Shown here: in pieces, positions 1-38,532 of the stretch
Layout of the letters: the number at the start of each line of letters is the position of its first letter
Numbering within the stretch: the first letter of the stretch is position 1
Origin: a virus
DNA: 38,532 bases
IMG/VR virus record: IMGVR_UViG_3300018412_000005
Strand: one strand, 5' to 3'
Translations under genes and position numbers: made by a program
The notes under the pieces: generated by a model
Database searches by the model: none
What the model was told of the DNA's origin: nothing
What the model saw: the letters and a program-made list of their open reading frames with translations, nothing else

Positions 1-123
1 CAGATGGTCAGGGAGAATCACCTGTTTCCACCAGCGGAGCAGAGCGAACCGGACGAGGCGAGCAACGCGGCACCGATGTACCAGGAAGCGTTGCAGATGA
101 AAAGCCGAGTGATGCAGGCCGAC
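1..123. repeat. Terminal direct repeat copy 1 (circular-closure overlap)
   Basis: Bases 1-123 match 38410-38532 base for base. The repeat lies inside an open frame, and the 38409 bp unit is divisible by 3, so the frame is kept across the junction. Confidence 0.9.
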
Positions 124-3100
124 CAGTATCAAGAGGGGATGCAGAATTAATCCAGGCTGAGGAAAAGGCGGCAGAAGAAGCGCCGGCGCCAGTTGGTGAA
201 ACAACTCAGCAGGCAGTTAGTGCAGATAATCGCCCGGCCAAGATGTTTACCATTACGCCAGATATGGGAATTGGTGAAGGTGGCCAGAAAACTAAATTCA
301 AGAACAACCTTGAAGCAATCAAGATCCTGAAGTCTCTTGAGGCTGAAGGACGCCAGGCAACGCCAGAAGAACAGCAAGCGCTTGCGCGTTATGTTGGTTG
401 GGGCGGTATTCCTCAAGCGTTCTATGGTGATGCAGGTAAAGTATCAAAGGGGTGGGAGAAAGAGGCGGCACAGCTTAAAGAGTTGCTTACAGATGCTGAG
501 TATGATGCAGCGCGCCGAAGCACGCAGGATGCCCACTACACAAGCCAGGAGATTGTTACTTCAATCTGGAAGGCTGTTAAGGATATGGGTTTTACTGGTG
601 GCCGAGTGCTTGAGCCTTCAGTTGGTACTGGTAACTTTTTAGGGATGATGCCGGCAGGTGTTCGAGGAAAAAGCCAGATCACCGGCGTAGAGCTTGATCA
701 TATTACAGGCGGGATTGCTTCACACCTTTACCCAGGCGCAAACATTAAAACGCCAATGGGCTTTCAAGACTTCACTATGCCTGATGGTTACTTTGATCTG
801 GCAATAGGGAACCCGCCATTTGGGAGCCAGAAGCTATATGACGGTAAGCGCAAAGACTTATCTAAGTTCAGCATTCACAACTACTTCTTTGCAAAAAGCC
901 TGGATGGCCTGAAGCCTGGCGGCGTACTTGCAATGGTTGTCTCTAACCGCCTTATGGATGGTCAAAGCAATCAGGCAGCGCGTGAGTACATGGCTAATCG
1001 CGCAGACTTCCTTGGTGCGGTCAGGTTGCCTAATAACGCATTCCTAAAGAATGCCGGCACAGAAGTTACCACTGACATTGTTTTCCTTCAGAAGCGAGAG
1101 GAAGGCACGCCGCGTAAAGGTACTTCATGGAAGCGTACTGAATCAGTGAAAGACGCCAACGGCATTGAAACACCACTGAATGAATATTTTGTAAAGAATC
1201 CCGACATGATGCTTGGTGAATGGGGTGCATACGGCTCAATGTATGGACCTAATGACCCGGCGCTTGTTGCGCGTGAAGGTCAGGACACTGGCGCATTGTT
1301 GCGTGAGGCATTGGCTAAGTTACCAAAAGGGATTATGGCAGAGTCAAAAGCGGCGCCGGCAAAAGAAGAAGTGAAGCTATCCACCAGCGTTGATAACGTC
1401 AAAGTTGGTAGCATGTTCATTGATGGCGGCAAGGTGATGGTTCGCCAGGATAATGAGCTTGGTAGTATTCAGGCTGAGCCGGTTGAGTTTGCCAGCGACA
1501 AAGCGCGCCAGCGCGTTGAGGGCATGATCAAGGTTCGTGATGTGTTCACGGACTTGAGGAAGGCCCAGCTTACTGAAGGCGTGAAAGATGCTGCGCTTGA
1601 CGCGTTGCGCACGCGTCTTAATCGTGAGTATGACGCGTTTGTTAAGGCGCATGGTCCAATAAACTCAGATGCCAACAAGCGCTTATTCCGTGATGATCCC
1701 ACCTGGCCGCAGATTGCAGCATTGGAAGAATCATTCGATAAAGGCATTACGCCTGCAATGGCAAAGAAAACCGGCGAGCAATCGCGCAAGCCAAGCGCAA
1801 GCAAGGCTGCAATTTTCTTCAAGCGTACTCAGTCACCATATAAAGCGCCTACCAAAGCGGCAACCGCCAAGGATGCAATGGCGGCAAGTCTTTCAGAGTA
1901 TGGCGCCATTGATATGGATTACATGGCGAAGCTTTACAACAAGACGCCAGGATACATTGCCAATGAGCTTGGTGATCTTGTGTATGAGGTTGAGCCTGGC
2001 CGATTTGAAACGCGTGACCAATACCTTAGCGGCAATGTTAAGCAGAAGCTTGCCCAGGCAAGGCAGCTTGCCAAGGTAGACAGTAAGTACAAGCGCAACG
2101 TGCAAGCGCTTGAGGCGGTCCAGCCTGAAGATATTGAGGCCGTTGACATTGATGTTAAGCCTGGCGCTCACTGGTTGCCGCGTGAAGATATGAAGTCTTT
2201 TGTGGATCATGTGCTTGGCAATGAAAGCGGTAAGGCCGTGTATATTCCGACCAATGCTAAGTGGTCTATTGATGGTGTGCCTACAGAAGCAGCGCGCTCG
2301 CGTTGGGGTACTGACCGCGTGCAGGTGACTGATATTGTGGCAGCAGCTGCAAACCAGAAGCAGATTGTTGTGCGTGATCGCATTGACGAAAACACAACAA
2401 GAGTGAATGAGGCAGCTACCAATGCGGCCAATGAAAAGGTTGAGCGCTTAAAGGCTGAGTTTCGCCGTTGGGTATGGCAGGACGATGCGCGCCGTAGTCG
2501 GTTGACCAGGATTTATAACGACACATTTAACACCGATCGCTTGCGAGAGTTTGACGGTGGCCATCTTACATTCCCTGGCAAAGTAAGTGATGACATTATC
2601 AAGTTGCGCCCACACCAGGCTAATGCAGTTTGGCGTATCGTGCAGTCTGGAACTACCTTACTGGATCACGTTGTTGGTGCCGGCAAGACGTTCACTATGA
2701 TTGCTGGCGCTATGGAAATGCGCCGCATGGGCCGAGCTAAAAAGCCTATGTTTGTTGTTCCTAATCACCTTGTTGGCCAGTGGGCAGAGGACTTTACCAA
2801 GCTTTACCCTGGCGCTAATGTGCTGGCAGCCACCAAGAAGGACTTTGAGAAAGGAAACCGCAAGCGCCTATTTGCGCGCATTGCCACCGGTGATTGGGAT
2901 GCTGTTATTGTCGCTCACTCATCGTTCGGTAAAGTGGAAATGGATAAGGAGTTCCAGGAGCGATTTATCAATCAGCAGATCCGTGACATTGATGAGGCTA
3001 TCCAGAATATCCGGGCCCAGGATGGGCAGAAGTCACGAAGCATTAAGCAGATTGAGAAGCAGAAAGAGCGCCTTCAGGAAAAGCTGAAGAAGCTGTTTGA

Positions 3101-6100
3101 TGCAGAAAACAAGGATGACAACCTAACCTTTGGTGAGCTTGGTGTTGACGCTCTATTCCTGGATGAAGCGCATGAGTTTAAGAACCTTGGCTTTGCCACC
3201 AGCATGACCCGCGTTGCCGGCCTTGGTAATCCGCAAGGCAGCCAGAAGGCGGCAGACCTGTTTATGAAAACTCAGTTTGTCCTGGAAAAGACTGGCGGCA
3301 ATAACGTGGTATTTGCTACCGGTACGCCGATCAGCAATACCATGGCTGAAATGTACACCATGCAGCGTTATCTTGATTACCAGACGCTACAGGACCAGGG
3401 CATTGCACACTTTGACGCATGGGCGCGCATGTATGGCGAGGTTGTTACTGATTGGGAGTTGTCACCTTCAGGCACCTATAAGCTAAACAGCCGCTTCAGT
3501 AAGTTCGTGAATATCCCTGAGCTTATGCAGCGCTACCTATCGTTTGGTGATGTTATCAACCGTGATGACATTAACCGCCAGTTGGCAGCCCAGGGCAAGC
3601 GCCTACCAGTGCCAAAGGTTAAAGGCGGCAAGCCTCAGAATGTTGTGGTTACTCGCAGTGATGATCAGGCCGCTTATATCGGTGAACCTGTCACTGATGA
3701 GAATGGCCGCGAGTCATACCCTGAAGGAAGTCTTGTTTGGCGTGCTGAGCACTTGCCTAAGAAGCCTGAAAAGGGCGCGGATAACATGCTGAAGATTATG
3801 AGTGACGCCAGGAAGGCGGCGCTTGATATGCGCATGATAGACCCGGCCATGTACGGTGACTACGAAGGCAGCAAGGTAAATCAGGCGGCAGACAACATTA
3901 AGCGCATTTACGACCAGTGGAGTACAGACAAAGGCGCGCAGCTGGTATTCATTGATCTGAGCACACCGAAAGGAGCTAAGGCAAAAGAGGCGGCCAGAAT
4001 CCGCGATCTGATTGAAAAAGCAGATAACGGTGATGAGCGTGCCCAGGATGAGCTCGACAAGATGAGCCCTGATGAATTGTCAGCGCTTGACGGTGATTTC
4101 AGTGTTTACGATGACTTGCGCCAAAAGCTGATCAATAAGGGTATTCCTGAGCAGGAAATAGCATTTATTCACGATGCCAATACCGAGCTTCAGAAAGAAG
4201 AATTGTTTGGCAAGGTGCGTAGTGGCCGCATTCGTGTGCTGTTTGGCTCTACCGCAAAGATGGGCGCAGGCATGAACGTCCAAGAGCGCCTAGTTGCTCT
4301 ACACCACATGGATGCACCATGGCGGCCTTCAGACCTTGAGCAGCGTGAAGGCCGTATTATTCGCCAGGGCAACAAGCTGTATGAGCGCGATCCTGATGGG
4401 TTTGAGGTGGAGATTAACCGCTATGCAACCAAGCAAACGCTTGATAGCCGTATGTGGCAGACCATTGAAACCAAGGCGCGATTCATTGAGCAGGTCCGTA
4501 AAGGCAATACAAAGACGCGAGAAATTGAGGACGTTGGCGGTGAAGCAAGTAACGCAGCTGAAATGAAAGCGGCTTCAAGTGGTAATCCTCTTATCCTGGA
4601 AGAAATGGACTTGCGCCAGAAAATCAGAAAGCTTGAACAGCTTGAAGATGAGCATGACCGCGAGCAGTTCCGTATTCGTGACCAGGTGCGCCGCCTGAAG
4701 CTACGCATTGAAACCGGCAAGGATAGAATGCTGAAGTTCACGCGTGACGCAAAACAGGCCGAGAAGGCGCCAAAGGACTTTGCGATCACGATCAACAGCG
4801 GAAAGTACGACAAGCACAAGGAGGCTGGCCAGGCATTGCTGGCGGCAGCAAACAAGATGGCTGATGCAGGCCAGGAAACAAAGGCTATTGGTGAGTATGC
4901 AGGCTTTAAATTGCGCCTGGATAATATCAGTGGTGCTGAGTTCGTGATCACCATAGAGGGTGAGCAGGAATATCAGGTAGACATTCCAGATATTGCTGAA
5001 GCTGATCCTACTGGCTTGGCTATGCGAATCACCAACACAGTGAAGCGCATTAGTGCAGATGCCAAGAATGAAGCAGAGCTTATCAAGCAAGCTGAGCGAG
5101 ATATACCAGACCTTGAAGGGCAAATCGCTGATTGGTCACAGGCTGATGAGCTTGCAAAGGTTAAGGCGCGTCATGCCTTGGTTATTGCTGAGCTAAAGCC
5201 AAAGAACAAGGACCAGGAGGAAATTGAACAGGACGGTACAAGCGCCATGATGTATAACGCCGGTGCCGATGTTCCAATGCCTAACTGGCGTCCAACATAT
5301 CGCCAGGCTGGTGTACCTAAGCGCCCTGAAGGTGATGAGTTTGCTATTGGCGATCGGACTGTGAAGTTAAAGCCAGAGGATCAGCCAACTCGCCGTGAGG
5401 GTGTGCGCGTCATGGTTGAGGATGTTATAGGCCCAAGGCTTTATCAGGGCAAAGTGAAAGGCAAGTCAAAGCTTGGCTTCTACCGTAAGAACAACAGTGA
5501 GGTTCGTGTTGCCAATTATGATGATGTTGAGGTGATGGCCCATGAAATGGCTCACTACCTTGATATGCACTACCGCTACAACAAGCGCTTTACTAGGGCA
5601 TACAAGGACACCAAGTATCGTGATGAGGTTGCCAGCCTGAGCTACACAAGCCAGAAAAACCTGAAGTTTAAGGAAGGCTTTGCTGAATTTGTGCGCCTAT
5701 GGCTTACCAACTATGCAGAGGTAAAAGCGGCGGCGCCATTGTTTACTCAGCGCTTTGAGCAAGTGCTTGCTGAGGATTCAACACTCAACAAGAAAATGGT
5801 TAAGCTGCAGGATGAAATGCACCGGTGGTACCTGCAAGGCGCTCGCGCTCAGTTGCGCGCTAAGTCTGGTAAGGAGTTGAGTCAGTCTCAGCAGATCATT
5901 CAGTACATGCAGTCATACCCACTTGAGCGCTATCGCCAGGAAGTGATTGATAAGATCCATGCTGCAAAGGTGGTTGAGCGCACGCTTCATGGTGAGGTTC
6001 GTGATGCAGCGTTAAGCCCATTTAAGCAGTTCCAGCTTATCAATGGTGCGGAGTCGTTACATGAAGCGATCCTGAAAGATGGCACACCTTCACTTGCTGA

Positions 6101-8558
6101 AGATGGAACCTTTGAGTTTAACGGAAAGGGGCTTAACCAGGTGTTTTGGCCGGTATCAAAACATGGCTGGAAGCGTTTTGACTTGCTTATGGATTACTTC
6201 AAGGCTCGCCGGGCCAATGAGCTTATGAAGCAGGGCCGTGAAAGGCTGTTCACAAAGCAAGAGATTGAGGCCGGTTTAAAGCTTGGTGTTACATACCCTG
6301 AGTTCCGTGATGTGTTTAAGGAATATCAGGAGTTCAACAAGCGAATGCTGGACTTCTACGAGCAGATGGGTCTGATTGATGGGAAGCAGAAGCAAGCCTT
6401 TGCTGATGCCAACAAAAACTATGTTCCATTCCACCGGGTAATAGAACGCCTTGAAGATGGTGATCAGGCTGGAACAACGTCAATCGGCAAGCGCCTAAGT
6501 GGCGGTACTCAGAACGTGCGCGACATTGCTGAAAACATTGTTGAGGGCCTTTACTCAAATATCCGGGCAGCATTGATTGCCAGGGCCAAGCAGACGCTAT
6601 ACCGGGATATTATGACTAGCCAGGATGGATCACTGTTTGCTGTTAAGTTGTCGCCAGATAGCAAGCTGGTTAAGGTCGAGCAAACTCAGATGGCAGCAAA
6701 AATTGCTGAAGCCATGGCTGATGTTGGCCTAACAGTAAGTAAAGATGGAATGATTATGGCCGGCGATCCTGATGCGCAGATCACTGATGTTGATGATATT
6801 GCCCAGGCTCTTGAGTCTAACCCTGATCTGCTTAACTTCTGGACCTTTGGGCACAAGCCAACGACAGCAGAAACATACGTTGATAGCGCCATCATTGATG
6901 GTAAGCGCACCTGGTTTGAGGTTCGCAACCCATTGCTGGTGGACATGCTAACCGGTATGAGAGGGTTCAAGTCTGGCGCGTTGCTTAATGCCATGTTCCG
7001 CGTGAAGAACCTGCAAACTCGCACTGTAACGTCAATGCTTCAGTTCCTTGGTCCAAACGCTGTGCGCGATACGCTTAGCGCCTTTGTGATCAGCAAAAAC
7101 AAGTTCATTCCGGTATGGGACACCTTGATTGGTATGGGGCACGCCATATTCCACACCAAGCTTTACCGTGAGTTTCGTTTGCATGGTGGCGGCTATGGTA
7201 CCCGTATCGAGGCAAGAACAGAGGAAACCAGAAAGCGCCGGCAGCTTGATCTGCCAAGCCGCAATATGTGGGATACCGCAGCCAAGTTTCTGGCTGGCTA
7301 TGACCGCTTTGCTAGTGCATTTGAGTATGGTAGCCGCCTTGGTGATTATCGCCGTGGCCGCCAAGCTGGAAAGAATGCACTTGAGGCTGCATGGGAGGCC
7401 AGGGAAGTTGCAACAGACTTTAGCAAGATGGGGCGCAATGAGTTGTGGGCCAAGTTCCTTCGGACAGTTCCGTTTATGAATGCCGGTATCCAGGGCCTGG
7501 ATAAAACGGCGCGAGAGATATTTGAGTTGCGCGGTGAAATGAAGGGTAGCAACCTGGCAAAACTTGATGATGCGAAGGTGCGATTCCTGGCGGCTGGTGG
7601 CGTGCTTACACTTATGACAGTGATCTTATGGTTGCTGAATGAGGATGATGACCGGTACCAGGCATTGACGCCAGACCAAAAGGCGCGCTTCTGGTGGATC
7701 TTCCTTCCTGGTGCAGAGAAGCCTCTTAAAATTCCGCGTCCATACGATATAGGGCATTTGTTCGCAACCATACCAGAAGTTAGCCTTGACTATATCAAGG
7801 AGCGTGATGGTAAAGAGGCAGCGCAGACGCTGGCGTGGACCTTTGCTAATACGCTTGGCGTTGGCGATTACCCTGGCATATTCCAGCCAATGATTGAGGT
7901 GGCAAGGAATAAGAAGTTTACCGGCTCGCCTATCGTCCCTGAAAGGTTGATGCACGTTCCTAATGAGTATCAATTCACTGATCGCACGCCGCAGCTGTAC
8001 CGCAATCTTGGTGAGGCGCTTGGTGTGTCGCCATTGGTGGCTGAGCATTACATGAAAGGCTACTTGCGTTATGTTGAGGCGTATATCTCAGATGGCAGTG
8101 AAGCCTTGCTGTGGAATGAAAAAGAGTGGGGGGCGCGTCCATTCGTTAAAGAGCCGATTGATTACTTGACCTATCAATTCCAGGGGCAGCGCGTTCCTTA
8201 TCGAACTAAATGGACTGAAGGTTATTTTGAGCTCAAGAAAAAGGCAGCCGGCGCTAAGTCTGCATTTGACCTACTGACCGCACAAGCAATACGCGATCAG
8301 CAGCCAATGAAAGACTTTTCAGCAGACAAAGTTAACCAGTTGCTTATCAGCATGGATAACGCCTTTAGACAGATTGATAGCGCATTCAAGGACCAGGAAA
8401 CGGTTCTTGCAGCAATCAAGTACAACCCGGACCTAACCAGGGATGAGAAGGAAAGGAGAATAGAAAACTGGTACCAGCAGAAGAACAATGCTCTTGCGCA
8501 GTTCTATGAACAGGCCAACAAGGCCCTGGAACAAGTTGAAAGCGCTCTTTCCCAATAG
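1..8558 (+). CDS. Giant polyvalent virion protein, C-terminal 2852 codons (continues from 36003..38409; whole ORF 3654 aa)
   Basis: Frame 3 has no stop from base 3 to the TAG at 8556-8558. The track's ATG at 243 is internal. I translated frame 3 by hand from 36003 to 38532 and from 3 to 243 and found no stop. It carries methyltransferase, SNF2 helicase and HExxH motifs (see sub-features). Confidence 0.85.
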   Translation, partial: DGQGESPVSTSGAERTGRGEQRGTDVPGSVADEKPSDAGRPVSRGDAELIQAEEKAAEEAPAPVGETTQQAVSADNRPAKMFTITPDMGIGEGGQKTKFKNNLEAIKILKSLEAEGRQATPEEQQALARYVGWGGIPQAFYGDAGKVSKGWEKEAAQLKELLTDAEYDAARRSTQDAHYTSQEIVTSIWKAVKDMGFTGGRVLEPSVGTGNFLGMMPAGVRGKSQITGVELDHITGGIASHLYPGANIKTPMGFQDFTMPDGYFDLAIGNPPFGSQKLYDGKRKDLSKFSIHNYFFAKSLDGLKPGGVLAMVVSNRLMDGQSNQAAREYMANRADFLGAVRLPNNAFLKNAGTEVTTDIVFLQKREEGTPRKGTSWKRTESVKDANGIETPLNEYFVKNPDMMLGEWGAYGSMYGPNDPALVAREGQDTGALLREALAKLPKGIMAESKAAPAKEEVKLSTSVDNVKVGSMFIDGGKVMVRQDNELGSIQAEPVEFASDKARQRVEGMIKVRDVFTDLRKAQLTEGVKDAALDALRTRLNREYDAFVKAHGPINSDANKRLFRDDPTWPQIAALEESFDKGITPAMAKKTGEQSRKPSASKAAIFFKRTQSPYKAPTKAATAKDAMAASLSEYGAIDMDYMAKLYNKTPGYIANELGDLVYEVEPGRFETRDQYLSGNVKQKLAQARQLAKVDSKYKRNVQALEAVQPEDIEAVDIDVKPGAHWLPREDMKSFVDHVLGNESGKAVYIPTNAKWSIDGVPTEAARSRWGTDRVQVTDIVAAAANQKQIVVRDRIDENTTRVNEAATNAANEKVERLKAEFRRWVWQDDARRSRLTRIYNDTFNTDRLREFDGGHLTFPGKVSDDIIKLRPHQANAVWRIVQSGTTLLDHVVGAGKTFTMIAGAMEMRRMGRAKKPMFVVPNHLVGQWAEDFTKLYPGANVLAATKKDFEKGNRKRLFARIATGDWDAVIVAHSSFGKVEMDKEFQERFINQQIRDIDEAIQNIRAQDGQKSRSIKQIEKQKERLQEKLKKLFDAENKDDNLTFGELGVDALFLDEAHEFKNLGFATSMTRVAGLGNPQGSQKAADLFMKTQFVLEKTGGNNVVFATGTPISNTMAEMYTMQRYLDYQTLQDQGIAHFDAWARMYGEVVTDWELSPSGTYKLNSRFSKFVNIPELMQRYLSFGDVINRDDINRQLAAQGKRLPVPKVKGGKPQNVVVTRSDDQAAYIGEPVTDENGRESYPEGSLVWRAEHLPKKPEKGADNMLKIMSDARKAALDMRMIDPAMYGDYEGSKVNQAADNIKRIYDQWSTDKGAQLVFIDLSTPKGAKAKEAARIRDLIEKADNGDERAQDELDKMSPDELSALDGDFSVYDDLRQKLINKGIPEQEIAFIHDANTELQKEELFGKVRSGRIRVLFGSTAKMGAGMNVQERLVALHHMDAPWRPSDLEQREGRIIRQGNKLYERDPDGFEVEINRYATKQTLDSRMWQTIETKARFIEQVRKGNTKTREIEDVGGEASNAAEMKAASSGNPLILEEMDLRQKIRKLEQLEDEHDREQFRIRDQVRRLKLRIETGKDRMLKFTRDAKQAEKAPKDFAITINSGKYDKHKEAGQALLAAANKMADAGQETKAIGEYAGFKLRLDNISGAEFVITIEGEQEYQVDIPDIAEADPTGLAMRITNTVKRISADAKNEAELIKQAERDIPDLEGQIADWSQADELAKVKARHALVIAELKPKNKDQEEIEQDGTSAMMYNAGADVPMPNWRPTYRQAGVPKRPEGDEFAIGDRTVKLKPEDQPTRREGVRVMVEDVIGPRLYQGKVKGKSKLGFYRKNNSEVRVANYDDVEVMAHEMAHYLDMHYRYNKRFTRAYKDTKYRDEVASLSYTSQKNLKFKEGFAEFVRLWLTNYAEVKAAAPLFTQRFEQVLAEDSTLNKKMVKLQDEMHRWYLQGARAQLRAKSGKELSQSQQIIQYMQSYPLERYRQEVIDKIHAAKVVERTLHGEVRDAALSPFKQFQLINGAESLHEAILKDGTPSLAEDGTFEFNGKGLNQVFWPVSKHGWKRFDLLMDYFKARRANELMKQGRERLFTKQEIEAGLKLGVTYPEFRDVFKEYQEFNKRMLDFYEQMGLIDGKQKQAFADANKNYVPFHRVIERLEDGDQAGTTSIGKRLSGGTQNVRDIAENIVEGLYSNIRAALIARAKQTLYRDIMTSQDGSLFAVKLSPDSKLVKVEQTQMAAKIAEAMADVGLTVSKDGMIMAGDPDAQITDVDDIAQALESNPDLLNFWTFGHKPTTAETYVDSAIIDGKRTWFEVRNPLLVDMLTGMRGFKSGALLNAMFRVKNLQTRTVTSMLQFLGPNAVRDTLSAFVISKNKFIPVWDTLIGMGHAIFHTKLYREFRLHGGGYGTRIEARTEETRKRRQLDLPSRNMWDTAAKFLAGYDRFASAFEYGSRLGDYRRGRQAGKNALEAAWEAREVATDFSKMGRNELWAKFLRTVPFMNAGIQGLDKTAREIFELRGEMKGSNLAKLDDAKVRFLAAGGVLTLMTVILWLLNEDDDRYQALTPDQKARFWWIFLPGAEKPLKIPRPYDIGHLFATIPEVSLDYIKERDGKEAAQTLAWTFANTLGVGDYPGIFQPMIEVARNKKFTGSPIVPERLMHVPNEYQFTDRTPQLYRNLGEALGVSPLVAEHYMKGYLRYVEAYISDGSEALLWNEKEWGARPFVKEPIDYLTYQFQGQRVPYRTKWTEGYFELKKKAAGAKSAFDLLTAQAIRDQQPMKDFSADKVNQLLISMDNAFRQIDSAFKDQETVLAAIKYNPDLTRDEKERRIENWYQQKNNALAQFYEQANKALEQVESALSQ
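285..1260 (+). other. N6-adenine DNA methyltransferase domain inside the giant ORF
   Basis: AdoMet motif VLEPSVGTGNF lies at nt 606-638 and the catalytic AIGNPPFG has NPPF at nt 810-821. Motif I precedes motif IV. The preceding LARYVGWGG segment is typical of the methylase-helicase fusions of plasmids and phages (the P1 DarB / COG4646 type, from memory). Confidence 0.75.
1600..1638. repeat. 11-bp-phased hexamer array L1 (4 units)
   Basis: ACGCGT at 1600, ACGCGT at 1611, TCGTGA at 1622 and ACGCGT at 1633. Confidence 0.8.
2600..4380 (+). other. SNF2/DEAH-box helicase domain inside the giant ORF
   Basis: Motifs seen: LRPHQ (2604), Walker A GAGKT (2676-2690), DEAH (3162-3173), ATGTPISN, RVLFGSTAKMGAGMNVQ, and motif VI QREGRIIRQG (4341-4370). 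Confidence 0.8.
5541..5555 (+). other. HExxH zinc-metallopeptidase motif (HEMAH) inside the giant ORF
   Basis: The sequence VMAHEMAHYLD is followed about 38 residues later by KEGFAEF, a possible third-ligand Glu as in gluzincins. Confidence 0.55.
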
Positions 8559-8605
8559 GGCGAGAGCGTTATAATGATTAAAGTTGCAAACATAGGAGAA
8601 GAAAG

Positions 8606-11600
8606 ATGGCAACAGCATTAGTGAATCCGAAGTTCCGGGCATGGAACGGAGATAAACCGCTGGCCTTCGGTAAGGTGTACACCTATGCCGCAGGTACCAA
8701 CATTCCAAAACCGACATACACCAGCGAAGATGAAACCGTTGTTAACCCGAACCCGGTCATTCTTAATGCTGAAGGCTATGCCGATATTTATCTTGATGGC
8801 AGCTACAAAGTTGTCGTTAAAGATGAGGATGACGTTGAAGTGTGGACCGCTGATCCAGTTACCGACATTACAACAGTTGGTAATGAGTGGGTGCATCCAA
8901 CGCCGGCAGAGAAGTATGACGTTAACAAGTTTAAGGTCAACGATAACCAGGTTGATCGCTTTCATCCTGGGCGCCGTGTGAAGCTTGATGATACCGGGTA
9001 TCTTTACGGCGATATTGTTCAGTCGTATTACGATGGTCAAGGTTTTACCGTTGTAGAGGTTGTTCTTGATAGTGGCAGCATGACCGCAAACTTGAATCAA
9101 GCTTACGTTGGTATTATTAGCGCGGTAAATGGAGCTCAACCGGCTAACAAATATCTTGAAAACCTACAAGGCGATCAGGGTACCGATTATATCAAGTACG
9201 CTTCAGATAAGACGTTGACTGAAAAGATTGATGAGCAGGATGCTGAAGATCAAAACCTTCAAGATCAGATTGATGTGCACACCACTGCAATTGCCGCAAA
9301 CGCTCAGGATATTGTTGATAATGAAACAGCAAACGCCCAAGAGCACGCGAATATCAATGCTGAGATTATCCAGCTTCAGGGAGCAATAACGTCTGGAAAT
9401 AAACTGACATACCGCACGCGTGCTGATTTGTTTGCTGATTTGGCACACGATGCTGACACAGTTGCAGAGGTTTACCTTGACCCAACAGCAGAATATAACG
9501 GTGTTTATCTTAAAAACGGCGCGTCAGGTACCGGCAGTTGGACAATAGCAAGTTATGACCGATACCAAGAGGCGCTTGCCAACAGCAAGAAAGGTCGATA
9601 CCTGGTGCTTGGTGAATGGTCTAAGTGTGAGCGAGTTGCAGCAAACAACTATTTGCTAAGCAATAACCGCATGTACATTTTGACCGACTCAGGGACCATA
9701 TCAATTGCAACGCAAACTGATGTGACTATCACCAATGGTCAGGTGCTTTATGTTGACCCGGTAAACGGTTCTCAGGATGGTAGCAGCGCTTACATTCCGC
9801 AAATTGCCACAATTGGCACAGGTAATTGGGCGTCAGAAGATAAGTATGTTTTGTTCTCATGTAGCAACGATATTGTTGGTGGGATTATTCCTCCAATTGC
9901 AAACATGAAATCAATAAGTGATCGCTTTGATGTAACAGAGGGACTTGCATCAAGCGGTTACGATAACAGCAGGCGCTCGCGTTACATTGTGCTTGGTGAG
10001 CCAAGCAAGCTTATCCGAAACCCAGCAGATTCTCAGGAGTTGATTGTTAGCTGGGGAGCTATTCGCATAAAAGACACAGCTTCAGGTGGGTTTAAAAAGG
10101 TGCAGCCTGTAACTGATTTGGTTGTGCCTGCTACGGCGGCTTTACTTGTGGATTTTGATGCGGCAACTGATGGGAATGGTGATTTGGTTGTCACGGTGGC
10201 TGACCCCTGGTATTCGCATTCTTCTTACGGAGATCCTACTTTATTTAACAAAATGTTCTTACTTACAAACTATTATGGAACCATAGGTGGGGCCATAAAT
10301 TTTGGTGCTGTAGGTAAGATAGATGGTTCGCGCATATCAAACATTGCCAGGTACCAGCTTCTTGGCGGTCTAACTTCTTATGGCACAGTAACAGATACCG
10401 GAAACACTGTTTCTGTAACCTATCCTGAGCTTCAGCTTTTTATAGGCTCAACAGGTCAAGTGCCGCTTGCAATAAGGTCGCAAACCAACCAGCAAATACC
10501 TATCAATGAGTGCTTGTACGTTGATCTTGATGCTGGCCCTGATGGTGACGGTAAATATACGGCACAAGTAACAAGTGGCGGTTATGTTTCGACTATTGCC
10601 AATGGTACTGGTGCTTTCGTTAAGGATGGCAAATATCCGCTGTTATTTAATGGAAGCAACTCGCTTCGCGGTGGACCTTTGCTTGAAAACTCAAGATTTA
10701 CAGAGGGCTTAGGCGGTTCAATTATTCCATGGGGCAACTGTACTATTACCTTTGATGCGTCAACTCGCACGCTTTCATGGACTGGTGATATTTACTTTCT
10801 TTACCGCGGTGGCAACAGGCTTCGCCTTAATGCTGGTTCATTTACATTCCCAGATGGTAATGATTTGCAGACATGCTATTTATCGTTGAAGGATGTAAAT
10901 GACTGGAATAATGCAACAGCTTCGCTGTGCATTAAGTCTGGTCGGTACTACACAGGAACCGACCGCTATTACGCAAACCCTGATCAAATCCCGCTTTTCT
11001 GGTATTCAGGTGGTAAATATGGGCCAATGTCGGGTTTTCCTCAGCCTGATATTGTTGGTGTTCCACAAGATGGTAATACGGCGCCAGTTGTTGTTGTTGT
11101 CTATGCTCCAACAGCTGACACTCAGCGCATGGATGTTCATATCCGTGATGATGGAAACCCTAATGGCCGTTATATTCGCTGGCGCTTTGAGCGTGTTAAC
11201 AATCCAGGCATTAACTCTGATGTGTGGCATGTTCAGAAGGCATGGGTAGTAAACAACGCGCTTAGCTCAACAATTCTTGAGGTTCTTACGGGCGGTGAAA
11301 TTGAAACGGCAATTAAAGAGTCCGGAAAGGCTGACTTTGTTGGTGGTACCGCTCATGGTGATGAAAAAACATTATCGGTAGTGTTTCACCTGGATGGTGA
11401 AGTGCTAGATCCAGCGGTTGCTGGTGTTTACCAGGGCGAGGGTTTGCGCGTCCAGCAGGTAAGTCAATGCTATGAGGAAGGTACCGGGGCTACCGTAAAC
11501 TGGTTTAAGGCATACAAGTCTTGGCAGTTCGGTCTTAATGGTGTTGAAATTACTCAGCAATCAGAGTTCGAGCGTGATGCTAACATTGACAGCTTCTATA

Positions 11601-11968
11601 ACTGTTTCCTTACTATCGCTCGAAATGAGGATGTAAACAACGAGGCAACAACGTCACAGTATGGTGCTCAATATCCTAAGTATGAGACGGTTGATCTCAT
11701 TCCAAGAAACCATGCTCGCAACTACATTGACAATGTTAAGCGCGCTATAGCTTGGGGCGGCGGCGTGTTCTATGAGGCTGAGTTTATTGAGGGATATAAC
11801 GAGCAGGATCCTGATAATACTGAGTACAGTCCATCTATTAATGAAATGTTCTTCCAGGCAGATTCGAGTGCATACAACAAAATGTACTTCCGTCAGGGGT
11901 TCACTCAGATTCGTACCGGTGCGGTTATTTTCAACAGATACCGATACAAGATAACGAGCTCACTGTAA
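8606..11968 (+). CDS. Tail fibre / tailspike protein (1120 aa)
   Basis: RBS AGGAGA lies upstream. The N-terminus (FRAWNGDKPLAFGKVYTYAAGT...NPNPVILNAEG) resembles the conserved particle-binding N-domain of many podovirus tailspikes. It is followed by a Q/D/A-rich coiled segment and four about 125-aa internal repeats. It is the last gene of the virion module. Confidence 0.75.
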   Translation: MATALVNPKFRAWNGDKPLAFGKVYTYAAGTNIPKPTYTSEDETVVNPNPVILNAEGYADIYLDGSYKVVVKDEDDVEVWTADPVTDITTVGNEWVHPTPAEKYDVNKFKVNDNQVDRFHPGRRVKLDDTGYLYGDIVQSYYDGQGFTVVEVVLDSGSMTANLNQAYVGIISAVNGAQPANKYLENLQGDQGTDYIKYASDKTLTEKIDEQDAEDQNLQDQIDVHTTAIAANAQDIVDNETANAQEHANINAEIIQLQGAITSGNKLTYRTRADLFADLAHDADTVAEVYLDPTAEYNGVYLKNGASGTGSWTIASYDRYQEALANSKKGRYLVLGEWSKCERVAANNYLLSNNRMYILTDSGTISIATQTDVTITNGQVLYVDPVNGSQDGSSAYIPQIATIGTGNWASEDKYVLFSCSNDIVGGIIPPIANMKSISDRFDVTEGLASSGYDNSRRSRYIVLGEPSKLIRNPADSQELIVSWGAIRIKDTASGGFKKVQPVTDLVVPATAALLVDFDAATDGNGDLVVTVADPWYSHSSYGDPTLFNKMFLLTNYYGTIGGAINFGAVGKIDGSRISNIARYQLLGGLTSYGTVTDTGNTVSVTYPELQLFIGSTGQVPLAIRSQTNQQIPINECLYVDLDAGPDGDGKYTAQVTSGGYVSTIANGTGAFVKDGKYPLLFNGSNSLRGGPLLENSRFTEGLGGSIIPWGNCTITFDASTRTLSWTGDIYFLYRGGNRLRLNAGSFTFPDGNDLQTCYLSLKDVNDWNNATASLCIKSGRYYTGTDRYYANPDQIPLFWYSGGKYGPMSGFPQPDIVGVPQDGNTAPVVVVVYAPTADTQRMDVHIRDDGNPNGRYIRWRFERVNNPGINSDVWHVQKAWVVNNALSSTILEVLTGGEIETAIKESGKADFVGGTAHGDEKTLSVVFHLDGEVLDPAVAGVYQGEGLRVQQVSQCYEEGTGATVNWFKAYKSWQFGLNGVEITQQSEFERDANIDSFYNCFLTIARNEDVNNEATTSQYGAQYPKYETVDLIPRNHARNYIDNVKRAIAWGGGVFYEAEFIEGYNEQDPDNTEYSPSINEMFFQADSSAYNKMYFRQGFTQIRTGAVIFNRYRYKITSSL

Positions 11969-11998
11969 TAAAAAAGGCCCTTCGGGGCCTTATTTCAT
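11969..11998. terminator. Bidirectional intrinsic terminator between convergent operons
   Basis: Hairpin AAGGCCC-TTCG-GGGCCTT (11974-11991) has an A-run on one side and a T-rich run on the other. It overlaps the stop codon of the leftward gene. Confidence 0.75.
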
Positions 11999-12307
11999 TC
12001 CTTTAATGGTAACTATCCCTTTCTCAATTAGCCGGCGCCATGTGCGAACCATTGCCCGGCGCATGTACCACTCGCGTTCTTCACCTGTCATTGACGCGTC
12101 ATTGTTTCGCCTGTCTATCGCATCATGGCAAGCGTGGCACGCATAGCACGCGCTAATATCGTCTGACTTGGTGCTCATGCCGTTTGATTCGTCAGGCAAA
12201 TGAGCAAGGATTGTAGTTTGCCAGTTGAAGTTGCACACGCCGACAATTTGCAGCGTGCATTCCTCATCCCTGGCGCTATCACGTAGTTTCTTGGATTCGA
12301 TTTTCAT
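11990..12307 (-). CDS. DUF1364 / YbcO-like putative nuclease
   Basis: Motifs ECTLQIVGVCN...TILAHL...ACYACHDAIDRR resemble E. coli DLP12 YbcO (RECQVRIPGVCN...VLAHI...ACSACHDEIDRR). I prefer the ATG at 12307 over the GTG at 12313. Confidence 0.7.
   Translation of the reverse strand: MKIESKKLRDSARDEECTLQIVGVCNFNWQTTILAHLPDESNGMSTKSDDISACYACHACHDAIDRRNNDASMTGEEREWYMRRAMVRTWRRLIEKGIVTIKGMK
12072..12099. repeat. 11-bp-phased hexamer array L8 (3 units, middle one degenerate)
   Basis: TCGCGT at 12072, ACCTGT at 12083 and ACGCGT at 12094. Confidence 0.5.
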
Positions 12308-12309
12308 GA

Positions 12310-12912
12310 TCACCCCATTGCCAGTAGTTGGTTAACGGCTTGCTCAGCTTGCGCTTCATTCTCAAAGGTCCTGGATAAGATAAACTTCCAGACAACGCTG
12401 AAGGCGGCCTTGTAGAACCTGGTAAACTCATCCTGGTCCATGGCGTTGAAGTTGATTGATAGCGGCACCTTGCGCAACCCGGTAGGCGTTACTTCATAGC
12501 GGAAGTAGCCGGCTTCAATCTTTACCCATTCGTGAAGGGCCTGTTTTGACTTCTCAGGCGCTTCTATGTGTTGGGCGCGTCTTTGTCTTAACTCAGTCAA
12601 GAACGCCTTACAGGCGCGGCGAATGGCGCCAGAATTGCCACCTTGCCGATCAAGCCAGTCTGAAAACTTCAGAAGTGTGCCTTTTTCGCTGGCGCTGATA
12701 AGGCCGCCTTGTGGTTCCCAATACTCAAAAGCCAGTTCAAGCAGGCCGCCCCAATACAGCCGGTGGTGCTGTATCGAGCGCGGCTTTAGCATGACAGCTT
12801 TCACCCGCACGCCCTGGCCAAGCTTCCAGGATTTAACCAGGTCCTGATCTGTTTGTGTTACCGGGCGCAATGATCCGTCCTGGCACTTCACCAGTGTTAT
12901 TTCAGTTGCCAT
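12310..12912 (-). CDS. DUF1367-like nin-region protein
   Basis: It is 200 aa and lies directly upstream of the DUF1364 gene, as in lambdoid nin regions. The family call is from memory of N-terminal similarity only. Confidence 0.4.
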   Translation of the reverse strand: MATEITLVKCQDGSLRPVTQTDQDLVKSWKLGQGVRVKAVMLKPRSIQHHRLYWGGLLELAFEYWEPQGGLISASEKGTLLKFSDWLDRQGGNSGAIRRACKAFLTELRQRRAQHIEAPEKSKQALHEWVKIEAGYFRYEVTPTGLRKVPLSINFNAMDQDEFTRFYKAAFSVVWKFILSRTFENEAQAEQAVNQLLAMG

Positions 12913-13435
12913 AAAAACCTACCCTGAAGTCGTGATAAAACTGGCGAGTTGGCGCATAGTTTCCAAGCGCTGTGAATATCGCTACCTGGCATGGGAATTG
13001 TGGGCTTTGTGGTTTTCCTTTTTTATCTAAAAACCTGGTACCGTCAGGCCGCAAAAACTGAAGCCTGAAAGGCATCCTGATTATTGTGTCTGCCTTTTCC
13101 AAGGCGTAACGTGAATATCCTGTTTCAGTGTTATCAGGCATTATTACGCAAGTAGTATTGCCATCATATTCAGCTTCTCGCCATGCTTTCTCAAGCCATG
13201 GCTGAATATCACTGAAAGGAGGATTGCACCAGGTCAAAGGCGCCCATGGCAGTTCAAGCCCATTCTGATCATTTTCCAGGCTGTAAAATTTTTCAGCCTT
13301 GGCTGTTTGGGGTAGCGCGCAAGCGTCAAGGTCAAACTCTTTTGCCATTAGATCTTCAAGTGAGGCAATGAACCATGGTGGAGTTTGCGCGCAATCCTTC
13401 TCGCTGATTGGAGTGTTTGAATTGTAATTTTTCAT
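12902..13435 (-). CDS. Phage Dam-family N6-adenine DNA methyltransferase
   Basis: It has QTPPWF near the N-terminus, a DLDACA segment and catalytic WCNPPFS. The 177-aa size is typical of small phage Dam-type methylases. Confidence 0.75.
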   Translation of the reverse strand: MKNYNSNTPISEKDCAQTPPWFIASLEDLMAKEFDLDACALPQTAKAEKFYSLENDQNGLELPWAPLTWCNPPFSDIQPWLEKAWREAEYDGNTTCVIMPDNTETGYSRYALEKADTIIRMPFRLQFLRPDGTRFLDKKGKPQSPQFPCQVAIFTALGNYAPTRQFYHDFRVGFYGN

Positions 13436-14076
13436 TCCTGTTCCTTGTGTTCAAGTTGCATCATTGCCATGGCCTGGCTGATTGATACCGGGCCTTTCTT
13501 CTGGTTTGAACCAGATTGATGGACCAGTAAAGCCTGGCGAGTGTCACCGATAAGGACCGGCTCAGGCATTGCGTCCATGTGGCCTGTTCGTGAGTTTGAC
13601 GCCTCAGTAACGCCAATTAGTTTTGATGGGTACCGCTCAGGTGGTCGGTTCAAGTATCCCTTGTAGCGCTTGGTGAACTCATTGCGCTTGAATGGGAGTT
13701 CATCATTGGTGATCTTGCAGAGTTCTATCCAGCCGCCCATATCCTCAATGCACGCCATGATTGCTGGCTCATCAAATACCACTGTCCCGTATGAACCAAT
13801 GCGCTCAATGGTGTTTTCAACCTTTGACCATGCTTGTAGTGATCGGCTTTCTGGATCACCGTCAATGTGTCTAACCAGGTCGGCAGGCTTAGGCATGAAT
13901 CTACCGTCACCTGGATCATTGATATGCGCATCCAGGACGCGCTTAACGTCTGCCAGGTCATAGCGATACAGCGCACGAAAGGCCATGCCAAGCGCGGCGT
14001 CACTTGGTTGTTTTCCGTATAGCTCACAGGTTGCAGACCATACGGCGGTGAAGTTAGGGAAGTCAGACTTTTGCAT
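13432..14076 (-). CDS. Lambda P-like replication protein (putative helicase loader)
   Basis: It lies downstream of the initiator. The RFMPKPADLV segment resembles lambda P FLPSPGQFV. I prefer the ATG at 14076 with a GAGGA RBS over the TTG at 14091. Confidence 0.45.
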   Translation of the reverse strand: MQKSDFPNFTAVWSATCELYGKQPSDAALGMAFRALYRYDLADVKRVLDAHINDPGDGRFMPKPADLVRHIDGDPESRSLQAWSKVENTIERIGSYGTVVFDEPAIMACIEDMGGWIELCKITNDELPFKRNEFTKRYKGYLNRPPERYPSKLIGVTEASNSRTGHMDAMPEPVLIGDTRQALLVHQSGSNQKKGPVSISQAMAMMQLEHKEQE

Positions 14077-14476
14077 TGCGGTGGTCCTCAAGTTTTTTCA
14101 TACACAGATCAACCACACGGTTGCAGGTAGCAACGTCCATCATTCCGATATGGCAATCCTCTTGGTTAATTCCTAATTGCTCAGCAAGCCAGGCGTAAGC
14201 TTCATTGCGTTGCATAATTCCATCTTGCCAAAGCCAGTCAAAAGCCTGGTGCGCATTGCCTTTGGCTTTTCGTAAAACCTTATCGGCAAGCCTTCCAAGT
14301 GGCTTATCGCCGTCACCCTGGCCATTGCCTGGTTTGTGGCATCCAACGTATGCAGGAGGGTGCCCGTTATCGCAATGCCAGAATTTCAGGTGATACAGGT
14401 CGCGCCGGTGCGGGTATATCACTTCGCCTGTCACAAGGTTTGCGGCATTACCGCAGTAGTCACAAATCACTGTCAT
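14063..14476 (-). CDS. DUF3268-type zinc-finger protein
   Basis: Motifs seen: CDYCG...WHCDNGHPPAYVGCHK...PLGRLA...AHQAFDWLW...EAYAWLAEQLGI...CHIGMMD. I prefer the ATG at 14476 with an AAGGA RBS over the TTG at 14506. Confidence 0.65.
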   Translation of the reverse strand: MTVICDYCGNAANLVTGEVIYPHRRDLYHLKFWHCDNGHPPAYVGCHKPGNGQGDGDKPLGRLADKVLRKAKGNAHQAFDWLWQDGIMQRNEAYAWLAEQLGINQEDCHIGMMDVATCNRVVDLCMKKLEDHRNAKV

Positions 14477-14486
14477 GGGTTTGTCC

Positions 14487-15380
14487 TTAGTCTGGTAAGT
14501 CGTCAATCATCGCGCTGGCTCTATCGGCCTGGTTTCTTACGCGGCTTTCAAATTGCTCAAGGGTTTCTGTGCCTGGTCCGTTCAAGTAGGTTGGTTGGAA
14601 CTTGGCTACGTTGTTGGCGAATTGCTCAACCTTGTCACCAGATCGGCAAATCAAAGTCAAATCATCGTAAACAGTGCCTGAGTCATTTTGCCCCATGTGG
14701 TGAGGTGACTTTGCACAACCTTCGATTGCCTGCTTGATCTGGTCAACCGTGTAACCTTCCTTCAGCCTTGCCTCAATGCACTTCTTGCGCTTGTCGGTAA
14801 GTTTGGCTTGTGAGGTTTTTCCCATGGTTGTGATCCAGTGGTCGAAAACTTCTTTCACCTGGTCGCGTGTTTGGCGCGACATATTATTCCTTTCCCCTTC
14901 CCTTTCCTTTTCCCTTTCCTTTTCCCCTTCTGTGCTGTGCTCTACGCGTGGTTCACGCGTGACAAGTTCAGTGTTACTTATTTGCTCAGGCTCAGTAATT
15001 GCGGGGCTTTCAGGCTTGGCTCCCTCATTGGTGAGGGTACCAACTGACATATCAGGCAGCGTTGACTCACTTTCCCGGTTGTTTATGTGCTGGTGGCGCG
15101 TAAAAGTAGGAATGCAGCCATAAAACTCACCTTCAACTTCGTACTTAACGAGAAAGTCACGCGATGCTAACGCGTCAATTACGCGTTCAAAGTCGAGATC
15201 ATCATAGGGCAATATATCCAGCTTTAATTGCTTAGGGCGCCAGCGGAAGCGCCCGGCTTTATCACAAACACAGAACAAGCCGATGAAGGCCAGGCGAACC
15301 GGTAAGCCGGTTTCTAGTTCTAAGTCGTGTAGGTCCTCATGCCTGAATAAGTCAGGCTTTACTGTTCGTATGCGTGCCAT
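14487..15380 (-). CDS. Replication initiator (lambda O analogue) with phage conserved C-terminal domain
   Basis: The N-terminus IRTVKPDLFRHEDL...RLAFIGLFCVCDKAGR is typical of prophage replication proteins. It is followed by an acidic low-complexity linker (EGEKEREKEREGER) and a C-terminal VFDHW...KLTDKRK...EGY...I..AI segment. It is the second gene of the leftward operon, after the HTH. Confidence 0.6.
   Translation of the reverse strand: MARIRTVKPDLFRHEDLHDLELETGLPVRLAFIGLFCVCDKAGRFRWRPKQLKLDILPYDDLDFERVIDALASRDFLVKYEVEGEFYGCIPTFTRHQHINNRESESTLPDMSVGTLTNEGAKPESPAITEPEQISNTELVTREPRVEHSTEGEKEREKEREGERNNMSRQTRDQVKEVFDHWITTMGKTSQAKLTDKRKKCIEARLKEGYTVDQIKQAIEGCAKSPHHMGQNDSGTVYDDLTLICRSGDKVEQFANNVAKFQPTYLNGPGTETLEQFESRVRNQADRASAMIDDLPD
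14863..14879. repeat. 11-bp-phased hexamer pair L2a
   Basis: TCGCGT at 14863 and GCGCGA at 14874, immediately left of the homopyrimidine tract. Confidence 0.65.
14887..14931. repeat. 45-nt homopyrimidine tract with three tandem 12-mers
   Basis: Only C and T occur on the + strand from 14887 to 14931. The 12-mers are cctttccccttc (14889-14900), cctttccttttc (14901-14912) and cctttccttttc (14913-14924). The tract encodes the (K/G)ERE linker of the initiator. Confidence 0.9.
14944..14960. repeat. 11-bp-phased hexamer pair L2b
   Basis: ACGCGT at 14944 and 14955. Together they form the inverted repeat ACGCGTG-gtt-CACGCGT, immediately right of the homopyrimidine tract. Confidence 0.8.
15148..15186. 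repeat. 11-bp-phased hexamer array L3 (4 units)
   Basis: ACGAGA at 15148, ACGCGA at 15159, ACGCGT at 15170 and ACGCGT at 15181. Confidence 0.8.
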
Positions 15381-15382
15381 GG

Positions 15383-15598
15383 TTATTCCTTGTTGTAGTC
15401 CTGTTCCCCCAATGCAATAAATTCAGATGCAGTGAGCTCAAAGATTGCAGCCAGCTTTTCAATGTTTGCCAGGCTCACCCGTTCAGAGTTCGCAATAGTG
15501 CTGGTGCGCGTGCGGCTTATGCCAAGTTGCTCAGATAGCCAGGTCACGGTCTTACCGCGTTGTGCCAGGGCTACCTTTACTGAGCGGCCAATGTTCAT
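15383..15598 (-). CDS. XRE-family helix-turn-helix regulator (Cro-like)
   Basis: It is 71 aa. The segment VTWLSEQLGISRTRTSTIANSE is a classical HTH. It is the first gene of the leftward operon at the divergent control region. Confidence 0.8.
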   Translation of the reverse strand: MNIGRSVKVALAQRGKTVTWLSEQLGISRTRTSTIANSERVSLANIEKLAAIFELTASEFIALGEQDYNKE

Positions 15599-15673
15599 GT
15601 TCTATTCCTCATTGGTGGTTTTATGATTCGAGTGAATGCTACAACGAGAAATTAAAAAAAGCAAACATTACTA

Positions 15674-15702
15674 TTGACACCTGTATTATATGGCTGTAAA
15701 TT
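15674..15702 (+). promoter_or_regulatory. Candidate rightward early promoter
   Basis: TTGACA (15674-15679), a 17-nt spacer, then TAAATT (15697-15702). It lies in the 137-nt divergent intergenic region. Confidence 0.45.
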
Positions 15703-15711
15703 TCAACTCAA
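15685..15711 (-). promoter_or_regulatory. Candidate leftward early promoter overlapping the rightward one
   Basis: On the minus strand: TTGAGT (15711-15706), a 15-nt spacer, then TATAAT (15690-15685). The short spacer makes this weaker. Confidence 0.3.
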
Positions 15712-15735
15712 CGCTGATACGGAGAGTGAGCCGTT

Positions 15736-15924
15736 ATGAAGAAGAAAATTAAGTCTGCCGCGTTAGTGGCTGCAATGATTGGGCTTTTTGGTCTGGTTGG
15801 TTCCATGGATTACCAGGACCAACTTGATCAGGAGGCGCATTACTGCCAGATGGTCGAGCAAGGCTACTGGCCAAACTTCAACCCTGAAACAAACTGCGAT
15901 AAGGAGAGTGGCAATGACCGCTAA
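15736..15924 (+). CDS. Small membrane or secreted early protein
   Basis: It is 62 aa with an N-terminal hydrophobic segment (AALVAAMIGLFGLVG) and a GGAGAG RBS. It is the first gene of the rightward operon. Confidence 0.55.
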   Translation: MKKKIKSAALVAAMIGLFGLVGSMDYQDQLDQEAHYCQMVEQGYWPNFNPETNCDKESGNDR

Positions 15925-16213
15925 TACCCTACCCGAAACAATTAAGGTGAAAGTGTACATTCAAGTTTCACCGCATACCGATGAGCCTCAAGCGTTTACT
16001 TCTGACATGAGCGAGTATGGTTATATTCCTCTTGGCACTGATGAAGTGATCGTTGCTGTTCCTCAAACTGACCGCGTGCTGGCTGAGATTGAAATGCTGG
16101 AAAAGACAGCAGATAAAATCAAAGCTGACACTCACGCCAAACTTAAAACGATTGATGACCGCATTCAGTCATTGAAAGCGCTTGAGTACAAACCAGGTGA
16201 TGACAATGAGTGA
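15914..16213 (+). CDS. Hypothetical acidic early protein (99 aa)
   Basis: The ATG at 15914 lies 7 nt after an AAGGAG RBS. The track's upstream extension from 15779 lacks an RBS and overlaps the previous gene. Confidence 0.55.
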   Translation: MTANTLPETIKVKVYIQVSPHTDEPQAFTSDMSEYGYIPLGTDEVIVAVPQTDRVLAEIEMLEKTADKIKADTHAKLKTIDDRIQSLKALEYKPGDDNE

Positions 16214-17027
16214 TAAAAACCTATCTATCTGGAAGCAGGTTGAAGAAACGGCGCCAGGTTATACAAAACCTTCTGAGCTTAATGGGCGCATTGTCACCAG
16301 CATTAACGGCACTTACATGGTTAAGCGAGCCACTGAGGTTTTTGGTCCAGTAGGTAAAGGTTGGGGCTATGAAATCACAGAAGAACGCTTTGACCAGGGC
16401 GGCCCTATCATCCACAACGGTAATGTGCTTGGTAACTCAATCATGCACACCATTAAGCTAACGCTTTGGTACCTGGATGAAGAAGGCGAACGCCGAGAAG
16501 TTAGCCACTTTGGTCACACGCCCTATGTGCTTGGCACTCACTATGGCTCAATGACTGACTTTGATGCGCCAAAGAAAAGCCTGACAGATGCAATCAAGAA
16601 GTGCCTTTCCATGCTTGGCTTTAGTGCTGATGTGTACCTTGGCCTGTTTGATGATCAGACATACGTTGAGGCAGCACGCGTTAAAGAGTCGGTGAAAAAG
16701 GCTGATGATGCAGACGCCGAGCTCATTAAGCAGCGCCAGGAGTTTGGCGAGTGGGCAGAAGGCGAGCTTAAAGCCTATGGGCAAATACCTAACAAGGCGG
16801 CCTTGCGCACAGTTCACCAGGGCCACCTGAAGAAGATTGCCAGACAGTGCCAGGTGCTTGGCATTGACCAAGAAAAGGCGAAAAAGCCGTTTGTTGATGC
16901 CTTCCAGGCTCGCATGGATGAAATAGCGCCAGACGTTGACCTGGTTTGTGCGGATTGTGGTGTTGTCGGAAAGGGCAAGCCAGATAGTAAGTGCCCTGAA
17001 TGTGGCGGAAAAAGAAGCCCGGAATAA
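16206..17027 (+). CDS. Rad52/Sak-like single-strand annealing protein with C-terminal zinc ribbon
   Basis: KKSLTDAIKKCLSMLGFSADVYLG matches the Rad52-family K..TD..K+.L..G motif. The C-terminus has CADCG...CPECGG. Confidence 0.55.
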   Translation: MSDKNLSIWKQVEETAPGYTKPSELNGRIVTSINGTYMVKRATEVFGPVGKGWGYEITEERFDQGGPIIHNGNVLGNSIMHTIKLTLWYLDEEGERREVSHFGHTPYVLGTHYGSMTDFDAPKKSLTDAIKKCLSMLGFSADVYLGLFDDQTYVEAARVKESVKKADDADAELIKQRQEFGEWAEGELKAYGQIPNKAALRTVHQGHLKKIARQCQVLGIDQEKAKKPFVDAFQARMDEIAPDVDLVCADCGVVGKGKPDSKCPECGGKRSPE

Positions 17028-17034
17028 TCCGGGC
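17017..17034 (+). other. Intercistronic GC hairpin without U-tract
   Basis: GCCCGG-AATAAT-CCGGGC, with the stop codon of the annealing-protein gene in the loop. Confidence 0.5.
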
Positions 17035-17067
17035 CTAAATTGACAGTGATCCAAAAGGAGAAACCCT

Positions 17068-18222
17068 ATGACTTCACTAAACGAAGTTAACATTGAAACC
17101 GGAAAAGTTGAAGTAGAAGTTTTCAACAAGACTGAAGCGGCGCTTGCTGAATTGCGTGAGCGCTATGGTGTTGTTCCAAGCCTTGATACCGAGGAAGGCT
17201 ACAACTTTGTGAAGGATGGCTTGAAAGAGCTTGTTAGTTTGCGTACTTCGCTTGATGCAGAGCGTAAGCGCATTAAGCAGCCATACCTAGATGCCGGGCG
17301 AATCATTGATGCAGAAGCAAAGCGCATTACTGAAGCGTTGGTTGAGCTAGAAACGCCAATGAAGGATGCCAAGAAAGAGTTTGATGACCGCGAAAAGCGC
17401 ATGAAGGAAGAACGCCTTGCACGCTTGCGCACCAAAATTGAAGGTATCCGTTCTTGGGTGGTACGGGCTCGCAACCAGCAAAGCGCCACTATTGCTGAAA
17501 TGATTGAGGAAGTTGACAGCATTGATATAGCTGAGGACTTCTTTGAGCTAAGCAAGGAAGCCGCTGAAGCCAAAAACGAAACACTTGAGCGCCTTAATGA
17601 AATGTACACCGAGCGCCTGGCGTTTGAGCGTTCAGAGCAGGAGCGCAAGCAGGCCGAGGAAGCGCGCAAGGCTATGGAGCTTCAACAGCAGATTGGTGAT
17701 CGTATCAACAAGCTACGCATGATCCCAATGGATTTAATGGGCAAGAAGGCAGCTGAAATACTAACCAAGATTGCAAGCTTGAGAAACTATGAGCCACCGT
17801 CAGCAGAGTTTGGCGATCGTCACCAAGAGGCGCTTGATGCGCATAAGCAGGTAATCACTCAGCTTGAAACCATGGCGGCGCAGGCTGAAATGGTTGAGCA
17901 GGCAGAGGCCAAGAAAGCTGAAGAAGAAGCGGCCAAGCAAGCAGCTGAGCAAGAAGCAGCAGCTGAACAGGCGGCAAAGGCTGAGGCTGAGCGCAAAGAG
18001 AAGTTTCCAGGCGTTGATATTGACGCGATTCACCATAAGCAAGAGGCGAAAGCCAAGGAGGTTGCACCAGAACAAGAAGAACCAGAGCAGGACCGCGAAG
18101 TAACCATTAAGGCTGTGTGCGACAGTTCAAACAGCAGCGCAATTTTAAGCCTGCTTATGGATCAGTACGCGGTTGATATTGTTGGTGATGAGTTCACCGG
18201 CTTTGTAGTGACAGTTAAATAA
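17068..18222 (+). CDS. Coiled-coil protein, possibly DUF1351-like recombination accessory
   Basis: It is 384 aa, K/E/A-rich and predicted helical, and lies between the annealing protein and the exonuclease. The family call is weak. Confidence 0.3.
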   Translation: MTSLNEVNIETGKVEVEVFNKTEAALAELRERYGVVPSLDTEEGYNFVKDGLKELVSLRTSLDAERKRIKQPYLDAGRIIDAEAKRITEALVELETPMKDAKKEFDDREKRMKEERLARLRTKIEGIRSWVVRARNQQSATIAEMIEEVDSIDIAEDFFELSKEAAEAKNETLERLNEMYTERLAFERSEQERKQAEEARKAMELQQQIGDRINKLRMIPMDLMGKKAAEILTKIASLRNYEPPSAEFGDRHQEALDAHKQVITQLETMAAQAEMVEQAEAKKAEEEAAKQAAEQEAAAEQAAKAEAERKEKFPGVDIDAIHHKQEAKAKEVAPEQEEPEQDREVTIKAVCDSSNSSAILSLLMDQYAVDIVGDEFTGFVVTVK

Positions 18223-18228
18223 ACCATA

Positions 18229-18246
18229 GGCGGCCATAGTGCCGCC
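18229..18246 (+). other. Intercistronic GC hairpin without U-tract
   Basis: GGCGGC-CATAGT-GCCGCC is nearly identical to the terminator hairpin at 30445. Confidence 0.55.
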
Positions 18247-18259
18247 ATTAGGAGAAATC

Positions 18260-18883
18260 ATGAAACCAATTATCTTTTACGACACAGAAACAACCGGCTT
18301 GCCAGACTGGAAAGTGCCAAGCGATAGCGAGCACCAGCCTCACATGGTTCAGTTGGGCGCAATCCTGGCTGATGAAGAAACCCGCAAGGTTATCAGCACG
18401 CTTGATGTGATAATTGCGCCAAATGGTTGGGCTATCCCGGCTGAAGTGTCAGAAATTCACGGTATCACTGAAGATGTTGCCAAGCAGGTTGGCGTTAACG
18501 AAGAAGATGCCATTGTGCTGTTTACTCAAATGTGGGGCGGTGCAAAGCGTGTTGCTCACAATAAGACGTTTGATCAGCGCATTATCCGTATTGGCCTGAA
18601 GCGTTACGGCCATCCTGAAACGCTAATGGATGAATGGGCAGATAAAGACAGCCATGAATGCACCATGCTTATGGCCAAGCCTATCATGCAGCTTTTGCCC
18701 AAAAACAAATATGGATTCAAGAGTCCAAAGCTTGAAGAAGCCTATGAGTATTTCACTGGCAAAAAACTTGAGAACGCTCACACAGCACTAGCAGATGCGC
18801 AAGCGTGCATGGAAGTGTATTGGGCAATGCAGGACCTGAAGGATAAGGAAGAAGCCAATGCTGATACTAACGCGCCGTATTAG
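18260..18883 (+). CDS. DnaQ-like DEDDh 3'-5' exonuclease
   Basis: Exo I is [10 protein letters not shown], Exo II is [10 protein letters not shown] and Exo III is HTALADAQA. The ATG at 18260 follows an AGGAG RBS. Confidence 0.85.
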
Positions 18884-19043
18884 TGAGAAATTAATCATCG
18901 ACACCGGGCGAGAAGTGATTGAGATAGTCCCGCTTGGCGTCAATGGTTCCCAGGTTAAGCTGGGAGTTAACGCCCCGCGTGAGGTTGAAGTACACCGCGA
19001 GGAAATTTACGACAGAATCCAACAGGAGAAAAACCGTGGATGA
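18858..19043 (+). CDS. csrA: CsrA / RsmA-family RNA-binding translational regulator
   Basis: It is 61 aa. MLILTRR...[29 protein letters not shown] aligns along its length with E. coli CsrA (MLILTRR...[29 protein letters not shown]), with a 3-residue insertion. Confidence 0.9.
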
Positions 19044-19443
19044 TAACGCAGTAGAAAAAGAGATCCAGGACAAGGGTTTGACAGCGCCGCGAATTACGCC
19101 GGCTCGCATTGATAGCCTGGTTGCTGATCTTAACGTCCATTGTTATGTGGTGCCTGGCACTACTACAACAGTGGCAACGGCATTCTTGAGCAATGGCTTT
19201 AGTGTGGCGACCGAGATAAGCGCGTGTGCCAGTCCTGAAAACTTTGACGCAGAGCTTGGAATGAAAATAGCCAAGCAGAATGCTGAAGAATCGGCGCGCA
19301 AAGAGTTATGGCGCCTTGAAGGGTACCGCTTGAAGTGCCAGCTGCAAACGCTGGATAACCTTGCGGAATGGTGTGACAAGCATGGCATAAGCCTTAAAGC
19401 GTCACAGGAGCTTGAATCAATCATTTATGGGGTGGACCTATGA
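19036..19443 (+). CDS. N4 gp49 / Sf6 gp66-family protein
   Basis: The GTG at 19036 follows an AGGAGA RBS. The core [41 protein letters not shown]...WRLEGYRL matches that family's signature as I remember it. Confidence 0.65.
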
Positions 19444-19808
19444 GCACCAAAGTAGACCAATTTATTGCCGACCTTGATGGCGGCGTATTCGAGGAAAAGC
19501 TTTCAGCAATCCTTAGTGATGTTGCCGCGTCAGTGATTGACCATGGCAAAAAGGGCACTGTCAGTATCACGCTTGATATTAAGCAGATCGGTAGTAGTCA
19601 CCAGGTACAGATTGACCATGTACTGAAGTACAAGCGCCCAACTTCAAAAGGTTCAATCAGTGAGGACAACTCCACCAGCACGCCAATGCACGTTGGCACC
19701 CGTGGTGCGCTTTCGTTCTTCCCTGAGAATCAGGGGCAAATGTTCGATAAGAAAGGCGAACCTTCAGACAAAGTGAGCGCTTTCCCGAACACCAAGAAAG
19801 TCAACTAA
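19440..19808 (+). CDS. Hypothetical protein (122 aa)
   Basis: An ATGA start/stop overlap couples it to the previous gene. I recognise no motif. Confidence 0.6.
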   Translation: MSTKVDQFIADLDGGVFEEKLSAILSDVAASVIDHGKKGTVSITLDIKQIGSSHQVQIDHVLKYKRPTSKGSISEDNSTSTPMHVGTRGALSFFPENQGQMFDKKGEPSDKVSAFPNTKKVN

Positions 19809-19813
19809 TAGCC

Positions 19814-19830
19814 GGGCGCCTGGTGCGCCC
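19814..19830 (+). other. Intercistronic GC hairpin without U-tract
   Basis: GGGCGC-CTGGT-GCGCCC, followed by the direct repeat GTAAAAAAT at 19834 and 19853. Confidence 0.5.
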
Positions 19831-19865
19831 TATGTAAAAAATCTTACTTAAAGGTAAAAAATATT

Positions 19866-20687
19866 ATGGATAAATCAGCAATCGAACAGATCCAACAGGC
19901 CCAAACAGCAGAGGCAGTACAGGCTGCATTGGATAAAGTTAACCTTCAAACGCCAGTAGTTGTGACGCCTGAAAAGTTCGACATTCAGAACCTTGAGCGC
20001 TACCTGGCTGGCCGCGTTCGATATCGTGGCAATATGAGCACAATCAGCCCTGAAGATTTTGTGCGCTACTGTACTGACCATGACCGCACTGGTGCCGCGT
20101 GCTTCGTTGACCCTGAAGCTATGAATGCGGTGACAGTGTTCAACCTTGGCACAGAAGAACAGCCAGGCCATGCAGACTACACCGCCAAGCTTCAGCTTCA
20201 GAAAACAGCGGAGTATCGCGCTGTGCTTGGTGTTGATGGCAGCAAGATGAGCCAAAAGACGCTGGCAGAGTTCTTGGAAGATTGGGGTGATCATATCCAG
20301 GCATACAATGCTGAAGGTGATGCTATTGCATTAACCAAGGCAATCAGCGCAGTGCGCCGCCTGACTATCGAATCAAGCCGTAAGGAAGATCACGAAGTTC
20401 AGGACTTCAAGGCAAGCCGTAGCGCCCTGGAAAATGTTGAAGCGCGCAGCGATCACGGTATGCCTTCAGGGTTCCGCTTCACCTGTATACCTTACAACGG
20501 CTTGGCAGGACGAAGTTTTGAATTGCGTCTATCTGTGCTGACTGGCGGTGAAGCGCCGGCGCTGGTGGCTCGAATTAAACGCCTTGAAGCAGTTCAGGAA
20601 GAAATGGGCCAAGAGTTCATGGAGTTGTTGAACGACAGCTTTGAAGATTATGAGCTGATCACTTACTTAGGTAAGTTCAGCGCTTAA
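19866..20687 (+). CDS. YfdQ / DUF2303-like protein
   Basis: It is 273 aa. QPGHADYTAKLQLQKTAEY...MSQKTLAEFLEDWGDHI resembles the DUF2303 core. It lies in a phage recombination-module context. Confidence 0.55.
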   Translation: MDKSAIEQIQQAQTAEAVQAALDKVNLQTPVVVTPEKFDIQNLERYLAGRVRYRGNMSTISPEDFVRYCTDHDRTGAACFVDPEAMNAVTVFNLGTEEQPGHADYTAKLQLQKTAEYRAVLGVDGSKMSQKTLAEFLEDWGDHIQAYNAEGDAIALTKAISAVRRLTIESSRKEDHEVQDFKASRSALENVEARSDHGMPSGFRFTCIPYNGLAGRSFELRLSVLTGGEAPALVARIKRLEAVQEEMGQEFMELLNDSFEDYELITYLGKFSA

Positions 20688-20694
20688 CAGGGGA

Positions 20695-20721
20695 GGCCCG
20701 GCCAAGTGCCGGGCTTTTGTT
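20695..20721 (+). terminator. Intrinsic terminator
   Basis: Hairpin GCCCGGC-CAAGT-GCCGGGC is followed by TTTTGTTT. Confidence 0.8.
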
Positions 20722-20798
20722 TCATGCCAATAATGACAATGCTTCAGTTGGGGGTGCCATTTAAAGTGGCATACGCAGCAGCTGGAAAGGAGGTAACA

Positions 20799-21086
20799 GT
20801 GGAAGAAATCAAAGACCTTCACAAAGCCAACGAGTTAATACGGATGCAGCAAGCCAACATTGAATTGCTGGTGGAATTGCTTGATGTGTCGCGCCGTGAA
20901 TATGGATCACTGGCTCAGAAGTACGAGAAGCACATGAACGGCGAAATAAACGGGCAGGCGCAAGAGTTGATAAAGGCGTTTGACCAGGTAATTGAACAAG
21001 CCAGGGGTGAATGCGTTGACCGCCAGCATGGTGTTATCAGCGCTGAAGATGAAGCTTGGCAAACTTTGGAGAAAGCTAATGGGTAA
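20799..21086 (+). CDS. Hypothetical coiled-coil protein (95 aa)
   Basis: The GTG at 20799 lies 6 nt after a strong AAGGAGG RBS. The longer track ORF from 20706 would begin inside the terminator. Confidence 0.5.
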   Translation: MEEIKDLHKANELIRMQQANIELLVELLDVSRREYGSLAQKYEKHMNGEINGQAQELIKAFDQVIEQARGECVDRQHGVISAEDEAWQTLEKANG

Positions 21087-21474
21087 ATTCTCAAGTAACT
21101 TAACCGATCGGCAAAGAGCAAAGCGAGTTGAAGAACAAAAGCTAATACTTATTGCCAAAACATGCCATGAGGCAAACAGAGCGTACTGCCAGGCAATGGG
21201 TGATGACTCGCAGCCATCATGGGAAGATGCGCCAGACTGGCAAGTGAAAAGCGCTATAAACGGGGTGGCTTTTCATATCGTCAATAAAGGCGCAGGGCCT
21301 GAAGCCTCACACAACAGCTGGATGGCCGAGAAAGAGGCTGATGGTTGGATTTATGGTGATGTTAAAGATCCTGAAGCAAAAACCCATCCTTGCATGGTTC
21401 CATTCGATCAGCTTCCAAAAGAACAACAGGCCAAAGATTATATTTTCAGGTCTATAGTTCACGCCCTATCGTGA
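21079..21474 (+). CDS. RyR (ryanodine-receptor repeat) domain protein
   Basis: SHNSWMAEKEADGWIYGDVKDPEAKTHPCMVPFDQLPKEQQAKDYIFRSIV fits the RyR-domain pattern H..W...K..DGW.YG......K.HP..VP...LP......D. The ATG at 21079 follows a GGAGA RBS. Confidence 0.65.
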   Translation: MGKFSSNLTDRQRAKRVEEQKLILIAKTCHEANRAYCQAMGDDSQPSWEDAPDWQVKSAINGVAFHIVNKGAGPEASHNSWMAEKEADGWIYGDVKDPEAKTHPCMVPFDQLPKEQQAKDYIFRSIVHALS

Positions 21475-21482
21475 GGTGAAAT

Positions 21483-21983
21483 ATGGCACGCGGAATTAAC
21501 AAGGTAATCATTGTCGGCAACTTAGGCCAGGACCCGGAAGTTAGGTATATGCCTAACGGTACCGCCGTGGCAAATCTAAGCATTGCCACCAGTGAGCAGT
21601 ACAAAGACAAGCAGACAGGGCAGCCGGTAGAAAAAACCGAGTGGCACCGTGTTGTGTTGTACGGGAAGTTGGCAGAGGTTGCCGGCGAGTACACGCGCAA
21701 AGGCTCAAAGCTTTACATTGAAGGCAAGTTGCGCACGCGCAAGTGGCAGAACCAGCAAGGTCAAGATCAGTACACCACTGAGATTGTTGTTGGCCCCGGT
21801 GGTGAGTTCCAGATGCTTGATGGTAAACCACAAGGGCAACAATCCGGTAATACCGGGCAGTACCAGGGGCAGCAAAGTGGAGGTTATGCCCAGGCCAAAC
21901 AGGGAACAAGCCAAAGGCATAGTGCGCCGCCTCAGTACAATGAGCCGCCAATGGACTTTGATGATGACATCCCTTTTGATTAA
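21483..21983 (+). CDS. ssb: Single-stranded DNA-binding protein
   Basis: The N-terminal OB fold is nearly colinear with E. coli SSB ([20 protein letters not shown]...[31 protein letters not shown]). It also has a Gly/Gln-rich linker and an acidic DDDIPF tail. Confidence 0.95.
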
Positions 21984-22013
21984 GACCGTTGCGTGGCCGG
22001 TCATTAAAGATAG

Positions 22014-22052
22014 TCGCGTTATTGTTGCGTGCTTCACGCGTGAGGCACGCGT
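22014..22052. repeat. 11-bp-phased hexamer array L4 (4 units, intergenic)
   Basis: TCGCGT at 22014, TTGCGT at 22025, ACGCGT at 22036 and ACGCGT at 22047. The array also folds as GCGTGC-ttcacgcgtgag-GCACGC. Confidence 0.8.
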
Positions 22053-22103
22053 TAACTTGTTAGCTGTGAAAATAGACCGCCAGCGAAACCGATTATAAAG
22101 AGG

Positions 22104-22131
22104 CTGACTTATATTGACATTGGTTTATAAT
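22104..22131 (+). promoter_or_regulatory. Candidate promoter of the lysis/packaging operon
   Basis: CTGACT (22104-22109), a 16-nt spacer, then perfect TATAAT (22126-22131). It lies in the 182-nt gap after ssb. TATTGACA occurs twice here (22112, 22140) and once in the early control region (15672). Confidence 0.45.
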
Positions 22132-22165
22132 CAACCCTGTATTGACAATAAAAACGGGGTGTTCT

Positions 22166-22594
22166 ATGGCGTTCAAATTTAGTGAAAGAAGCAAGAGCAG
22201 GATGGCCGGCGTTCATCCTGAGCTTGTTTTGGTGTTTCACGAAGCTTTAGCTGTATCACCTATCGACTTTGGTATACCTGAGTATGGCGGTTTAAGGAGT
22301 GCGGAAGAACAGCACTCGCTATTCCTGGATAACAAGAGCAAGGCCGATGGTTACAACAAGCTAAGCAATCACCAGTCTGGTAATGCACTGGACTTCTACG
22401 CCTACCTTAATGGTTCGGCAAGTTGGGATAAGGTTCACCTGGCAATGGTGGCCGCAACAATCCTTTCAACAGCTGAGCGATTAAAAGCGCAAGGCAAGAT
22501 CACAATTTCACTACGATGGGGCGGCACGTTTGGAAACAAAGGCCGCTCTTTCCATGGTTGGGACTATCCGCACATGGAGGTTATCAATGCTTGA
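22166..22594 (+). CDS. Endolysin, peptidase M15 (L-alanyl-D-glutamate peptidase type)
   Basis: Motifs seen: GVHPELV...IDFGIPEYGGLRSAEEQ...HQSGNALDF...LRWGG...WDYPHMEV. I prefer the ATG at 22166 over the TTG at 22142. Confidence 0.75.
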   Translation: MAFKFSERSKSRMAGVHPELVLVFHEALAVSPIDFGIPEYGGLRSAEEQHSLFLDNKSKADGYNKLSNHQSGNALDFYAYLNGSASWDKVHLAMVAATILSTAERLKAQGKITISLRWGGTFGNKGRSFHGWDYPHMEVINA

Positions 22595-23006
22595 TTTATT
22601 GATAGGTCCAGTGACAAGTATCATTGATAAGCTGATACCGGATAAGGAAGCAGCCGAAAAAGCAAAACTCAAGCTTATTGAGTTGCAACAGAATGGCGAA
22701 CTGGCAGAGCTTAATGCAATGGTTGAGCTCAATAAGGCCCAGGCCGACATTAACAAGCAGGAAGCGGCGCATAAGTCTTTATTTGTAGCAGGCTGGCGCC
22801 CATTCATTGGATGGACTTGCGGTATAGGCGTATTCTGGCAGTTTGTCGGGTACCCGGTAGCAACATTCATCATATCCACCACTGGCGCTGTAGCAACGGT
22901 GCCAACAATCCCAACAGATAACCTTTTCGAGCTCATCCTCGCCATGCTTGGTATGGGAGGCTTGCGCACATACGAAAAGCTGAAGGGTAAGGCAAGGGAA
23001 CAATAA
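22587..23006 (+). CDS. Holin (3-TM, gene-transfer-agent-type family)
   Basis: The ATG at 22587 lies 6 nt after a GGAGG RBS and overlaps the endolysin stop. An N-terminal amphipathic helix is followed by INKQEAAHKSLFVAGWRPFIGW and hydrophobic segments. Confidence 0.6.
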   Translation: MLDLLIGPVTSIIDKLIPDKEAAEKAKLKLIELQQNGELAELNAMVELNKAQADINKQEAAHKSLFVAGWRPFIGWTCGIGVFWQFVGYPVATFIISTTGAVATVPTIPTDNLFELILAMLGMGGLRTYEKLKGKAREQ

Positions 23007-23351
23007 ATGGCACGCAGAGCAGCAAAGACTGACGCGAACCAGCAGGAGCTAGTTGAAGTTATGAGGGGTATGGGTGTTAGTGTGGAGATCACAAGCAGCG
23101 CCCATGATGGCATGACCGATCTGGTTGTTGGCTATGGTGGCATTACCGTATTGGTAGAAGTGAAGGATGGGAACAAAGTTCCGAGCAAGCGCAAGCTGAC
23201 ACCGGCGCAAGTGAAGTTCCATGGAGGGTTTAAGGGGGCTATCACTGTGATTGAAACCGTTGACCAGGCTATCAACCTGGTAAATGAGATCAGAAAGGTG
23301 GCGGCCCAGGTCAAAACTAACTGGAATATGGGGGCGGTAGCGTATGCCTGA
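23007..23351 (+). CDS. PD-(D/E)XK-fold nuclease (VRR-NUC / resolvase-like)
   Basis: It is 114 aa. DANQQELVEVMRGMG...TDLVVGYGGITVLVEVKD...LTPAQ shows the D...E.K arrangement of small phage restriction-endonuclease-fold nucleases. Confidence 0.55.
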   Translation: MARRAAKTDANQQELVEVMRGMGVSVEITSSAHDGMTDLVVGYGGITVLVEVKDGNKVPSKRKLTPAQVKFHGGFKGAITVIETVDQAINLVNEIRKVAAQVKTNWNMGAVAYA

Positions 23352-23739
23352 CGGTCAAGGCGGTTCTAACATTATCAAAATGCTGGTTGATGCTGGCCTT
23401 GGGTACCTGTGGTTCATATTCCTTGCGATATGGGGTGGCACCGTGTCTTACATTAACCGAGTCAGAAAAACCAAAACGCCATTTTCCCTGGTTGAGCTTG
23501 TTGGCGAGTGGGCCATAAGTGGCTTTGCTGGACTCATTACCGCGTATCTTTGCGCTGAAATGGGTATGAGCTTCTACATGACAGCAGCATTAACCGGGAT
23601 TAGCGGCCACATGGGAGGCCGGGCAATCTTCATTATGGAAAAGTGGTTCCAACATCGTTTGTACTGGAAGCCAGAGAACGGCCAAGCGCCATTCAGTACC
23701 GGTAAGGATGATGAGGAATATCCGACAAAGAAGGACTAG
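23344..23739 (+). CDS. Three-TM membrane protein, second holin/antiholin candidate
   Basis: Hydrophobic segments are LGYLWFIFLAIWGGTVSYI, LVGEWAISGFAGLITAYLC and FYMTAALTGISGHMGG, followed by a charged C-terminal tail. Confidence 0.45.
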   Translation: MPDGQGGSNIIKMLVDAGLGYLWFIFLAIWGGTVSYINRVRKTKTPFSLVELVGEWAISGFAGLITAYLCAEMGMSFYMTAALTGISGHMGGRAIFIMEKWFQHRLYWKPENGQAPFSTGKDDEEYPTKKD

Positions 23740-23742
23740 GAC

Positions 23743-24366
23743 ATGAGTGTAACGCTGACAGAAGAACAGCTTGAGCTTGGCAGTAAGCTGACACCGCTTC
23801 AGCGTAAGACTGTTATCAACCTGGCTACAGGGAAGATGAGCCAGCGTGAGGCGTATTACGCAGCTGGTGGCAAGACAAAGAGCGAGAAATCAGCTGATGC
23901 AATAGTTAGTCGTATGCTAACTGACGCTAAGGTGAAGAAGTTTTATGAGTCACTAATGAATGCGGCCGCCAGTGATGCAGTAATGACAAGACAGGAGGCG
24001 CTCGAAAGGCTCACGCGTGCAGCACGCGTCACGATGACAGATATTGCTGAATTTGCTGAGCAGGTTGTTGGTGAAGATGAAGATGGCAACCCGGTAAAGC
24101 AAACAGTGTGGCGAATCAAGAACAGTGATGAGCTCACGCCTGAAGCGGCAGCGGCAATCAAGTCTGTTACAGCCACCAAGTTTGGGCCAAAGCTTGAATT
24201 GCATGATCCGCATAGCGCCATCAAGCAGATTGCAGACCTGGAAGGATGGAACGCGCCAAGTAAGCATGAAGTAACCGGCAAGGATGGTAAGCCATTGCAG
24301 ATACAGGCTGATGTGAAGTCACCTGACATTGCAGAGGCTATCAACAAGGTACTTGAGCGCCTATGA
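23743..24366 (+). CDS. terS: Terminase small subunit
   Basis: LTPLQRKTVINLATGKMSQREAYYAAG is a typical TerS N-terminal HTH. It lies immediately upstream of TerL with an ATGA overlap. Confidence 0.7.
   Translation: MSVTLTEEQLELGSKLTPLQRKTVINLATGKMSQREAYYAAGGKTKSEKSADAIVSRMLTDAKVKKFYESLMNAAASDAVMTRQEALERLTRAARVTMTDIAEFAEQVVGEDEDGNPVKQTVWRIKNSDELTPEAAAAIKSVTATKFGPKLELHDPHSAIKQIADLEGWNAPSKHEVTGKDGKPLQIQADVKSPDIAEAINKVLERL
24013..24029. repeat. 11-bp-phased hexamer pair L5 (inside terS)
   Basis: ACGCGT at 24013 and 24024. Confidence 0.8.
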
Positions 24367-25985
24367 GTGATCTTGAGCACCTACCGAACGGGCAGCCTAT
24401 CCGCTTATTGAAGTGGGAGGATATGACGGACGCGGAGAAGATAGCCGTTAAGGTGATGAGTGAAGCCTCTTTTGAGGCTTTTATGCGTATCTGGTTTCAG
24501 CTATTGCAGGGCCAATACTTCAGGAAGAACTGGCACCACACTTATGAGTGCCAGCTTGCTGAGCAGGTTTACCAAGGGAAGATTAAGCGCGGCATTGTGA
24601 ATGTGGCGCCAGGCTCAACCAAGACAGAGATATGGTCAATACACTGGCCTGTGTGGTGCATCATCCAGTGTATCAAGGAAGGTCGCTCAACCAGGTGGCT
24701 ACCGCTTAGCTATTCTGATGACCTGGTAACAGAGAATAGCGCCAGGGTGAAAGAGATTATCGACAGTGAGGAATTTCAATCACTGTGGCCTATGAGGCAA
24801 AGCAAGGACACCAAGGGCAAGAGTGACTGGAAGTACCATGACCAGAACGACAATATGCACCGAATGTTTGGTACCAGTATCAACGGCCAGGTAACAGGAC
24901 GCCGGGCAGGCTTCATGCAAGAAGGCTTTACCGGTGCGCTTATCCTTGATGATCCCATGCCACCTAAAGACCAGAACAGTGCAAAGGTGATGGATAAGGG
25001 CAACAAGCAGCTGAACCGAGTCGTGCGCTCACGTTTGGCACATGATGGTGTGCCTATCATTATGGTTCAGCAGCGCATTGGTAAAGGTGATAGCACCGAC
25101 TTCCTATTAAGTGACAAGGCCCCGGATGACTACCTTGTGTATAAGGTCCCGGCGCTCATTGACAGGGAATACCTGGATTCGTTGCCGGCAGATATGCGCG
25201 AGGCGTGTATCAATGACACCAAGTTCACCGGTAAGCGCACCAGCTACTGGCCAGACAAAGAACCAACAGAGGTGTTACTCGCCATGGAGAAAGCAGACGC
25301 GTATATGTTTAGCTCGCAGTACCAGCAAAACCCTGATGAAGCCCTGGCTGAAGGCGTTGTGTACAAGAAAGAGGTTGAACTACTCATTGAAGAAGGTCGC
25401 TACTGTGCCATACCGGTTGAGAAGTCATTGCCGGTTTACACGTTTTGGGATCTTGGTATCAATGACGATATGGTTGTGTGGCTTATGCAGCCGCACAGAA
25501 AAGAGCTACGCATGATTGCCTGCTATGGCAACAACAACGAAGGCATGGAGCACTATATCAACTGGCTGCATGACTTTGCCGACAAGTACGGTATTCGATA
25601 CGCTGAGCACTTAGGGCCTCACGATCTGGCAGTGCGTGATCTGATGACCAAGCGCAGCCGCATTGAGGTAGCCAAGACCATGGGTATCAAGTTCACCCTG
25701 GTTGAACGATGCAAGAGTAAGCGAGACAGTATCAACGCATTGAAGATGCTATTCCCGCGTATCTGGATTGATAACGCCAGGTGTGAAAAGGGATGGGATG
25801 GCCTCAAGGCATTGCGCCGTGAGTGGGATCACGACAATGAAACCTTCAAGGACCAGACCGGGCCTAAGTGGGCAACTAACTACACTGATGCAATCCAGCA
25901 GATGGGCTTGCATTGGAAAGACAAAGAACCGAAGAAGCCAGCCAAGCCAATGCCTATGGGTACCGGTGGCTGGATGGGCGCGTAA
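24363..25985 (+). CDS. terL: Terminase large subunit
   Basis: It is 540 aa with ATPase-like APGSTKT and LILDDP motifs and a C-terminal nuclease-sized region. It lies between TerS and the portal. Confidence 0.85.
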   Translation: MSDLEHLPNGQPIRLLKWEDMTDAEKIAVKVMSEASFEAFMRIWFQLLQGQYFRKNWHHTYECQLAEQVYQGKIKRGIVNVAPGSTKTEIWSIHWPVWCIIQCIKEGRSTRWLPLSYSDDLVTENSARVKEIIDSEEFQSLWPMRQSKDTKGKSDWKYHDQNDNMHRMFGTSINGQVTGRRAGFMQEGFTGALILDDPMPPKDQNSAKVMDKGNKQLNRVVRSRLAHDGVPIIMVQQRIGKGDSTDFLLSDKAPDDYLVYKVPALIDREYLDSLPADMREACINDTKFTGKRTSYWPDKEPTEVLLAMEKADAYMFSSQYQQNPDEALAEGVVYKKEVELLIEEGRYCAIPVEKSLPVYTFWDLGINDDMVVWLMQPHRKELRMIACYGNNNEGMEHYINWLHDFADKYGIRYAEHLGPHDLAVRDLMTKRSRIEVAKTMGIKFTLVERCKSKRDSINALKMLFPRIWIDNARCEKGWDGLKALRREWDHDNETFKDQTGPKWATNYTDAIQQMGLHWKDKEPKKPAKPMPMGTGGWMGA

Positions 25986-25997
25986 CAGGAGATAACC

Positions 25998-28064
25998 ATG
26001 CTACCAGGTAATGAACCAATTAAGACCAGGGATGATGACAGCCAAGAGGCAATACTTCAGGAAATACGAGAGCGAGCAGCGCACGCTGTTACTTGTTGGA
26101 AGCATAACTTTGATGCAGCCCAGGAAGATATTTCATTCCTGGCCGGTCAACAATGGCCTGAGTCTGTGCGCAAGGAACGTGAGGACGAGGGCCGCCCATG
26201 CTTGACGCTGAACAAGTTGCCTCAATACGTTGACCAGGTATTGGGTGATCAGCGCCAGAATCGCCCTGCAATCCAGGTGCATCCAGTCGAAGCCAATGCC
26301 ACCAAGGATACCAGCAAGGTGCCAAACGTGGCCGGCACTTCTGATTACAGCCTGGCAGAAGTGTATGAGAGCCTGATCCGCAACATCGAGTACACCAGCA
26401 ACGCAGAAGCGCACTATGACAACGCATTCCAGCACGCCGTTGAAGGTGGCTTTGGTTGGTTGCGCGTTCTCACCAAGTACAGCGCTGATGATGCCTTTGA
26501 CCTTGACCTGTGCATCAAGAGTATTCACAACCGCTTTGCTGTGTTGATGGACCCGGACGCAACAGAGCCAGACTACAGTGATGCAAACTGGTGTTTTATC
26601 AGCGAGCGCATGAGCAAGGCAGAGTTTAAAAAGCGGTACCCAGGAAAAGCCGTTGGTGATCTGAGTGATGCTGAGCGTGGTGAGTACAGCTGGTGGACCA
26701 ATGAAGAAGGTGTGCGTGTATCTGAATACTTCTACCGTGAACCGGTAACTCGCAAGCTGTTATTGCTCAGTGATGGCCGTACCGTGTGGGAAGATGAAGT
26801 AAAGGATGTGCTTGACGAGTTGCGCGAGCTTGGCACGACAGTCACGCGTGAAAGACGCGTCAAAACCTACAAAGTTAAATGGATGAAGGTTACTGCATAC
26901 GATGTGCTAGAAGGCCCGGTTGATTGGCCTGGCTCAACCATTCCTGTGGCACCTGTGCTTGGTAAGGAAATGGTTATCGGTGACAAGACCTATTACCGTG
27001 GTCTGATTCGCTTTGGTAAGGATGCCCAGCGTATGCACAACTACTGGATGACAGCAGCAACAGAGCGTGTTGCATTGGCACCAAAGGCCCCATGGGTAGC
27101 GCCAGCAGAATCCATTGAAGGCTATGAGGAAGAATGGAACCAGGCAAACCGCAAGAACATGAGCGTTCTACGCTATAACGCTTTACCAGGTGTTGACCGT
27201 CCTCAGCGTGATATGCCGGCCAGTATGCCAGCGGCAGAGCTTCAGCTTGCATTGAGCGCTACCGATGAAATGAAAGCAACTATTGGCTTGTATGATGCCA
27301 GCGTTGGCGCACAAGGGAATGAGCAAAGCGGCAAGGCTATTCTTGCGCGCCAGCGCCAGGGTGATCGCGGTACCTTTGCCTATATCGACAACCTGAGCCG
27401 GGCTATTCGCCGTGTTGGGCAGATCCTGATTGAGCTTATCCCGCGAGTGTATGACAGCGAACGAGTGTTGCGCTTGCGCTTCCAGGATGGTGAAGGTGAT
27501 TGGGTTCAGATAAATCAGATGGTCATGGATGAGGAAACACAGAAGCCGGTCCTGGTTAACGATATTGCAGCAGGTAAGTTTGATGTGACTGTGAAGGCTG
27601 GCCCAAGCTATCAAACACAGCGCATGGAAGCAGCAGACAGTTTAATGCAGTTTGTTCAGGCTGTGCCGGCAGCTGGTGGCGTGGTCCTTGATCTTATCGC
27701 CAAGAATATGGATTGGCCTGGCGCGCAGGATATTGCACGCCGACTACAGAAAACATTGCCGCCTGGCATTCTTGATCAGGATGAAATGGAGGAAGCAGGT
27801 ATTGAACCGCCTCAACCGTCACCAGAGCAGCAAGCCAATATGGCACAGGCTCAAGCCGATATGGAGAAAGCCAAGGCAGACACAGCGAAAGCCCAGGCCG
27901 ATATGGCAATGGCACAAGCTAAGACAGCTGAAGCACAAGCGAAGTTGGCAGAAATAGAGCAGGCGGCCATGATGGCAGGTCCTGGAACATTGGAAGATAC
28001 AGTGCGTAACCTGGTTGCTGAGGCTATGGCCGAGTTAATGGCTCAGAGCCAAGGGAATGCTTAA
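25998..28064 (+). CDS. Portal protein (P22-like)
   Basis: It is 688 aa and follows TerL. It has LTLNKLPQYVDQVLGDQRQNRPAIQV and a C-terminal Ala/Gln/Lys-rich helical extension resembling the P22 portal barrel. Confidence 0.85.
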   Translation: MLPGNEPIKTRDDDSQEAILQEIRERAAHAVTCWKHNFDAAQEDISFLAGQQWPESVRKEREDEGRPCLTLNKLPQYVDQVLGDQRQNRPAIQVHPVEANATKDTSKVPNVAGTSDYSLAEVYESLIRNIEYTSNAEAHYDNAFQHAVEGGFGWLRVLTKYSADDAFDLDLCIKSIHNRFAVLMDPDATEPDYSDANWCFISERMSKAEFKKRYPGKAVGDLSDAERGEYSWWTNEEGVRVSEYFYREPVTRKLLLLSDGRTVWEDEVKDVLDELRELGTTVTRERRVKTYKVKWMKVTAYDVLEGPVDWPGSTIPVAPVLGKEMVIGDKTYYRGLIRFGKDAQRMHNYWMTAATERVALAPKAPWVAPAESIEGYEEEWNQANRKNMSVLRYNALPGVDRPQRDMPASMPAAELQLALSATDEMKATIGLYDASVGAQGNEQSGKAILARQRQGDRGTFAYIDNLSRAIRRVGQILIELIPRVYDSERVLRLRFQDGEGDWVQINQMVMDEETQKPVLVNDIAAGKFDVTVKAGPSYQTQRMEAADSLMQFVQAVPAAGGVVLDLIAKNMDWPGAQDIARRLQKTLPPGILDQDEMEEAGIEPPQPSPEQQANMAQAQADMEKAKADTAKAQADMAMAQAKTAEAQAKLAEIEQAAMMAGPGTLEDTVRNLVAEAMAELMAQSQGNA
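26822..26860. repeat. 11-bp-phased hexamer array L6 (4 units)
   Basis: GCGCGA at 26822, GCACGA at 26833, ACGCGT at 26844 and ACGCGT at 26855. Confidence 0.75.
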
Positions 28065-28069
28065 CGTGA

Positions 28070-28097
28070 TTGCTCATTAGTATTTTCACGTTATAAT
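28070..28097 (+). promoter_or_regulatory. Candidate promoter upstream of scaffold/coat genes
   Basis: TTGCTC, a 16-nt spacer, then perfect TATAAT (28092-28097). A CCCATG-GCTT-CATGGG hairpin (28117-28132) lies in the predicted leader. Confidence 0.45.
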
Positions 28098-28163
28098 GTC
28101 AAGTAGTTATAAGCTACCCATGGCTTCATGGGGTTAAACAATCCGCGACAGGAGAGAGCGCGC

Positions 28164-29150
28164 ATGGCAGACGAAAACAAAGCCACTGATACCGACAACT
28201 TTGAGGTTGTTACTACCGAGGCCGCAGAGACTGAGCAAGCACAAGAGCCAGCAAAGGCAGATGAGCAAGCCCAGGATCAAAACACTGAGGGTGATGAATC
28301 GGCCACCGCCCAAAATGAGGACGAAGGCAAGCAGGAAGGCCAGGATGATGACAAGGATAGTGGCAAGGATGATGCCGATGAACAAAACGCCGATGACGAT
28401 GCCGGCGAGGAAGCGAACCACCGCCGAGGCCGTGGCCGTTTTCAGAAGCGCATTGACCGCTTGACCAAGCGTGCAGCTGAAGCAGAGCGCCGAGCCCAGG
28501 AGGCAGAGCGTAAACTGCAAGAAGCTGAAGGCAAGAAGGGTAGTAAGGCTAAGCCTGAAACCCAGGACGATGAAGGTGAACCTGATCCGTCAGACTTTGA
28601 TAGCTATGACGAGTACCTTGATGCCCTGGCCGATTGGAAAGCTGATCAGAAGATTGGCGCCAAAGGCAAGAAGGACGACAAGGCCGCAGCCGATGATGAC
28701 AACGGCAGTAACAAAGACGACCAGGACACTGAGTTCACTGAAGCCCTTGAAGATGTACAGGACGCGTTCAGCGAAACGCGCAAAAGCCACAAGGACTTTG
28801 ATGAAGTAATCGGACAGCAGGACCTACAAATCACCCGCGATATGGTTATCGCTATGGCTGATTCTGAAGATCCTGGTGCAATCGCCTACCACCTTGGTAA
28901 GAACAAGCAAGAGGCCGCACGCATTGCGAAGCTATCACCCATTGCTCAGGCAAAGGAGATTGGCAAAATCGAAGCAAAGCTTGCAGCTAAACCGCAACAG
29001 CCCGGTAAAAAGACAACTAGCGCCCCGGACCCGATTGATCCAGTTAAGGGAAGCGACTCAACCAGTAAGGCTCCACAAGATATGGACTTTGCTGAATACG
29101 AGCGCACTCAGAACGAAAAGGAACAACGTGGTGGCCGAGGCTTTTGGTAA
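28164..29150 (+). CDS. Scaffolding protein
   Basis: It lies between the portal and coat genes. The N-terminal half is extremely acidic with low complexity, and the C-terminal half is helical. I prefer the ATG at 28164 after an AGGAGAG RBS; 28128 is an alternative. Confidence 0.6.
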   Translation: MADENKATDTDNFEVVTTEAAETEQAQEPAKADEQAQDQNTEGDESATAQNEDEGKQEGQDDDKDSGKDDADEQNADDDAGEEANHRRGRGRFQKRIDRLTKRAAEAERRAQEAERKLQEAEGKKGSKAKPETQDDEGEPDPSDFDSYDEYLDALADWKADQKIGAKGKKDDKAAADDDNGSNKDDQDTEFTEALEDVQDAFSETRKSHKDFDEVIGQQDLQITRDMVIAMADSEDPGAIAYHLGKNKQEAARIAKLSPIAQAKEIGKIEAKLAAKPQQPGKKTTSAPDPIDPVKGSDSTSKAPQDMDFAEYERTQNEKEQRGGRGFW

Positions 29151-29173
29151 CAGAAACTTTGGAGTATTAAGCC

Positions 29174-30433
29174 ATGAGCGTACAAGGTGAAAAAGGCAAT
29201 CGCATCTTAACGGATGACATTATCATCAAAGAGGCATTGCGCCTTCTTAAAAACAACTTGGTAACAGCACCGCTTGTTTACCGTGACCTGGAAAAGCGTT
29301 TCGCTAAGGTTGGCGACACTATCAGCCTGAAAAAGCCTTTCCGTACTAAAACCGCGTCTGGCCGCGTGTTGCAGAAGCAACCAATGGTCGATCAGACAAT
29401 CCCATTCCAGATTAACCGCCAAGAGCACTTTGGTCTGGAAGTAACCATGCGTGACCGCACGCTGAGCATTGAGCAGTTCTCAGAGCGTTACCTGAAGTCT
29501 GGTATTATCCAGCTGGCCAACGTGATTGACCGCTCTATCCTGCTTGAAATGAAGAAAGCGTTTTTCAGTTCAGGCACGCCAGGTACTGCGATCGGCACCA
29601 AGTCATTCCACCTGGCGAAAGCCTACATGGGTAACGTGGCTGTGCCTGATGACGGTATGCGCCGTTGTATCTTGAACATGCTGGATGGCGCTGAAATCAG
29701 TGACGCGATCAGCAACAAGTACAATGAAGCAATGGTGAAAGGTGCATTGCAGAAGGGTTACATGGGCCCACTGGCAGGCTTTGACTTGTTTGAGTCTGCG
29801 AACATTCCTGTTCATACCGTTGGTGCGCATGGTGGTACTCCATTGACTAATGGTGCAGACCAGACCGGCTCAAGCATTGTGACCGATGGTTGGGATACTG
29901 GCGTAACTGGATTGCTTAAAGAGGGTGATGTTATTACCTTTGCTGGCGTCTATGAGATCAACCCGCAAAGCTACCAGTCAACTGGCCGCCTACAGCACTT
30001 TGTTGTAACAGCTGATGTGAACAGTGACGGTACTGGCAATGCGACTATCCCGGTAAGTCCTGCTATCAACGATGGCACACTGACCACTGTGGATGCTGAA
30101 GGTAACACTGTTAGCCTTTCTGCATTCCAGAACGTGTCAGCAGCGCCAGCAGATGGTGCGGCTATCACTGTGTTGGGTACCGCAGATACAAGCTACCGTC
30201 AGAACTTCCTGTTCCACCGTGATGCTTGTGCCCTGGCAATGGTTGACCTTGAGTTGCCTCAGTCAGCTACCGTTAAATCACGCGTGCGCGATCCTGATTC
30301 TGGTTTGTCACTGTGTATGACTGGTGCATACGACATTAACCAGCAAACTGAGATCACCCGTATTGATGCGGTATGGGGTACTCACCTTATCTATCCTGAA
30401 CTTGCTCACCGCATGTGGTCAGCAGCAGGCTAA
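29174..30433 (+). CDS. Major capsid protein (P22 coat-protein-like family)
   Basis: It is 419 aa and follows the scaffold gene. It has VGDTISLKKPFR near the N-terminus and is followed by a strong terminator. Confidence 0.8.
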   Translation: MSVQGEKGNRILTDDIIIKEALRLLKNNLVTAPLVYRDLEKRFAKVGDTISLKKPFRTKTASGRVLQKQPMVDQTIPFQINRQEHFGLEVTMRDRTLSIEQFSERYLKSGIIQLANVIDRSILLEMKKAFFSSGTPGTAIGTKSFHLAKAYMGNVAVPDDGMRRCILNMLDGAEISDAISNKYNEAMVKGALQKGYMGPLAGFDLFESANIPVHTVGAHGGTPLTNGADQTGSSIVTDGWDTGVTGLLKEGDVITFAGVYEINPQSYQSTGRLQHFVVTADVNSDGTGNATIPVSPAINDGTLTTVDAEGNTVSLSAFQNVSAAPADGAAITVLGTADTSYRQNFLFHRDACALAMVDLELPQSATVKSRVRDPDSGLSLCMTGAYDINQQTEITRIDAVWGTHLIYPELAHRMWSAAG

Positions 30434-30444
30434 GATAGTTCACC

Positions 30445-30467
30445 GGGCGGCCTAGTGCCGCCCTTTT
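30445..30467 (+). terminator. Intrinsic terminator after the coat gene
   Basis: Hairpin GGGCGGC-CTAGT-GCCGCCC is followed by TTTT. Confidence 0.8.
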
Positions 30468-30487
30468 ACCATTGACGGAGAAACACA

Positions 30488-30841
30488 ATGCCAGAGAACA
30501 AACCAAAGCGTATGTGGCTTTATCATCCTGAGAAGGGTGCAAAACTGTTCACCTTTGAAGATGAAGCCGACATTGACGATCTTGAACAACAAGGTTGGCG
30601 CGACTCGCCGGCAGAGTTCAAGCAGGCTGAAGAATCAAGTGATGAAGGTGGTGCAGAGCTCACAGCTGAACAGCAGGGCCTGTTAAGTGCATTCCAGGAA
30701 AATCCTGAGAGCCTTACCAAAGACGAACACGTTGAACTTGGTAAAGGTCTTGGCCTGAAGTTAATGAAAGCCTGGAAGGAAGAAACCTTGATTGCCAAGA
30801 TCCAGGAGAAGCTGAATGGCAACGACCAAGCAACTGATTGA
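30488..30841 (+). CDS. Hypothetical acidic virion-module protein (117 aa)
   Basis: This ORF lies between the coat and adaptor genes. I recognise no motif. Confidence 0.55.
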   Translation: MPENKPKRMWLYHPEKGAKLFTFEDEADIDDLEQQGWRDSPAEFKQAEESSDEGGAELTAEQQGLLSAFQENPESLTKDEHVELGKGLGLKLMKAWKEETLIAKIQEKLNGNDQATD

Positions 30842-31520
30842 TGGTGCCTTGCGCACTATCGGCGTGCTTGCCAGTGGTGAACAGGCGAAGCCTTCAGAAG
30901 CACAAGATGCACTCCAATATGCCAAGCAGATGCTGGATAGTTGGAGTAATGAGGGCTTGCTTGTTCCTGCATTAACGCATGAGTCATTCACACTCAGCAG
31001 CAAGCGAACCTATACCATTGGTCCTGGTGGTGACTTTGACACAGTGCGCCCCACTACCATTGAGAACGTGCGTATTCGTGATGCCGGCAATCTTGAAACG
31101 CCGGTCAGTATTGCCAGTCTTAACCTTTGGGCAAATATTAGCCTGAAGGATACTGTGGTAAATACGCCCGATTACGTTTACTACGAACCAGAATACCCAC
31201 TTGGCCGCCTTGAGTTCAGCTGCATTCCTACAGCTGGTGATACGCTGAAGCTGGTCACAACCAAGCCTATTACCGAGTTACCGGCGCTTACCGAGTCTGT
31301 GCAGTTCCCGCCAGGTTATGACAAAGCTATTCGCCTTGGCCTTGCTATTGAGCTTGCGCCAGAGTATGGCGTTGAAATTTCCGCAGCGGTTGCGGCTGGT
31401 TATCGCCAGGCGATCATGGTACTGAAGCGCACCAATAGCAAAACGCGCATGGGTACCGTAGAGGTAGACTCAGGCTTGATACGAAAGAGCGGGTATGACA
31501 TTAACCATGGACCACTATGA
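30816..31520 (+). CDS. Head-to-tail adaptor, P22 gp4-like
   Basis: QLIDGALRTIGVLASGE...AQDALQYAKQMLDSWSNEG parallels P22 gp4 DLVRAALRKLGVASD...MQDAVDDLEAMMAEWYQDG. AIRLGLAIELAPEYG parallels NLACRIAPDYA. Confidence 0.65.
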   Translation: MATTKQLIDGALRTIGVLASGEQAKPSEAQDALQYAKQMLDSWSNEGLLVPALTHESFTLSSKRTYTIGPGGDFDTVRPTTIENVRIRDAGNLETPVSIASLNLWANISLKDTVVNTPDYVYYEPEYPLGRLEFSCIPTAGDTLKLVTTKPITELPALTESVQFPPGYDKAIRLGLAIELAPEYGVEISAAVAAGYRQAIMVLKRTNSKTRMGTVEVDSGLIRKSGYDINHGPL

Positions 31521-32893
31521 AGCAACCTGTACTTTTTGCGGTAGGCACCAATGAGGGCCGAAGCAAGGCGACAAATACAGAGCGCCTTATAAATCTGTTT
31601 GCTGAGCAGCAGCCACCTTCAGCAAAAGCCCAGGCAGTGCTTTATGGTACGCCAGGGCTTTCGCGTTTCTGTGAAATAGACCAGGGGCCTGTGTTTGGCC
31701 TTCATGTGATGAATGAGCAGTTATTCATTGTCACTAAGAAGTCGCTTTATCGGATGACAGGGACTTATCAGCTTGAACGCCTTGGTGACTGTGCGCCTAC
31801 TGGTAGAGTAAGCATTGCCGATAATGGATTTGATCTTGTTTTTGTGGATGGATACCAAGGCTGGAAGTGGACTGATGGCGGCAGTGTAGAAAAGATTGTT
31901 GGTGATGGTTGGTACCCGGCAAACACTGTTACCTTCCAGGATGGGTATTTCATATTCAACAGGGCGGGGACAGGCCAGTTTTTCACAAGCAAGCTTTTAT
32001 CAACAGAGTTTGATCCGTTGGCGTTTGCTACAGCTGAAGGCGCGCCAGACGACACGGTTGCAGTTATCAGTAATTACCGTGAGTTATGGGTGTTTGGTAA
32101 GAAGTCAGTTGAAATTTGGTACAACAGCGGGAATGTTGATTTTGCCTTTGACCGTATGCAGGGTGCATTTATAGAACGCGGCACTTTGGCGCCGCAATCA
32201 ATCATCAAAGTTAATGGCCAGATGGTTTGGCTTGGTGATGACGGTATTGTTTATGCCGCCGTTGGGTACCAGCCTCAACGGATCAGCACGCACGCGGTTG
32301 AATACTCGATAGACCAAGCGGTAAGAAAAGATGATGCGTTTGCTTGGTGGTACAGCGAGGAAGGTCATGTGTTCTATATGATCACCTTCCCAACAGCAAA
32401 GCTTACCTGGTCTTTTGATTTTGCTACTGGCATGTGGCATGAGCGCCAGCATATTACGCATGGCCGCCATGTAGCTAATTGCTGCATTAACTGGAAGGAA
32501 AGAAACCTTGTCGGTGACTTTAGCGCGCCATTTGTTTATGAGCTTGCCATGGATGCCAAAACAGATCATGGCCTGGCAATTCGCCGCGTTGCGCAATCGG
32601 CAATTACTCACGCCGGCAGAGAGCGCATAACCGCATACAGTTTCGAGCTGGATATGGAAAGCGGATTAGGACTGCCAACTGGTCAGGGTGATGATCCTCA
32701 AGCAATGCTTCAGTGGTCTGATGATGGCGGTAATACATGGAGTAATGAGCATTGGGCGCCAATAGGGAAGATTGGGCAATACCTTACACGCGTTAAATGG
32801 AATCGACTTGGACGGTTTAGACAAAGAACGTGGCGTGTGGTTATTACTGATCCTGTGCCGGTTGCGATAATTGCAGCCTGGATGGAGGTTTAA
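31517..32893 (+). CDS. Tail hub / DNA stabilisation protein, P22 gp10-like
   Basis: It is 458 aa (gp10 is 472). TGRVSIADNG parallels gp10 SGRVSMAHG. The C-terminal RVKWNRLGRFRQRTWRVVITDPVPV parallels RVLWKRVGRIRRLIGFKLRVITKSPV. Confidence 0.7.
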   Translation: MKQPVLFAVGTNEGRSKATNTERLINLFAEQQPPSAKAQAVLYGTPGLSRFCEIDQGPVFGLHVMNEQLFIVTKKSLYRMTGTYQLERLGDCAPTGRVSIADNGFDLVFVDGYQGWKWTDGGSVEKIVGDGWYPANTVTFQDGYFIFNRAGTGQFFTSKLLSTEFDPLAFATAEGAPDDTVAVISNYRELWVFGKKSVEIWYNSGNVDFAFDRMQGAFIERGTLAPQSIIKVNGQMVWLGDDGIVYAAVGYQPQRISTHAVEYSIDQAVRKDDAFAWWYSEEGHVFYMITFPTAKLTWSFDFATGMWHERQHITHGRHVANCCINWKERNLVGDFSAPFVYELAMDAKTDHGLAIRRVAQSAITHAGRERITAYSFELDMESGLGLPTGQGDDPQAMLQWSDDGGNTWSNEHWAPIGKIGQYLTRVKWNRLGRFRQRTWRVVITDPVPVAIIAAWMEV

Positions 32894-33594
32894 TGTCAGG
32901 TGTTCAAATAGGTCAGCCGCCGCTAAATGTTCCCGTAGTTGATGCCAATGGGTACCCAACTCGTGTGCTTGTCGAGTTTCTTCACTTGATGTGGCAAAGA
33001 ACAGGTGCGGCTGATGATAATGACGACTTCATATTGAAGTTGCTAACTGGTGGCCGGTATCCGAACCCAAAGCCGCCAGAACAGGAAGTTGGTGAGCGAT
33101 ATATCCACCAGCCACCAACGCCTTCTGGCATTGCTCAGGCAGGTGAGGCCGCGAGCATTGCTCAGATGATGGCGATAATGAATAAGCGTACAAGCGTTGA
33201 CCCTGATCAGGTGAAGCGTGCTGATGGCGCAAAGGTCCCAGCAGGCGGGATCATAATGTGGTCTGGCGCTGTGGCAGATATACCAAGTGGATGGGCTCTT
33301 TGTAATGGCAGCAACGGTACACCAGACTTAACTGATGTGTTTATTGTTGGCGCTGGTGGTTCATACTCACCAGGAGATACAGGCGGCAGTAGTCAATTCA
33401 CAGGGAACACAGGAAGCCAGGGTACAGGTGCCAGCGTCACTACAGCAACAAGTGAGGTGGAGCCAGTTGGCACACCAGGAACAGGAGTTGATGCGCTAAC
33501 AAGCGCAACGCTAAGCGATCCAGGGCACCAGCATTCAGAGACAATTGATACATTGCCGCCATATTATGCGCTGGCATTTATAATGAAACTTTAA
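32893..33594 (+). CDS. Tail-collar-domain protein (fibre or tail tip)
   Basis: GGIIMWSGAVADIPSGWALCNGSNGTPDLTDVFIVGAG...HQH...LPPYYALAFIMK matches the phage tail collar motif. Confidence 0.7.
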   Translation: MSGVQIGQPPLNVPVVDANGYPTRVLVEFLHLMWQRTGAADDNDDFILKLLTGGRYPNPKPPEQEVGERYIHQPPTPSGIAQAGEAASIAQMMAIMNKRTSVDPDQVKRADGAKVPAGGIIMWSGAVADIPSGWALCNGSNGTPDLTDVFIVGAGGSYSPGDTGGSSQFTGNTGSQGTGASVTTATSEVEPVGTPGTGVDALTSATLSDPGHQHSETIDTLPPYYALAFIMKL

Positions 33595-33604
33595 GGAGAA
33601 CGCC

Positions 33605-33949
33605 ATGCAGGCAGTACCGATTCAAATGATTGCGCCCCAAGCGCTAACGCAAACGGCTCAAATGCTTTACCAGAGCCCGGCAAACAAGAAAACAATTATC
33701 AGCAAGGTTACTTTTGGTAATACAGCGGCACAAGCGGTAACTGTAACGGCTCATATTGTTCCAGCTGGTGGCGCACCTGATGACACAAACAAAGTGTTAC
33801 CGGCAAAGCTTCTTGATATTAATGAGTCATGGAGTGCATACAGCCTTGAAGGCATTACCATGCGATCAGGCGATATGCTCTATATGAATACTGATGCCAA
33901 TGGGGAAAACAAGGTTGCAGTGGCAGCTTCTGGCGTGGAGGTCTTTTAA
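33605..33949 (+). CDS. Hypothetical small virion-module protein (114 aa)
   Basis: It has a strong AAGGAGA RBS and a beta-rich composition. I recognise no motif. Confidence 0.55.
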   Translation: MQAVPIQMIAPQALTQTAQMLYQSPANKKTIISKVTFGNTAAQAVTVTAHIVPAGGAPDDTNKVLPAKLLDINESWSAYSLEGITMRSGDMLYMNTDANGENKVAVAASGVEVF

Positions 33950-34443
33950 TGGATGAGTTAACGCCGGCGCAGGTCCACCAGCTATTGGCAGAGCAGGTAA
34001 ACGAAAAAATAGAGGCCATGGAAGAAGTCATGCTCGATCATGAGCAGGTTGAAATGCCAGTAGAGCACCGCTTTGTAAATGGCATGTATGCACGTGAGAT
34101 AACTATTCCAAAAGGCACGCTACTTACAGGGCGCGTTCACAAGTTTGGTTATGTGGATATTATGCTTAGTGGTGATATTACAGTTGCAACGCCTGATGGT
34201 GTAAAGCGTTTAACAGGTGTGAATATCATGGAAGGCGTACCAGGTCGCAAGCGTGCTGGATATGCTCACGAAGATACGCACTGGATCACTGTACATAAAA
34301 CGGATGCCACAAGCCCTGAAGGCATTGAAGATATTTTAACGGTATTCAGCATGGCTCAATTCCGGGAGTTACCGCCTGGCGAGCGTGCAGCGCTACCAAA
34401 CGAACAGGAGAATGAGCCATGTCAGTTGTTGCAGCAGCAGTAG
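33949..34443 (+). CDS. Hypothetical cupin-like beta-barrel protein (164 aa)
   Basis: HRFVNGMYAREITIPKGTLLTGRVHKF...IMLSGDITV resembles a small phage beta-barrel family. The call is weak. Confidence 0.4.
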   Translation: MDELTPAQVHQLLAEQVNEKIEAMEEVMLDHEQVEMPVEHRFVNGMYAREITIPKGTLLTGRVHKFGYVDIMLSGDITVATPDGVKRLTGVNIMEGVPGRKRAGYAHEDTHWITVHKTDATSPEGIEDILTVFSMAQFRELPPGERAALPNEQENEPCQLLQQQ

Positions 34444-35105
34444 TTGGTAGCGCCGTTGTTGGCGCGTATTCAGCAAACAAGTCTAGCAAGGCGGCGTCAA
34501 AGGCGTCACAACAAGCAAGTGATGCTCAAGTGCAAGCTAACCGCGAAACCATTGAGTTTCAGCGAGAGGTTTTTGATCAGCAGCGTGAAGATAACGCCCC
34601 ATGGCGTGAGATTGGTACGCAGGCCCTTGGTCAGCTTCAGGCAGGTATTGCTTCAGGAGAGTTTGACCCAAGCAATTTTAAGTTTGAAGCGGATCCCGGT
34701 TATCAATTCAGGCTGCAAGAAGGTGTTAATGCGCTTGACGCTAGTGCTTCTGCGCGAGGAAAGCTTCAGTCAGGAGCTCAGCAAAAGGCGCTTACCAGAT
34801 TTGGGCAAGATTTTGCCAGCAATGAGTATGCAAATGCCTATGCTCGCAATGCAGGATCTAAGGCCATGAACTTCAACCAGCTTGCATCATTGTCAAATGT
34901 TGGACAGGTAGCAAACCAGGCAGACGCCAATGCGCGAACTAACATGGCTAACAATGTCACTCAGAGTACGATTGCAACTGGCAATGCGCTTGCTCAAAAC
35001 GCCATTAACCAGGGTAACGCACAGTCGCAGGCTTATCAGGGGTATGCCCAGGCAGCAAACCAGGGTATGCAGAACTATCTTCTTTACAGCATGATGGGAG
35101 GTTAA
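34419..35105 (+). CDS. Putative internal virion / ejection protein (228 aa)
   Basis: It has a hydrophobic N-terminus and a DPGYQFRLQEG...ASASARGKLQSG...EYANAY core that I recall as common in podovirus internal proteins. It sits in the P22 gp7/gp14 position. Confidence 0.5.
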   Translation: MSVVAAAVVGSAVVGAYSANKSSKAASKASQQASDAQVQANRETIEFQREVFDQQREDNAPWREIGTQALGQLQAGIASGEFDPSNFKFEADPGYQFRLQEGVNALDASASARGKLQSGAQQKALTRFGQDFASNEYANAYARNAGSKAMNFNQLASLSNVGQVANQADANARTNMANNVTQSTIATGNALAQNAINQGNAQSQAYQGYAQAANQGMQNYLLYSMMGG

Positions 35106-35107
35106 TC

Positions 35108-35995
35108 ATGGCTAATGCTTTTGGAATTGACTTGGGCCAGGTTTACCGGACCGCAGAGGCAGTTAAGGGTGCGCGTCAGTCTCGCGAGCAGAACGCGTTA
35201 ATGATGGACTGGAAGAAAGAGGACCGCGAGGCAGCGCGCCAGCGAGGTAACGCTCTTGCTGATTTGCGCTCAAAGGCGTCAGCTGGTGATCCTCAGGCTA
35301 TGCAGGAGCTAAACGCTTTTGACCCTGAAGAAGCTAAGAAGATGCTTGAGTCACTAAGTAAGATGGATGATCGCCAGCGCCAGCAGACACAAGAGAACAT
35401 TGATGCGATCGGAAAAATGTCAGCCTATGTTCTTCAGTCTGAAAACCCTGAGCAGGCATACGAGCTTGCCAGGCAAAGCGTATCACCAGAGCTCGCAGCA
35501 AAGATGCCTGAGCAATACGACCCTAACTTCCTTCAAATGCAGCTTGCCAGAGCTCGCCAGGTTGATGAGTTGCTACAGAACCCTGAGCGCATGACGTTTG
35601 GCACAGAGGACCGACTGTATAAGGATGGCCGCGTTATCGAACGTACAACAAGCAGTCAAGAGCTTGACCGCCAGACAAGTCGGCAAAACGCGTTAACGCG
35701 TGCCAGTGGCGATGGCGGTCTAAAGTCAGCTGATGAGTCATTGATGTATCGTCAGGCTGGTGAGTTGCTTGGTGGTTTGTTTGATCAGCAAGGCAACCTT
35801 CAAAACCTTGACCCGGCCACACGCGGCAAGGTCCAGTCTATCGCAACTGAAGCGGCTAAAATTTATAGCCAAGGTGGCGTTACTCGCTCGCAAGCTGTAA
35901 CACAAGCAGCGAGAAAGCTTGGTATTCAGGTTCAAGATTTGGGGCAAAGTGGTAATATAGACCGCAACAAATTACTTGAAATGTATTCACAGTGA
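35108..35995 (+). CDS. Putative internal virion / ejection protein (295 aa)
   Basis: It is Q/R/E-rich and helical, with a GGAGG RBS. It lies directly upstream of the giant ORF in the ejection-protein slot. Confidence 0.45.
   Translation: MANAFGIDLGQVYRTAEAVKGARQSREQNALMMDWKKEDREAARQRGNALADLRSKASAGDPQAMQELNAFDPEEAKKMLESLSKMDDRQRQQTQENIDAIGKMSAYVLQSENPEQAYELARQSVSPELAAKMPEQYDPNFLQMQLARARQVDELLQNPERMTFGTEDRLYKDGRVIERTTSSQELDRQTSRQNALTRASGDGGLKSADESLMYRQAGELLGGLFDQQGNLQNLDPATRGKVQSIATEAAKIYSQGGVTRSQAVTQAARKLGIQVQDLGQSGNIDRNKLLEMYSQ
35171..35198. repeat. 11-bp-phased hexamer array L7 (3 units)
   Basis: GCGCGT at 35171, TCGCGA at 35182 and ACGCGT at 35193. Confidence 0.75.
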
Positions 35996-36002
35996 GGCGG
36001 GG

Positions 36003-38532
36003 ATGGCAGAGAACCAACAACCTACAAAGGATCAGTTGCTAACAGCACTTGAGAAAGCACACCTTTCAGGGGATACCCAGGGCGCCAAGGAGTTGGCCGC
36101 CTGGCACAATGAGCTTTACGGACCAAAGCAAGAACCAGAGCAGCCTGGACTTATTGACCAGGCTAAGTCTTTTTTCACTTCCGATGAACAGCCTGAAATA
36201 GATGGCTTTACCGGTGCAATGCAGAAGGCACCGCAAGAATACGACAGCTTTGTGACCGCCACCGGGAAAGCTGTTCGCAATGTTCCTGAGCGTTTTCAGC
36301 AATCAGCAGCCGGGCTCATTCAGATGCTTGGCGAGGATATGGGGCAGGAACGTGAGCGCCATATCGCTATTGTTTCTAACCGTCTTGGTATTACGCCAGG
36401 CGATTACAAGTTACTGGCATGGGCAGGCAATGAAGGTCTTGTTGATCCTAAGACGCCTATTCCTGAAGCGCTTGATTACATTAAGCGCAATGTGACTGGC
36501 TCACTTAATGACCAGCAACTGAAGCAAGTTGCAGATATGGGCATTATCAACCCTGATGAGATCGCCGGCTTTGCAAAGTATTGGCGTGAAGAAACTCAGA
36601 AAACCATGGAGCCGGTAAACGCTGAGCCTGGAAGTGCCGCTTATTACGGTAGTGCAGCCATTGGTAGTGTTGCTGAAATGGGGCCTGCATTGCTTGGCAG
36701 TATTCTTACTCGCAATCCAAGTGTAGGTATGCGCCTAATGGCCGGCCAGGTAGGTGGTCAATCTTATGCTGAAGGTCGCGAGCAAGGATTATCGCCTGAT
36801 GAGGCTCAATTCTACGCAGTAGCCAATGCTGCAGCAGAAGCAATCCCTGAGTATATTCCGCTTAGTGTGATTATGAAGCCAGGCCAGAACTTCTTTAAGC
36901 GCGTGCTTAAAGGTGCCTTGGCAGAATCAGCCCAGGAAGTGCTAACCGAGGCCATTCAAACCGGGCTTGATCAGCAGATGATTAACCCGGATATGACTTG
37001 GGCAGAAGCGCGCCAGCGCCTAATTGATGCCGGTATTATCGGTGGTCTTGCTGGTCCAATGATGAGCGGTGTTGCTCATCCAGTCGTTAAGGCACAAGAG
37101 AAGATTGACCAGGCACTTAACGCGCCAGAGCGCCAGCTTGGTATTGCTCTTAATCAGCAGGTTGAGGCAACTCAGTTTGCACCGGCAGAGCAGGCAGCAG
37201 CGCAGGCTTTTGATCCTGCAAATGCACAGCAGCAACAGCAGCCAGCACAGCGTAAGAGCATGGCAGAACTTGTTGCTGAAAAGCTTGAGCAGCGCGGAGT
37301 TAAGCCGGCTCCAGTGGTTGACTACGCACCGAAGCAGCAAGCAATGCCTGAGAATATTGATGTGCCGCTTGAGGTACCTACTCAGGAAGTGGTTGTTGAA
37401 GAACAAGCTAAGGAGCAGGTCAAAGATGAGCCCAAGCAAGAAGCGCCAACTGAAGAACAAGCGAAAGATGAAGCACAACCAACGGATGCGGCGCCAGTCT
37501 ATGGCGAAGGCGTTGAGAGAGTTCAGCACACAACCAAGCGTGGAAAGGAATTAACTGGCGTCATTGATCGTGAAATGACGCTGGATCAAGCCAAAGAGAT
37601 TGACCCTTATGCCTTCAAAAAGGATGGGGGTGTTTTCATTCGTGATAACCGCATTCAGGAGTACAACCAGAATCGGAGTGAAGAAAATGCAAGAGTGGAT
37701 ACAGCAGGCGTTGAACGACAAGGTGATCAGCAGCAGCGAAGCCAAGAGCCTGGACGAGTACCTGAGCCAGCACAGCAACAGCAGCAACCTAGTGATATTG
37801 CCTCAGAGCCTGGAAAGCGCGGCTCAGAGAATATTCCTGTGGCAGACACCGCAGAGCGAATTGACGATGCACTGACACCTAAAGCTGAGTGGCGAAACGA
37901 TTTAATGAAGGCGCGAGATTATGCCAACAAGTTGCGCCAAGCAGGAAAGCTTGATGGTGATGCGGCTCGCCAAGTGTGGAATGACGCGGAAGCGTTAACC
38001 AATTTAATTGACTATGCCACTTTGACGCCAGAGCAGCGCCAGGTGCGCAGAGATATTGAAGGGCGTATTAACAATGTTGCCAGTGAACCAGGTGCGGAAA
38101 ACCGACAGTCAAAGGGTATGGCCGCTCAGCGAGTCATTGAGCGATCTGATTTACCAGAGTCGCAAAAGCAAAAGCTACTTACCGATTTACAAGCAGCCTG
38201 GCAACCAGAGCAAGCACAGGAGCAAACCAATGAACCTACAGAATTGGATCAGCCAAGCCAAGAAGCACTGGCAGGAGTTCCAGCCGAGCAAGTACCAGGC
38301 GCTGAAGAAACAGGGGGCGCTGGACTTAGCCCTGAAGCAAGCGGCAGAGCAGACGCTGGCCGAGGTGAGCGAATTGGAGAGCCAGGGGTATCAACCGGAC
38401 GAGGCGTTTCAGATGGTCAGGGAGAATCACCTGTTTCCACCAGCGGAGCAGAGCGAACCGGACGAGGCGAGCAACGCGGCACCGATGTACCAGGAAGCGT
38501 TGCAGATGAAAAGCCGAGTGATGCAGGCCGAC
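36003..38532 (+). CDS. Giant polyvalent virion protein, N-terminal part (runs off the window end; continues at base 124)
   Basis: The ATG at 36003 lies 5 nt after a GAGG RBS. My hand translation of frame 3 shows no stop to 38532. It has Gly/Ala-rich hydrophobic segments (AAYYGSAAIGSVAEMGPALLGSIL, LIDAGIIGGLAGPMMSGV), then Q/E/P-rich linkers separating small folded islands. Confidence 0.8.
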   Translation, partial: MAENQQPTKDQLLTALEKAHLSGDTQGAKELAAWHNELYGPKQEPEQPGLIDQAKSFFTSDEQPEIDGFTGAMQKAPQEYDSFVTATGKAVRNVPERFQQSAAGLIQMLGEDMGQERERHIAIVSNRLGITPGDYKLLAWAGNEGLVDPKTPIPEALDYIKRNVTGSLNDQQLKQVADMGIINPDEIAGFAKYWREETQKTMEPVNAEPGSAAYYGSAAIGSVAEMGPALLGSILTRNPSVGMRLMAGQVGGQSYAEGREQGLSPDEAQFYAVANAAAEAIPEYIPLSVIMKPGQNFFKRVLKGALAESAQEVLTEAIQTGLDQQMINPDMTWAEARQRLIDAGIIGGLAGPMMSGVAHPVVKAQEKIDQALNAPERQLGIALNQQVEATQFAPAEQAAAQAFDPANAQQQQQPAQRKSMAELVAEKLEQRGVKPAPVVDYAPKQQAMPENIDVPLEVPTQEVVVEEQAKEQVKDEPKQEAPTEEQAKDEAQPTDAAPVYGEGVERVQHTTKRGKELTGVIDREMTLDQAKEIDPYAFKKDGGVFIRDNRIQEYNQNRSEENARVDTAGVERQGDQQQRSQEPGRVPEPAQQQQQPSDIASEPGKRGSENIPVADTAERIDDALTPKAEWRNDLMKARDYANKLRQAGKLDGDAARQVWNDAEALTNLIDYATLTPEQRQVRRDIEGRINNVASEPGAENRQSKGMAAQRVIERSDLPESQKQKLLTDLQAAWQPEQAQEQTNEPTELDQPSQEALAGVPAEQVPGAEETGGAGLSPEASGRADAGRGERIGEPGVSTGRGVSDGQGESPVSTSGAERTGRGEQRGTDVPGSVADEKPSDAGR
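38410..38532. repeat. Terminal direct repeat copy 2 (circular-closure overlap)
   Basis: It is identical to bases 1-123. Confidence 0.9.

Follow-up and report, generated by a model that had tools for sequence, protein, structure and literature searches.

The viral sequence analyzed here, a stretch of 38,532 nucleotides from IMG/VR (hereafter, the window), contains arrays of ACGCGT hexamers, and this unit is most likely the recognition site of the phage replication initiation protein (Rep), as judged from co-occurrence only. In the reading we favor, which we consider moderately probable, the arrays are Rep iterons bound through the N-terminal domain of the protein (RepN); the clusters inside the rep gene, together with a tract located between them, make up the replication origin; and the lineage-specific clusters dispersed over the rest of the genome also bind Rep, acting as an initiator sink or as handcuffing sites. 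The window is a permuted genome and is ~92% identical to Vibrio phage VvAW1, whose genome paper leaves the repeats unmentioned. Conservation was assessed in six relatives (e.g., VvAW1 and contigs C1, C2 and C4), which are 87–93% identical and share common ancestry.

The repeat unit is a palindrome of 6–8 bp, (C/G)ACGCGT(G/C), that recurs with an 11 bp period, i.e., once per helical turn. Because the unit is palindromic, two neighboring units make a symmetric 17-bp site, which a dimer could occupy, and runs of three or four units would let proteins bind cooperatively along the same helical face. There are 168 CGCG tetramers in the window, in agreement with the 165–175 estimated in the initial annotation. 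They form 10 pairs at spacing 11, exactly as had been counted by hand, 7 at spacing 22 (not 5, as was thought) and 3 at spacing 33. The remaining spacings up to 60 have 1–2 pairs each, with the exception of spacing 20, which has 4. ACGCGT itself occurs 25 times versus 6–10 copies expected under Markov models of order 0–3, and six exact pairs at 11 bp start at positions 1600, 14944, 15170, 22036, 24013 and 26844. Once array members were removed, 10 single copies were left, which corresponds to the background level.

The initial annotation had proposed a comparison with shuffles preserving dinucleotides and codons, and neither control showed a comparable excess at spacing 11. In 300 dinucleotide-preserving shuffles, exact ACGCGT pairs never appeared, and CGCG pairs at spacing 11 averaged 0.5 per shuffle, with no more than 3 in any of them. 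Shuffles that kept all protein sequences and codon usage (n = 1000) yielded means of 2.1 CGCG pairs at 11 bp, 12.6 ACGCGT and 1.0 exact ACGCGT pair, the latter being the non-coding pair, which was left unshuffled. The observed values were reached in 0/300 and 0/1000 shuffles, respectively. The excess and the 11-bp phasing of the ACGCGT repeats are real.

All nine array loci of the initial annotation were found where it had placed them. It described their hexamers as sharing a CGCG core, which is correct for most units but not for five fill-ins (TCGTGA at 1622, ACCTGT at 12083, ACGAGA at 15148, TTGCGT at 22025 and GCACGA at 26833); the fill-in at 1622 reads TCGCGA in two relatives (contigs C2 and C4). 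One locus, A2 (12072..12099, in an HNH gene), is present but weak: it consists of TCGCGT and ACGCGT 22 bp apart, and its first unit is missing in C1 and VvAW1. This doubtful locus was excluded from the system.

Rep is a 297-aa protein encoded on the minus strand (14487..15380) that matches PHROG 16167, 'replication initiation protein' (E = 5e-115). Its gene harbors three clusters within positions 14863–15186, with seven CGCG-core units in all. Cluster 1 (15159..15186, nt 195–222 of rep) has ACGCGA, ACGCGT and ACGCGT in 11-bp phasing. Cluster 2 (14944..14960, nt 421–437, in the linker region) has two ACGCGT units and corresponds to a homologous T-R-x-x-R-V pair that is recognizable despite otherwise unalignable linkers. 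Cluster 3 (14863..14879) has TCGCGT and GCGCGA 11 bp apart and also forms an inverted repeat, GTCGCG-N7-CGCGAC; its hexamers are unchanged in the four relatives covering it, in which one spacer base is the sole change. Between clusters 2 and 3 lies a 45-nt tract (14887..14931), homopyrimidine on the plus strand and homopurine on the coding strand, which encodes the EGEKEREKEREGER linker; nowhere else does the window have 20 or more consecutive purines or pyrimidines. No AT-rich block was found at the origin repeats; the homopurine/homopyrimidine tract is found instead and is a candidate unwinding element. The three clusters are most likely origin iterons placed within the gene of the initiator, an arrangement that is known, with a motif class that is undescribed. 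Bracketing the tract, they would together form an origin arranged as lambda ori is in gene O, and we infer origin activity for them. The initial annotation had not noticed that three of its nine loci fall within rep in this classical arrangement.

The proposed ACGCGT binder is RepN, the N-terminal domain of Rep (residues 1–110; nt 15380–15051, minus strand), which is predicted to be a winged helix. Its AlphaFold model (pLDDT 91) has a helix-turn-helix and beta-wing layout, and the best fold matches are weak and generic (ArsR/MarR/Fur/TubR winged helices, E ≥ 0.015). No Pfam family covered residues 1–110 at E ≤ 0.01, and no solved homolog of RepN was found by sequence. The C-terminal part of Rep has weak matches to 'O-like' and DnaD-like PHROG families. 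An HMM search of all six-frame ORFs detected no second RepN-like protein in the window, and thus the possibility of such a protein, for example one fused to an HNH nuclease, was rejected.

To place the repeats in a wider context, we scanned IMG/VR by DNA pattern alone (three phased ACGCGT) and obtained at least 120 loci. Among the matches listed, a Rep homolog was encoded by 105 of 120 loci, any other window protein was common to at most 8, and TerS, Cro-like HTH and DUF3268 homologs were found in none. What the Rep homologs have in common, again among the matches listed, is the N-terminal ~110 aa (38–74% identity), and the C-terminal domain was common to only 3 of 80 loci. The arrangement recurs as well, in over 100 phage contigs that are unrelated: among the matches listed, all 356 pairs in 116 loci were in the rep region, the same layout of phased copies inside the initiator ORF was seen in 111 of the 116, and of 101 distinct rep regions, 83 had 20 or more consecutive purines after the iterons. 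Pair positions over the 116 loci peaked first at +180–210 and then at +310–410. In Janthinobacterium prophages whose Rep is 46% identical (L007–L011, L208–L210) and in Ralstonia phage GP4, three ACGCGT units occur at nt 195/206/217 of rep, the same position as cluster 1, and 2–3 further units are present ~170 nt downstream, followed by a purine tract. More distant members of RepN are accompanied by different iterons in the corresponding position: CTGATTC in HK639, F10 and Vibrio phage 24E30.2, and GTTGCTTC in MW202713. The repeat type co-varies with the RepN of the initiator and not with its C-terminal domain. ACGCGT/RepN pairs occur in hosts from several phyla, with GC content of 38–71%. A literature search for ACGCGT or CACGCGT iterons returned nothing relevant.

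These comparisons support the suggestion of the initial annotation that the arrays are probably iteron-like protein-binding sites, lying on the same face of the DNA independently of reading frame. Of the binders it had put forward, the O-like initiator is the one singled out by the data, as the arrays track the Rep N-terminus in more than 100 phages, whereas TerS, the Cro-like HTH and DUF3268 did not co-occur with the arrays among the matches listed and were rejected. Nothing in these results calls for methylation of the motif, another idea of the initial annotation. We also considered whether other RepN phages specifically avoid ACGCGT outside rep. The observed/expected ratio is 0.51, yet ACGCGT ranks only 7th of 64 palindromes; the deficit is due to general palindrome avoidance, and the idea was discarded.

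Outside rep, the window has five clusters with ~14 units in total. A1 (1600..1638: ACGCGT, ACGCGT, the fill-in TCGTGA, ACGCGT) is located in a DarB-like gene and is kept in 6/6 relatives. A6 (22014..22052: TCGCGT, the fill-in TTGCGT, ACGCGT, ACGCGT) is non-coding: it occupies the SSB-endolysin spacer, and no other non-coding gap is sizeable. A conserved promoter-like block lies downstream of it at 22104–22131. Its pair at 22036/22047 is kept in 5/5 covering relatives, even though the surroundings were remodeled: either both flanks were replaced or an inserted 210-bp gene now separates the pair from the promoter block. The second A6 hexamer has 1–2 outer bases changed in contigs C1, C2 and C4. 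A7 (24013..24029), two ACGCGT units in terS that encode T-R-A-A-R-V, is kept in 4/5 relatives and is missing in VvAW1; individual sites are therefore dispensable. A8 (26822..26860: GCGCGA, the fill-in GCACGA, ACGCGT, ACGCGT) is located in the portal gene, encodes T-R-E-R-R-V and has a pair that is unchanged in every covering relative. A9 (35171..35198: GCGCGT, TCGCGA, ACGCGT), near the start of gp02, keeps its three CGCG cores in 5/6 relatives with varying outer bases; C1 is unaligned over the first unit. None of the five has a purine/pyrimidine tract. Likewise, no exceptional AT block or purine/pyrimidine tract was found within 300 bp of A1, A7, A8 or A9, and A6 adjoins only the promoter region.

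The initial annotation had asked whether the hexamers are conserved in related genomes, and among the six relatives they indeed vary less than spacers and flanks. For the four dispersed perfect pairs, 2/48 hexamer positions varied versus 29/140 spacer/flank positions (p = 0.006), and for all six perfect pairs, 4/72 versus 50/210 (p = 4e-4). The dispersed sites appear to be held by purifying selection in the VvAW1-like lineage. Homologs without arrays suggest how the sites arose. Nine array-free portal homologs read x-(R/K)-x-R-K-V, array-free TerS homologs have Lys where the phage TerS has Arg, and at the gp02 position a sister phage has SRQQRKANAL with no CGCG. In all three proteins, the array-free homologs depart from the phage sequence precisely where the arrays require it, with Lys to Arg changes and no indel, and it appears that the sites in these three genes were created in the VvAW1-like lineage by conservative, Lys-to-Arg-type replacements together with codon choice.

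The dispersed sites were restricted to the VvAW1-like lineage, which is unusual. No pairs outside rep were found in 879 kb flanking other Rep genes (among the matches listed) or in the complete genomes of GP4 (61 kb) and Vibrio phage 1.176.O (36 kb). The portal of the sister phage is 76% identical, but its replication module is of the lambda-P type, RepN is absent, and ~30 kb of its sequence has no ACGCGT. Its own CGATACAACA iterons are confined to its initiator gene, and we rejected the idea that this morphogenetic lineage disperses its iterons regardless of which initiator it has. Since many phages have the same Rep and iteron pair without dispersed sites, these sites are not required for such replication.

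By analogy with known systems, the dispersed sites may have a regulatory effect. They would bind Rep away from the origin, and as genome copies accumulate, this sink or handcuff would limit or switch off origin firing, as at P1 incA, E. coli datA and the external RctB sites. The analogy is weakened by the lack of detectable plasmid or lysogeny functions in the phage and by the absence of relatives from GTDB bacterial genomes and PLSDB; the latter result led us to reject a plasmid-prophage lifestyle. More tentatively, and with somewhat less than even confidence, we suggest that VvAW1-like phages carry genome-wide Rep sites in late structural genes (portal, TerS, gp02, DarB) that serve a non-integrating phage as a copy counter, shutting off firing or timing late functions, and that the ACGCGT/RepN pair represents a large uncharacterized origin class. 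No description of a genome-wide control layer of initiator sites in tailed phages was found in the literature searched.

Several alternative explanations were considered. It is unlikely that the dispersed clusters are auxiliary replication elements, either extra origins or enhancers looping to the origin. They share the unit and phasing of the origin clusters, are conserved in a lineage-specific manner, and there is precedent for an initiator binding a second locus. However, they lack the purine/pyrimidine tract present at the origin and, among the matches listed, at 83/101 related origins, and they are sets of 2–4 units scattered singly rather than two clusters with a tract. A secondary origin of the SPP1 oriR type would have boxes and an unwinding element, and only boxes were observed here. 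We are likewise doubtful that the clusters control transcription, with Rep or another dimeric protein serving as a roadblock or activator that ties late expression to initiator level or copy number. All five are located in the late rightward region, a position which fits a transcriptional role equally well, but the chance probability of this is ~0.25 and not significant. A6 is upstream of the promoter-like block; however, because of a gene insertion, relatives differ by more than 200 bp in its distance from this block, which led us to reject A6 as a fixed-distance activator site of a late promoter, and no promoter-like sites follow A7 or A8.

Binding by a factor other than Rep is improbable. 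Candidates include a host factor, TerS acting on a pac-like signal, the Cro-like HTH, DUF3268 and an ACGCGT methyltransferase or restriction system. ACGCGT is a classical type II restriction palindrome, and the phage encodes a Dam-family methylase as well as a DarB-like protein; one array is in terS, where the pac sites of some phages are located. Yet the phage-encoded candidates TerS, Cro-like HTH and DUF3268 were each found in 0/120 loci versus 105/120 for Rep (among the matches listed), the range of host GC content and phyla argues against a host factor, restriction pressure predicts site avoidance rather than phased enrichment, and the window offers no second RepN-like protein as a binder. 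It is very improbable that the pairs act as RNA or single-stranded DNA hairpins. The palindromic unit does make each pair (ACGCGT-N5-ACGCGT) a potential stem-loop with a 6-bp stem and a 5-nt loop, and cluster 3 (A3, at 14863) was flagged as a terminator-like hairpin. However, stem-extending positions do not covary (over 125 distinct pairs, inner complementarity was 0.35 vs 0.43 expected and outer 0.25 vs 0.44), changes in relatives are uncompensated, and runs of 3–4 units at a fixed helical period suit duplex recognition better; the hairpin reading was rejected for want of covariation. Finally, there is hardly any chance that composition, codon usage or some recurring peptide motif produced the arrays. 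Three pairs do encode T-R-x-x-R-V in the same frame, but chance, composition and codon usage are refuted by both types of shuffles, one array is non-coding, and array-free homologous proteins have Lys, not Arg, at these positions. The initial annotation had dismissed codon usage and a peptide motif on similar grounds, and was right in this.

With regard to known origins, the putative Rep sites resemble lambda ori in gene O in that initiator-binding repeats lie in the initiator coding sequence, in or next to the linker between N- and C-terminal domains. Other similarities are palindromic sites suiting dimers, a special tract after the repeats, and the weak similarity of the Rep C-terminal part to 'O-like' and DnaD-like PHROG families. 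In contrast, RepN has no detectable sequence relation to lambda O and no Pfam match, and so does not group with Phage_rep_O; the unit is a 6–8 bp palindrome at an 11-bp period versus a 19-bp iteron in lambda, and the tract is homopurine/homopyrimidine rather than AT-rich. Lambda is not known to have O sites outside ori, whereas the VvAW1-like phage has five extra clusters outside the origin.

SPP1 and P4 also have a distant second locus: the SPP1 initiator G38P binds oriR, far from oriL, and the P4 alpha protein binds the crr region. As in SPP1 (oriL/oriR) and P4 (ori/crr), initiator repeats here are in or near the initiator's own gene and also elsewhere, but there a single additional locus bears the full set of boxes, and here there are five scattered clusters without an unwinding tract. 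KorB sites of IncP plasmids, N15 centromere sites and papillomavirus E2 sites are short palindromes for one replicon-encoded protein that are scattered, some within genes. The sites described here are similarly distributed; however, the proteins in those networks are of the ParB type or E2, no partition genes are present here, and our sites are identical to the origin iterons. The dispersed clusters also resemble P1 incA, E. coli datA and the external RctB sites, as the origin unit is clustered away from the origin and here, in addition, appears to be maintained by selection. Those replicons, however, must hold a fixed copy number, whereas neither lysogeny nor plasmid functions were detectable in this phage, and they use one dedicated non-coding locus rather than small clusters in structural genes. 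In Vibrio cholerae, external RctB sites inhibit replication of chromosome II, and one site on chromosome I enhances it (PMC3937223).

If Rep does bind these sites, a widespread origin type, composed of the iteron, the initiator domain and the purine tract, would be recognizable by sequence in hundreds of phage and prophage genomes; in these genomes, RepN is at present a domain without a family name, and annotations frequently split the gene into two hypothetical ORFs. The VvAW1-like lineage would be a natural experiment in fitting structural genes to the phage's own initiator. As the extra sites have ~2 times the unit number of the origin, availability of free initiator should then change as DNA accumulates, and this would offer a testable way to study how replication from the origin is limited, or late events are timed, in a small phage that is lytic or pseudo-temperate. 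The same short, portable sequences might be used to tune phage or plasmid replication. Two further aspects had escaped the initial annotation: the motif itself is widespread, and the new element is its lineage-specific spread into late genes.

The window, 38,532 bp in length, is the complete genome of a podovirus in circularly permuted form, cut inside its DarB-like gene, as this giant ORF (36003-38532 joined to 1-8558) is open in one frame over both window ends. Vibrio vulnificus phage VvAW1 (NC_020488), for which turbid plaques and no integrase were reported in its genome paper, is ~92% identical in the opposite orientation; relatives of the window phage were also sought in bacterial genomes and plasmids, and none were found. 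The leftward early operon (15598 to 11990) encodes a Cro/C1-type HTH protein of 71 aa, the replication initiation protein Rep, DUF3268 and DUF6475 proteins, a Dam-family methylase, NinB and an HNH protein. A long rightward unit, starting from a promoter-like site at 15674, comprises the recombination genes, SSB, lysis, terminase, head, tail and DarB-like genes. The tail-fibre and HNH genes converge on a perfect GC-rich hairpin (11974-11991, AAGGCCC-TTCG-GGGCCTT) with T runs flanking it on both strands; it probably acts as a terminator in both directions, closing the two operons.

The initial annotation placed ACGCGT-type hexamers, phased at 11 bp, at nine loci, and every coordinate was correct. 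Its estimate of 165-175 CGCG tetramers agrees with our count of 168, and its ten pairs at spacing 11 were recovered; at spacing 22 we counted seven rather than five, and at spacing 33 three (expected in dinucleotide shuffles, 0.49, 0.47 and 0.41 for spacings 11, 22 and 33, respectively). ACGCGT itself occurs 25 times, against 6-10 expected under low-order Markov models, and six exact ACGCGT pairs are 11 bp apart, compared with none in 300 dinucleotide shuffles. In codon-preserving shuffles (n=1000), which retain all protein sequences and codon usage, the mean was 1.0 such pair, because the non-coding pair was left unshuffled, and six was never reached; likewise, none of the 1000 matched the observed ACGCGT count or the number of CGCG pairs seen at spacings 11 and 22. 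The excess thus exceeds both chance and codon usage, as had been proposed. It is owed entirely to the arrays, whose members make up 15 of the 25 ACGCGT sites, the other ten being at background level. Frame independence also held, in that the hexamers in rep rotate through all three codon phases. On the other hand, five of the listed units lack the CGCG core and are fill-ins rather than hexamers of this type (two relatives have a full TCGCGA in place of one of them, at 1622), and the locus 12072/12094 is weak as an array and not conserved.

Seven units are located within rep (14487-15380, minus strand, 297 aa), three at 15159-15186 and two each at 14944-14960 and 14863-14879. Between the latter two clusters is a 45-nt homopyrimidine tract (14887-14931), which is homopurine in the coding strand and encodes the EGEKEREKEREGER linker of Rep; no other purine or pyrimidine run in the genome is 20 nt or longer. 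The same layout was observed in Janthinobacterium prophages, whose Rep is only 46-47% identical, and in Ralstonia phage GP4: three ACGCGT at nt 195/206/217 of rep, 2-3 units ~170 nt further, and then a purine tract. Specific codons keep the hexamers in rep, and in the Rep linker, which otherwise cannot be aligned, a T-R-x-x-R-V motif that keeps the hexamers is conserved across homologs; therefore, the DNA constrains the protein and not the reverse. The cluster at 14863-14879 also forms an inverted repeat, GTCGCG-N7-CGCGAC (14862-14880), which scored as terminator-like on the plus strand, antisense to rep.

A search of IMG/VR for the DNA pattern ACGCGT-N5-ACGCGT-N5-ACGCGT alone gave at least 120 loci. 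Among the matches listed, 105 of 120 encode a Rep homolog and any other window protein was common to no more than eight. Of the binder candidates named in the initial annotation, this favors the O-like initiator, whereas homologs of the Cro-like HTH, DUF3268 and TerS proteins were found in 0 of the 120 listed loci. In the 116 listed loci that do not belong to the VvAW1 group, the phased pairs (356) are without exception within the rep region, with peaks at +180-210 and +310-410 nt. The unit consensus from 101 distinct origins is (C/G)ACGCGT(G/C), and these origins typically have two clusters, each with 3-4 units, and then a purine run with a median length of 29 nt. Since this run reaches 20 nt or more in 83 of the 101 related rep genes, the window tract looks like part of the origin, perhaps an unwinding element or triplex-prone DNA. 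Members of the domain family that are more distant have other repeats at the corresponding place: E. coli phage HK639 (L202), Pseudomonas phage F10 (L203) and Vibrio phage 24E30.2 (L205) have CTGATTC, about nt 480 of rep, and MW202713 has GTTGCTTC (L206, 7700-7800). These two classes and a third, CGATACAACA, each occur inside their own initiator gene and adjoin a purine- or pyrimidine-rich tract.

The part common to the Rep homologs is the N-terminal ~110 residues (RepN, 38-74% identity); of the first 80 loci, only 3 also have the C-terminal domain of Rep. RepN is joined to different C-terminal domains in different phages (proteins P0001-P0058), including HNH nuclease domains (P0043, PHROG 5718). 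No Pfam family covers residues 1-110 (window 15051-15380) and no solved homolog was found by sequence. The structure is predicted with confidence (pLDDT 91) to be a helix-turn-helix with a beta wing, and winged helices of the ArsR, MarR, Fur and TubR types are weak fold matches. Many GenBank records split the rep gene into two hypothetical ORFs or leave its N-terminal part unannotated (GP4, 19450-19896). The rep arrays are thus best viewed as iterons that the N-terminal winged helix recognizes, in a putative origin within the initiator gene, and the iteron interpretation offered initially is supported by the way arrays track Rep across phages. The arrangement would be a classical one, as lambda ori likewise lies inside gene O. 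No description of the ACGCGT motif with the RepN domain class was found in the searchable literature or the VvAW1 genome paper, and this origin appears to represent an uncharacterised and widespread class of a known arrangement.

Units of the same type and phasing (~14, versus seven in the origin) are dispersed in the DarB-like gene (1600-1638), the non-coding region between SSB and endolysin (22014-22052), terS (24013-24029), the portal gene (26822-26860) and gp02 (35171-35198). For conservation, six closely related VvAW1-like genomes (87-93% identity), pieced together from IMG/VR, were compared with VvAW1 itself. Variation affects 2 of 48 hexamer positions in the four dispersed perfect pairs, compared with 29 of 140 spacer and flank positions (Fisher p=0.006), and in all six perfect pairs, 4 of 72 versus 50 of 210 (p=4e-4). 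In gp02 the three CGCG cores are retained and the outer bases differ among relatives. The non-coding pair persists despite exchanged DNA on both sides or an inserted 210-bp gene. A hairpin function of the pairs was rejected, as stem-extending positions show no covariation. Elsewhere in gp02 (35688-35701), two ACGCGT are 8 bp apart (AACGCGTTAACGCGTG), off the 11-bp phase; the first is absent in VvAW1.

The dispersed clusters were written into portal, terS and gp02 rather than inserted, since in each gene a Lys-to-Arg-type replacement together with specific codons makes the hexamers. Nine portal homologs without arrays have x-(R/K)-x-R-K-V in place of T-R-E-R-R-V, TerS homologs have L-(S/T)-K-x-A-R in place of L-T-R-A-A-R-V, and a gp02 homolog has SRQQRKANAL in place of ARQSREQNAL. 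The sister phage 3300039056_000005, the closest relative by morphogenetic genes (portal 76% identical), carries a lambda-P-type replication module, no RepN and no ACGCGT in ~30 kb; its CGATACAACA iterons, with a 12-bp period, are confined to its initiator gene (L214, 6210-6360), which is unrelated to the RepN superfamily. The dispersed clusters thus accompany this Rep. The sister-group contigs (L050, L052-L055, L057, L074, L075 and L214; portal 63-79% identical, GC 53-66%) have no ACGCGT in ~80 kb, where ~11-16 would be expected (order 1-3 Markov, 72 kb, L214 excluded), which could reflect restriction avoidance in their host. Beyond the VvAW1 group the survey covered mostly a few kb around rep plus two complete genomes, and no phased pairs outside rep were detected in 879 kb of flanks of the 116 listed loci, in the 61-kb GP4 genome or in the 36-kb genome of Vibrio phage 1.176.O. 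Dispersed sites thus do not appear to be general to ACGCGT-type origins. Single ACGCGT in these flanks are, if anything, under-represented (observed/expected 0.51; rank 7 of 64), much as other palindromes that are avoided. The spread of putative initiator sites into late structural genes seems specific to the VvAW1-like lineage and under selection.

Because the unit is palindromic, ACGCGT-N5-ACGCGT is both a direct and an inverted repeat, a symmetric 17-bp site with its halves on one helix face. Such a site would suit a winged-helix dimer, and longer runs might permit overlapping or cooperative occupancy. Together with the purine tract, the clusters in rep would make up the initiation complex. 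No purine/pyrimidine tract accompanies the dispersed clusters, which are for that reason unlikely to be full origins. By analogy, we favor the possibility that they tie up Rep at a distance from the origin: every new genome copy would bring twice as many external as origin units, so that free initiator would drop as DNA accumulates, or origins would pair with external sites, and either route would restrain origin-dependent initiation. P1 incA and E. coli datA are external initiator sites that act in this way. Sites of this kind are documented for RctB of Vibrio cholerae (PMC3937223).

The main rivals to this sequestration of Rep are that the dispersed clusters loop to or enhance the origin, or that they act within the late operon, whether as roadblocks or as control sites. 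The non-coding cluster at 22014-22052 lies upstream of a strongly conserved block (22086-22163) holding a promoter-like site; the distance between the two differs by over 200 bp from one relative to another, which argues against a classical activator role for this cluster. In VvAW1 and one contig, the extra 210-bp gene gp20 separates its pair from the block. The whole SSB-endolysin spacer (21984-22165) is a mosaic junction, and relatives differ upstream of the pair. The conserved block also contains two copies of TATTGACA, and the early promoter-like site at 15674 has this heptamer as its -35 region.

Follow-up and report, generated by a model that had tools for sequence, protein, structure and literature searches.

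The DarB protein of phage P1 (AAQ14093, 2,255 aa) is packaged into the phage head and, according to the summary in PMC5512222, guards DNA in cis from type I enzymes. It is a stand-alone protein of a myovirus, lacks an LPD38 scaffold, contains 9 Cys, and requires DarA, Hdf, and DdrA to be packaged. No DarB-type protein has ever been demonstrated to have methyltransferase activity, and how P1 DarB works is described as undefined (PMC11109961). Giant DarB-like virion proteins of podophages have also been published, for Bcep22 and JC1, for Pavtok, and among the polyvalent proteins of Iyer 2017. Pavtok gp27 (5,007 aa), its counterparts in Itty13, LASTA, and PBC5, and those of the Bcep22 group (Bcep22 gp75, JC1 gp69) are cysteine-free late-gene products encoded in genomes of ~60 kb. 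A putative ejection role has been discussed for Pavtok gp27, and JC1 gp69 was found by mass spectrometry in CsCl-purified virions (PMC9144972).

The closest described relative of the locus reported here belongs to the Vibrio phage VvAW1 (NC_020488), whose gp01 (YP_007518343) was named a DNA methylase in the original VvAW1 paper (COG4646, E 8e-65) and carries the RefSeq product name 'DarB-like antirestriction'. Two further injected or virion-associated systems offer a comparison: P22 gp16 (PF26808), which is cysteine-free and whose gene follows those for gp7 and gp20 and precedes the tailspike, and the N4 virion RNA polymerase gp50, a 3,500-aa cysteine-free injected enzyme whose core is flanked by N- and C-terminal regions and which has an HExxH motif.

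Genome setting and limits of the giant gene

The window analysed here, the whole stretch of 38,532 nt, is a circular contig in which the first 123 nt are repeated as the last 123 nt (Table 1). This repeat marks where the assembly of a circular or permuted genome overlaps itself, and the 41 aa that it encodes are present in a single copy in VvAW1. The genome of 38.4 kb is 89% identical in DNA to VvAW1, and its portal (1.5e-197) and coat (6e-40) match the respective P22 families, in agreement with the P22-like affiliation proposed in the preliminary description; by these sequence matches, the phage is a VvAW1-like small Vibrio phage with P22-like head genes.

Circular translation yields a single gene on the (+) strand (36003-38409 joined to 1-8558) that crosses the window end with its frame open over the junction. 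It starts at an ATG at 36003 with GAGG upstream, occupies 28.5% of the genome, and encodes a product of 3,654 aa and 408 kDa. The core had previously been delimited as 243-4500, but position 243 lacks a Shine-Dalgarno sequence and is rejected as a gene start, the stretch being the middle part of a 3,654-codon gene. The cassette common to other phages is slightly wider, at aa 743-2540 (window 38229-38409 plus 1-5213). VvAW1 gp01 is the same gene at the same genome position, with 3,640 aa, no cysteine, and 93.7% amino-acid identity in an end-to-end alignment.

Table 1. Features of the giant gene and its surroundings (window coordinates).
Feature	Position	Strand	Basis or remark
228-aa cysteine-free protein, P22 gp7 position	34419..35105	+	PHROG 598 'DNA ejection' 1.5e-57
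295-aa cysteine-free protein, P22 gp20 position	35108..35995	+	top P22 match gp20, E 0.11
N-module, start of giant gene	36003..37877	+	aa 1-625; ATG with GAGG 5'
Small variable module at cargo-start hinge	37875..38216	+	aa 625-738
Low-complexity linker, first part	38217..38409	+	gene continues at position 1
Terminal overlap	38410..38532	.	exact direct terminal repeat, copy of 1-123
Linker, second part	1..242	+	to aa 883; in frame with 36003-38409
Helical lead-in (GxGG, TP motifs), then gamma-class N6-adenine methyltransferase	243..1343	+	aa 884-1250
Region linking methylase to helicase	1344..2543	+	aa 1251-1650; in conserved DarB-like cassette
SNF2-like superfamily-2 helicase/translocase	2544..4553	+	aa 1651-2320; Pfam and P1 DarB matches
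Coiled-coil and small domain 3' of helicase, end of cargo	4554..5276	+	aa 2321-2561
C-module of scaffold	5277..8558	+	aa 2562-3654 and stop codon; zincin-like motif, membrane helix, LPD38
Tail fibre or tailspike gene	8606..11968	+	weak PHROG tail-fibre matches

The methylase-helicase core

The five motifs listed in the preliminary description all lie where it placed them, and they share one reading frame, far beyond chance. Methyltransferase motif I, EPSVGTGNF (612-638), stands 57 residues ahead of motif IV, NPPF (810-821), which is the gamma order, and the helicase contains GAGKT (2676-2690), DEAH (3162-3173), TGTP (3318-3329), and QREGRIIRQG (4341-4370). Matches to Pfam Eco57I (2.8e-11) for the methyltransferase and to ResIII (9.2e-11), SNF2-rel_dom (2.8e-07), and Helicase_C (4.4e-06) for the helicase all lie above the curated Pfam cut-offs. 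The lead-in appears to resemble LPD36 on visual comparison with its description in PMC5512222.

The DarB affiliation suggested earlier was borne out by profile search, in which the giant protein matches PHROG 10089, 'DarB-like antirestriction' (E=0, 2631 bits), as well as by BLASTP against P1 DarB itself. Three colinear segments align at 24-31% identity: the methyltransferase with aa 91-275 (31%, 1.7e-24), the helicase N-lobe with 770-1147 (24%, 2e-17), and the helicase C-lobe with 1461-1564 (24%, 1e-7). Together with the Pfam and PHROG matches, this confirms the proposed fusion of a gamma-order N6-adenine methyltransferase to an SNF2/DEAH helicase; similarity to P1 DarB is limited to the enzymatic cores. 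The pairing, which the preliminary description linked to plasmid and phage polyvalent proteins, is widespread, with 156 phage records and 2,120 plasmid records, 722 of the latter conjugative.

Comparison with VvAW1 gives a dN/dS of 0.014 for the methyltransferase and of 0.008 for the helicase, and both are thus under strong purifying selection, with no other part of the protein as constrained as the helicase; values range from 0.008 to 0.04 across all folded modules. The linking region (0.037) falls within a 61%-identical block common to Pavtok gp27, and the cassette as a whole is 60-67% identical in Pavtok gp27, Itty13, LASTA, and PBC5 and 37% identical in the Bcep22 group. These podophage proteins are late-gene products free of cysteine, like the giant protein described here, but their genomes are larger, and they carry domains that it lacks, among them an N-terminal lytic transglycosylase. 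Given these published giants and the existing annotation of VvAW1 gp01, the earlier view that the fusion to an ejection-type N-terminus is unusual is not supported.

A conserved scaffold with varied cargo

Sequence comparison with relatives indicates that the protein is a conserved scaffold, made up of the N-module and the ~1,100-aa C-module, with a ~1,900-aa methylase-helicase cargo at the hinge. Pavtok gp27 has neither scaffold module, sharing only aa 743-2540 (61% identity), whereas in Vibrio phage 1.211.A gp14 the homology is restricted to aa 62-493 and aa 2561-3646; the Pavtok-shared block stops at aa 2540, and the C-module homology with 1.211.A begins at aa 2561. In P0008 (1,774 aa) the N-module is joined straight to the C-module, and PTXU04_00025 has both modules. 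The LPD38-type polyvalent proteins 1.211.A gp14, P0008, PTXU04_00025, and phi24B gp47 share the N-module and/or C-module, contain no cysteine, and occupy the same slot ending the virion gene block, but they have no SNF2 helicase, carrying instead a small MTS-type methylase, LPD1/LPD5 cargo, or none. The core had been described as embedded in an internal protein, and the word 'embedded' is literally true, as relatives carry the same terminal modules without it.

The N-module is all-alpha (AlphaFold2 pLDDT 82.6), with two Gly/Ala-rich hydrophobic helices (36654-36710 and 37020-37076), and is 53% identical to P0008 aa 1-620 and 31% identical to 1.211.A gp14. Its matches number 991 representative proteins at E<=1e-3; the 150 best all have the domain inside their first ~750 residues, and about three quarters of these exceed 1,600 aa, the remainder being mostly short records that are probably contig-truncated. 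Between scaffold and cargo, aa 625-738 are only 28% identical to VvAW1, which carries an unrelated segment there (blastn finds no VvAW1 match for 37874-38216), with flanks above 95%, and the linker that follows (aa 739-883) has a dN/dS of 0.72.

The C-module (AlphaFold2 pLDDT 87.5, pTM 0.83) contains zincin-like motifs (HEMAH, 5541-5555; EGFAEF, 5673-5690), a predicted membrane helix (7584-7640, hydropathy peak 1.97), and LPD38 (7647-8147, 1e-39). Of 51 C-module sequences, 45-46 retain HExxH and ExxxE, and the Pfam metallopeptidase model MPTase-PolyVal falls below threshold (E 0.13). On the strength of LPD38 and the conserved zincin HExxH, the product can be classed from its sequence as a polyvalent protein sensu Iyer 2017, as had been proposed. 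The C-module structure has 65 viral matches and none in the PDB. Among its 53 homologues the cargo on the N-terminal side varies, other cargos being ART, GGDEF, RadC, and InPase, and RelA/SpoT also occurs on the same scaffold.

The presence of host-directed enzymes (ART, GGDEF, RelA/SpoT) on this scaffold would fit an injected methylase-helicase that targets host DNA or defence complexes and not type I restriction, candidate targets being BREX-, DISARM-, and MADS-type systems, whose own methylases and SNF2 helicases are related. Scans with NCBIfam and PADLOC show a resemblance of the helicase C-lobe to DISARM DrmD and of the methylase to MADS Mad2, but these matches reach 30-49 bits against family cut-offs of 610-1100 and reflect shared folds only. 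The sole experimentally characterised homologue, P1 DarB, guards phage DNA from type I enzymes, and a host-directed role is considered unlikely.

The relatives that lack a helicase bear on a different proposal, in which a scaffold-tethered SNF2-like translocase would pull the genome into the cytoplasm by ATP, with methylation in passing or secondary, in parallel to the transcription-driven entry of T7 and N4. SNF2 enzymes move along duplex DNA without unwinding it (PMC5512222), the scaffold contains membrane-type helices, and the helicase is the part under greatest constraint. The giant enzyme injected by N4 and DEV has a comparable layout, with an enzyme part between an N-region and a C-region that bears a zinc motif, and it assists DNA entry. 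However, P0008, 1.211.A gp14, and PTXU04_00025 combine the same scaffold and virion genes with no helicase at all, so phages of this lineage cannot need a translocase to bring their DNA in, and the pairing of helicase with methylase is the DarB signature. A motor role thus appears improbable.

Gene position and probable packaging and ejection

P22-like head genes are followed by a gp7-like gene, a gene in the gp20 slot, the giant gene, and the tail fibre gene. The 228-aa protein, whose top P22 match is gp7 (E 0.09), is a probable ejection protein; the gene for the 295-aa protein, 48% identical to 1.211.A gp13, ends 7 nt 5' of the giant gene. The tail fibre or tailspike gene adjoins the 3' end, so the giant gene has the probable ejection proteins on one side and the tail fibre on the other, the position held by P22 gp16. 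The adjoining tail-fibre gene of VvAW1 is unrelated, and in the P0008 contig a NosD beta-helix tailspike comes after the giant gene.

Ejection proteins are known for their suppression of cysteine, published as a hallmark of the class (PMC11445570). The giant protein has 0 Cys in 3,654 aa, 50 pooled homologues have 3 in 78,006 aa, and the non-structural ORFs of the phage have 1.27% Cys; P22 gp7, gp20, and gp16, N4 gp50-52, and both small proteins encoded 5' (0 Cys each) are likewise free of it. Among relatives, the LPD38 protein phi24B gp47 is abundant in virions, and PTXU04_00025 is required for efficient infection.

The likeness to P22 gp16 and N4 gp50 is one of working mode and location, not of family. 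The N-module gave no match in Pfam or the PDB, its HMM found none of P22 gp7, gp20, and gp16 at E<=10 and reached N4 gp50 with a whole-sequence E-value of 3, and the P22 gp16 family aligned to the N-terminal part with an hhalign probability of 0.3%. Nominal hits to the short N4 protein gp52 (E=0.004, 4.4 bits) and to N4 gp51 (E=0.48) came from a three-sequence search with near-zero bit scores and were discarded as not meaningful. As no homology of the scaffold to these proteins or to solved structures was detected, an ejection role rests on position and composition. The description of the N-terminus as ejection-type is therefore upheld by gene position, absent cysteine, hydrophobic helices, and the virion proteomics and essentiality data of relatives, but not by a match to a known ejection protein. 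This circumstantial evidence suggests that the giant protein is probably injected with the DNA.

Alternatively, the protein or a processed methylase-helicase fragment might act late and in the producing cell only, methylating progeny genomes before packaging like ordinary phage orphan methyltransferases, with an unrelated, structural role for the scaffold. The gene is late, with progeny DNA already there when its product is made, no other methyltransferase appears in the VvAW1 annotation, and related Vibrio phages encode Dam and C5 methylases as separate early-region genes; a late-made methylase could also modify progeny DNA before packaging and make protection in cis unnecessary. Nevertheless, the cassette is itself cysteine-free, here and in Pavtok gp27 (0 in 5,007 aa), a point in favour of the cargo, too, having to cross the periplasm, both scaffold modules flank it in one covalent chain, and a DarB-like giant is present in JC1 virions. 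Action confined to the producing cell is accordingly regarded as unlikely.

Proposed mode of action

The favoured reading, with a probability of roughly 0.6, is that the methylase-helicase is the cargo of a late-gene, virion-packaged polyvalent ejection protein that protects entering DNA in cis, the latter by analogy with P1. A few copies would enter the procapsid along with both small cysteine-free products of the genes immediately 5'; of the packaging partners of P1 DarB (DarA, Hdf, and DdrA), none is seen in the VvAW1 annotation list. At infection the protein would exit via the tail, at least partly unfolded, and then traverse the periplasm, which would explain the total lack of cysteine. 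The scaffold may help to form, or dock on, an envelope-spanning conduit, and the zincin peptidase possibly frees the methylase-helicase, which would load onto incoming phage DNA and shield it in cis from host restriction ahead of any phage gene expression. Protection could come from adenine methylation during translocation or from obstruction of translocating type I or type III enzymes.

The giant protein is thus a putative anti-restriction device of a well-supported but not a new kind, the closest phage being already so annotated, and what the present analysis adds to the known DarB-like giants is the dissection into scaffold and cargo.

Extent of the Giant Gene and Its Genomic Setting

The methylase-helicase of this VvAW1-like Vibrio phage belongs to a larger protein than ORF calling in the window returns (2,771 codons). 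The window begins and ends with the same 123 nt, and this exact direct terminal repeat, an assembly overlap shared by the two ends, marks the window as a circular (or permuted) contig of 38,409 bp; the window end cuts the giant gene, so that the ORF listing starts at the first in-frame ATG, at position 243. Translation over the junction gives a single open frame that begins at ATG 36003, which is preceded by GAGG, continues past the end of the window and terminates at 8558; this join is confirmed by the alignment of the product over its full length with VvAW1 gp01 (3,640 aa, 93.7% identity end to end). Two other readings of the region were rejected: ATG 243 as an internal start, as it lacks a Shine-Dalgarno sequence and the frame upstream is open and conserved, and a 41-aa duplication at the junction as a true repeat, as it equals the 123-nt contig overlap. 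After removal of the overlap the product comprises 3,654 aa (408 kDa) and occupies 28.5% of the genome. A tRNA scan of the window found none.

DNA identity to VvAW1 is 89% across the giant gene and most of the genome. The preliminary description had assigned the DNA to a small P22-like phage, and the head genes agree, since the portal (Pfam 1.5e-197) and coat (Pfam 6e-40) proteins are P22-type and the gene order of P22 is matched from portal through head-closure protein. DNA similarity to VvAW1 is absent from the tail-fibre gene (1,120 aa) but reaches 89-90% identity in its flanks, as if the module for host recognition had been exchanged. Further short blocks without a VvAW1 match, located in the early region and at two virion-gene junctions, look like small accessory-gene replacements. 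Coordinates and cysteine contents are collected in the table below.

Coordinates and cysteine content of the giant protein, its parts, its neighbors and its relatives (nucleotide positions in the window unless a locus is named)
Feature	Position	Residues in giant protein	Cysteine
Giant protein	36003-38409 then 1-8558	1-3654	0/3,654
Listed ORF	243-8558		
Direct terminal repeat	1-123 and 38410-38532		
Upstream 228-aa and 295-aa proteins	34419-35105, 35108-35995		0
N-module segment resembling N4 gp50	36765-36960	~255-320	
Hinge segment	37874-38216	625-738	
Low-complexity linker	38217-38409 and 1-242		
EPSVGTGNF (methylase motif I)	612-638	1007-1015	
NPPF (methylase motif IV)	810-821	1073-1076	
GAGKT	2676-2690		
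DEAH	3162-3173		
QREGRIIRQG	4341-4370		
Tail-fibre gene	8576-11969		
Short blocks without VvAW1 match	12916-13443, 18977-19445, 21072-21482, 22585-23001, 31622-31893, 32896-33144		
1.211.A gp14	L006 12708-20855		
1.183.O counterpart	L007 13398-21518		
PTXU04 genes 00023-00025	L010 7251-15426		
VvAW1 gp01			0/3,640
Pavtok gp27			0/5,007
C-module homologues, n=50 pooled			3/78,006
Non-structural ORFs, present phage			1.27%
Other virion proteins, present phage (portal, coat, head-completion, tail proteins, tail fibre)			0-0.87%
Scaffolding protein and two small virion-block ORFs, present phage			none
Large terminase, present phage			8/540 (1.48%)

The DarB-Like Methylase-Helicase Cassette

The five motifs quoted in the preliminary description are all present, an observation that is real and far beyond chance, and in the methylase motif I precedes motif IV. 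Pfam recognizes, in order, an Eco57I-type N6-adenine methylase (44.3 bits against a cut-off of 25.3), a ResIII/SNF2-related domain and Helicase_C, each above its curated cut-off, followed by LPD38 near the C-terminus. The likeness to DarB proposed at that stage is upheld by these profiles, by a match to PHROG 10089 (“DarB-like antirestriction,” E=0) and by BLASTP against P1 DarB, which aligns in three colinear segments (methylase 31%, 1.7e-24; helicase N-lobe 24%, 2e-17; C-lobe 24%, 1e-7). The protein thus presents the arrangement of the DarB dyad, an SNF2-like SF2 helicase C-terminal to a gamma-class N6-adenine methyltransferase in one polypeptide and colinear with DarB. Polyvalent proteins contain a “methylase-helicase dyad” (Iyer et al., 2017, PMC5512222), and by its domain sequence the cassette is an example of it; the joining of unrelated domains that characterizes such proteins is also found, as methylase, helicase, LPD38 (137 bits, cut-off 27) and two unassigned modules share one polypeptide. 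Assignment to DISARM, MADS or type II/IIG systems was rejected, as the NCBIfam and PADLOC matches were only of the kind common to methylases and helicases in general and scored far below family cut-offs.

The cassette is common to 156 phage records, with 60-67% identity to ∼60-kb podophages (Pavtok, Itty13, LASTA, PBC5, and Mwe-JY07) and 37% to Bcep22-like and Ralstonia phages, and matches 2,120 plasmids, 722 of them conjugative. In comparison with VvAW1 the methylase has a dN/dS of 0.014 and the helicase one of 0.008, at a dS of 0.5-0.8; selection maintains both enzymes.

Scaffold and Cargo Architecture

Relatives of the giant protein share its modules separately, which resolves it into an N-module (aa 1-625), an inserted cargo (aa ∼626-2561) and a C-module (aa 2562-3654), the two outer modules being referred to as the scaffold. 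Pavtok gp27 (5,007 aa) has only aa 743-2540 in common with it, at 61% identity. The product of gp14 of Vibrio phage 1.211.A (2,715 aa), which occupies the same slot in a 37-kb genome whose portal, coat and neighbor genes are 48-61% identical, matches it only at aa 62-493 and aa 2561-3646, with a small MTS-type methylase in place of the helicase-bearing cassette. In P0008 (1,774 aa), whose gene has a 298-aa gene on one side and that of a beta-helix tailspike on the other, an N-module 53% identical to aa 1-625 is joined almost directly to a C-module. The DarB-like core was therefore aptly described as embedded, since 1.211.A gp14 and P0008 carry the scaffold without it and Pavtok gp27 has only the core in common with the giant protein. 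In both 1.211.A and phage 1.183.O, another 37-kb relative, the same scaffold holds a different cargo of ∼1,100 aa, mostly without a recognizable domain and ending in the small MTS-type methyltransferase.

Neither Pfam nor NCBIfam contains a match to the N-module. A word-indexed protein search with it gave one protein, and the family emerged only through an exhaustive representative search, with 991 representatives matched, 385 of them at E<=1e-10. About three quarters of the best 150 of these 991 are 1,600-5,400 aa long and the rest are mostly short and probably contig-truncated; in all 150 the module falls inside the N-terminal ∼750 residues. One metagenomic fragment has a lytic transglycosylase domain ahead of it. 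The AlphaFold2 model of the N-module is all-helical (pLDDT 82.6), and the sequence of the module contains two Gly/Ala-rich hydrophobic helices; membrane helix bundles, the top Foldseek matches in the PDB, were non-significant and were given no weight.

A search with the C-module retrieved 53 proteins, P0008 among them, mostly of 1,600-1,900 aa and on 36-40-kb contigs, in which other enzymes (ADP-ribosyltransferase, GGDEF, RadC, and InPase) occupy the N-terminal part; one GGDEF-carrying homologue has P22-type coat and stabilization genes upstream. The C-module is modeled confidently (pLDDT 87.5, pTM 0.83) and contains one strong membrane-type helix. Conservation of an HExxH motif and a downstream ExxxE (E-G-F-A-E) in 45-46 of 51 homologues supports a predicted zincin peptidase, though Pfam MPTase-PolyVal is sub-threshold (12.8 bits against a cut-off of 27.5) and Foldseek zincin hits are weak. 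Foldseek also aligns the C-module model with 65 viral models at E<=1e-3 over ∼1,000 residues, including those of PTXU04 and Ralstonia phage Alix. No solved structure matched either module at E<=0.001 by phmmer of the 2,771-aa part, by the C-module profile or by Foldseek of both AlphaFold2 models against the PDB.

At the hinge between N-module and cargo, a 114-aa segment is unrelated to its VvAW1 counterpart, and the adjoining low-complexity linker shows a dS of 0.15 against 0.5-0.9 elsewhere (dN/dS 0.72). Together, the replaced segment and the low linker dS suggest recurrent or recent recombination at this point.

Gene Position, Cysteine Content and a Probable Ejection Role

The giant gene lies in the late virion block, after the P22-like head/ejection genes and ahead of the tail fibre, a context that recurs at two further homologue loci (L008 and L009). 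The upstream 228-aa protein falls into the PHROG “DNA ejection” group (P22 gp7 has 229 aa) and the 295-aa protein has gp20 as its best P22 match, so that the giant gene stands in the slot of P22 gp16, after the gp7/gp20 equivalents and before the tailspike or tail fibre; like gp16, its product has no cysteine. Suppression of cysteine has been described in the study of phage DEV as a conserved mark of ejected, periplasm-crossing proteins (PMC11445570), and P22 gp7, gp20 and gp16 as well as N4 gp50-52 are cysteine-free. Most other proteins of the present phage contain 0.4-1.5% cysteine.

Positional likeness to gp16 is not matched by detectable homology. Kinship of the scaffold with gp16 was rejected as unsupported (BLASTP E 9.7; PF26808 absent in Pfam scans; hhalign <=0.3%), the hhalign probability against 120 gp16 homologues being 0.3% with the N-module and 0.1% with the C-module; this alignment is of low diversity (Neff only 1.7), which leaves room for a very remote kinship. 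Homology to N4 gp50, gp51 or gp52 was likewise unsupported, as the lowest nominal E values (0.004 for N-module/gp52 and 0.013 for C-module/gp51), from a search of three sequences, are accompanied by bit scores of almost zero, and the scaffold flanks gave E>0.4 against gp50 in hmmsearch and a probability <1% in hhalign with its single target sequence. One short segment of the N-module bears a tentative resemblance to aa ∼325-404 of gp50, in the N-terminal region of this virion RNA polymerase, through the pattern YxxxxxG(L/M)SP(D/E)(E/Q)A ... E-E/G-x-Q (hhalign <1%, single target).

Evidence from virions comes from relatives. JC1 gp69, a DarB-like podophage giant, was found in purified virions by mass spectrometry (PMC9144972); LPD38-containing phi24B gp47 is abundant in virions by the same method and is a proposed ejection protein; and Pavtok gp27 is on the list of putative ejection proteins of Casjens and colleagues (PMC8402733). 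Efficient infection by phage PTXU04 needs PTXU04_00025, in which both scaffold modules are present; in this phage at least, infection probably depends on the C-module. In PTXU04, two proteins without cysteine, 228 and 284 aa long, precede this 2,197-aa LPD38 protein; BLAST found no similarity between them and the 228-aa and 295-aa proteins of the present phage at E<=0.01. Given the nearly equal sizes and the same order, the two small proteins and the LPD38 giant may belong to a three-gene ejection set that is conserved in both phages but too diverged to be recognized by sequence.

That the giant protein is packaged, ejected, processed and active against restriction is what we infer from these observations, and the most likely course is that a few copies would be packaged in the virion and expelled via the tail and periplasm, where the scaffold would dock on, or form part of, the envelope conduit, and that the methylase-translocase would act in cis on the entering genome, ahead of gene expression. 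Such action would parallel that of P1 DarB, which is located in the phage head and shields DNA in cis from type I enzymes (PMC5512222). The way in which DarB itself works is described as undefined to date (PMC11109961). A less likely alternative is activity in the producing cell only, though a cargo that is cysteine-free and covalently embedded in the scaffold argues against it. The giant protein is also a less likely candidate for an ATP-driven entry motor, as helicase-free relatives use the same scaffold, and action on other defense systems or on the host is a third alternative of low probability to protection from restriction in cis. A bolder extension, which we consider improbable, regards the scaffold as a widespread ejection platform whose hinge (aa ∼625-740) accepts cargo, with a conduit-tethered SNF2 translocase-methylase threading the entering genome and coupling ATP-driven import to methylation; if the platform were real, the hinge could serve the delivery of arbitrary enzymes along with phage DNA.

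Relation to Described Proteins and Significance

The type of gene is already recognized as encoding a DarB-like polyvalent protein with LPD38 and a putative MPTase in a late-gene context. The 2012 genome paper on VvAW1 named gp01 a “DNA methylase” (COG4646, 8e-65; PMC3558961), its RefSeq product name is now “DarB-like antirestriction,” and the literature on giant DarB-like virion proteins of podophages goes back to Bcep22; the fusion is therefore not the unusual feature that it was first taken to be. Modest novelty may lie in the explicit dissection into scaffold and cargo with a defined hinge, in the recognition of “LPD38” as part of a 1,100-aa module without a solved counterpart, and in the very high genome share of the giant protein, that reported for the JC1 protein being 22.1% (PMC9144972). 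The dissection leaves the classification of the gene unchanged.

The P1 system is complex and includes many accessory Dar proteins; here the same enzyme pair occurs in a 38.4-kb P22-like genome, with natural relatives that carry the scaffold without this cargo. Confidently modeled, unlike solved structures and probably needed for infection in PTXU04, the C-module is a reasonable structural target for understanding how podophages inject very large proteins.

Follow-up and report, generated by a model that had tools for sequence, protein, structure and literature searches.

Origins that lie inside the gene for their own initiator are textbook knowledge for phage lambda, whose origin sits in the middle of gene O (PMC7466680). 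The lambda origin is made of four contiguous 19-bp iterons flanked by an AT-rich element. The Bacillus phage SPP1 encodes the replisome organiser G38P, whose DNA-binding domain is N-terminal and which binds repeats in its own gene (oriL, inside gene 38) as well as a second site, oriR, which lies far away in the late region. Iteron plasmids and phage P1 use extra iterons for control. The origins of iteron plasmids hold 17-22 bp iterons about 22 bp apart, an AT-rich unwinding element and DnaA boxes. A passage in PMC4081077 describes plasmid Rep proteins as binding one strand of the unwinding element. Phage T4 is treated in a review, a passage of which places R-loops at its origins (PMC3016281). 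The locus described here appears to follow the lambda logic with different parts: hexamer arrays and a homopurine tract inside an initiator gene together probably constitute a phage replication origin.

The locus lies in the window, the 38.5-kb stretch of DNA that was analysed; this is nearly the whole genome of a phage related to Vibrio phage VvAW1. The gene that contains the candidate origin is, by its profile match, a phage replication initiator (Table 1). The match to phrog_16167 covers residues 1-296 and so is full-length; the protein has the N-terminus MARIRTVKP of the phrog_16167-type family and 1042 homologues at E<=1e-5. The original prediction had called this initiator O-like. The profile match and the gene order of the lambdoid phage HK639 (cro, cII, one gene of unknown function, initiator homologue, lambda-P-family gene), where a homologue occupies the O position, agree with that description. 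Unlike lambda O, the protein has no match to an O-protein family in Pfam or NCBIfam, where its sole match is a sub-threshold one to Phg_2220_C/TIGR02220 in the C-domain, and PHROG families named 'O-like' match it weakly and in the C-terminal half only. A Pfam search also gave no Rep_3 or other plasmid Rep domain, and a sequence search of the PDB gave no relative (best match E=0.31, spurious). In the AF2 model (pLDDT 84) the protein consists of an N-terminal winged-helix-like domain (residues 1 to about 110, with helices at 28-38, 49-56 and 64-73 and strands at 78-82 and 85-89), a disordered linker (about 124-157, pLDDT <50) and a helical C-terminal domain. The top Foldseek matches of the model in the PDB are mainly winged-helix DNA binders, all weak (E>=0.3) and used solely as consistency with the order of secondary-structure elements.

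The initiator gene follows a Cro/CI-type regulator gene and is followed by genes for a DUF3268 and a DUF6475 protein. The downstream gene had been expected to be P-like. It encodes a DUF6475 protein without detectable similarity to lambda P. BLASTP against P-family proteins gives E=0.9 and 10, and the DUF3268/DUF6475 pair is not P-like, a departure from the lambda arrangement. By position, both are candidate partners of the initiator, possibly helicase loaders, and a DUF6475 gene is also directly downstream of the initiator in two other loci (L119 and L120). Elsewhere in the family the gene directly after the initiator homologue belongs to the lambda P family (HK639, L003 and L005), encodes a DnaB-like helicase (JBD44) or is DnaC-like (Mx8), and relatives with the C-domain type of the window have a P-family neighbour. 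The phage would rely on host replication enzymes, because no helicase, primase or polymerase gene was seen in the window. DnaA-box-like sites with at most one mismatch number 8 in the genome against 7.9 expected, and none lies in or beside the initiator gene. GC skew was discarded as an origin indicator; it tracks gene orientation and is uninformative on the origin.

Table 1. Features of the predicted origin, neighbouring genes and dispersed arrays (positions in the window)
Feature	Position	Strand	Remarks
Replication initiator gene, 297 aa	14487..15380	-	phrog_16167 'replication initiation protein', E=5e-115
Array 1	15148..15186		ACGAGA, ACGCGA, ACGCGT, ACGCGT; 11-bp phase; 2 units perfect, 1 with one mismatch, 1 with two
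Array 2	14944..14960		ACGCGT-N5-ACGCGT, perfect; linker-coding part, codons 141-146, TREPRV
Array 3	14863..14879		TCGCGT-N5-GCGCGA, degenerate pair
Homopurine tract (sense strand), 45 nt	14887..14931	-	GGRAA-type units, 47% GC; pure C/T run on + strand; encodes EGEKEREKEREGER
AT patch, 8 nt	14881..14888		atattatt; abuts purine tract
DUF3268 zinc-finger protein gene	14063-14506	-	downstream of initiator
DUF6475 protein gene	13432-14091	-	downstream of initiator
Cro/CI-type HTH regulator gene	15383..15598	-	directly upstream of initiator, head of leftward early operon
Dispersed array	1600..1638		ACGCGT, ACGCGT, TCGTGA, ACGCGT; inside giant DarB-like gene
Dispersed weak pair	12072..12099		TCGCGT ... 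ACGCGT, 22-bp distance; weakest dispersed site; inside HNH gene
Dispersed array	22014..22052		TCGCGT, TTGCGT, ACGCGT, ACGCGT; intergenic, after SSB gene, upstream of promoter-like sequence
Dispersed two-unit array	24013..24029		inside small-terminase gene
Dispersed array	26822..26860		GCGCGA, GCACGA, ACGCGT, ACGCGT; inside portal gene
Dispersed three-unit array	35171..35198		GCGCGT, TCGCGA, ACGCGT; near start of gene 35108-35995

The three arrays of the initiator gene, the 45-nt pyrimidine run of the + strand and the AT patch all lie exactly where they had been placed from the sequence. Array 1 had been read as having four units; it is present, in an 11-bp register, but only two of its units are perfect and the fourth is doubtful because relatives keep only three. 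It is the largest array of the gene and lies in the N-domain coding part, not in the linker, spanning codons 65-78 with its hexamers read in three frames. Its codons thereby take in the predicted recognition helix (residues 64-73), the third helix of the predicted winged-helix fold, together with the predicted wing. Arrays 2 and 3 and the purine tract correspond to codons 141-173, which are assigned to the disordered linker (pLDDT <50 at residues 124-157). A two-unit array measures 17 bp and has dyad symmetry. Array 3 also forms a hairpin of 7 bp, with a T-rich run after it on the + strand. All VvAW1-like loci retain this array, but it is not family-wide: Ralstonia phage GP4 has a weak counterpart (TTGCGC-N5-TCGCGC) and most other lineages have none. 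The distances between arrays 1 and 2, 158-226 bp when worked out by hand, did not point to a consistent helical phase.

Apart from the purine tract, the window has no run of purines or pyrimidines above 16 nt. The construction of the tract from 12-mers was borne out by TRF, which finds 3.5 copies of a 12-nt period and also 7 copies of a 6-nt period. The easily melted region that had been proposed to adjoin the arrays did not hold up: with provisional nearest-neighbour energies, the tract has a duplex stability of -61.0 kcal/mol per 45 nt against a genome mean of -63.8, which at the 80th percentile is ordinary, and on this stability and its GC content the tract was rejected as a melting element, while the AT patch is very short. 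The tract is the extreme of the genome for RNA:DNA-minus-duplex energy on either strand (-17.4 against -11.6 kcal/mol per 40 nt for the next best, from the same provisional energies). An AAT(A)AT-like patch also ends the tract in GP4 and three other loci (L018, L019 and L023), and not in all relatives.

Several statistics bear on whether these elements are maintained as DNA. ACGCGT-N5-ACGCGT with at most one mismatch occurs seven times in the window, compared with 0.05 expected from shuffles. When the codons of the initiator gene were resampled synonymously, 0.0115 strict pairs were expected and 2 are present (P=1e-4), NCGCGN pairs at 11 bp number 4 against 0.13 (reached in 0/20,000 resamples) and the longest purine run is 45 nt compared with a mean of 13.9. 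Phages of 57-66% GC keep the hexamers by means of unusual codons (TCA/GCA-CGC-GTx; GAC-GCG-TTR; ACG/TCG-CGT), and in foreign genes the hexamers of array 1 persist through D-to-H and L-to-W amino-acid changes. Among VvAW1-like genomes, 3 of the 84 columns of perfect hexamers vary, compared with 15 of 85 for spacers and 92 of 640 for flanks (Fisher P=0.002); the hexamers of array 2 are invariant in these genomes while its spacer varies. The 5-nt unit of the (GGGAA)n tract is no multiple of three. By these sequence statistics, the arrays and the purine tract were shown to be DNA-level elements under selection and not coding by-products.

The initiator family was compared through 64 distinct homologous genes of 35-66% GC, in which the intragenic module was defined as two to three ACGCGT units at codons 65-74, two to five more in the linker and a (GGRAA)n tract on the sense strand. 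The full module is present in 40 of the 64, as it is in the window, at 38-66% GC and in phages with Vibrio and Ralstonia among their known hosts; the co-occurrence counts of arrays 1 and 2 among the 64 are 41/3/0/20. Some 40 foreign genes carry ACGCGT x3 at nt 195/206/217, the codons of array 1. Array 2 of the relatives has two to five units at the same place in strict 11-bp phase (five perfect ones in L021), and the tract lies downstream of the last linker hexamer at a median gap of 14 nt. This succession of arrays and tract in the part coding for the disordered linker, seen in 40 of 64 genes, is what a lambda-like intragenic origin predicts, and to this extent the proposed lambda-like layout stands; the position of the largest array in the N-domain part does not fit it. 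The purine tract reaches further than the hexamers. It occupies the same place on the sense strand in 60 of the 64 genes (as a (GGGAA)n-type tract, hexamer-less genes included), is kept in distant members that have lost the hexamers, retains strand and place across N-domains of only 34-57% identity and is also present in related initiators of phages of Streptomyces and Marinomonas.

The foreign array-bearing loci share only the initiator N-domain with the window; their neighbouring genes differ, and the C-domain type of the window is missing from half of them. Three loci (L003-L005) share that C-domain type and have no arrays. The 61-kb genome of phage GP4 has an exact hexamer pair in its initiator gene only, and in the non-VvAW1 lineages examined the 10 kb on either side of the initiator gene contain no pair. 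In this comparison the hexamers and the tract were shown to travel with the N-domain across phages. Overlap between sites and helix codons may be the cause of the 70% N-domain identity between phages that otherwise have no common features, and the link between helix sequence and array is partly circular because array 1 itself codes for that helix.

The following model is proposed for the predicted origin. We infer that the N-terminal winged-helix domain binds the ACGCGT hexamers, with the 11-bp phasing placing consecutive sites on the same side of the helix. An array of two units would correspond to one lambda iteron, and oligomers could form side by side on longer ones. Binding at array 1 and at arrays 2 and 3, which flank the tract, would build a nucleoprotein complex that works on the neighbouring homopurine tract, (GGRAA)n, where replication would start. 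The tract would thus replace the AT-rich unwinding element of lambda by some route other than low duplex stability. It might open by adopting a non-B structure under supercoiling (H-DNA or a G-quadruplex), through a persistent R-loop made by the initiator gene's own sense transcript, which is rich in purines, or through strand-specific single-strand binding by the initiator. The variable C-terminal domain would recruit the helicase-loading partner of each phage. An opening step without an AT-rich element has no proven precedent in this form.

Compared with the lambda origin, the candidate origin is likewise inside the initiator gene and in the part coding for the inter-domain linker, its dyad-symmetric repeats are predicted sites for the N-terminal domain, a strand-asymmetric purine-rich element adjoins the repeats on the sense strand and transcription crosses the origin; in HK639 a family member takes the O position and is followed by a P-family gene. 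It differs in having 6-bp palindromes in 11-bp phase and in two to three separate arrays, one of them within the part coding for the DNA-binding domain, in a flanking element that is a G-rich tract of average stability, and in the extra arrays elsewhere in the genome. SPP1 resembles the window in having initiator repeats in its own gene and at a distant late-region site, although its boxes differ, an AT-rich region adjoins them and its sites number two compared with seven or more here. Iteron plasmids and P1 share a winged-helix initiator and phased direct repeats, and extra sites outside the origin could titrate or handcuff the initiator. Unlike iteron plasmids, the window has no Rep_3 match, no enrichment of DnaA boxes and a tract that is not AT-rich. 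At R-loop-primed origins (RNA II of ColE1; oriF and oriG of T4), as here, a transcript that crosses the origin could form a stable hybrid, but those origins have no initiator-binding repeats and the R-loop in the window is predicted only.

Initiators of the HK639/RSK1/JBD44 type (N-terminus MARARNIKP) belong to the same superfamily. Their domains come in the same order, and they too have a tandem DNA repeat at this linker position; several have the C-domain type of the window, followed by a lambda-P-family gene. They differ in their repeat units, CTGATTCC, which have a pyrimidine-rich sense strand and encode DSLIPD-like peptides, and they have no ACGCGT arrays and an N-domain identity of only 31-37%. 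No paper was found that deals with this type of origin, with ACGCGT iterons or with phage origins containing (GGGAA)n, and the VvAW1 genome paper (PMC3558961) does not mention an origin or repeats. If confirmed, the module would allow origins to be located by a simple sequence signature across a large group of phages that lack annotation, would combine N-domain and origin in one portable cassette, and would serve as a natural test case for origin opening without an AT-rich element, be it by R-loop, H-DNA, G-quadruplex or strand-specific binding. Candidate sites that overlap presumed recognition-helix codons would also be an unusual co-evolutionary constraint.

A more specific version, which is tentative and on balance doubtful, starts from the sense-strand (GGRAA)n tract, and not the iterons, as the most deeply conserved part of the origin. 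The tract may act in a non-duplex state, in which a persistent R-loop of the initiator's own purine-rich mRNA on the pyrimidine template, beside initiator-bound hexamers, opens or primes the origin while the displaced G-rich strand could form a quadruplex or triplex. Such a mechanism, if true, would merge R-loop initiation of the ColE1/T4 style with an iteron origin of the lambda style and give a mechanistic basis for the 'transcriptional activation' of phage origins. One corollary would be that the binding sites of the initiator encode its own recognition helix.

Comparable hexamer arrays occur at six other sites in the genome, all without a tract (Table 1). The array at 22014, which precedes the lysis and late genes, is conserved in VvAW1 and in one other locus (L037). 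The array at 26822 is in 10/10 VvAW1-like loci covering it and is missing from portal genes at 75-79% identity, and one hexamer of the array at 24013 is degenerate in VvAW1. These six arrays are unexplained by a reading of the arrays as origin elements only, and the origin model needs none of them. Under the R-loop version above, if true, a second corollary is that the late-region sites of VvAW1-like phages would enable the initiator to link replication with late events.

The dispersed sites are also what gives weight to the strongest alternative, that the initiator, or some other DNA-binding protein of the phage, uses the arrays as operators or roadblocks to control transcription, including that of its own gene and of the late region, while the tract is a slippage-prone, charged flexible linker and replication starts elsewhere. 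One of the six sites is intergenic and precedes a promoter-like sequence. The tract behaves like a microsatellite in that its length is polymorphic among close relatives (39-63 nt), and its G/E/K/R-rich peptide falls in the disordered segment; the tract could indeed partly reflect such a linker. We nevertheless consider this alternative improbable. GP4 and every other lineage examined confine the arrays to the initiator gene, and neither the constancy of tract strand and place across N-domains of such low identity nor tract units of 5, 6 or 7 nt with purine-only codons far above expectation would follow from slippage in a linker. The adjacent Cro-like regulator is an unlikely array binder because the foreign array-bearing loci do not share it. 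Regulation and origin function can, moreover, coexist.

The arrays may instead be bound by the N-domain for genome organisation, copy control or titration, by handcuffing or by partition-like tethering of a plasmid prophage, with the intragenic cluster as merely the densest site. This has little probability in our estimate, although the dispersed arrays are conserved among VvAW1-like genomes and VvAW1, which forms turbid plaques and has no integrase, has been suggested to have a plasmid-like lysogen (PMC3558961). The intragenic cluster is the only one that is common across lineages and the only one with a tract, and neither the window nor the VvAW1 annotation showed partition genes. Because control iterons are normally found together with an origin that has the same iterons, titration would complement the origin model and not replace it.

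A hairpin or cruciform of RNA or single-stranded DNA, formed by two adjacent palindromic hexamers (stem of 6-7 bp, loop of 3-5 nt) and serving as a priming, pausing or terminator-like signal, is very unlikely to be the functional unit. Every adjacent pair can be folded, at -7 to -10 kcal/mol, but 4/6 of the folds are no better than shuffles; arrays 2 and 3 are better (z=-2.3 and -2.5). The departures of array 3 from ACGCGT keep pairing (T-A, T.G) and it has a terminator-like score on the + strand, against which the degenerate ACGCGA and TCGCGT give uncompensated mismatches and the bases flanking the hexamers extend the stems inconsistently. Arrays of three to five units hold a strict 11-bp phase that hairpins do not need, and the only match to Rfam covariance models, a miRNA outside the initiator gene, is at chance level (E=0.77). 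That the repeats simply follow from protein sequence and base composition can be practically dismissed: array 1 does overlap conserved residues (RV, DAL, SR/TR) and the tract is a plausible charged linker, but this is contradicted by the shuffles, the synonymous resampling, codon choice against GC bias and the retention of hexamers across amino-acid changes, and the hexamers are more conserved than their spacers.

The window is a whole, circularly permuted genome in which a giant DarB-like gene spans the window ends. Over the 2.8-kb replication region this 38,532-bp sequence is ~92% identical to Vibrio phage VvAW1 (38,682 bp), a podovirus of V. vulnificus whose genome is circularly permuted and terminally redundant. 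The leftward early operon contains, in order, a Cro/CI-type HTH regulator, the initiator, DUF3268, DUF6475, a Dam-like methyltransferase, NinB and HNH. The initiator, encoded by the second gene, is a 297-aa homologue of VvAW1 gp33 with a full-length match to phrog_16167 ('replication initiation protein', E=5e-115). The Dam-family N6-adenine methyltransferase gene has a tblastn match in contig L009 and none in VvAW1 or other close relatives covering the region, making it a small accessory-gene difference within the VvAW1-like group.

The initiator gene contains arrays of the palindromic hexamer ACGCGT, repeated with a start-to-start distance of 11 bp, together with a long C/T run; every element described in the original prediction was found where it had been placed. 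The second-longest purine or pyrimidine run in the window is at most 16 nt. ACGCGT-N5-ACGCGT with at most one mismatch occurs 7 times in the window (0.05 expected), and the distances between CGCG cores peak at 11, 22 and 33 bp. When the initiator gene was resampled 20,000 times with synonymous codons according to the phage's own codon usage, strict hexamer pairs numbered 0.0115 (2 observed, P=1e-4), phased NCGCGN pairs numbered 0.13 (4 observed, reached by none of the resamples), and the longest purine run averaged 13.9 nt (45 nt observed). The hexamer pattern is far beyond chance. The hexamers cannot be a protein repeat because the 11-bp phase shifts successive units through three reading frames.

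Coordinates of the repeat elements and associated features in the window
Feature	Coordinates (strand)	Units or content	Codons
Initiator gene	14487-15380 (-)		
Array 1	15148-15186	ACGAGA, ACGCGA, ACGCGT, ACGCGT	65-78
Array 2	14944-14960	perfect ACGCGT pair	
C/T run	14887-14931	45 nt	
Array 3	14863-14879	degenerate pair TCGCGT, GCGCGA	
DUF6475 gene	13432-14091 (-)		
Dam-family gene	12902-13435 (-)		
Dispersed arrays	1600-1638, 12072-12099 (weak), 22014-22052, 24013-24029, 26822-26860, 35171-35198	two to four units, without tract	
Promoter-like region	22100-22170	two TTGACA motifs, AT-rich sequence downstream	

An AF2 model of the initiator (49 homologues, mean pLDDT 84) places helices at residues 28-38, 49-56 and 64-73 of the N-domain, with a beta hairpin after them at 78-89. 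The elements come in the order of a winged helix-turn-helix, so that array 1 spans the predicted recognition helix and the point where the wing begins. The best Foldseek matches in the PDB are mainly winged-helix DNA binders (ArsR/SmtB, MarR, BlaI, Fur, AspA, TubR), none of them significant (E>=0.3). Residues 124-157 are disordered in the model, and therefore arrays 2 and 3 and the tract, which together occupy codons 141-173, fall in the linker.

All arrays are conserved at orthologous positions in VvAW1 and the other VvAW1-like IMG/VR contigs. Variable columns among these genomes amount to 3/84 in perfect hexamers, 6/66 in degenerate hexamers, 15/85 in spacers and 92/640 in flanks (Fisher P=0.002). 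Initiator residues 1-110 are also 70% identical to a protein of Ralstonia phage GP4 (61-kb genome, 62% GC) and its relatives. The comparison extended over 2.5-3 kb to either side of the GP4 gene, and none of the window's neighbouring genes was found there. GP4 carries ACGCGT, ACGCGT and TCGCGT at exactly the codons of array 1, and has a second hexamer pair in the linker, after which come a homopurine repeat of three 18-bp units and, last, a weak third pair; no exact hexamer pair occurs elsewhere in the whole GP4 genome. In the GP4 record (L002:3001-3954; NC_054964 18943-19896), only the 3' part of the initiator is annotated (gp35), while a single 317-codon ORF covers both this part and the unannotated N-domain part. 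Several other records have two 'hypothetical proteins' under one initiator match; the repeats may have upset gene prediction.

Two scans of IMG/VR yielded 74 further loci which, with GP4 and two contigs obtained through protein matches, make 77 loci and 64 distinct genes. Forty of the 64 combine a hexamer pair at nt 189-217 with a linker array of two to five units in strict 11-bp phase and with a run of 17 or more purines on the sense strand; co-occurrence of arrays 1 and 2 among the 64 is 41/3/0/20. The median distance from the last linker hexamer to the start of the tract downstream is 14 nt. Loci with both arrays and the tract range from 38 to 66% GC and have several unrelated C-terminal domains, and the window's own C-domain type also occurs in loci L003-L005, all of which are without arrays. 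A tblastn comparison with the window's neighbouring genes left the N-domain as the only part in common with foreign loci that bear arrays; neither the Cro-like regulator nor DUF3268 is shared. In phages of 57-66% GC the hexamers are maintained through TCA or GCA before CGC-GTx, GAC-GCG-TTR and ACG/TCG-CGT codons, and they survive amino-acid replacement (CAC-GCG, His; GCG-TGG, Trp). In a set of 120 cluster representatives, 52 of the 56 with the helix motif RV.[DH]A..[TS]R also have the linker array's peptide footprint, as against 15 of the 64 without the motif (P=2e-15, a statistic that ignores phylogeny). The evidence supports a cassette in which the N-domain is combined with its putative cognate DNA sites, these lying within the gene itself.

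Of all elements of the module, the purine tract is the one most widely conserved. Its purine strand is the sense strand in every tract-bearing member examined, and its length varies from 39 to 63 nt among VvAW1-like genomes. In closer relatives the tract is (GGGAA)n; its 5-nt unit can encode the peptide GKGRE only in that three of them add up to fifteen bases. The third helix differs and ACGCGT is missing in family members with just 34-57% N-domain identity, yet at nt ~376-410 their sense strand retains (GGGAA)n, (GGAAG)n or (GGAAAA)n. At the tract position the repeat is (GGGAACA)n in Streptomyces phage Alderaan and in Marinomonas phage P12026, and a separate branch with the N-terminus MARARNIKP (HK639, RSK1, JBD44 and Vibrio phage 24E30.2) has CTGATTCC repeats there. 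It follows that the superfamily in general has repeats at the linker position; their sequence changes from one N-domain type to the next, as would be expected if they are cognate sites.

The CTGATTCC repeats in the linker-coding part of L003, L004, HK639 and JBD44 encode DSLIPD-like peptides, and this sequence is common to phages of E. coli, Pseudomonas, Ralstonia and Vibrio. In HK639 a purine run of 28 nt immediately precedes these repeats. Contigs L020, L021, L022, L119 and L120 have a GTGCATGCAC-like palindrome, coding for (V/K)HAQ or HAR, just before the purine tract and after the last linker hexamer; the window has AGAGCACAGCACAG at this point. The palindrome may also belong to the module. 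Some family initiators (338-385 aa; L020/L076, IMG/VR 3300048930_001096, and proteins P0008 and P0027) have an HNH or other nuclease domain (PF01844/PF14279, or PF10544/PF13455) inserted between the N-domain and the tract. L020 has GCACGTGC/GTGCATGCAC palindromes in place of ACGCGT arrays.

The arrays and tract within the initiator gene probably constitute a replication origin. The N-domain would bind hexamers along one face of the helix, each pair forming a dyad-symmetric site of 17 bp, comparable to a single lambda iteron. Arrays flanking the tract on both sides would build a complex, and the tract would be the site of duplex opening and helicase entry. As an ordinary unwinding element the tract is ruled out by its 47% GC and by a nearest-neighbour duplex energy at the genome's 80th percentile. 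Opening might instead involve H-DNA or a G-quadruplex, the formation of which under supercoiling is established behaviour of such sequences. It might also involve a persistent R-loop from the initiator's own transcript. With nearest-neighbour parameters (Sugimoto 1995; SantaLucia 1998), the sense-transcript RNA:DNA hybrid at the tract has a gain over the duplex of -17.4 kcal/mol per 40 nt, the extreme of both genome strands (next best, -11.6 kcal/mol per 40 nt); this gain is the one piece of computed support for the R-loop route. A third route would be strand-specific single-strand binding, which has been reported for lambda O (PMC7466680) and for plasmid Rep proteins (PMC4081077).

Alternatively, the hexamer pairs could work as small hairpins, since a palindrome that is directly repeated forms an inverted repeat as well, and each pair can fold. 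Array 3 does score as terminator-like on the + strand. However, arrays of three to five units hold a strict 11-bp phase, degenerate units are without compensation and stems are not consistently extended, all of which argue against hairpin formation as the main function. The terminator-like site at array 3 (14862-14880, +) has a 7-bp stem and a 5-nt loop followed by ATATTATT, and lies on the strand antisense to the initiator gene.

The proposed origin resembles that of lambda, in which iterons and an AT-rich tract sit mid-gene O (PMC7466680). The original prediction of a lambda-like intragenic origin is partly supported; the module differs from lambda in having no O-family protein, no AT-rich region and no P-family neighbour. 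Nor is it a plasmid Rep origin. In HK639, 24E30.2 and P12026 a lambda-P-family gene (PF06992, E down to 3.5e-50) lies directly downstream of the initiator homologue, as do a DnaB-like helicase gene in JBD44 and a DnaC-like gene in Mx8. In HK639 the genes run cI, cro, cII, one of unknown function, the initiator homologue and P; the initiator family is thus in the lambda O position. The DUF6475 gene recurs directly downstream of this type of initiator (in the window, L119:2358-3017 and L120:2423-3019), the position where relatives carry lambda-P-family genes. Its product does not resemble P in sequence; it is a candidate helicase loader that has so far gone unrecognised. No paper was found that describes iterons of ACGCGT, a phage origin with a (GGGAA)n element, or the VvAW1 origin. 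The origin-in-gene principle is already familiar; what is unusual, and directly testable, is the conserved purine element that is not AT-rich, the putative sites overlapping recognition-helix codons, and the dispersed arrays.

The dispersed arrays are conserved among VvAW1-like genomes, and none was found in GP4 or within the ±10 kb flanks of any other lineage with the same N-domain. Most lie within late genes (portal, small terminase, DarB-like); one, located between genes, follows the SSB gene and precedes promoter-like sequence. Possibly the dispersed arrays are secondary sites of initiator binding, with a part in control, titration or coupling to late functions. Several share a + strand polarity of weak, weak, strong, strong units. 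The promoter-like region, ~60-100 bp past the intergenic array and before the next gene, may serve the lysis and late genes. ACGCGT occurs 4-14 times in VvAW1-like loci, depending on length. Loci L031, L033-L036 and L056, whose portal is 75-79% identical to that of the window (25998-28064), have no ACGCGT in 5.5-21 kb of 57-66% GC, where several would be expected. The comparison suggests that these loci avoid the MluI-type site, or that the VvAW1 group gained its sites together with the initiator type.

What the first reader, a model, noticed from the sequence alone, without database searches (positions are those of the whole stretch)
36003..38532. One 3654-codon ORF crosses the circular junction and fills the P22 ejection-protein slot
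The track reports 243..8558, but frame 3 is open from the ATG at 36003 (GAGG RBS) to the window end and from base 3 onward. The 123-nt overlap joins the two parts in frame. The real gene is 10,965 nt, 28.5 percent of the genome, and encodes about 400 kDa.

Gene order matches P22: terS, terL, portal, scaffold, coat, gp4-like, gp10-like, tail-tip proteins, small internal proteins, this gene, then the tailspike. That places the gene where gp20/gp16 ejection proteins sit. The N-terminal 400 residues have Gly/Ala-rich hydrophobic segments like channel-forming internal proteins.

A virion-delivered giant enzyme recalls the N4 virion RNA polymerase in concept, but the enzymes here are different.
Basis: partly seen in the sequence, partly recalled or inferred. 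Interest (0 to 1): 0.8.

Follow-up and report, generated by a model that had tools for sequence, protein, structure and literature searches.

The report
Giant injected anti-restriction protein gene
The window is a complete P22-like Vibrio phage genome cut open inside one real 3,654-codon gene, which encodes a known kind of giant, probably virion-delivered multi-enzyme protein and is 94% identical to a gene already annotated in Vibrio phage VvAW1.

Summary
Bases 1-123 repeat 38410-38532 exactly. Once joined, the ATG at 36003 opens a single ORF of 3,654 codons (10,965 nt, 408 kDa, 28.5% of a 38,409-bp genome).

It is not new. Gp01 of Vibrio phage VvAW1 (3,640 aa, annotated 'DarB-like antirestriction') aligns end to end at 93.7% identity, and VvAW1 DNA runs ungapped through the junction.

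The protein is a phage-type polyvalent protein with three parts:
- an N-terminal all-alpha module (aa ~41-493);
- a C-terminal ~1,090-aa module with an invariant HExxH...E motif and LPD38;
- between them, a ~1,900-aa insert carrying a DarB-type adenine methylase and SNF2 helicase.

Relatives hold the two end modules alone (1,620-1,774 aa) in the same slot. That slot follows a P22 gp7-like gene and a 295-aa gene and precedes the tail fibre.

The protein has no cysteine, like P22 gp7/20/16, T7 gp15/16 and N4 vRNAP.

Published work found a more distant LPD38-bearing giant (phi24B) and DarB-dyad giants (JC1) in virions. It also found PTXU04 gp25, which has both end modules, essential.

The ejection-slot reading is therefore supported by inference. 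Packaging was not shown for this phage. Interest is modest.

The parts
35994..35997 (+). GAGG ribosome-binding site, 5 nt before the ATG and overlapping the TGA (35993-35995) of the preceding 295-aa gene
   Evidence: Read directly from the sequence. The layout suggests translational coupling, which is an inference.
36003..38409 (+). 5' part of the giant ORF: codons 1-802 plus the first base of codon 803
38410..38532 (.). Terminal duplicate of bases 1-123, left by circularisation or circular permutation in the assembly
   Evidence: Exact 123-nt identity. VvAW1 is circularly permuted and terminally redundant.
1..8558 (+). 3' part of the giant ORF: the rest of codon 803 through codon 3654, with the stop at 8556-8558
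36123..37481 (+). N-module (aa ~41-493): an all-alpha module with two Gly/Ala-rich, moderately hydrophobic segments (aa 218-236 and 340-362). It is the conserved N-terminal head of giant phage proteins.
   Evidence: About 31% identity to the giants of Vibrio phages 1.183.O and 1.211.A. Matches phrog_10691. The profile finds 1,760 representative clusters, nearly all with the module near the N-terminus of 1,600-5,358-aa proteins. The AF2 model is all-helix with pLDDT 61.
37482..37877 (+). aa 494-625: acidic/Gln-rich linker plus a small conserved domain (aa ~500-560). Shared with the closest cargo-less relative P0009.
   Evidence: P0009 aligns to aa 1-625 at 53% identity. dN/dS is 0.15.
37878..38409 (+). 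First part of the hypervariable linker (aa 626-802), at the point where the cargo insert begins
   Evidence: 37874-38216 cannot be aligned to VvAW1 DNA. For aa 626-883, dN/dS is 0.79 with nine in-frame indels. Similarity to P0009 ends at aa 625.
1..242 (+). Second part of the linker (aa 803-883): Gly/Glu/Arg-rich low-complexity sequence leading into the methylase module
243..5213 (+). Main part of the cargo (the insert begins at aa ~626): DarB-type N6-adenine methyltransferase plus SNF2/SF2 helicase dyad (aa 884-2540). MTase motifs: EPSVGTGNF at aa 1007 and NPPF at aa 1073 (nt 810-821). Helicase motifs: GAGKT aa 1695, DEAH aa 1857, TGTP aa 1909, QREGRIIR aa 2250.
   Evidence: Pfam Eco57I, ResIII, SNF2-rel and Helicase_C. 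phrog_10089 'DarB-like antirestriction' at E=0. Motif positions. 61-63% identity to the PEp14/Pavtok giants and ~35% to Bcep22-type giants. P1 DarB matches at 24-31% in three patches.
5274..8555 (+). C-module (aa 2561-3654), the conserved C-terminal end module of phage polyvalent proteins
   Evidence: About 37% identity to the giants of BA3, 1.183.O and 1.211.A. 41 metagenomic homologues. AF2 pLDDT 80, pTM 0.71. 64 BFVD structural matches, mostly the last pieces of viral proteins that BFVD stores in parts.
5541..5690 (+). Zincin-type motif: HEMAH (aa 2650-2654) and EGFAEF (aa 2694-2699)
   Evidence: H, E, H and two E are invariant in 30 sequences down to 21% identity. Weak Foldseek hits to zincin-like folds.
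7584..7640 (+). Hydrophobic helix FLAAGGVLTLMTVILWLLN (aa 3331-3349), followed by a conserved N-x-D-D cap
   Evidence: Kyte-Doolittle 1.97 here. The position is conserved, but hydrophobicity ranges 0.2-2.0 across the family. A membrane-spanning role is therefore uncertain.
7647..8147 (+). LPD38 domain (PF18857)
   Evidence: E=1e-39 in the 2,771-aa query and 4e-40 in the C-terminal fragment. Described as restricted to phage-type polyvalent proteins.
34419..35105 (+). 228-aa P22 gp7-like ejection protein, first gene of the triad. No cysteine.
   Evidence: phrog_598 'DNA ejection' at E=1.5e-57. Homologues precede the giant in BA3 and L007; L006 also has one, but there the giant gene lies in inverted orientation. 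Cys count.
35108..35995 (+). 295-aa protein in the gp20 position, second gene of the triad. No cysteine.
   Evidence: phrog_36852. Only faint similarity to the P22 gp20 N-terminus (BLAST E=0.11; phrog_28221 E=0.8). Conserved next to the giant in BA3 and L007; L006 also has a homologue, but there the giant gene is inverted.
8606..11968 (+). 1,120-aa tail fibre/spike gene that follows the giant. The late transcription unit ends at the hairpin 11974-11991.
   Evidence: Weak tail-fibre PHROG hits. It is the only strong terminator-like site downstream of the giant (nothing comparable in the scanned 22000-38532 and 1-12500 stretches).

Best explanation
This is one real late gene, the orthologue of VvAW1 gp01. 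It encodes a phage-type polyvalent protein.

**Architecture (shown)**
- Two conserved end modules are present: an all-alpha N-module (aa ~41-493) and a ~1,090-aa C-module (aa 2561-3654) with an invariant HExxH...E zincin motif and LPD38.
- In related phages these two modules alone form a 1,620-1,774-aa protein in the same slot.
- At aa ~626 a ~1,900-aa insert has been added. It consists of a fast-evolving linker followed by a DarB-type N6-adenine methyltransferase and SNF2 helicase dyad with all catalytic motifs intact.

**Mechanism (inferred)**
1. A few copies are packaged in the T=7 P22-like head, together with the gp7-like and 295-aa proteins.
2. On infection the cysteine-free, linker-separated chain is threaded through the portal and tail ahead of the DNA, as proposed for N4 vRNAP.
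3. The end modules provide the essential entry or ejectosome function of the third (gp16-position) ejection protein.
4. The methylase-helicase insert reaches the cytoplasm with the DNA and protects it in cis from type I restriction, as P1 DarB does.
5. The zincin domain may cut the chain into working pieces.
For: **Gene reality and orthology**
-.

**End modules with a variable middle**
- Only aa 41-493 and 2561-3654 are shared with the giants of 1.183.O and 1.211.A. BA3 shares the C-module, with only a weak profile hit to the N-module.
- P0009 (1,774 aa) and P0033 (1,620 aa) have both ends with almost no middle.
- P0009 sits in the identical slot: gp10-like, 143, 114, 258, 298, giant, tailspike.
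- In the 33 relatives with both modules, and this protein, the middle ranges from 107 to 3,441 aa. The N-module starts at a median of residue 73, and the C-module ends a median of 4 residues from the terminus.

**Mobile cargo**
- aa 742-2541 is 61% identical to PEp14 gp27 residues 1567-3341. The ends of that protein are different: SLT, LPD37 and LPD39.

**Catalytic motifs**
- The methylase and helicase motifs are intact.
- The HExxH...E motif is invariant in 30 sequences.

**Position**
- The gene is third in a gp7-like / 295-aa / giant triad inside one late unit.

**Cysteine avoidance**
- The giant has 0 Cys in 3,654 aa, against 0.89% in the rest of the proteome (P~7e-15).
- 146 N-module proteins contain 55 Cys in 351,553 aa.
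- P22 gp7/20/16, T7 gp15/16, N4 gp50/51 and PEp14 gp27 all have 0 Cys.

**Experiments on relatives**
- phi24B's LPD38-bearing giant is abundant in virions and absent from the cryo-EM shell. It matches the C-module at E=2e-41.
- JC1 gp69 was identified in virions with 51 unique peptides.
- PTXU04 gp25, with both modules, gives a large loss of plating efficiency (EOP) when knocked down.
- P1 DarB is a head component that protects DNA in cis against type I enzymes.
Against: - No virion proteomics exists for this phage or for VvAW1.
- No sequence or structural similarity to P22 gp16/gp20, T7 gp15/gp16 or the N4 vRNAP C-terminus was detected. No significant PDB match was found for either end module.
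- The N-module model has low confidence.
- The putative membrane helix is not uniformly hydrophobic across the family.
- P1 DarB itself is only distantly related (24-31% in patches) and is not cysteine-free (9 Cys). Transfer of its function to this protein is by architecture only.
- PTXU04 gp25 and phi24B gp47 are distant relatives (about 28% identity, or half of the C-module).
- Proteolytic processing is pure inference.
- The VvAW1 paper reports a 35-40 nm head. If accurate, that would leave no room for this protein. The figure is hard to reconcile with a 38.7-kb genome and a P22-type coat, so it is probably an underestimate.
Confidence: 0.7

Rival explanations
1. The protein is a purely accessory injected anti-defence effector, like P1 DarB. 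It would be dispensable for entry as such. The real channel-forming ejection proteins would be the small neighbours (the 164-, 228- and 295-aa proteins).
For: - The only functionally studied homologue of the enzymatic part, P1 DarB, is non-essential and acts only against restriction.
- Iyer et al. interpret polyvalent proteins as conflict effectors.
- There is no homology to gp16 or gp20.
Against: - Versions without any insert keep the two end modules (1,620-1,774 aa) in the same slot. The conserved part is therefore not the anti-restriction enzyme.
- PTXU04 gp25 is needed for plating on a laboratory E. coli strain.
- No other gene in the 38.4-kb genome is large enough to play the gp15/gp16 role.
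- The end modules are under strong purifying selection.
Confidence: 0.17
2. The protein is not packaged at all. It would be a cytoplasmic late enzyme that methylates or remodels progeny DNA before packaging, and its place in the structural operon would be incidental.
For: - It carries an intact adenine methylase and an intact helicase.
- VvAW1's authors annotated it simply as a DNA methylase.
- No proteomic data exist for this clade.
Against: - Total cysteine avoidance, which it shares with proteins known to be ejected, would have no explanation for a cytoplasmic enzyme.
- LPD38 proteins and DarB-dyad giants have been found in virions.
- In relatives the same slot holds proteins with quite different enzymes, or none.
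- P0042 places a lytic transglycosylase domain in front of the N-module, which points to passage through the cell wall.
Confidence: 0.07
3. The long ORF is an artefact. Either two separate genes were fused by wrong circularisation of the contig, or the 123-nt repeat is a physical terminal repeat that splits the gene in virion DNA.
For: - The join lies in a low-complexity, fast-evolving linker.
- The gene track called only 243-8558.
Against: - VvAW1, sequenced independently by Sanger reads with PCR closure, has the same uninterrupted gene. Its DNA aligns ungapped across the join.
- VvAW1 is circularly permuted.
- The similarity to PEp14 gp27 starts at aa 742 and continues across the join at aa 803.
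Confidence: 0.02

Closest known systems
Vibrio phage VvAW1 gp01 (YP_007518343; GenBank 'DNA methylase', RefSeq 'DarB-like antirestriction')
   Same: Orthologue. It shows 93.7% identity over the full length, has the same neighbours and the same P22-like 38.7-kb genome at 89-95% nt identity.
   Different: It is 14 aa shorter. The linker at aa 626-883 is largely replaced (dN/dS 0.79 with indels). The adjacent tail fibre gene is unrelated. The published paper hardly discusses the gene.
LPD38-bearing giants of other podophages: Thalassomonas BA3_0002, Vibrio 1.183.O and 1.211.A, E. coli PTXU04 gp25, Stx phage phi24B gp47
   Same: Same C-terminal module, full length in BA3 and the Vibrio phages. PTXU04 matches C-module positions ~220-940, and phi24B matches the C-terminal half at E=2e-41. 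Same N-module in 1.183.O, 1.211.A and PTXU04. Same slot after a gp7-like gene and a ~290-aa gene. All are cysteine-free except phi24B, which has 2 Cys. phi24B gp47 is in virions, and PTXU04 gp25 is essential.
   Different: Their middle parts differ: a small class-I methyltransferase in BA3 and the Nahant Vibrio phages, and LPD5, LPD1 and MuF-C in phi24B. None of them carries the DarB-type methylase-helicase dyad.
DarB-like giants of the Bcep22, JC1, Ralstonia and PEp14/Pavtok/Parlo podophages
   Same: They carry the same methylase-helicase dyad: 61-63% identity to the PEp14 group and ~35% to the Bcep22 group. They are giant (3,764-4,914 aa), sit at the end of the virion module, and PEp14 gp27 (the one counted) is cysteine-free. 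JC1 gp69 was shown in virions.
   Different: The ends are unrelated, with SLT at the N-terminus and LPD37 and LPD39 after the dyad. There is no LPD38 and at most a marginal N-module hit (E=0.004). The phage backbones are 58-64 kb.
Phage P1 DarB
   Same: Same order of N6-adenine methylase followed by an SF2 helicase. It is a head-internal protein, and it is the experimental basis for the in-cis anti-type-I-restriction role.
   Different: Only 24-31% identity, in three patches. It is 2,255 aa with no N-module or C-module, has 9 cysteines, comes from a myovirus, and depends on DarA, Hdf, DdrA and Ulx. Homologues of those partners were not searched for here.
Coliphage N4 virion RNA polymerase gp50
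   Same: A giant (3,500 aa) cysteine-free enzyme encoded just after two small ejection proteins (gp52, gp51), packaged and ejected. Loosely connected domains are proposed to let it thread through a ~35 A channel. It carries a zincin-type HExxH region.
   Different: The enzyme is different, and none of the vRNAP Pfam domains found in N4 gp50 was reported for this protein. Profile comparison of the C-module with the N4 C-terminal 1,400 aa is not significant (probability 0.8%), although it lines up the HExxH...E motifs.
P22 gp16/gp20 and T7 gp15/gp16 ejection proteins
   Same: Same position in the late operon after the gp7/gp14-like gene. Mostly helical and cysteine-free.
   Different: No detectable sequence similarity. 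They are three to six times smaller and carry no methylase or helicase.

Membership tests
Orthologue of VvAW1 gp01 | Collinear full-length similarity in the same genomic context | tested here: met
   One BLASTP segment, 1-3654 vs 1-3640, at 93.7% identity. The flanking genes are conserved.
Phage-type polyvalent proteins (Iyer et al. 2017) | Several unrelated enzymatic or effector domains in one polypeptide | tested here: met
   N6-adenine methylase, SNF2/SF2 helicase, HExxH zincin motif and LPD38.
Phage-type polyvalent proteins (Iyer et al. 2017) | Encoded among late or packaging genes of a portal-terminase phage | tested here: met
   terS, terL, portal, scaffold, coat, gp4-like, gp10-like, gp7-like, then the giant, then the tail fibre.
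Phage-type polyvalent proteins (Iyer et al. 2017) | Presence of a family-specific LPD domain (LPD38, phage-only) | tested here: met
   PF18857 at E=1e-39, against a curated cut-off of 27 bits (137 bits observed). Its phage-only distribution is described.
Phage-type polyvalent proteins (Iyer et al. 2017) | Delivered into the cell together with the DNA | not testable with these tools
   Only indirect evidence: cysteine avoidance and virion proteomics of relatives.
DarB family (P1 DarB type) | EcoKI/TaqI-like adenine methylase followed by an SF2/SNF2 helicase in one chain | tested here: met
   Pfam Eco57I then ResIII/SNF2/Helicase_C. phrog_10089 at E=0. P1 DarB aligns in the same order at 24-31% identity. 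The LPD36 domain that precedes the methylase in this family did not appear among the Pfam hits.
DarB family (P1 DarB type) | Protects incoming DNA in cis against type I restriction | not testable with these tools
   Needs plating on hosts with and without type I systems.
DarB family (P1 DarB type) | Incorporation depends on partner proteins DarA, Hdf, DdrA and Ulx | not tested
   No search for these partners was run. None appeared among the family hits for the 30 other window ORFs scanned.
P22 gp16 / gp20 ejection protein families (phrog_770, phrog_917) | Sequence homology to gp16 or gp20 | tested here: not met
   BLASTP E>=2. No PHROG hit even at E<=5. The N- and C-module HMMs give E>=0.2.
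P22 gp16 / gp20 ejection protein families (phrog_770, phrog_917) | Position after the gp7/gp14-like gene, as the largest gene of the ejection operon | tested here: met
N4-type virion RNA polymerase | T7-like single-subunit RNAP domains | tested here: not met
   N4 gp50 hits four vRNAP Pfam families. The giant hits none of them.
Zincin-like metallopeptidase of polyvalent proteins (MPTase) | HExxH helix plus a downstream Glu-bearing helix on a zincin fold | tested here: inconclusive
   The motif is invariant in 30 sequences. However, there was no Pfam MPTase hit, and Foldseek matches to zincin folds are only sub-threshold: 6cz6 with probability 0.8, plus 1j7n and 4qhi.

The most novel reading that the evidence does not exclude
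The N-module plus the LPD38-containing C-module may be a single-chain equivalent of the second and third podophage ejection proteins. On this reading the pair doubles as a general delivery vehicle: effector cargo of 0.1-3.4 thousand residues is swapped in and out at one fixed, hypervariable hinge (aa ~626 here).

A further possibility is that near-absolute cysteine avoidance (0.016% over 351,553 residues) is a general, sequence-only signature of proteins that must thread through the podophage tail channel and the oxidising periplasm. That signature would allow ejected proteins to be predicted from sequence alone.
Probability: 0.3. Interest if true: 0.6.

Novelty: new member of a known kind. 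Interest (0 to 1): 0.3.

Why it matters
For this window, the result corrects a gene call (243-8558 becomes 36003 through the junction to 8558) and shows that the contig is a complete, circularly closed genome.

More broadly, 28.5% of a small phage genome is spent on one protein that most likely enters the cell with the DNA. This clade offers matched natural variants of that protein: no insert, a small methylase, or a full DarB-type methylase-helicase. Such variants make a convenient system for asking how very large proteins are packaged and threaded through a podophage tail, and what each insert contributes against host defences.

The cysteine-free signature, if general, is a cheap predictor of ejected proteins in metagenomic phages.

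None of this changes the fact that the gene and its class are already in the databases and the literature.

Tried and rejected
1. Sequence search of the whole protein against PDB chains found nothing at E<=0.01, and only chance hits for the N-terminal 802 aa.
2. Foldseek of both AF2 models against PDB found no match at E<=0.001. The N-module model is too poor (pLDDT 61) for the negative result to mean much.
3. Homology to P22 gp16/gp20 was tested by BLASTP, by PHROG at a relaxed E-value, and with home-built HMMs. All were negative. T7 gp15/gp16 were tested with the HMMs only, also negative. The 295-aa neighbour shows only faint similarity to the gp20 N-terminus (E=0.1-0.8), which I do not count.
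4. Profile comparison of the C-module with the N4 vRNAP C-terminal 1,400 aa gave a probability of 0.8%. I rejected it as homology, although the HExxH...E motifs align.
5. The word-indexed search with the N-terminal 625 aa returned a single hit, probably because the Gln/Glu-rich linkers filled the candidate list. The exhaustive profile search was needed.
6. NCBIfam gave only sub-threshold partial hits to defence-system methylases and helicases (MADS2, DrmD), far below their cut-offs. These are shared domains, not membership.
7. I considered calling aa 3331-3349 a transmembrane helix and rejected it as unproven. Hydrophobicity at that position falls to 0.2-1.0 in many relatives.
8. Promoter and terminator scans inside the gene found no more sites than shuffled sequence does. 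There is thus no evidence for an internal transcription unit starting near 243.


Full report
**1. The observation**

- The first 123 bases of the window are identical to the last 123, so the unit genome is 38,409 bp.
- The ATG at 36003 is preceded by GAGG at 35994-35997. That GAGG overlaps the TGA of the upstream 295-aa gene.
- The frame is closed upstream at 35958 and open to the window end. Frame 3 is also open from base 3.
- Joining the ends gives one ORF of 3,654 codons that ends at 8558. It is 10,965 nt, 408.3 kDa and 28.5% of the genome.
- The ORF tool lists only 243-8558 because it does not report ORFs that run off an end.

**2. The join is real**

- The nearest database relative is Vibrio phage VvAW1, a 38,682-bp phage of V. 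vulnificus.
- Its gene 1 (19-10941, minus strand, 3,640 aa) is annotated 'DNA methylase' in GenBank and 'DarB-like antirestriction' in RefSeq.
- It aligns with the joined ORF in a single segment from first to last residue at 93.7% identity. VvAW1 DNA aligns without gaps through the junction.
- VvAW1 was closed by PCR. [quoted passage not shown] The 123-nt repeat is therefore best read as a mark of a circularly closed assembly, not a physical end.
- Against VvAW1, dN/dS is 0.005-0.04 in every folded part at pS ~0.45. The exception is aa 626-883, where it is 0.79 with nine in-frame indels.
- That segment (nt 37874-38216) is one of the few stretches of the genome that does not align with VvAW1 at all. 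The tail fibre gene is another.

**3. What the protein is made of**

| Region (aa) | Content | Evidence |
|---|---|---|
| ~1061-1140 | Eco57I-type adenine methylase | Pfam, |
| ~1669-1863 | ResIII/SNF2 | Pfam, |
| ~2181-2259 | Helicase_C | Pfam, |
| 3352-3518 | LPD38, E=1e-39 | Pfam, |
| first 883 | no Pfam hit | |

- PHROGs gives 'DarB-like antirestriction' (phrog_10089) at E=0 for the enzymatic part. For the N-terminus it gives phrog_10691, a family of giant proteins of unknown function.
- The catalytic motifs are intact: EPSVGTGNF, NPPF, GAGKT, DEAH, TGTP and QREGRIIR.
- Iyer et al. (PMC5512222) describe exactly this class. Polyvalent proteins of phages and conjugative elements carry a methylase-SF2 helicase dyad typified by P1 DarB. 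Zincin peptidases are the commonest hub domain. LPD38 is found only in the phage type.

**4. Two constant ends with a variable middle**

- The same slot in every relative examined holds a giant gene: 2,706 aa in Vibrio phage 1.183.O, 2,715 aa in 1.211.A and 2,631 aa in Thalassomonas phage BA3.
- BLASTP shows that only two parts are shared. These are aa ~41-493 (31% identity; in BA3 only a weak profile hit) and aa 2561-3654 (37% identity). The 2,000 residues between them are not shared.
- Those relatives instead carry a small class-I methyltransferase just before the C-module.
- A search with the C-module found 41 metagenomic proteins. Their other Pfam domains vary, and SNF2 and Helicase_C are among them.
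- Two of these proteins have almost no middle:
  - P0033 (1,620 aa) matches aa 3-489 and then aa 2559-3654.
  - P0009 (1,774 aa) matches aa 1-625 at 53% identity and aa 2561-3654 at 61%.
- P0009 lies in the identical slot: gp10-like, 143, 114, 258, 298, [1,774], tailspike.
- The window's protein is thus the P0009-type protein with a ~1,935-aa insertion at aa ~626. That is precisely where similarity to VvAW1 DNA breaks down.
- The insert itself (aa 742-2541) is 61% identical to the middle of Erwinia phage PEp14 gp27 (4,914 aa). The ends of that protein are unrelated: SLT, LPD37 and LPD39.
- The dyad is therefore a mobile module shared between different carrier proteins.
- P1 DarB matches at only 24-31% identity, in three patches.

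**5. The two end modules**

C-module:
- HExxH (aa 2650-2654) and two Glu of EGFAEF (aa 2694, 2698) are invariant in 30 sequences down to 21% identity.
- With that alignment, AlphaFold2 gives a confident model (pLDDT 80, pTM 0.71).
- The model has no significant PDB match. There are only sub-threshold hits to zincin-like folds.
- It does have 64 matches at E<=0.001 in the viral structure library. Most are the last pieces of viral proteins that the library stores in parts, including those of PTXU04 and BA3 and proteins carrying RelA/SpoT, lytic transglycosylase or methylase domains.
- Among sequenced phages, tblastn finds the module in 52 records. These are Vibrio, Shewanella, Thalassomonas, Pelagibacter, Bacillus, cyanobacterial, Aeromonas, Achromobacter and E. 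coli phages.

N-module:
- The model is all-helical and of low confidence, and it has no PDB match.
- An exhaustive profile search finds it in 1,760 representative clusters, 227 of them at E<=1e-30. Almost always it lies within the first few hundred residues of proteins of 1,600-5,358 aa.
- In the 33 relatives that have both modules, and in this protein, the N-module starts at a median of residue 73. The C-module ends a median of 4 residues from the C-terminus. The middle ranges continuously from 107 to 3,441 aa, and this protein's middle is 2,130 aa.
- One fragment, P0042, has a lytic transglycosylase domain in front of the N-module.

**6. The slot**

- The late region is P22-like by homology. 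BLASTP against P22 gives portal 3e-36, coat 3e-8, scaffold 8e-6, gp4 0.007 and gp10 0.003. PHROG gives Ad3 and Hc3.
- The 228-aa protein at 34419-35105 belongs to phrog_598 'DNA ejection', the same label P22 gp7 carries in its RefSeq record (E=1.5e-57).
- The 295-aa protein that follows it has only faint similarity to the gp20 N-terminus.
- The giant has no detectable similarity to gp16 or gp20.
- According to the review of podophage ejection proteins (PMC8954989), these genes form an operon of a ~200-aa gp14-like gene, a gp15-like gene and a larger gp16-like gene. In P22 these are gp7, gp20 and gp16.
- The window's triad of 228 aa, 295 aa and the giant has that order. It is conserved in BA3 and L007, and the two small genes also have homologues in L006, where the giant gene is inverted.
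- PTXU04 has genes of 228, 284 and 2,197 aa in the same arrangement.
- The only strong terminator-like site after the giant is the hairpin at 11974-11991 after the tail fibre gene, and the scanned late region upstream (22000-38532) shows nothing comparable.

**7. Cysteine avoidance**

- The giant has no cysteine in 3,654 residues. The other 31 ORFs of the window contain 74 in 8,336 aa (0.89%). About 32 would be expected, so P~7e-15.

| Protein(s) | Cys count |
|---|---|
| VvAW1 gp01, the 1.183.O, 1.211.A and BA3 giants, PEp14 gp27 | 0 |
| The 228-aa and 295-aa neighbours | 0 |
| P22 gp7, gp20, gp16 | 0 |
| P22 coat, portal, tailspike, terminase, gp14 | 1-8 each |
| T7 gp15 and gp16 | 0 |
| N4 vRNAP (3,500 aa) and gp51 | 0 |
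| P1 DarB (myovirus) | 9 |

- Across 146 N-module proteins there are 55 Cys in 351,553 residues (0.016%), and 116 of the proteins have none.
- I read this as the composition expected of chains that must pass unfolded through a narrow channel and an oxidising periplasm. That reading is an inference.
- I found no statement of this pattern in the ejection-protein review, where 'cysteine' occurs zero times.

**8. Experimental evidence from relatives**

- phi24B, a Stx podophage: a 2026 preprint reports that its 2,811-aa protein with LPD5, LPD1, LPD38 and a MuF-C peptidase is abundant in virions by proteomics but invisible in the cryo-EM map. The authors propose that it is an ejection protein.
  - I fetched that gene (2,807 aa as deposited, 2 Cys). 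The C-module HMM matches its last 600 residues at E=2e-41.
- JC1, a Bcep22-like podophage: the 4,515-aa DarB-like gp69 was identified in virions with 51 unique peptides.
- PTXU04: the 2,198-aa 'putative polyvalent protein' gp25 is a fitness-essential gene by CRISPRi-ART, with a large loss of plating efficiency.
  - It carries both the N-module and the C-module.

**9. Best explanation and its limits**

Shown here:
- one real gene, orthologous to VvAW1 gp01;
- polyvalent-protein membership;
- two constant end modules with a variable middle;
- the slot;
- the cysteine-free composition.

Inferred:
- packaging in the head;
- ejection ahead of the DNA;
- an essential entry role for the end modules;
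- protection of the incoming DNA from type I restriction by the methylase-helicase insert, by analogy with P1 DarB;
- possible self-cleavage by the zincin.

On capacity, P22 injects about 12, 12 and 30 copies of gp7, gp16 and gp20 (abstract of PMC8402733). From my own arithmetic on the protein sizes, that is roughly 2.5 MDa. A few copies of a 408-kDa protein would fit in a similar head.

The 35-40 nm head reported for VvAW1 would not hold even the DNA. I treat that measurement as unreliable.

**10. Comparison and novelty**

- The gene is a close orthologue of an annotated gene.
- Its class has been described (Iyer 2017; the Bcep22, JC1 and Parlo reports).
- The idea that an LPD38-bearing giant is an ejection protein has been published for phi24B.
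- This analysis adds three modest points: the explicit end-modules-plus-insert dissection in this clade, with insert-free forms in the same slot; the fixed hypervariable hinge; and the family-wide absence of cysteine.
- I classify the finding as a new member of a known kind, with interest 0.3.

Noticed in passing
window 36003-38409 + 1-8558; also L001, L002, L003, L005, L008, L010, L011: Near-total cysteine avoidance. The giant has 0 Cys in 3,654 aa, against 0.89% in the rest of the proteome. 146 N-module proteins have 55 Cys in 351,553 aa. P22 gp7/20/16, T7 gp15/16, N4 gp50/51 and PEp14 gp27 also have 0, whereas P1 DarB has 9. This may be a general sequence signature of podophage-ejected proteins.
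   Followed up: partly
window 18858-19043 (+): A 61-aa CsrA homologue (PF02599, E=3e-19). CsrA homologues also occur in other phages that carry giant polyvalent proteins: JC1, where one peptide was seen in virions, and PTXU04 gp28, where knockdown reduced plaque size. The reason for this co-occurrence is unexplained.
   Followed up: partly
window 8576-11969: The tail fibre/spike gene (1,120 aa) has no nucleotide similarity to the VvAW1 tail fibre (788 aa), although the genes on both sides are 89-90% identical. This looks like a receptor-binding cassette swap, so the host range probably differs.
   Followed up: partly
window 37874-38216 (giant aa 625-739): A hypervariable hinge inside the giant. 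It does not align with VvAW1 DNA, and dN/dS is 0.79 with nine in-frame indels over aa 626-883. It sits exactly where insert-free relatives (P0009) stop aligning, which suggests a recombination hot spot for cargo exchange.
   Followed up: partly
window 11974-11991: A perfect GC-rich hairpin (AAGGCCC-TTCG-GGGCCTT) lies between the convergent tail fibre gene and the leftward gene cluster. The scan lists it on both strands, but a clear T run follows it only on the minus strand, so it may end only the leftward unit or both.
   Followed up: no
L006 10001-14863 (Logan SRR14597290 contig): In this P22-coat phage the insert-free 1,620-aa giant gene is inverted, together with two downstream genes, so that it faces the structural operon instead of continuing it. 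The slot is therefore not strictly fixed.
   Followed up: no
P0042 (536-aa fragment, JGI contig of 2,976 bp): An SLT lytic transglycosylase domain sits directly upstream of the N-module. This resembles the arrangement in T7 gp16 and PEp14 gp27, and is consistent with passage through the cell wall.
   Followed up: partly
L005 5036-5380 and 8141-8473; L014 3044-3367, 5519-5899 and 6250-6621: The database records of BA3 and phi24B annotate small 'hypothetical protein' ORFs inside their giant genes (same strand in BA3, opposite strand in phi24B). These are almost certainly spurious calls inside a long ORF.
   Followed up: no
window 1-123 / 38410-38532: The overlap length of 123 nt would fit an assembler's k-1 overlap (for example k=124). 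This is a guess from memory, not a test. The VvAW1 paper also reports a 35-40 nm capsid, which is too small for a 38.7-kb genome with a P22-type coat protein.
   Followed up: no
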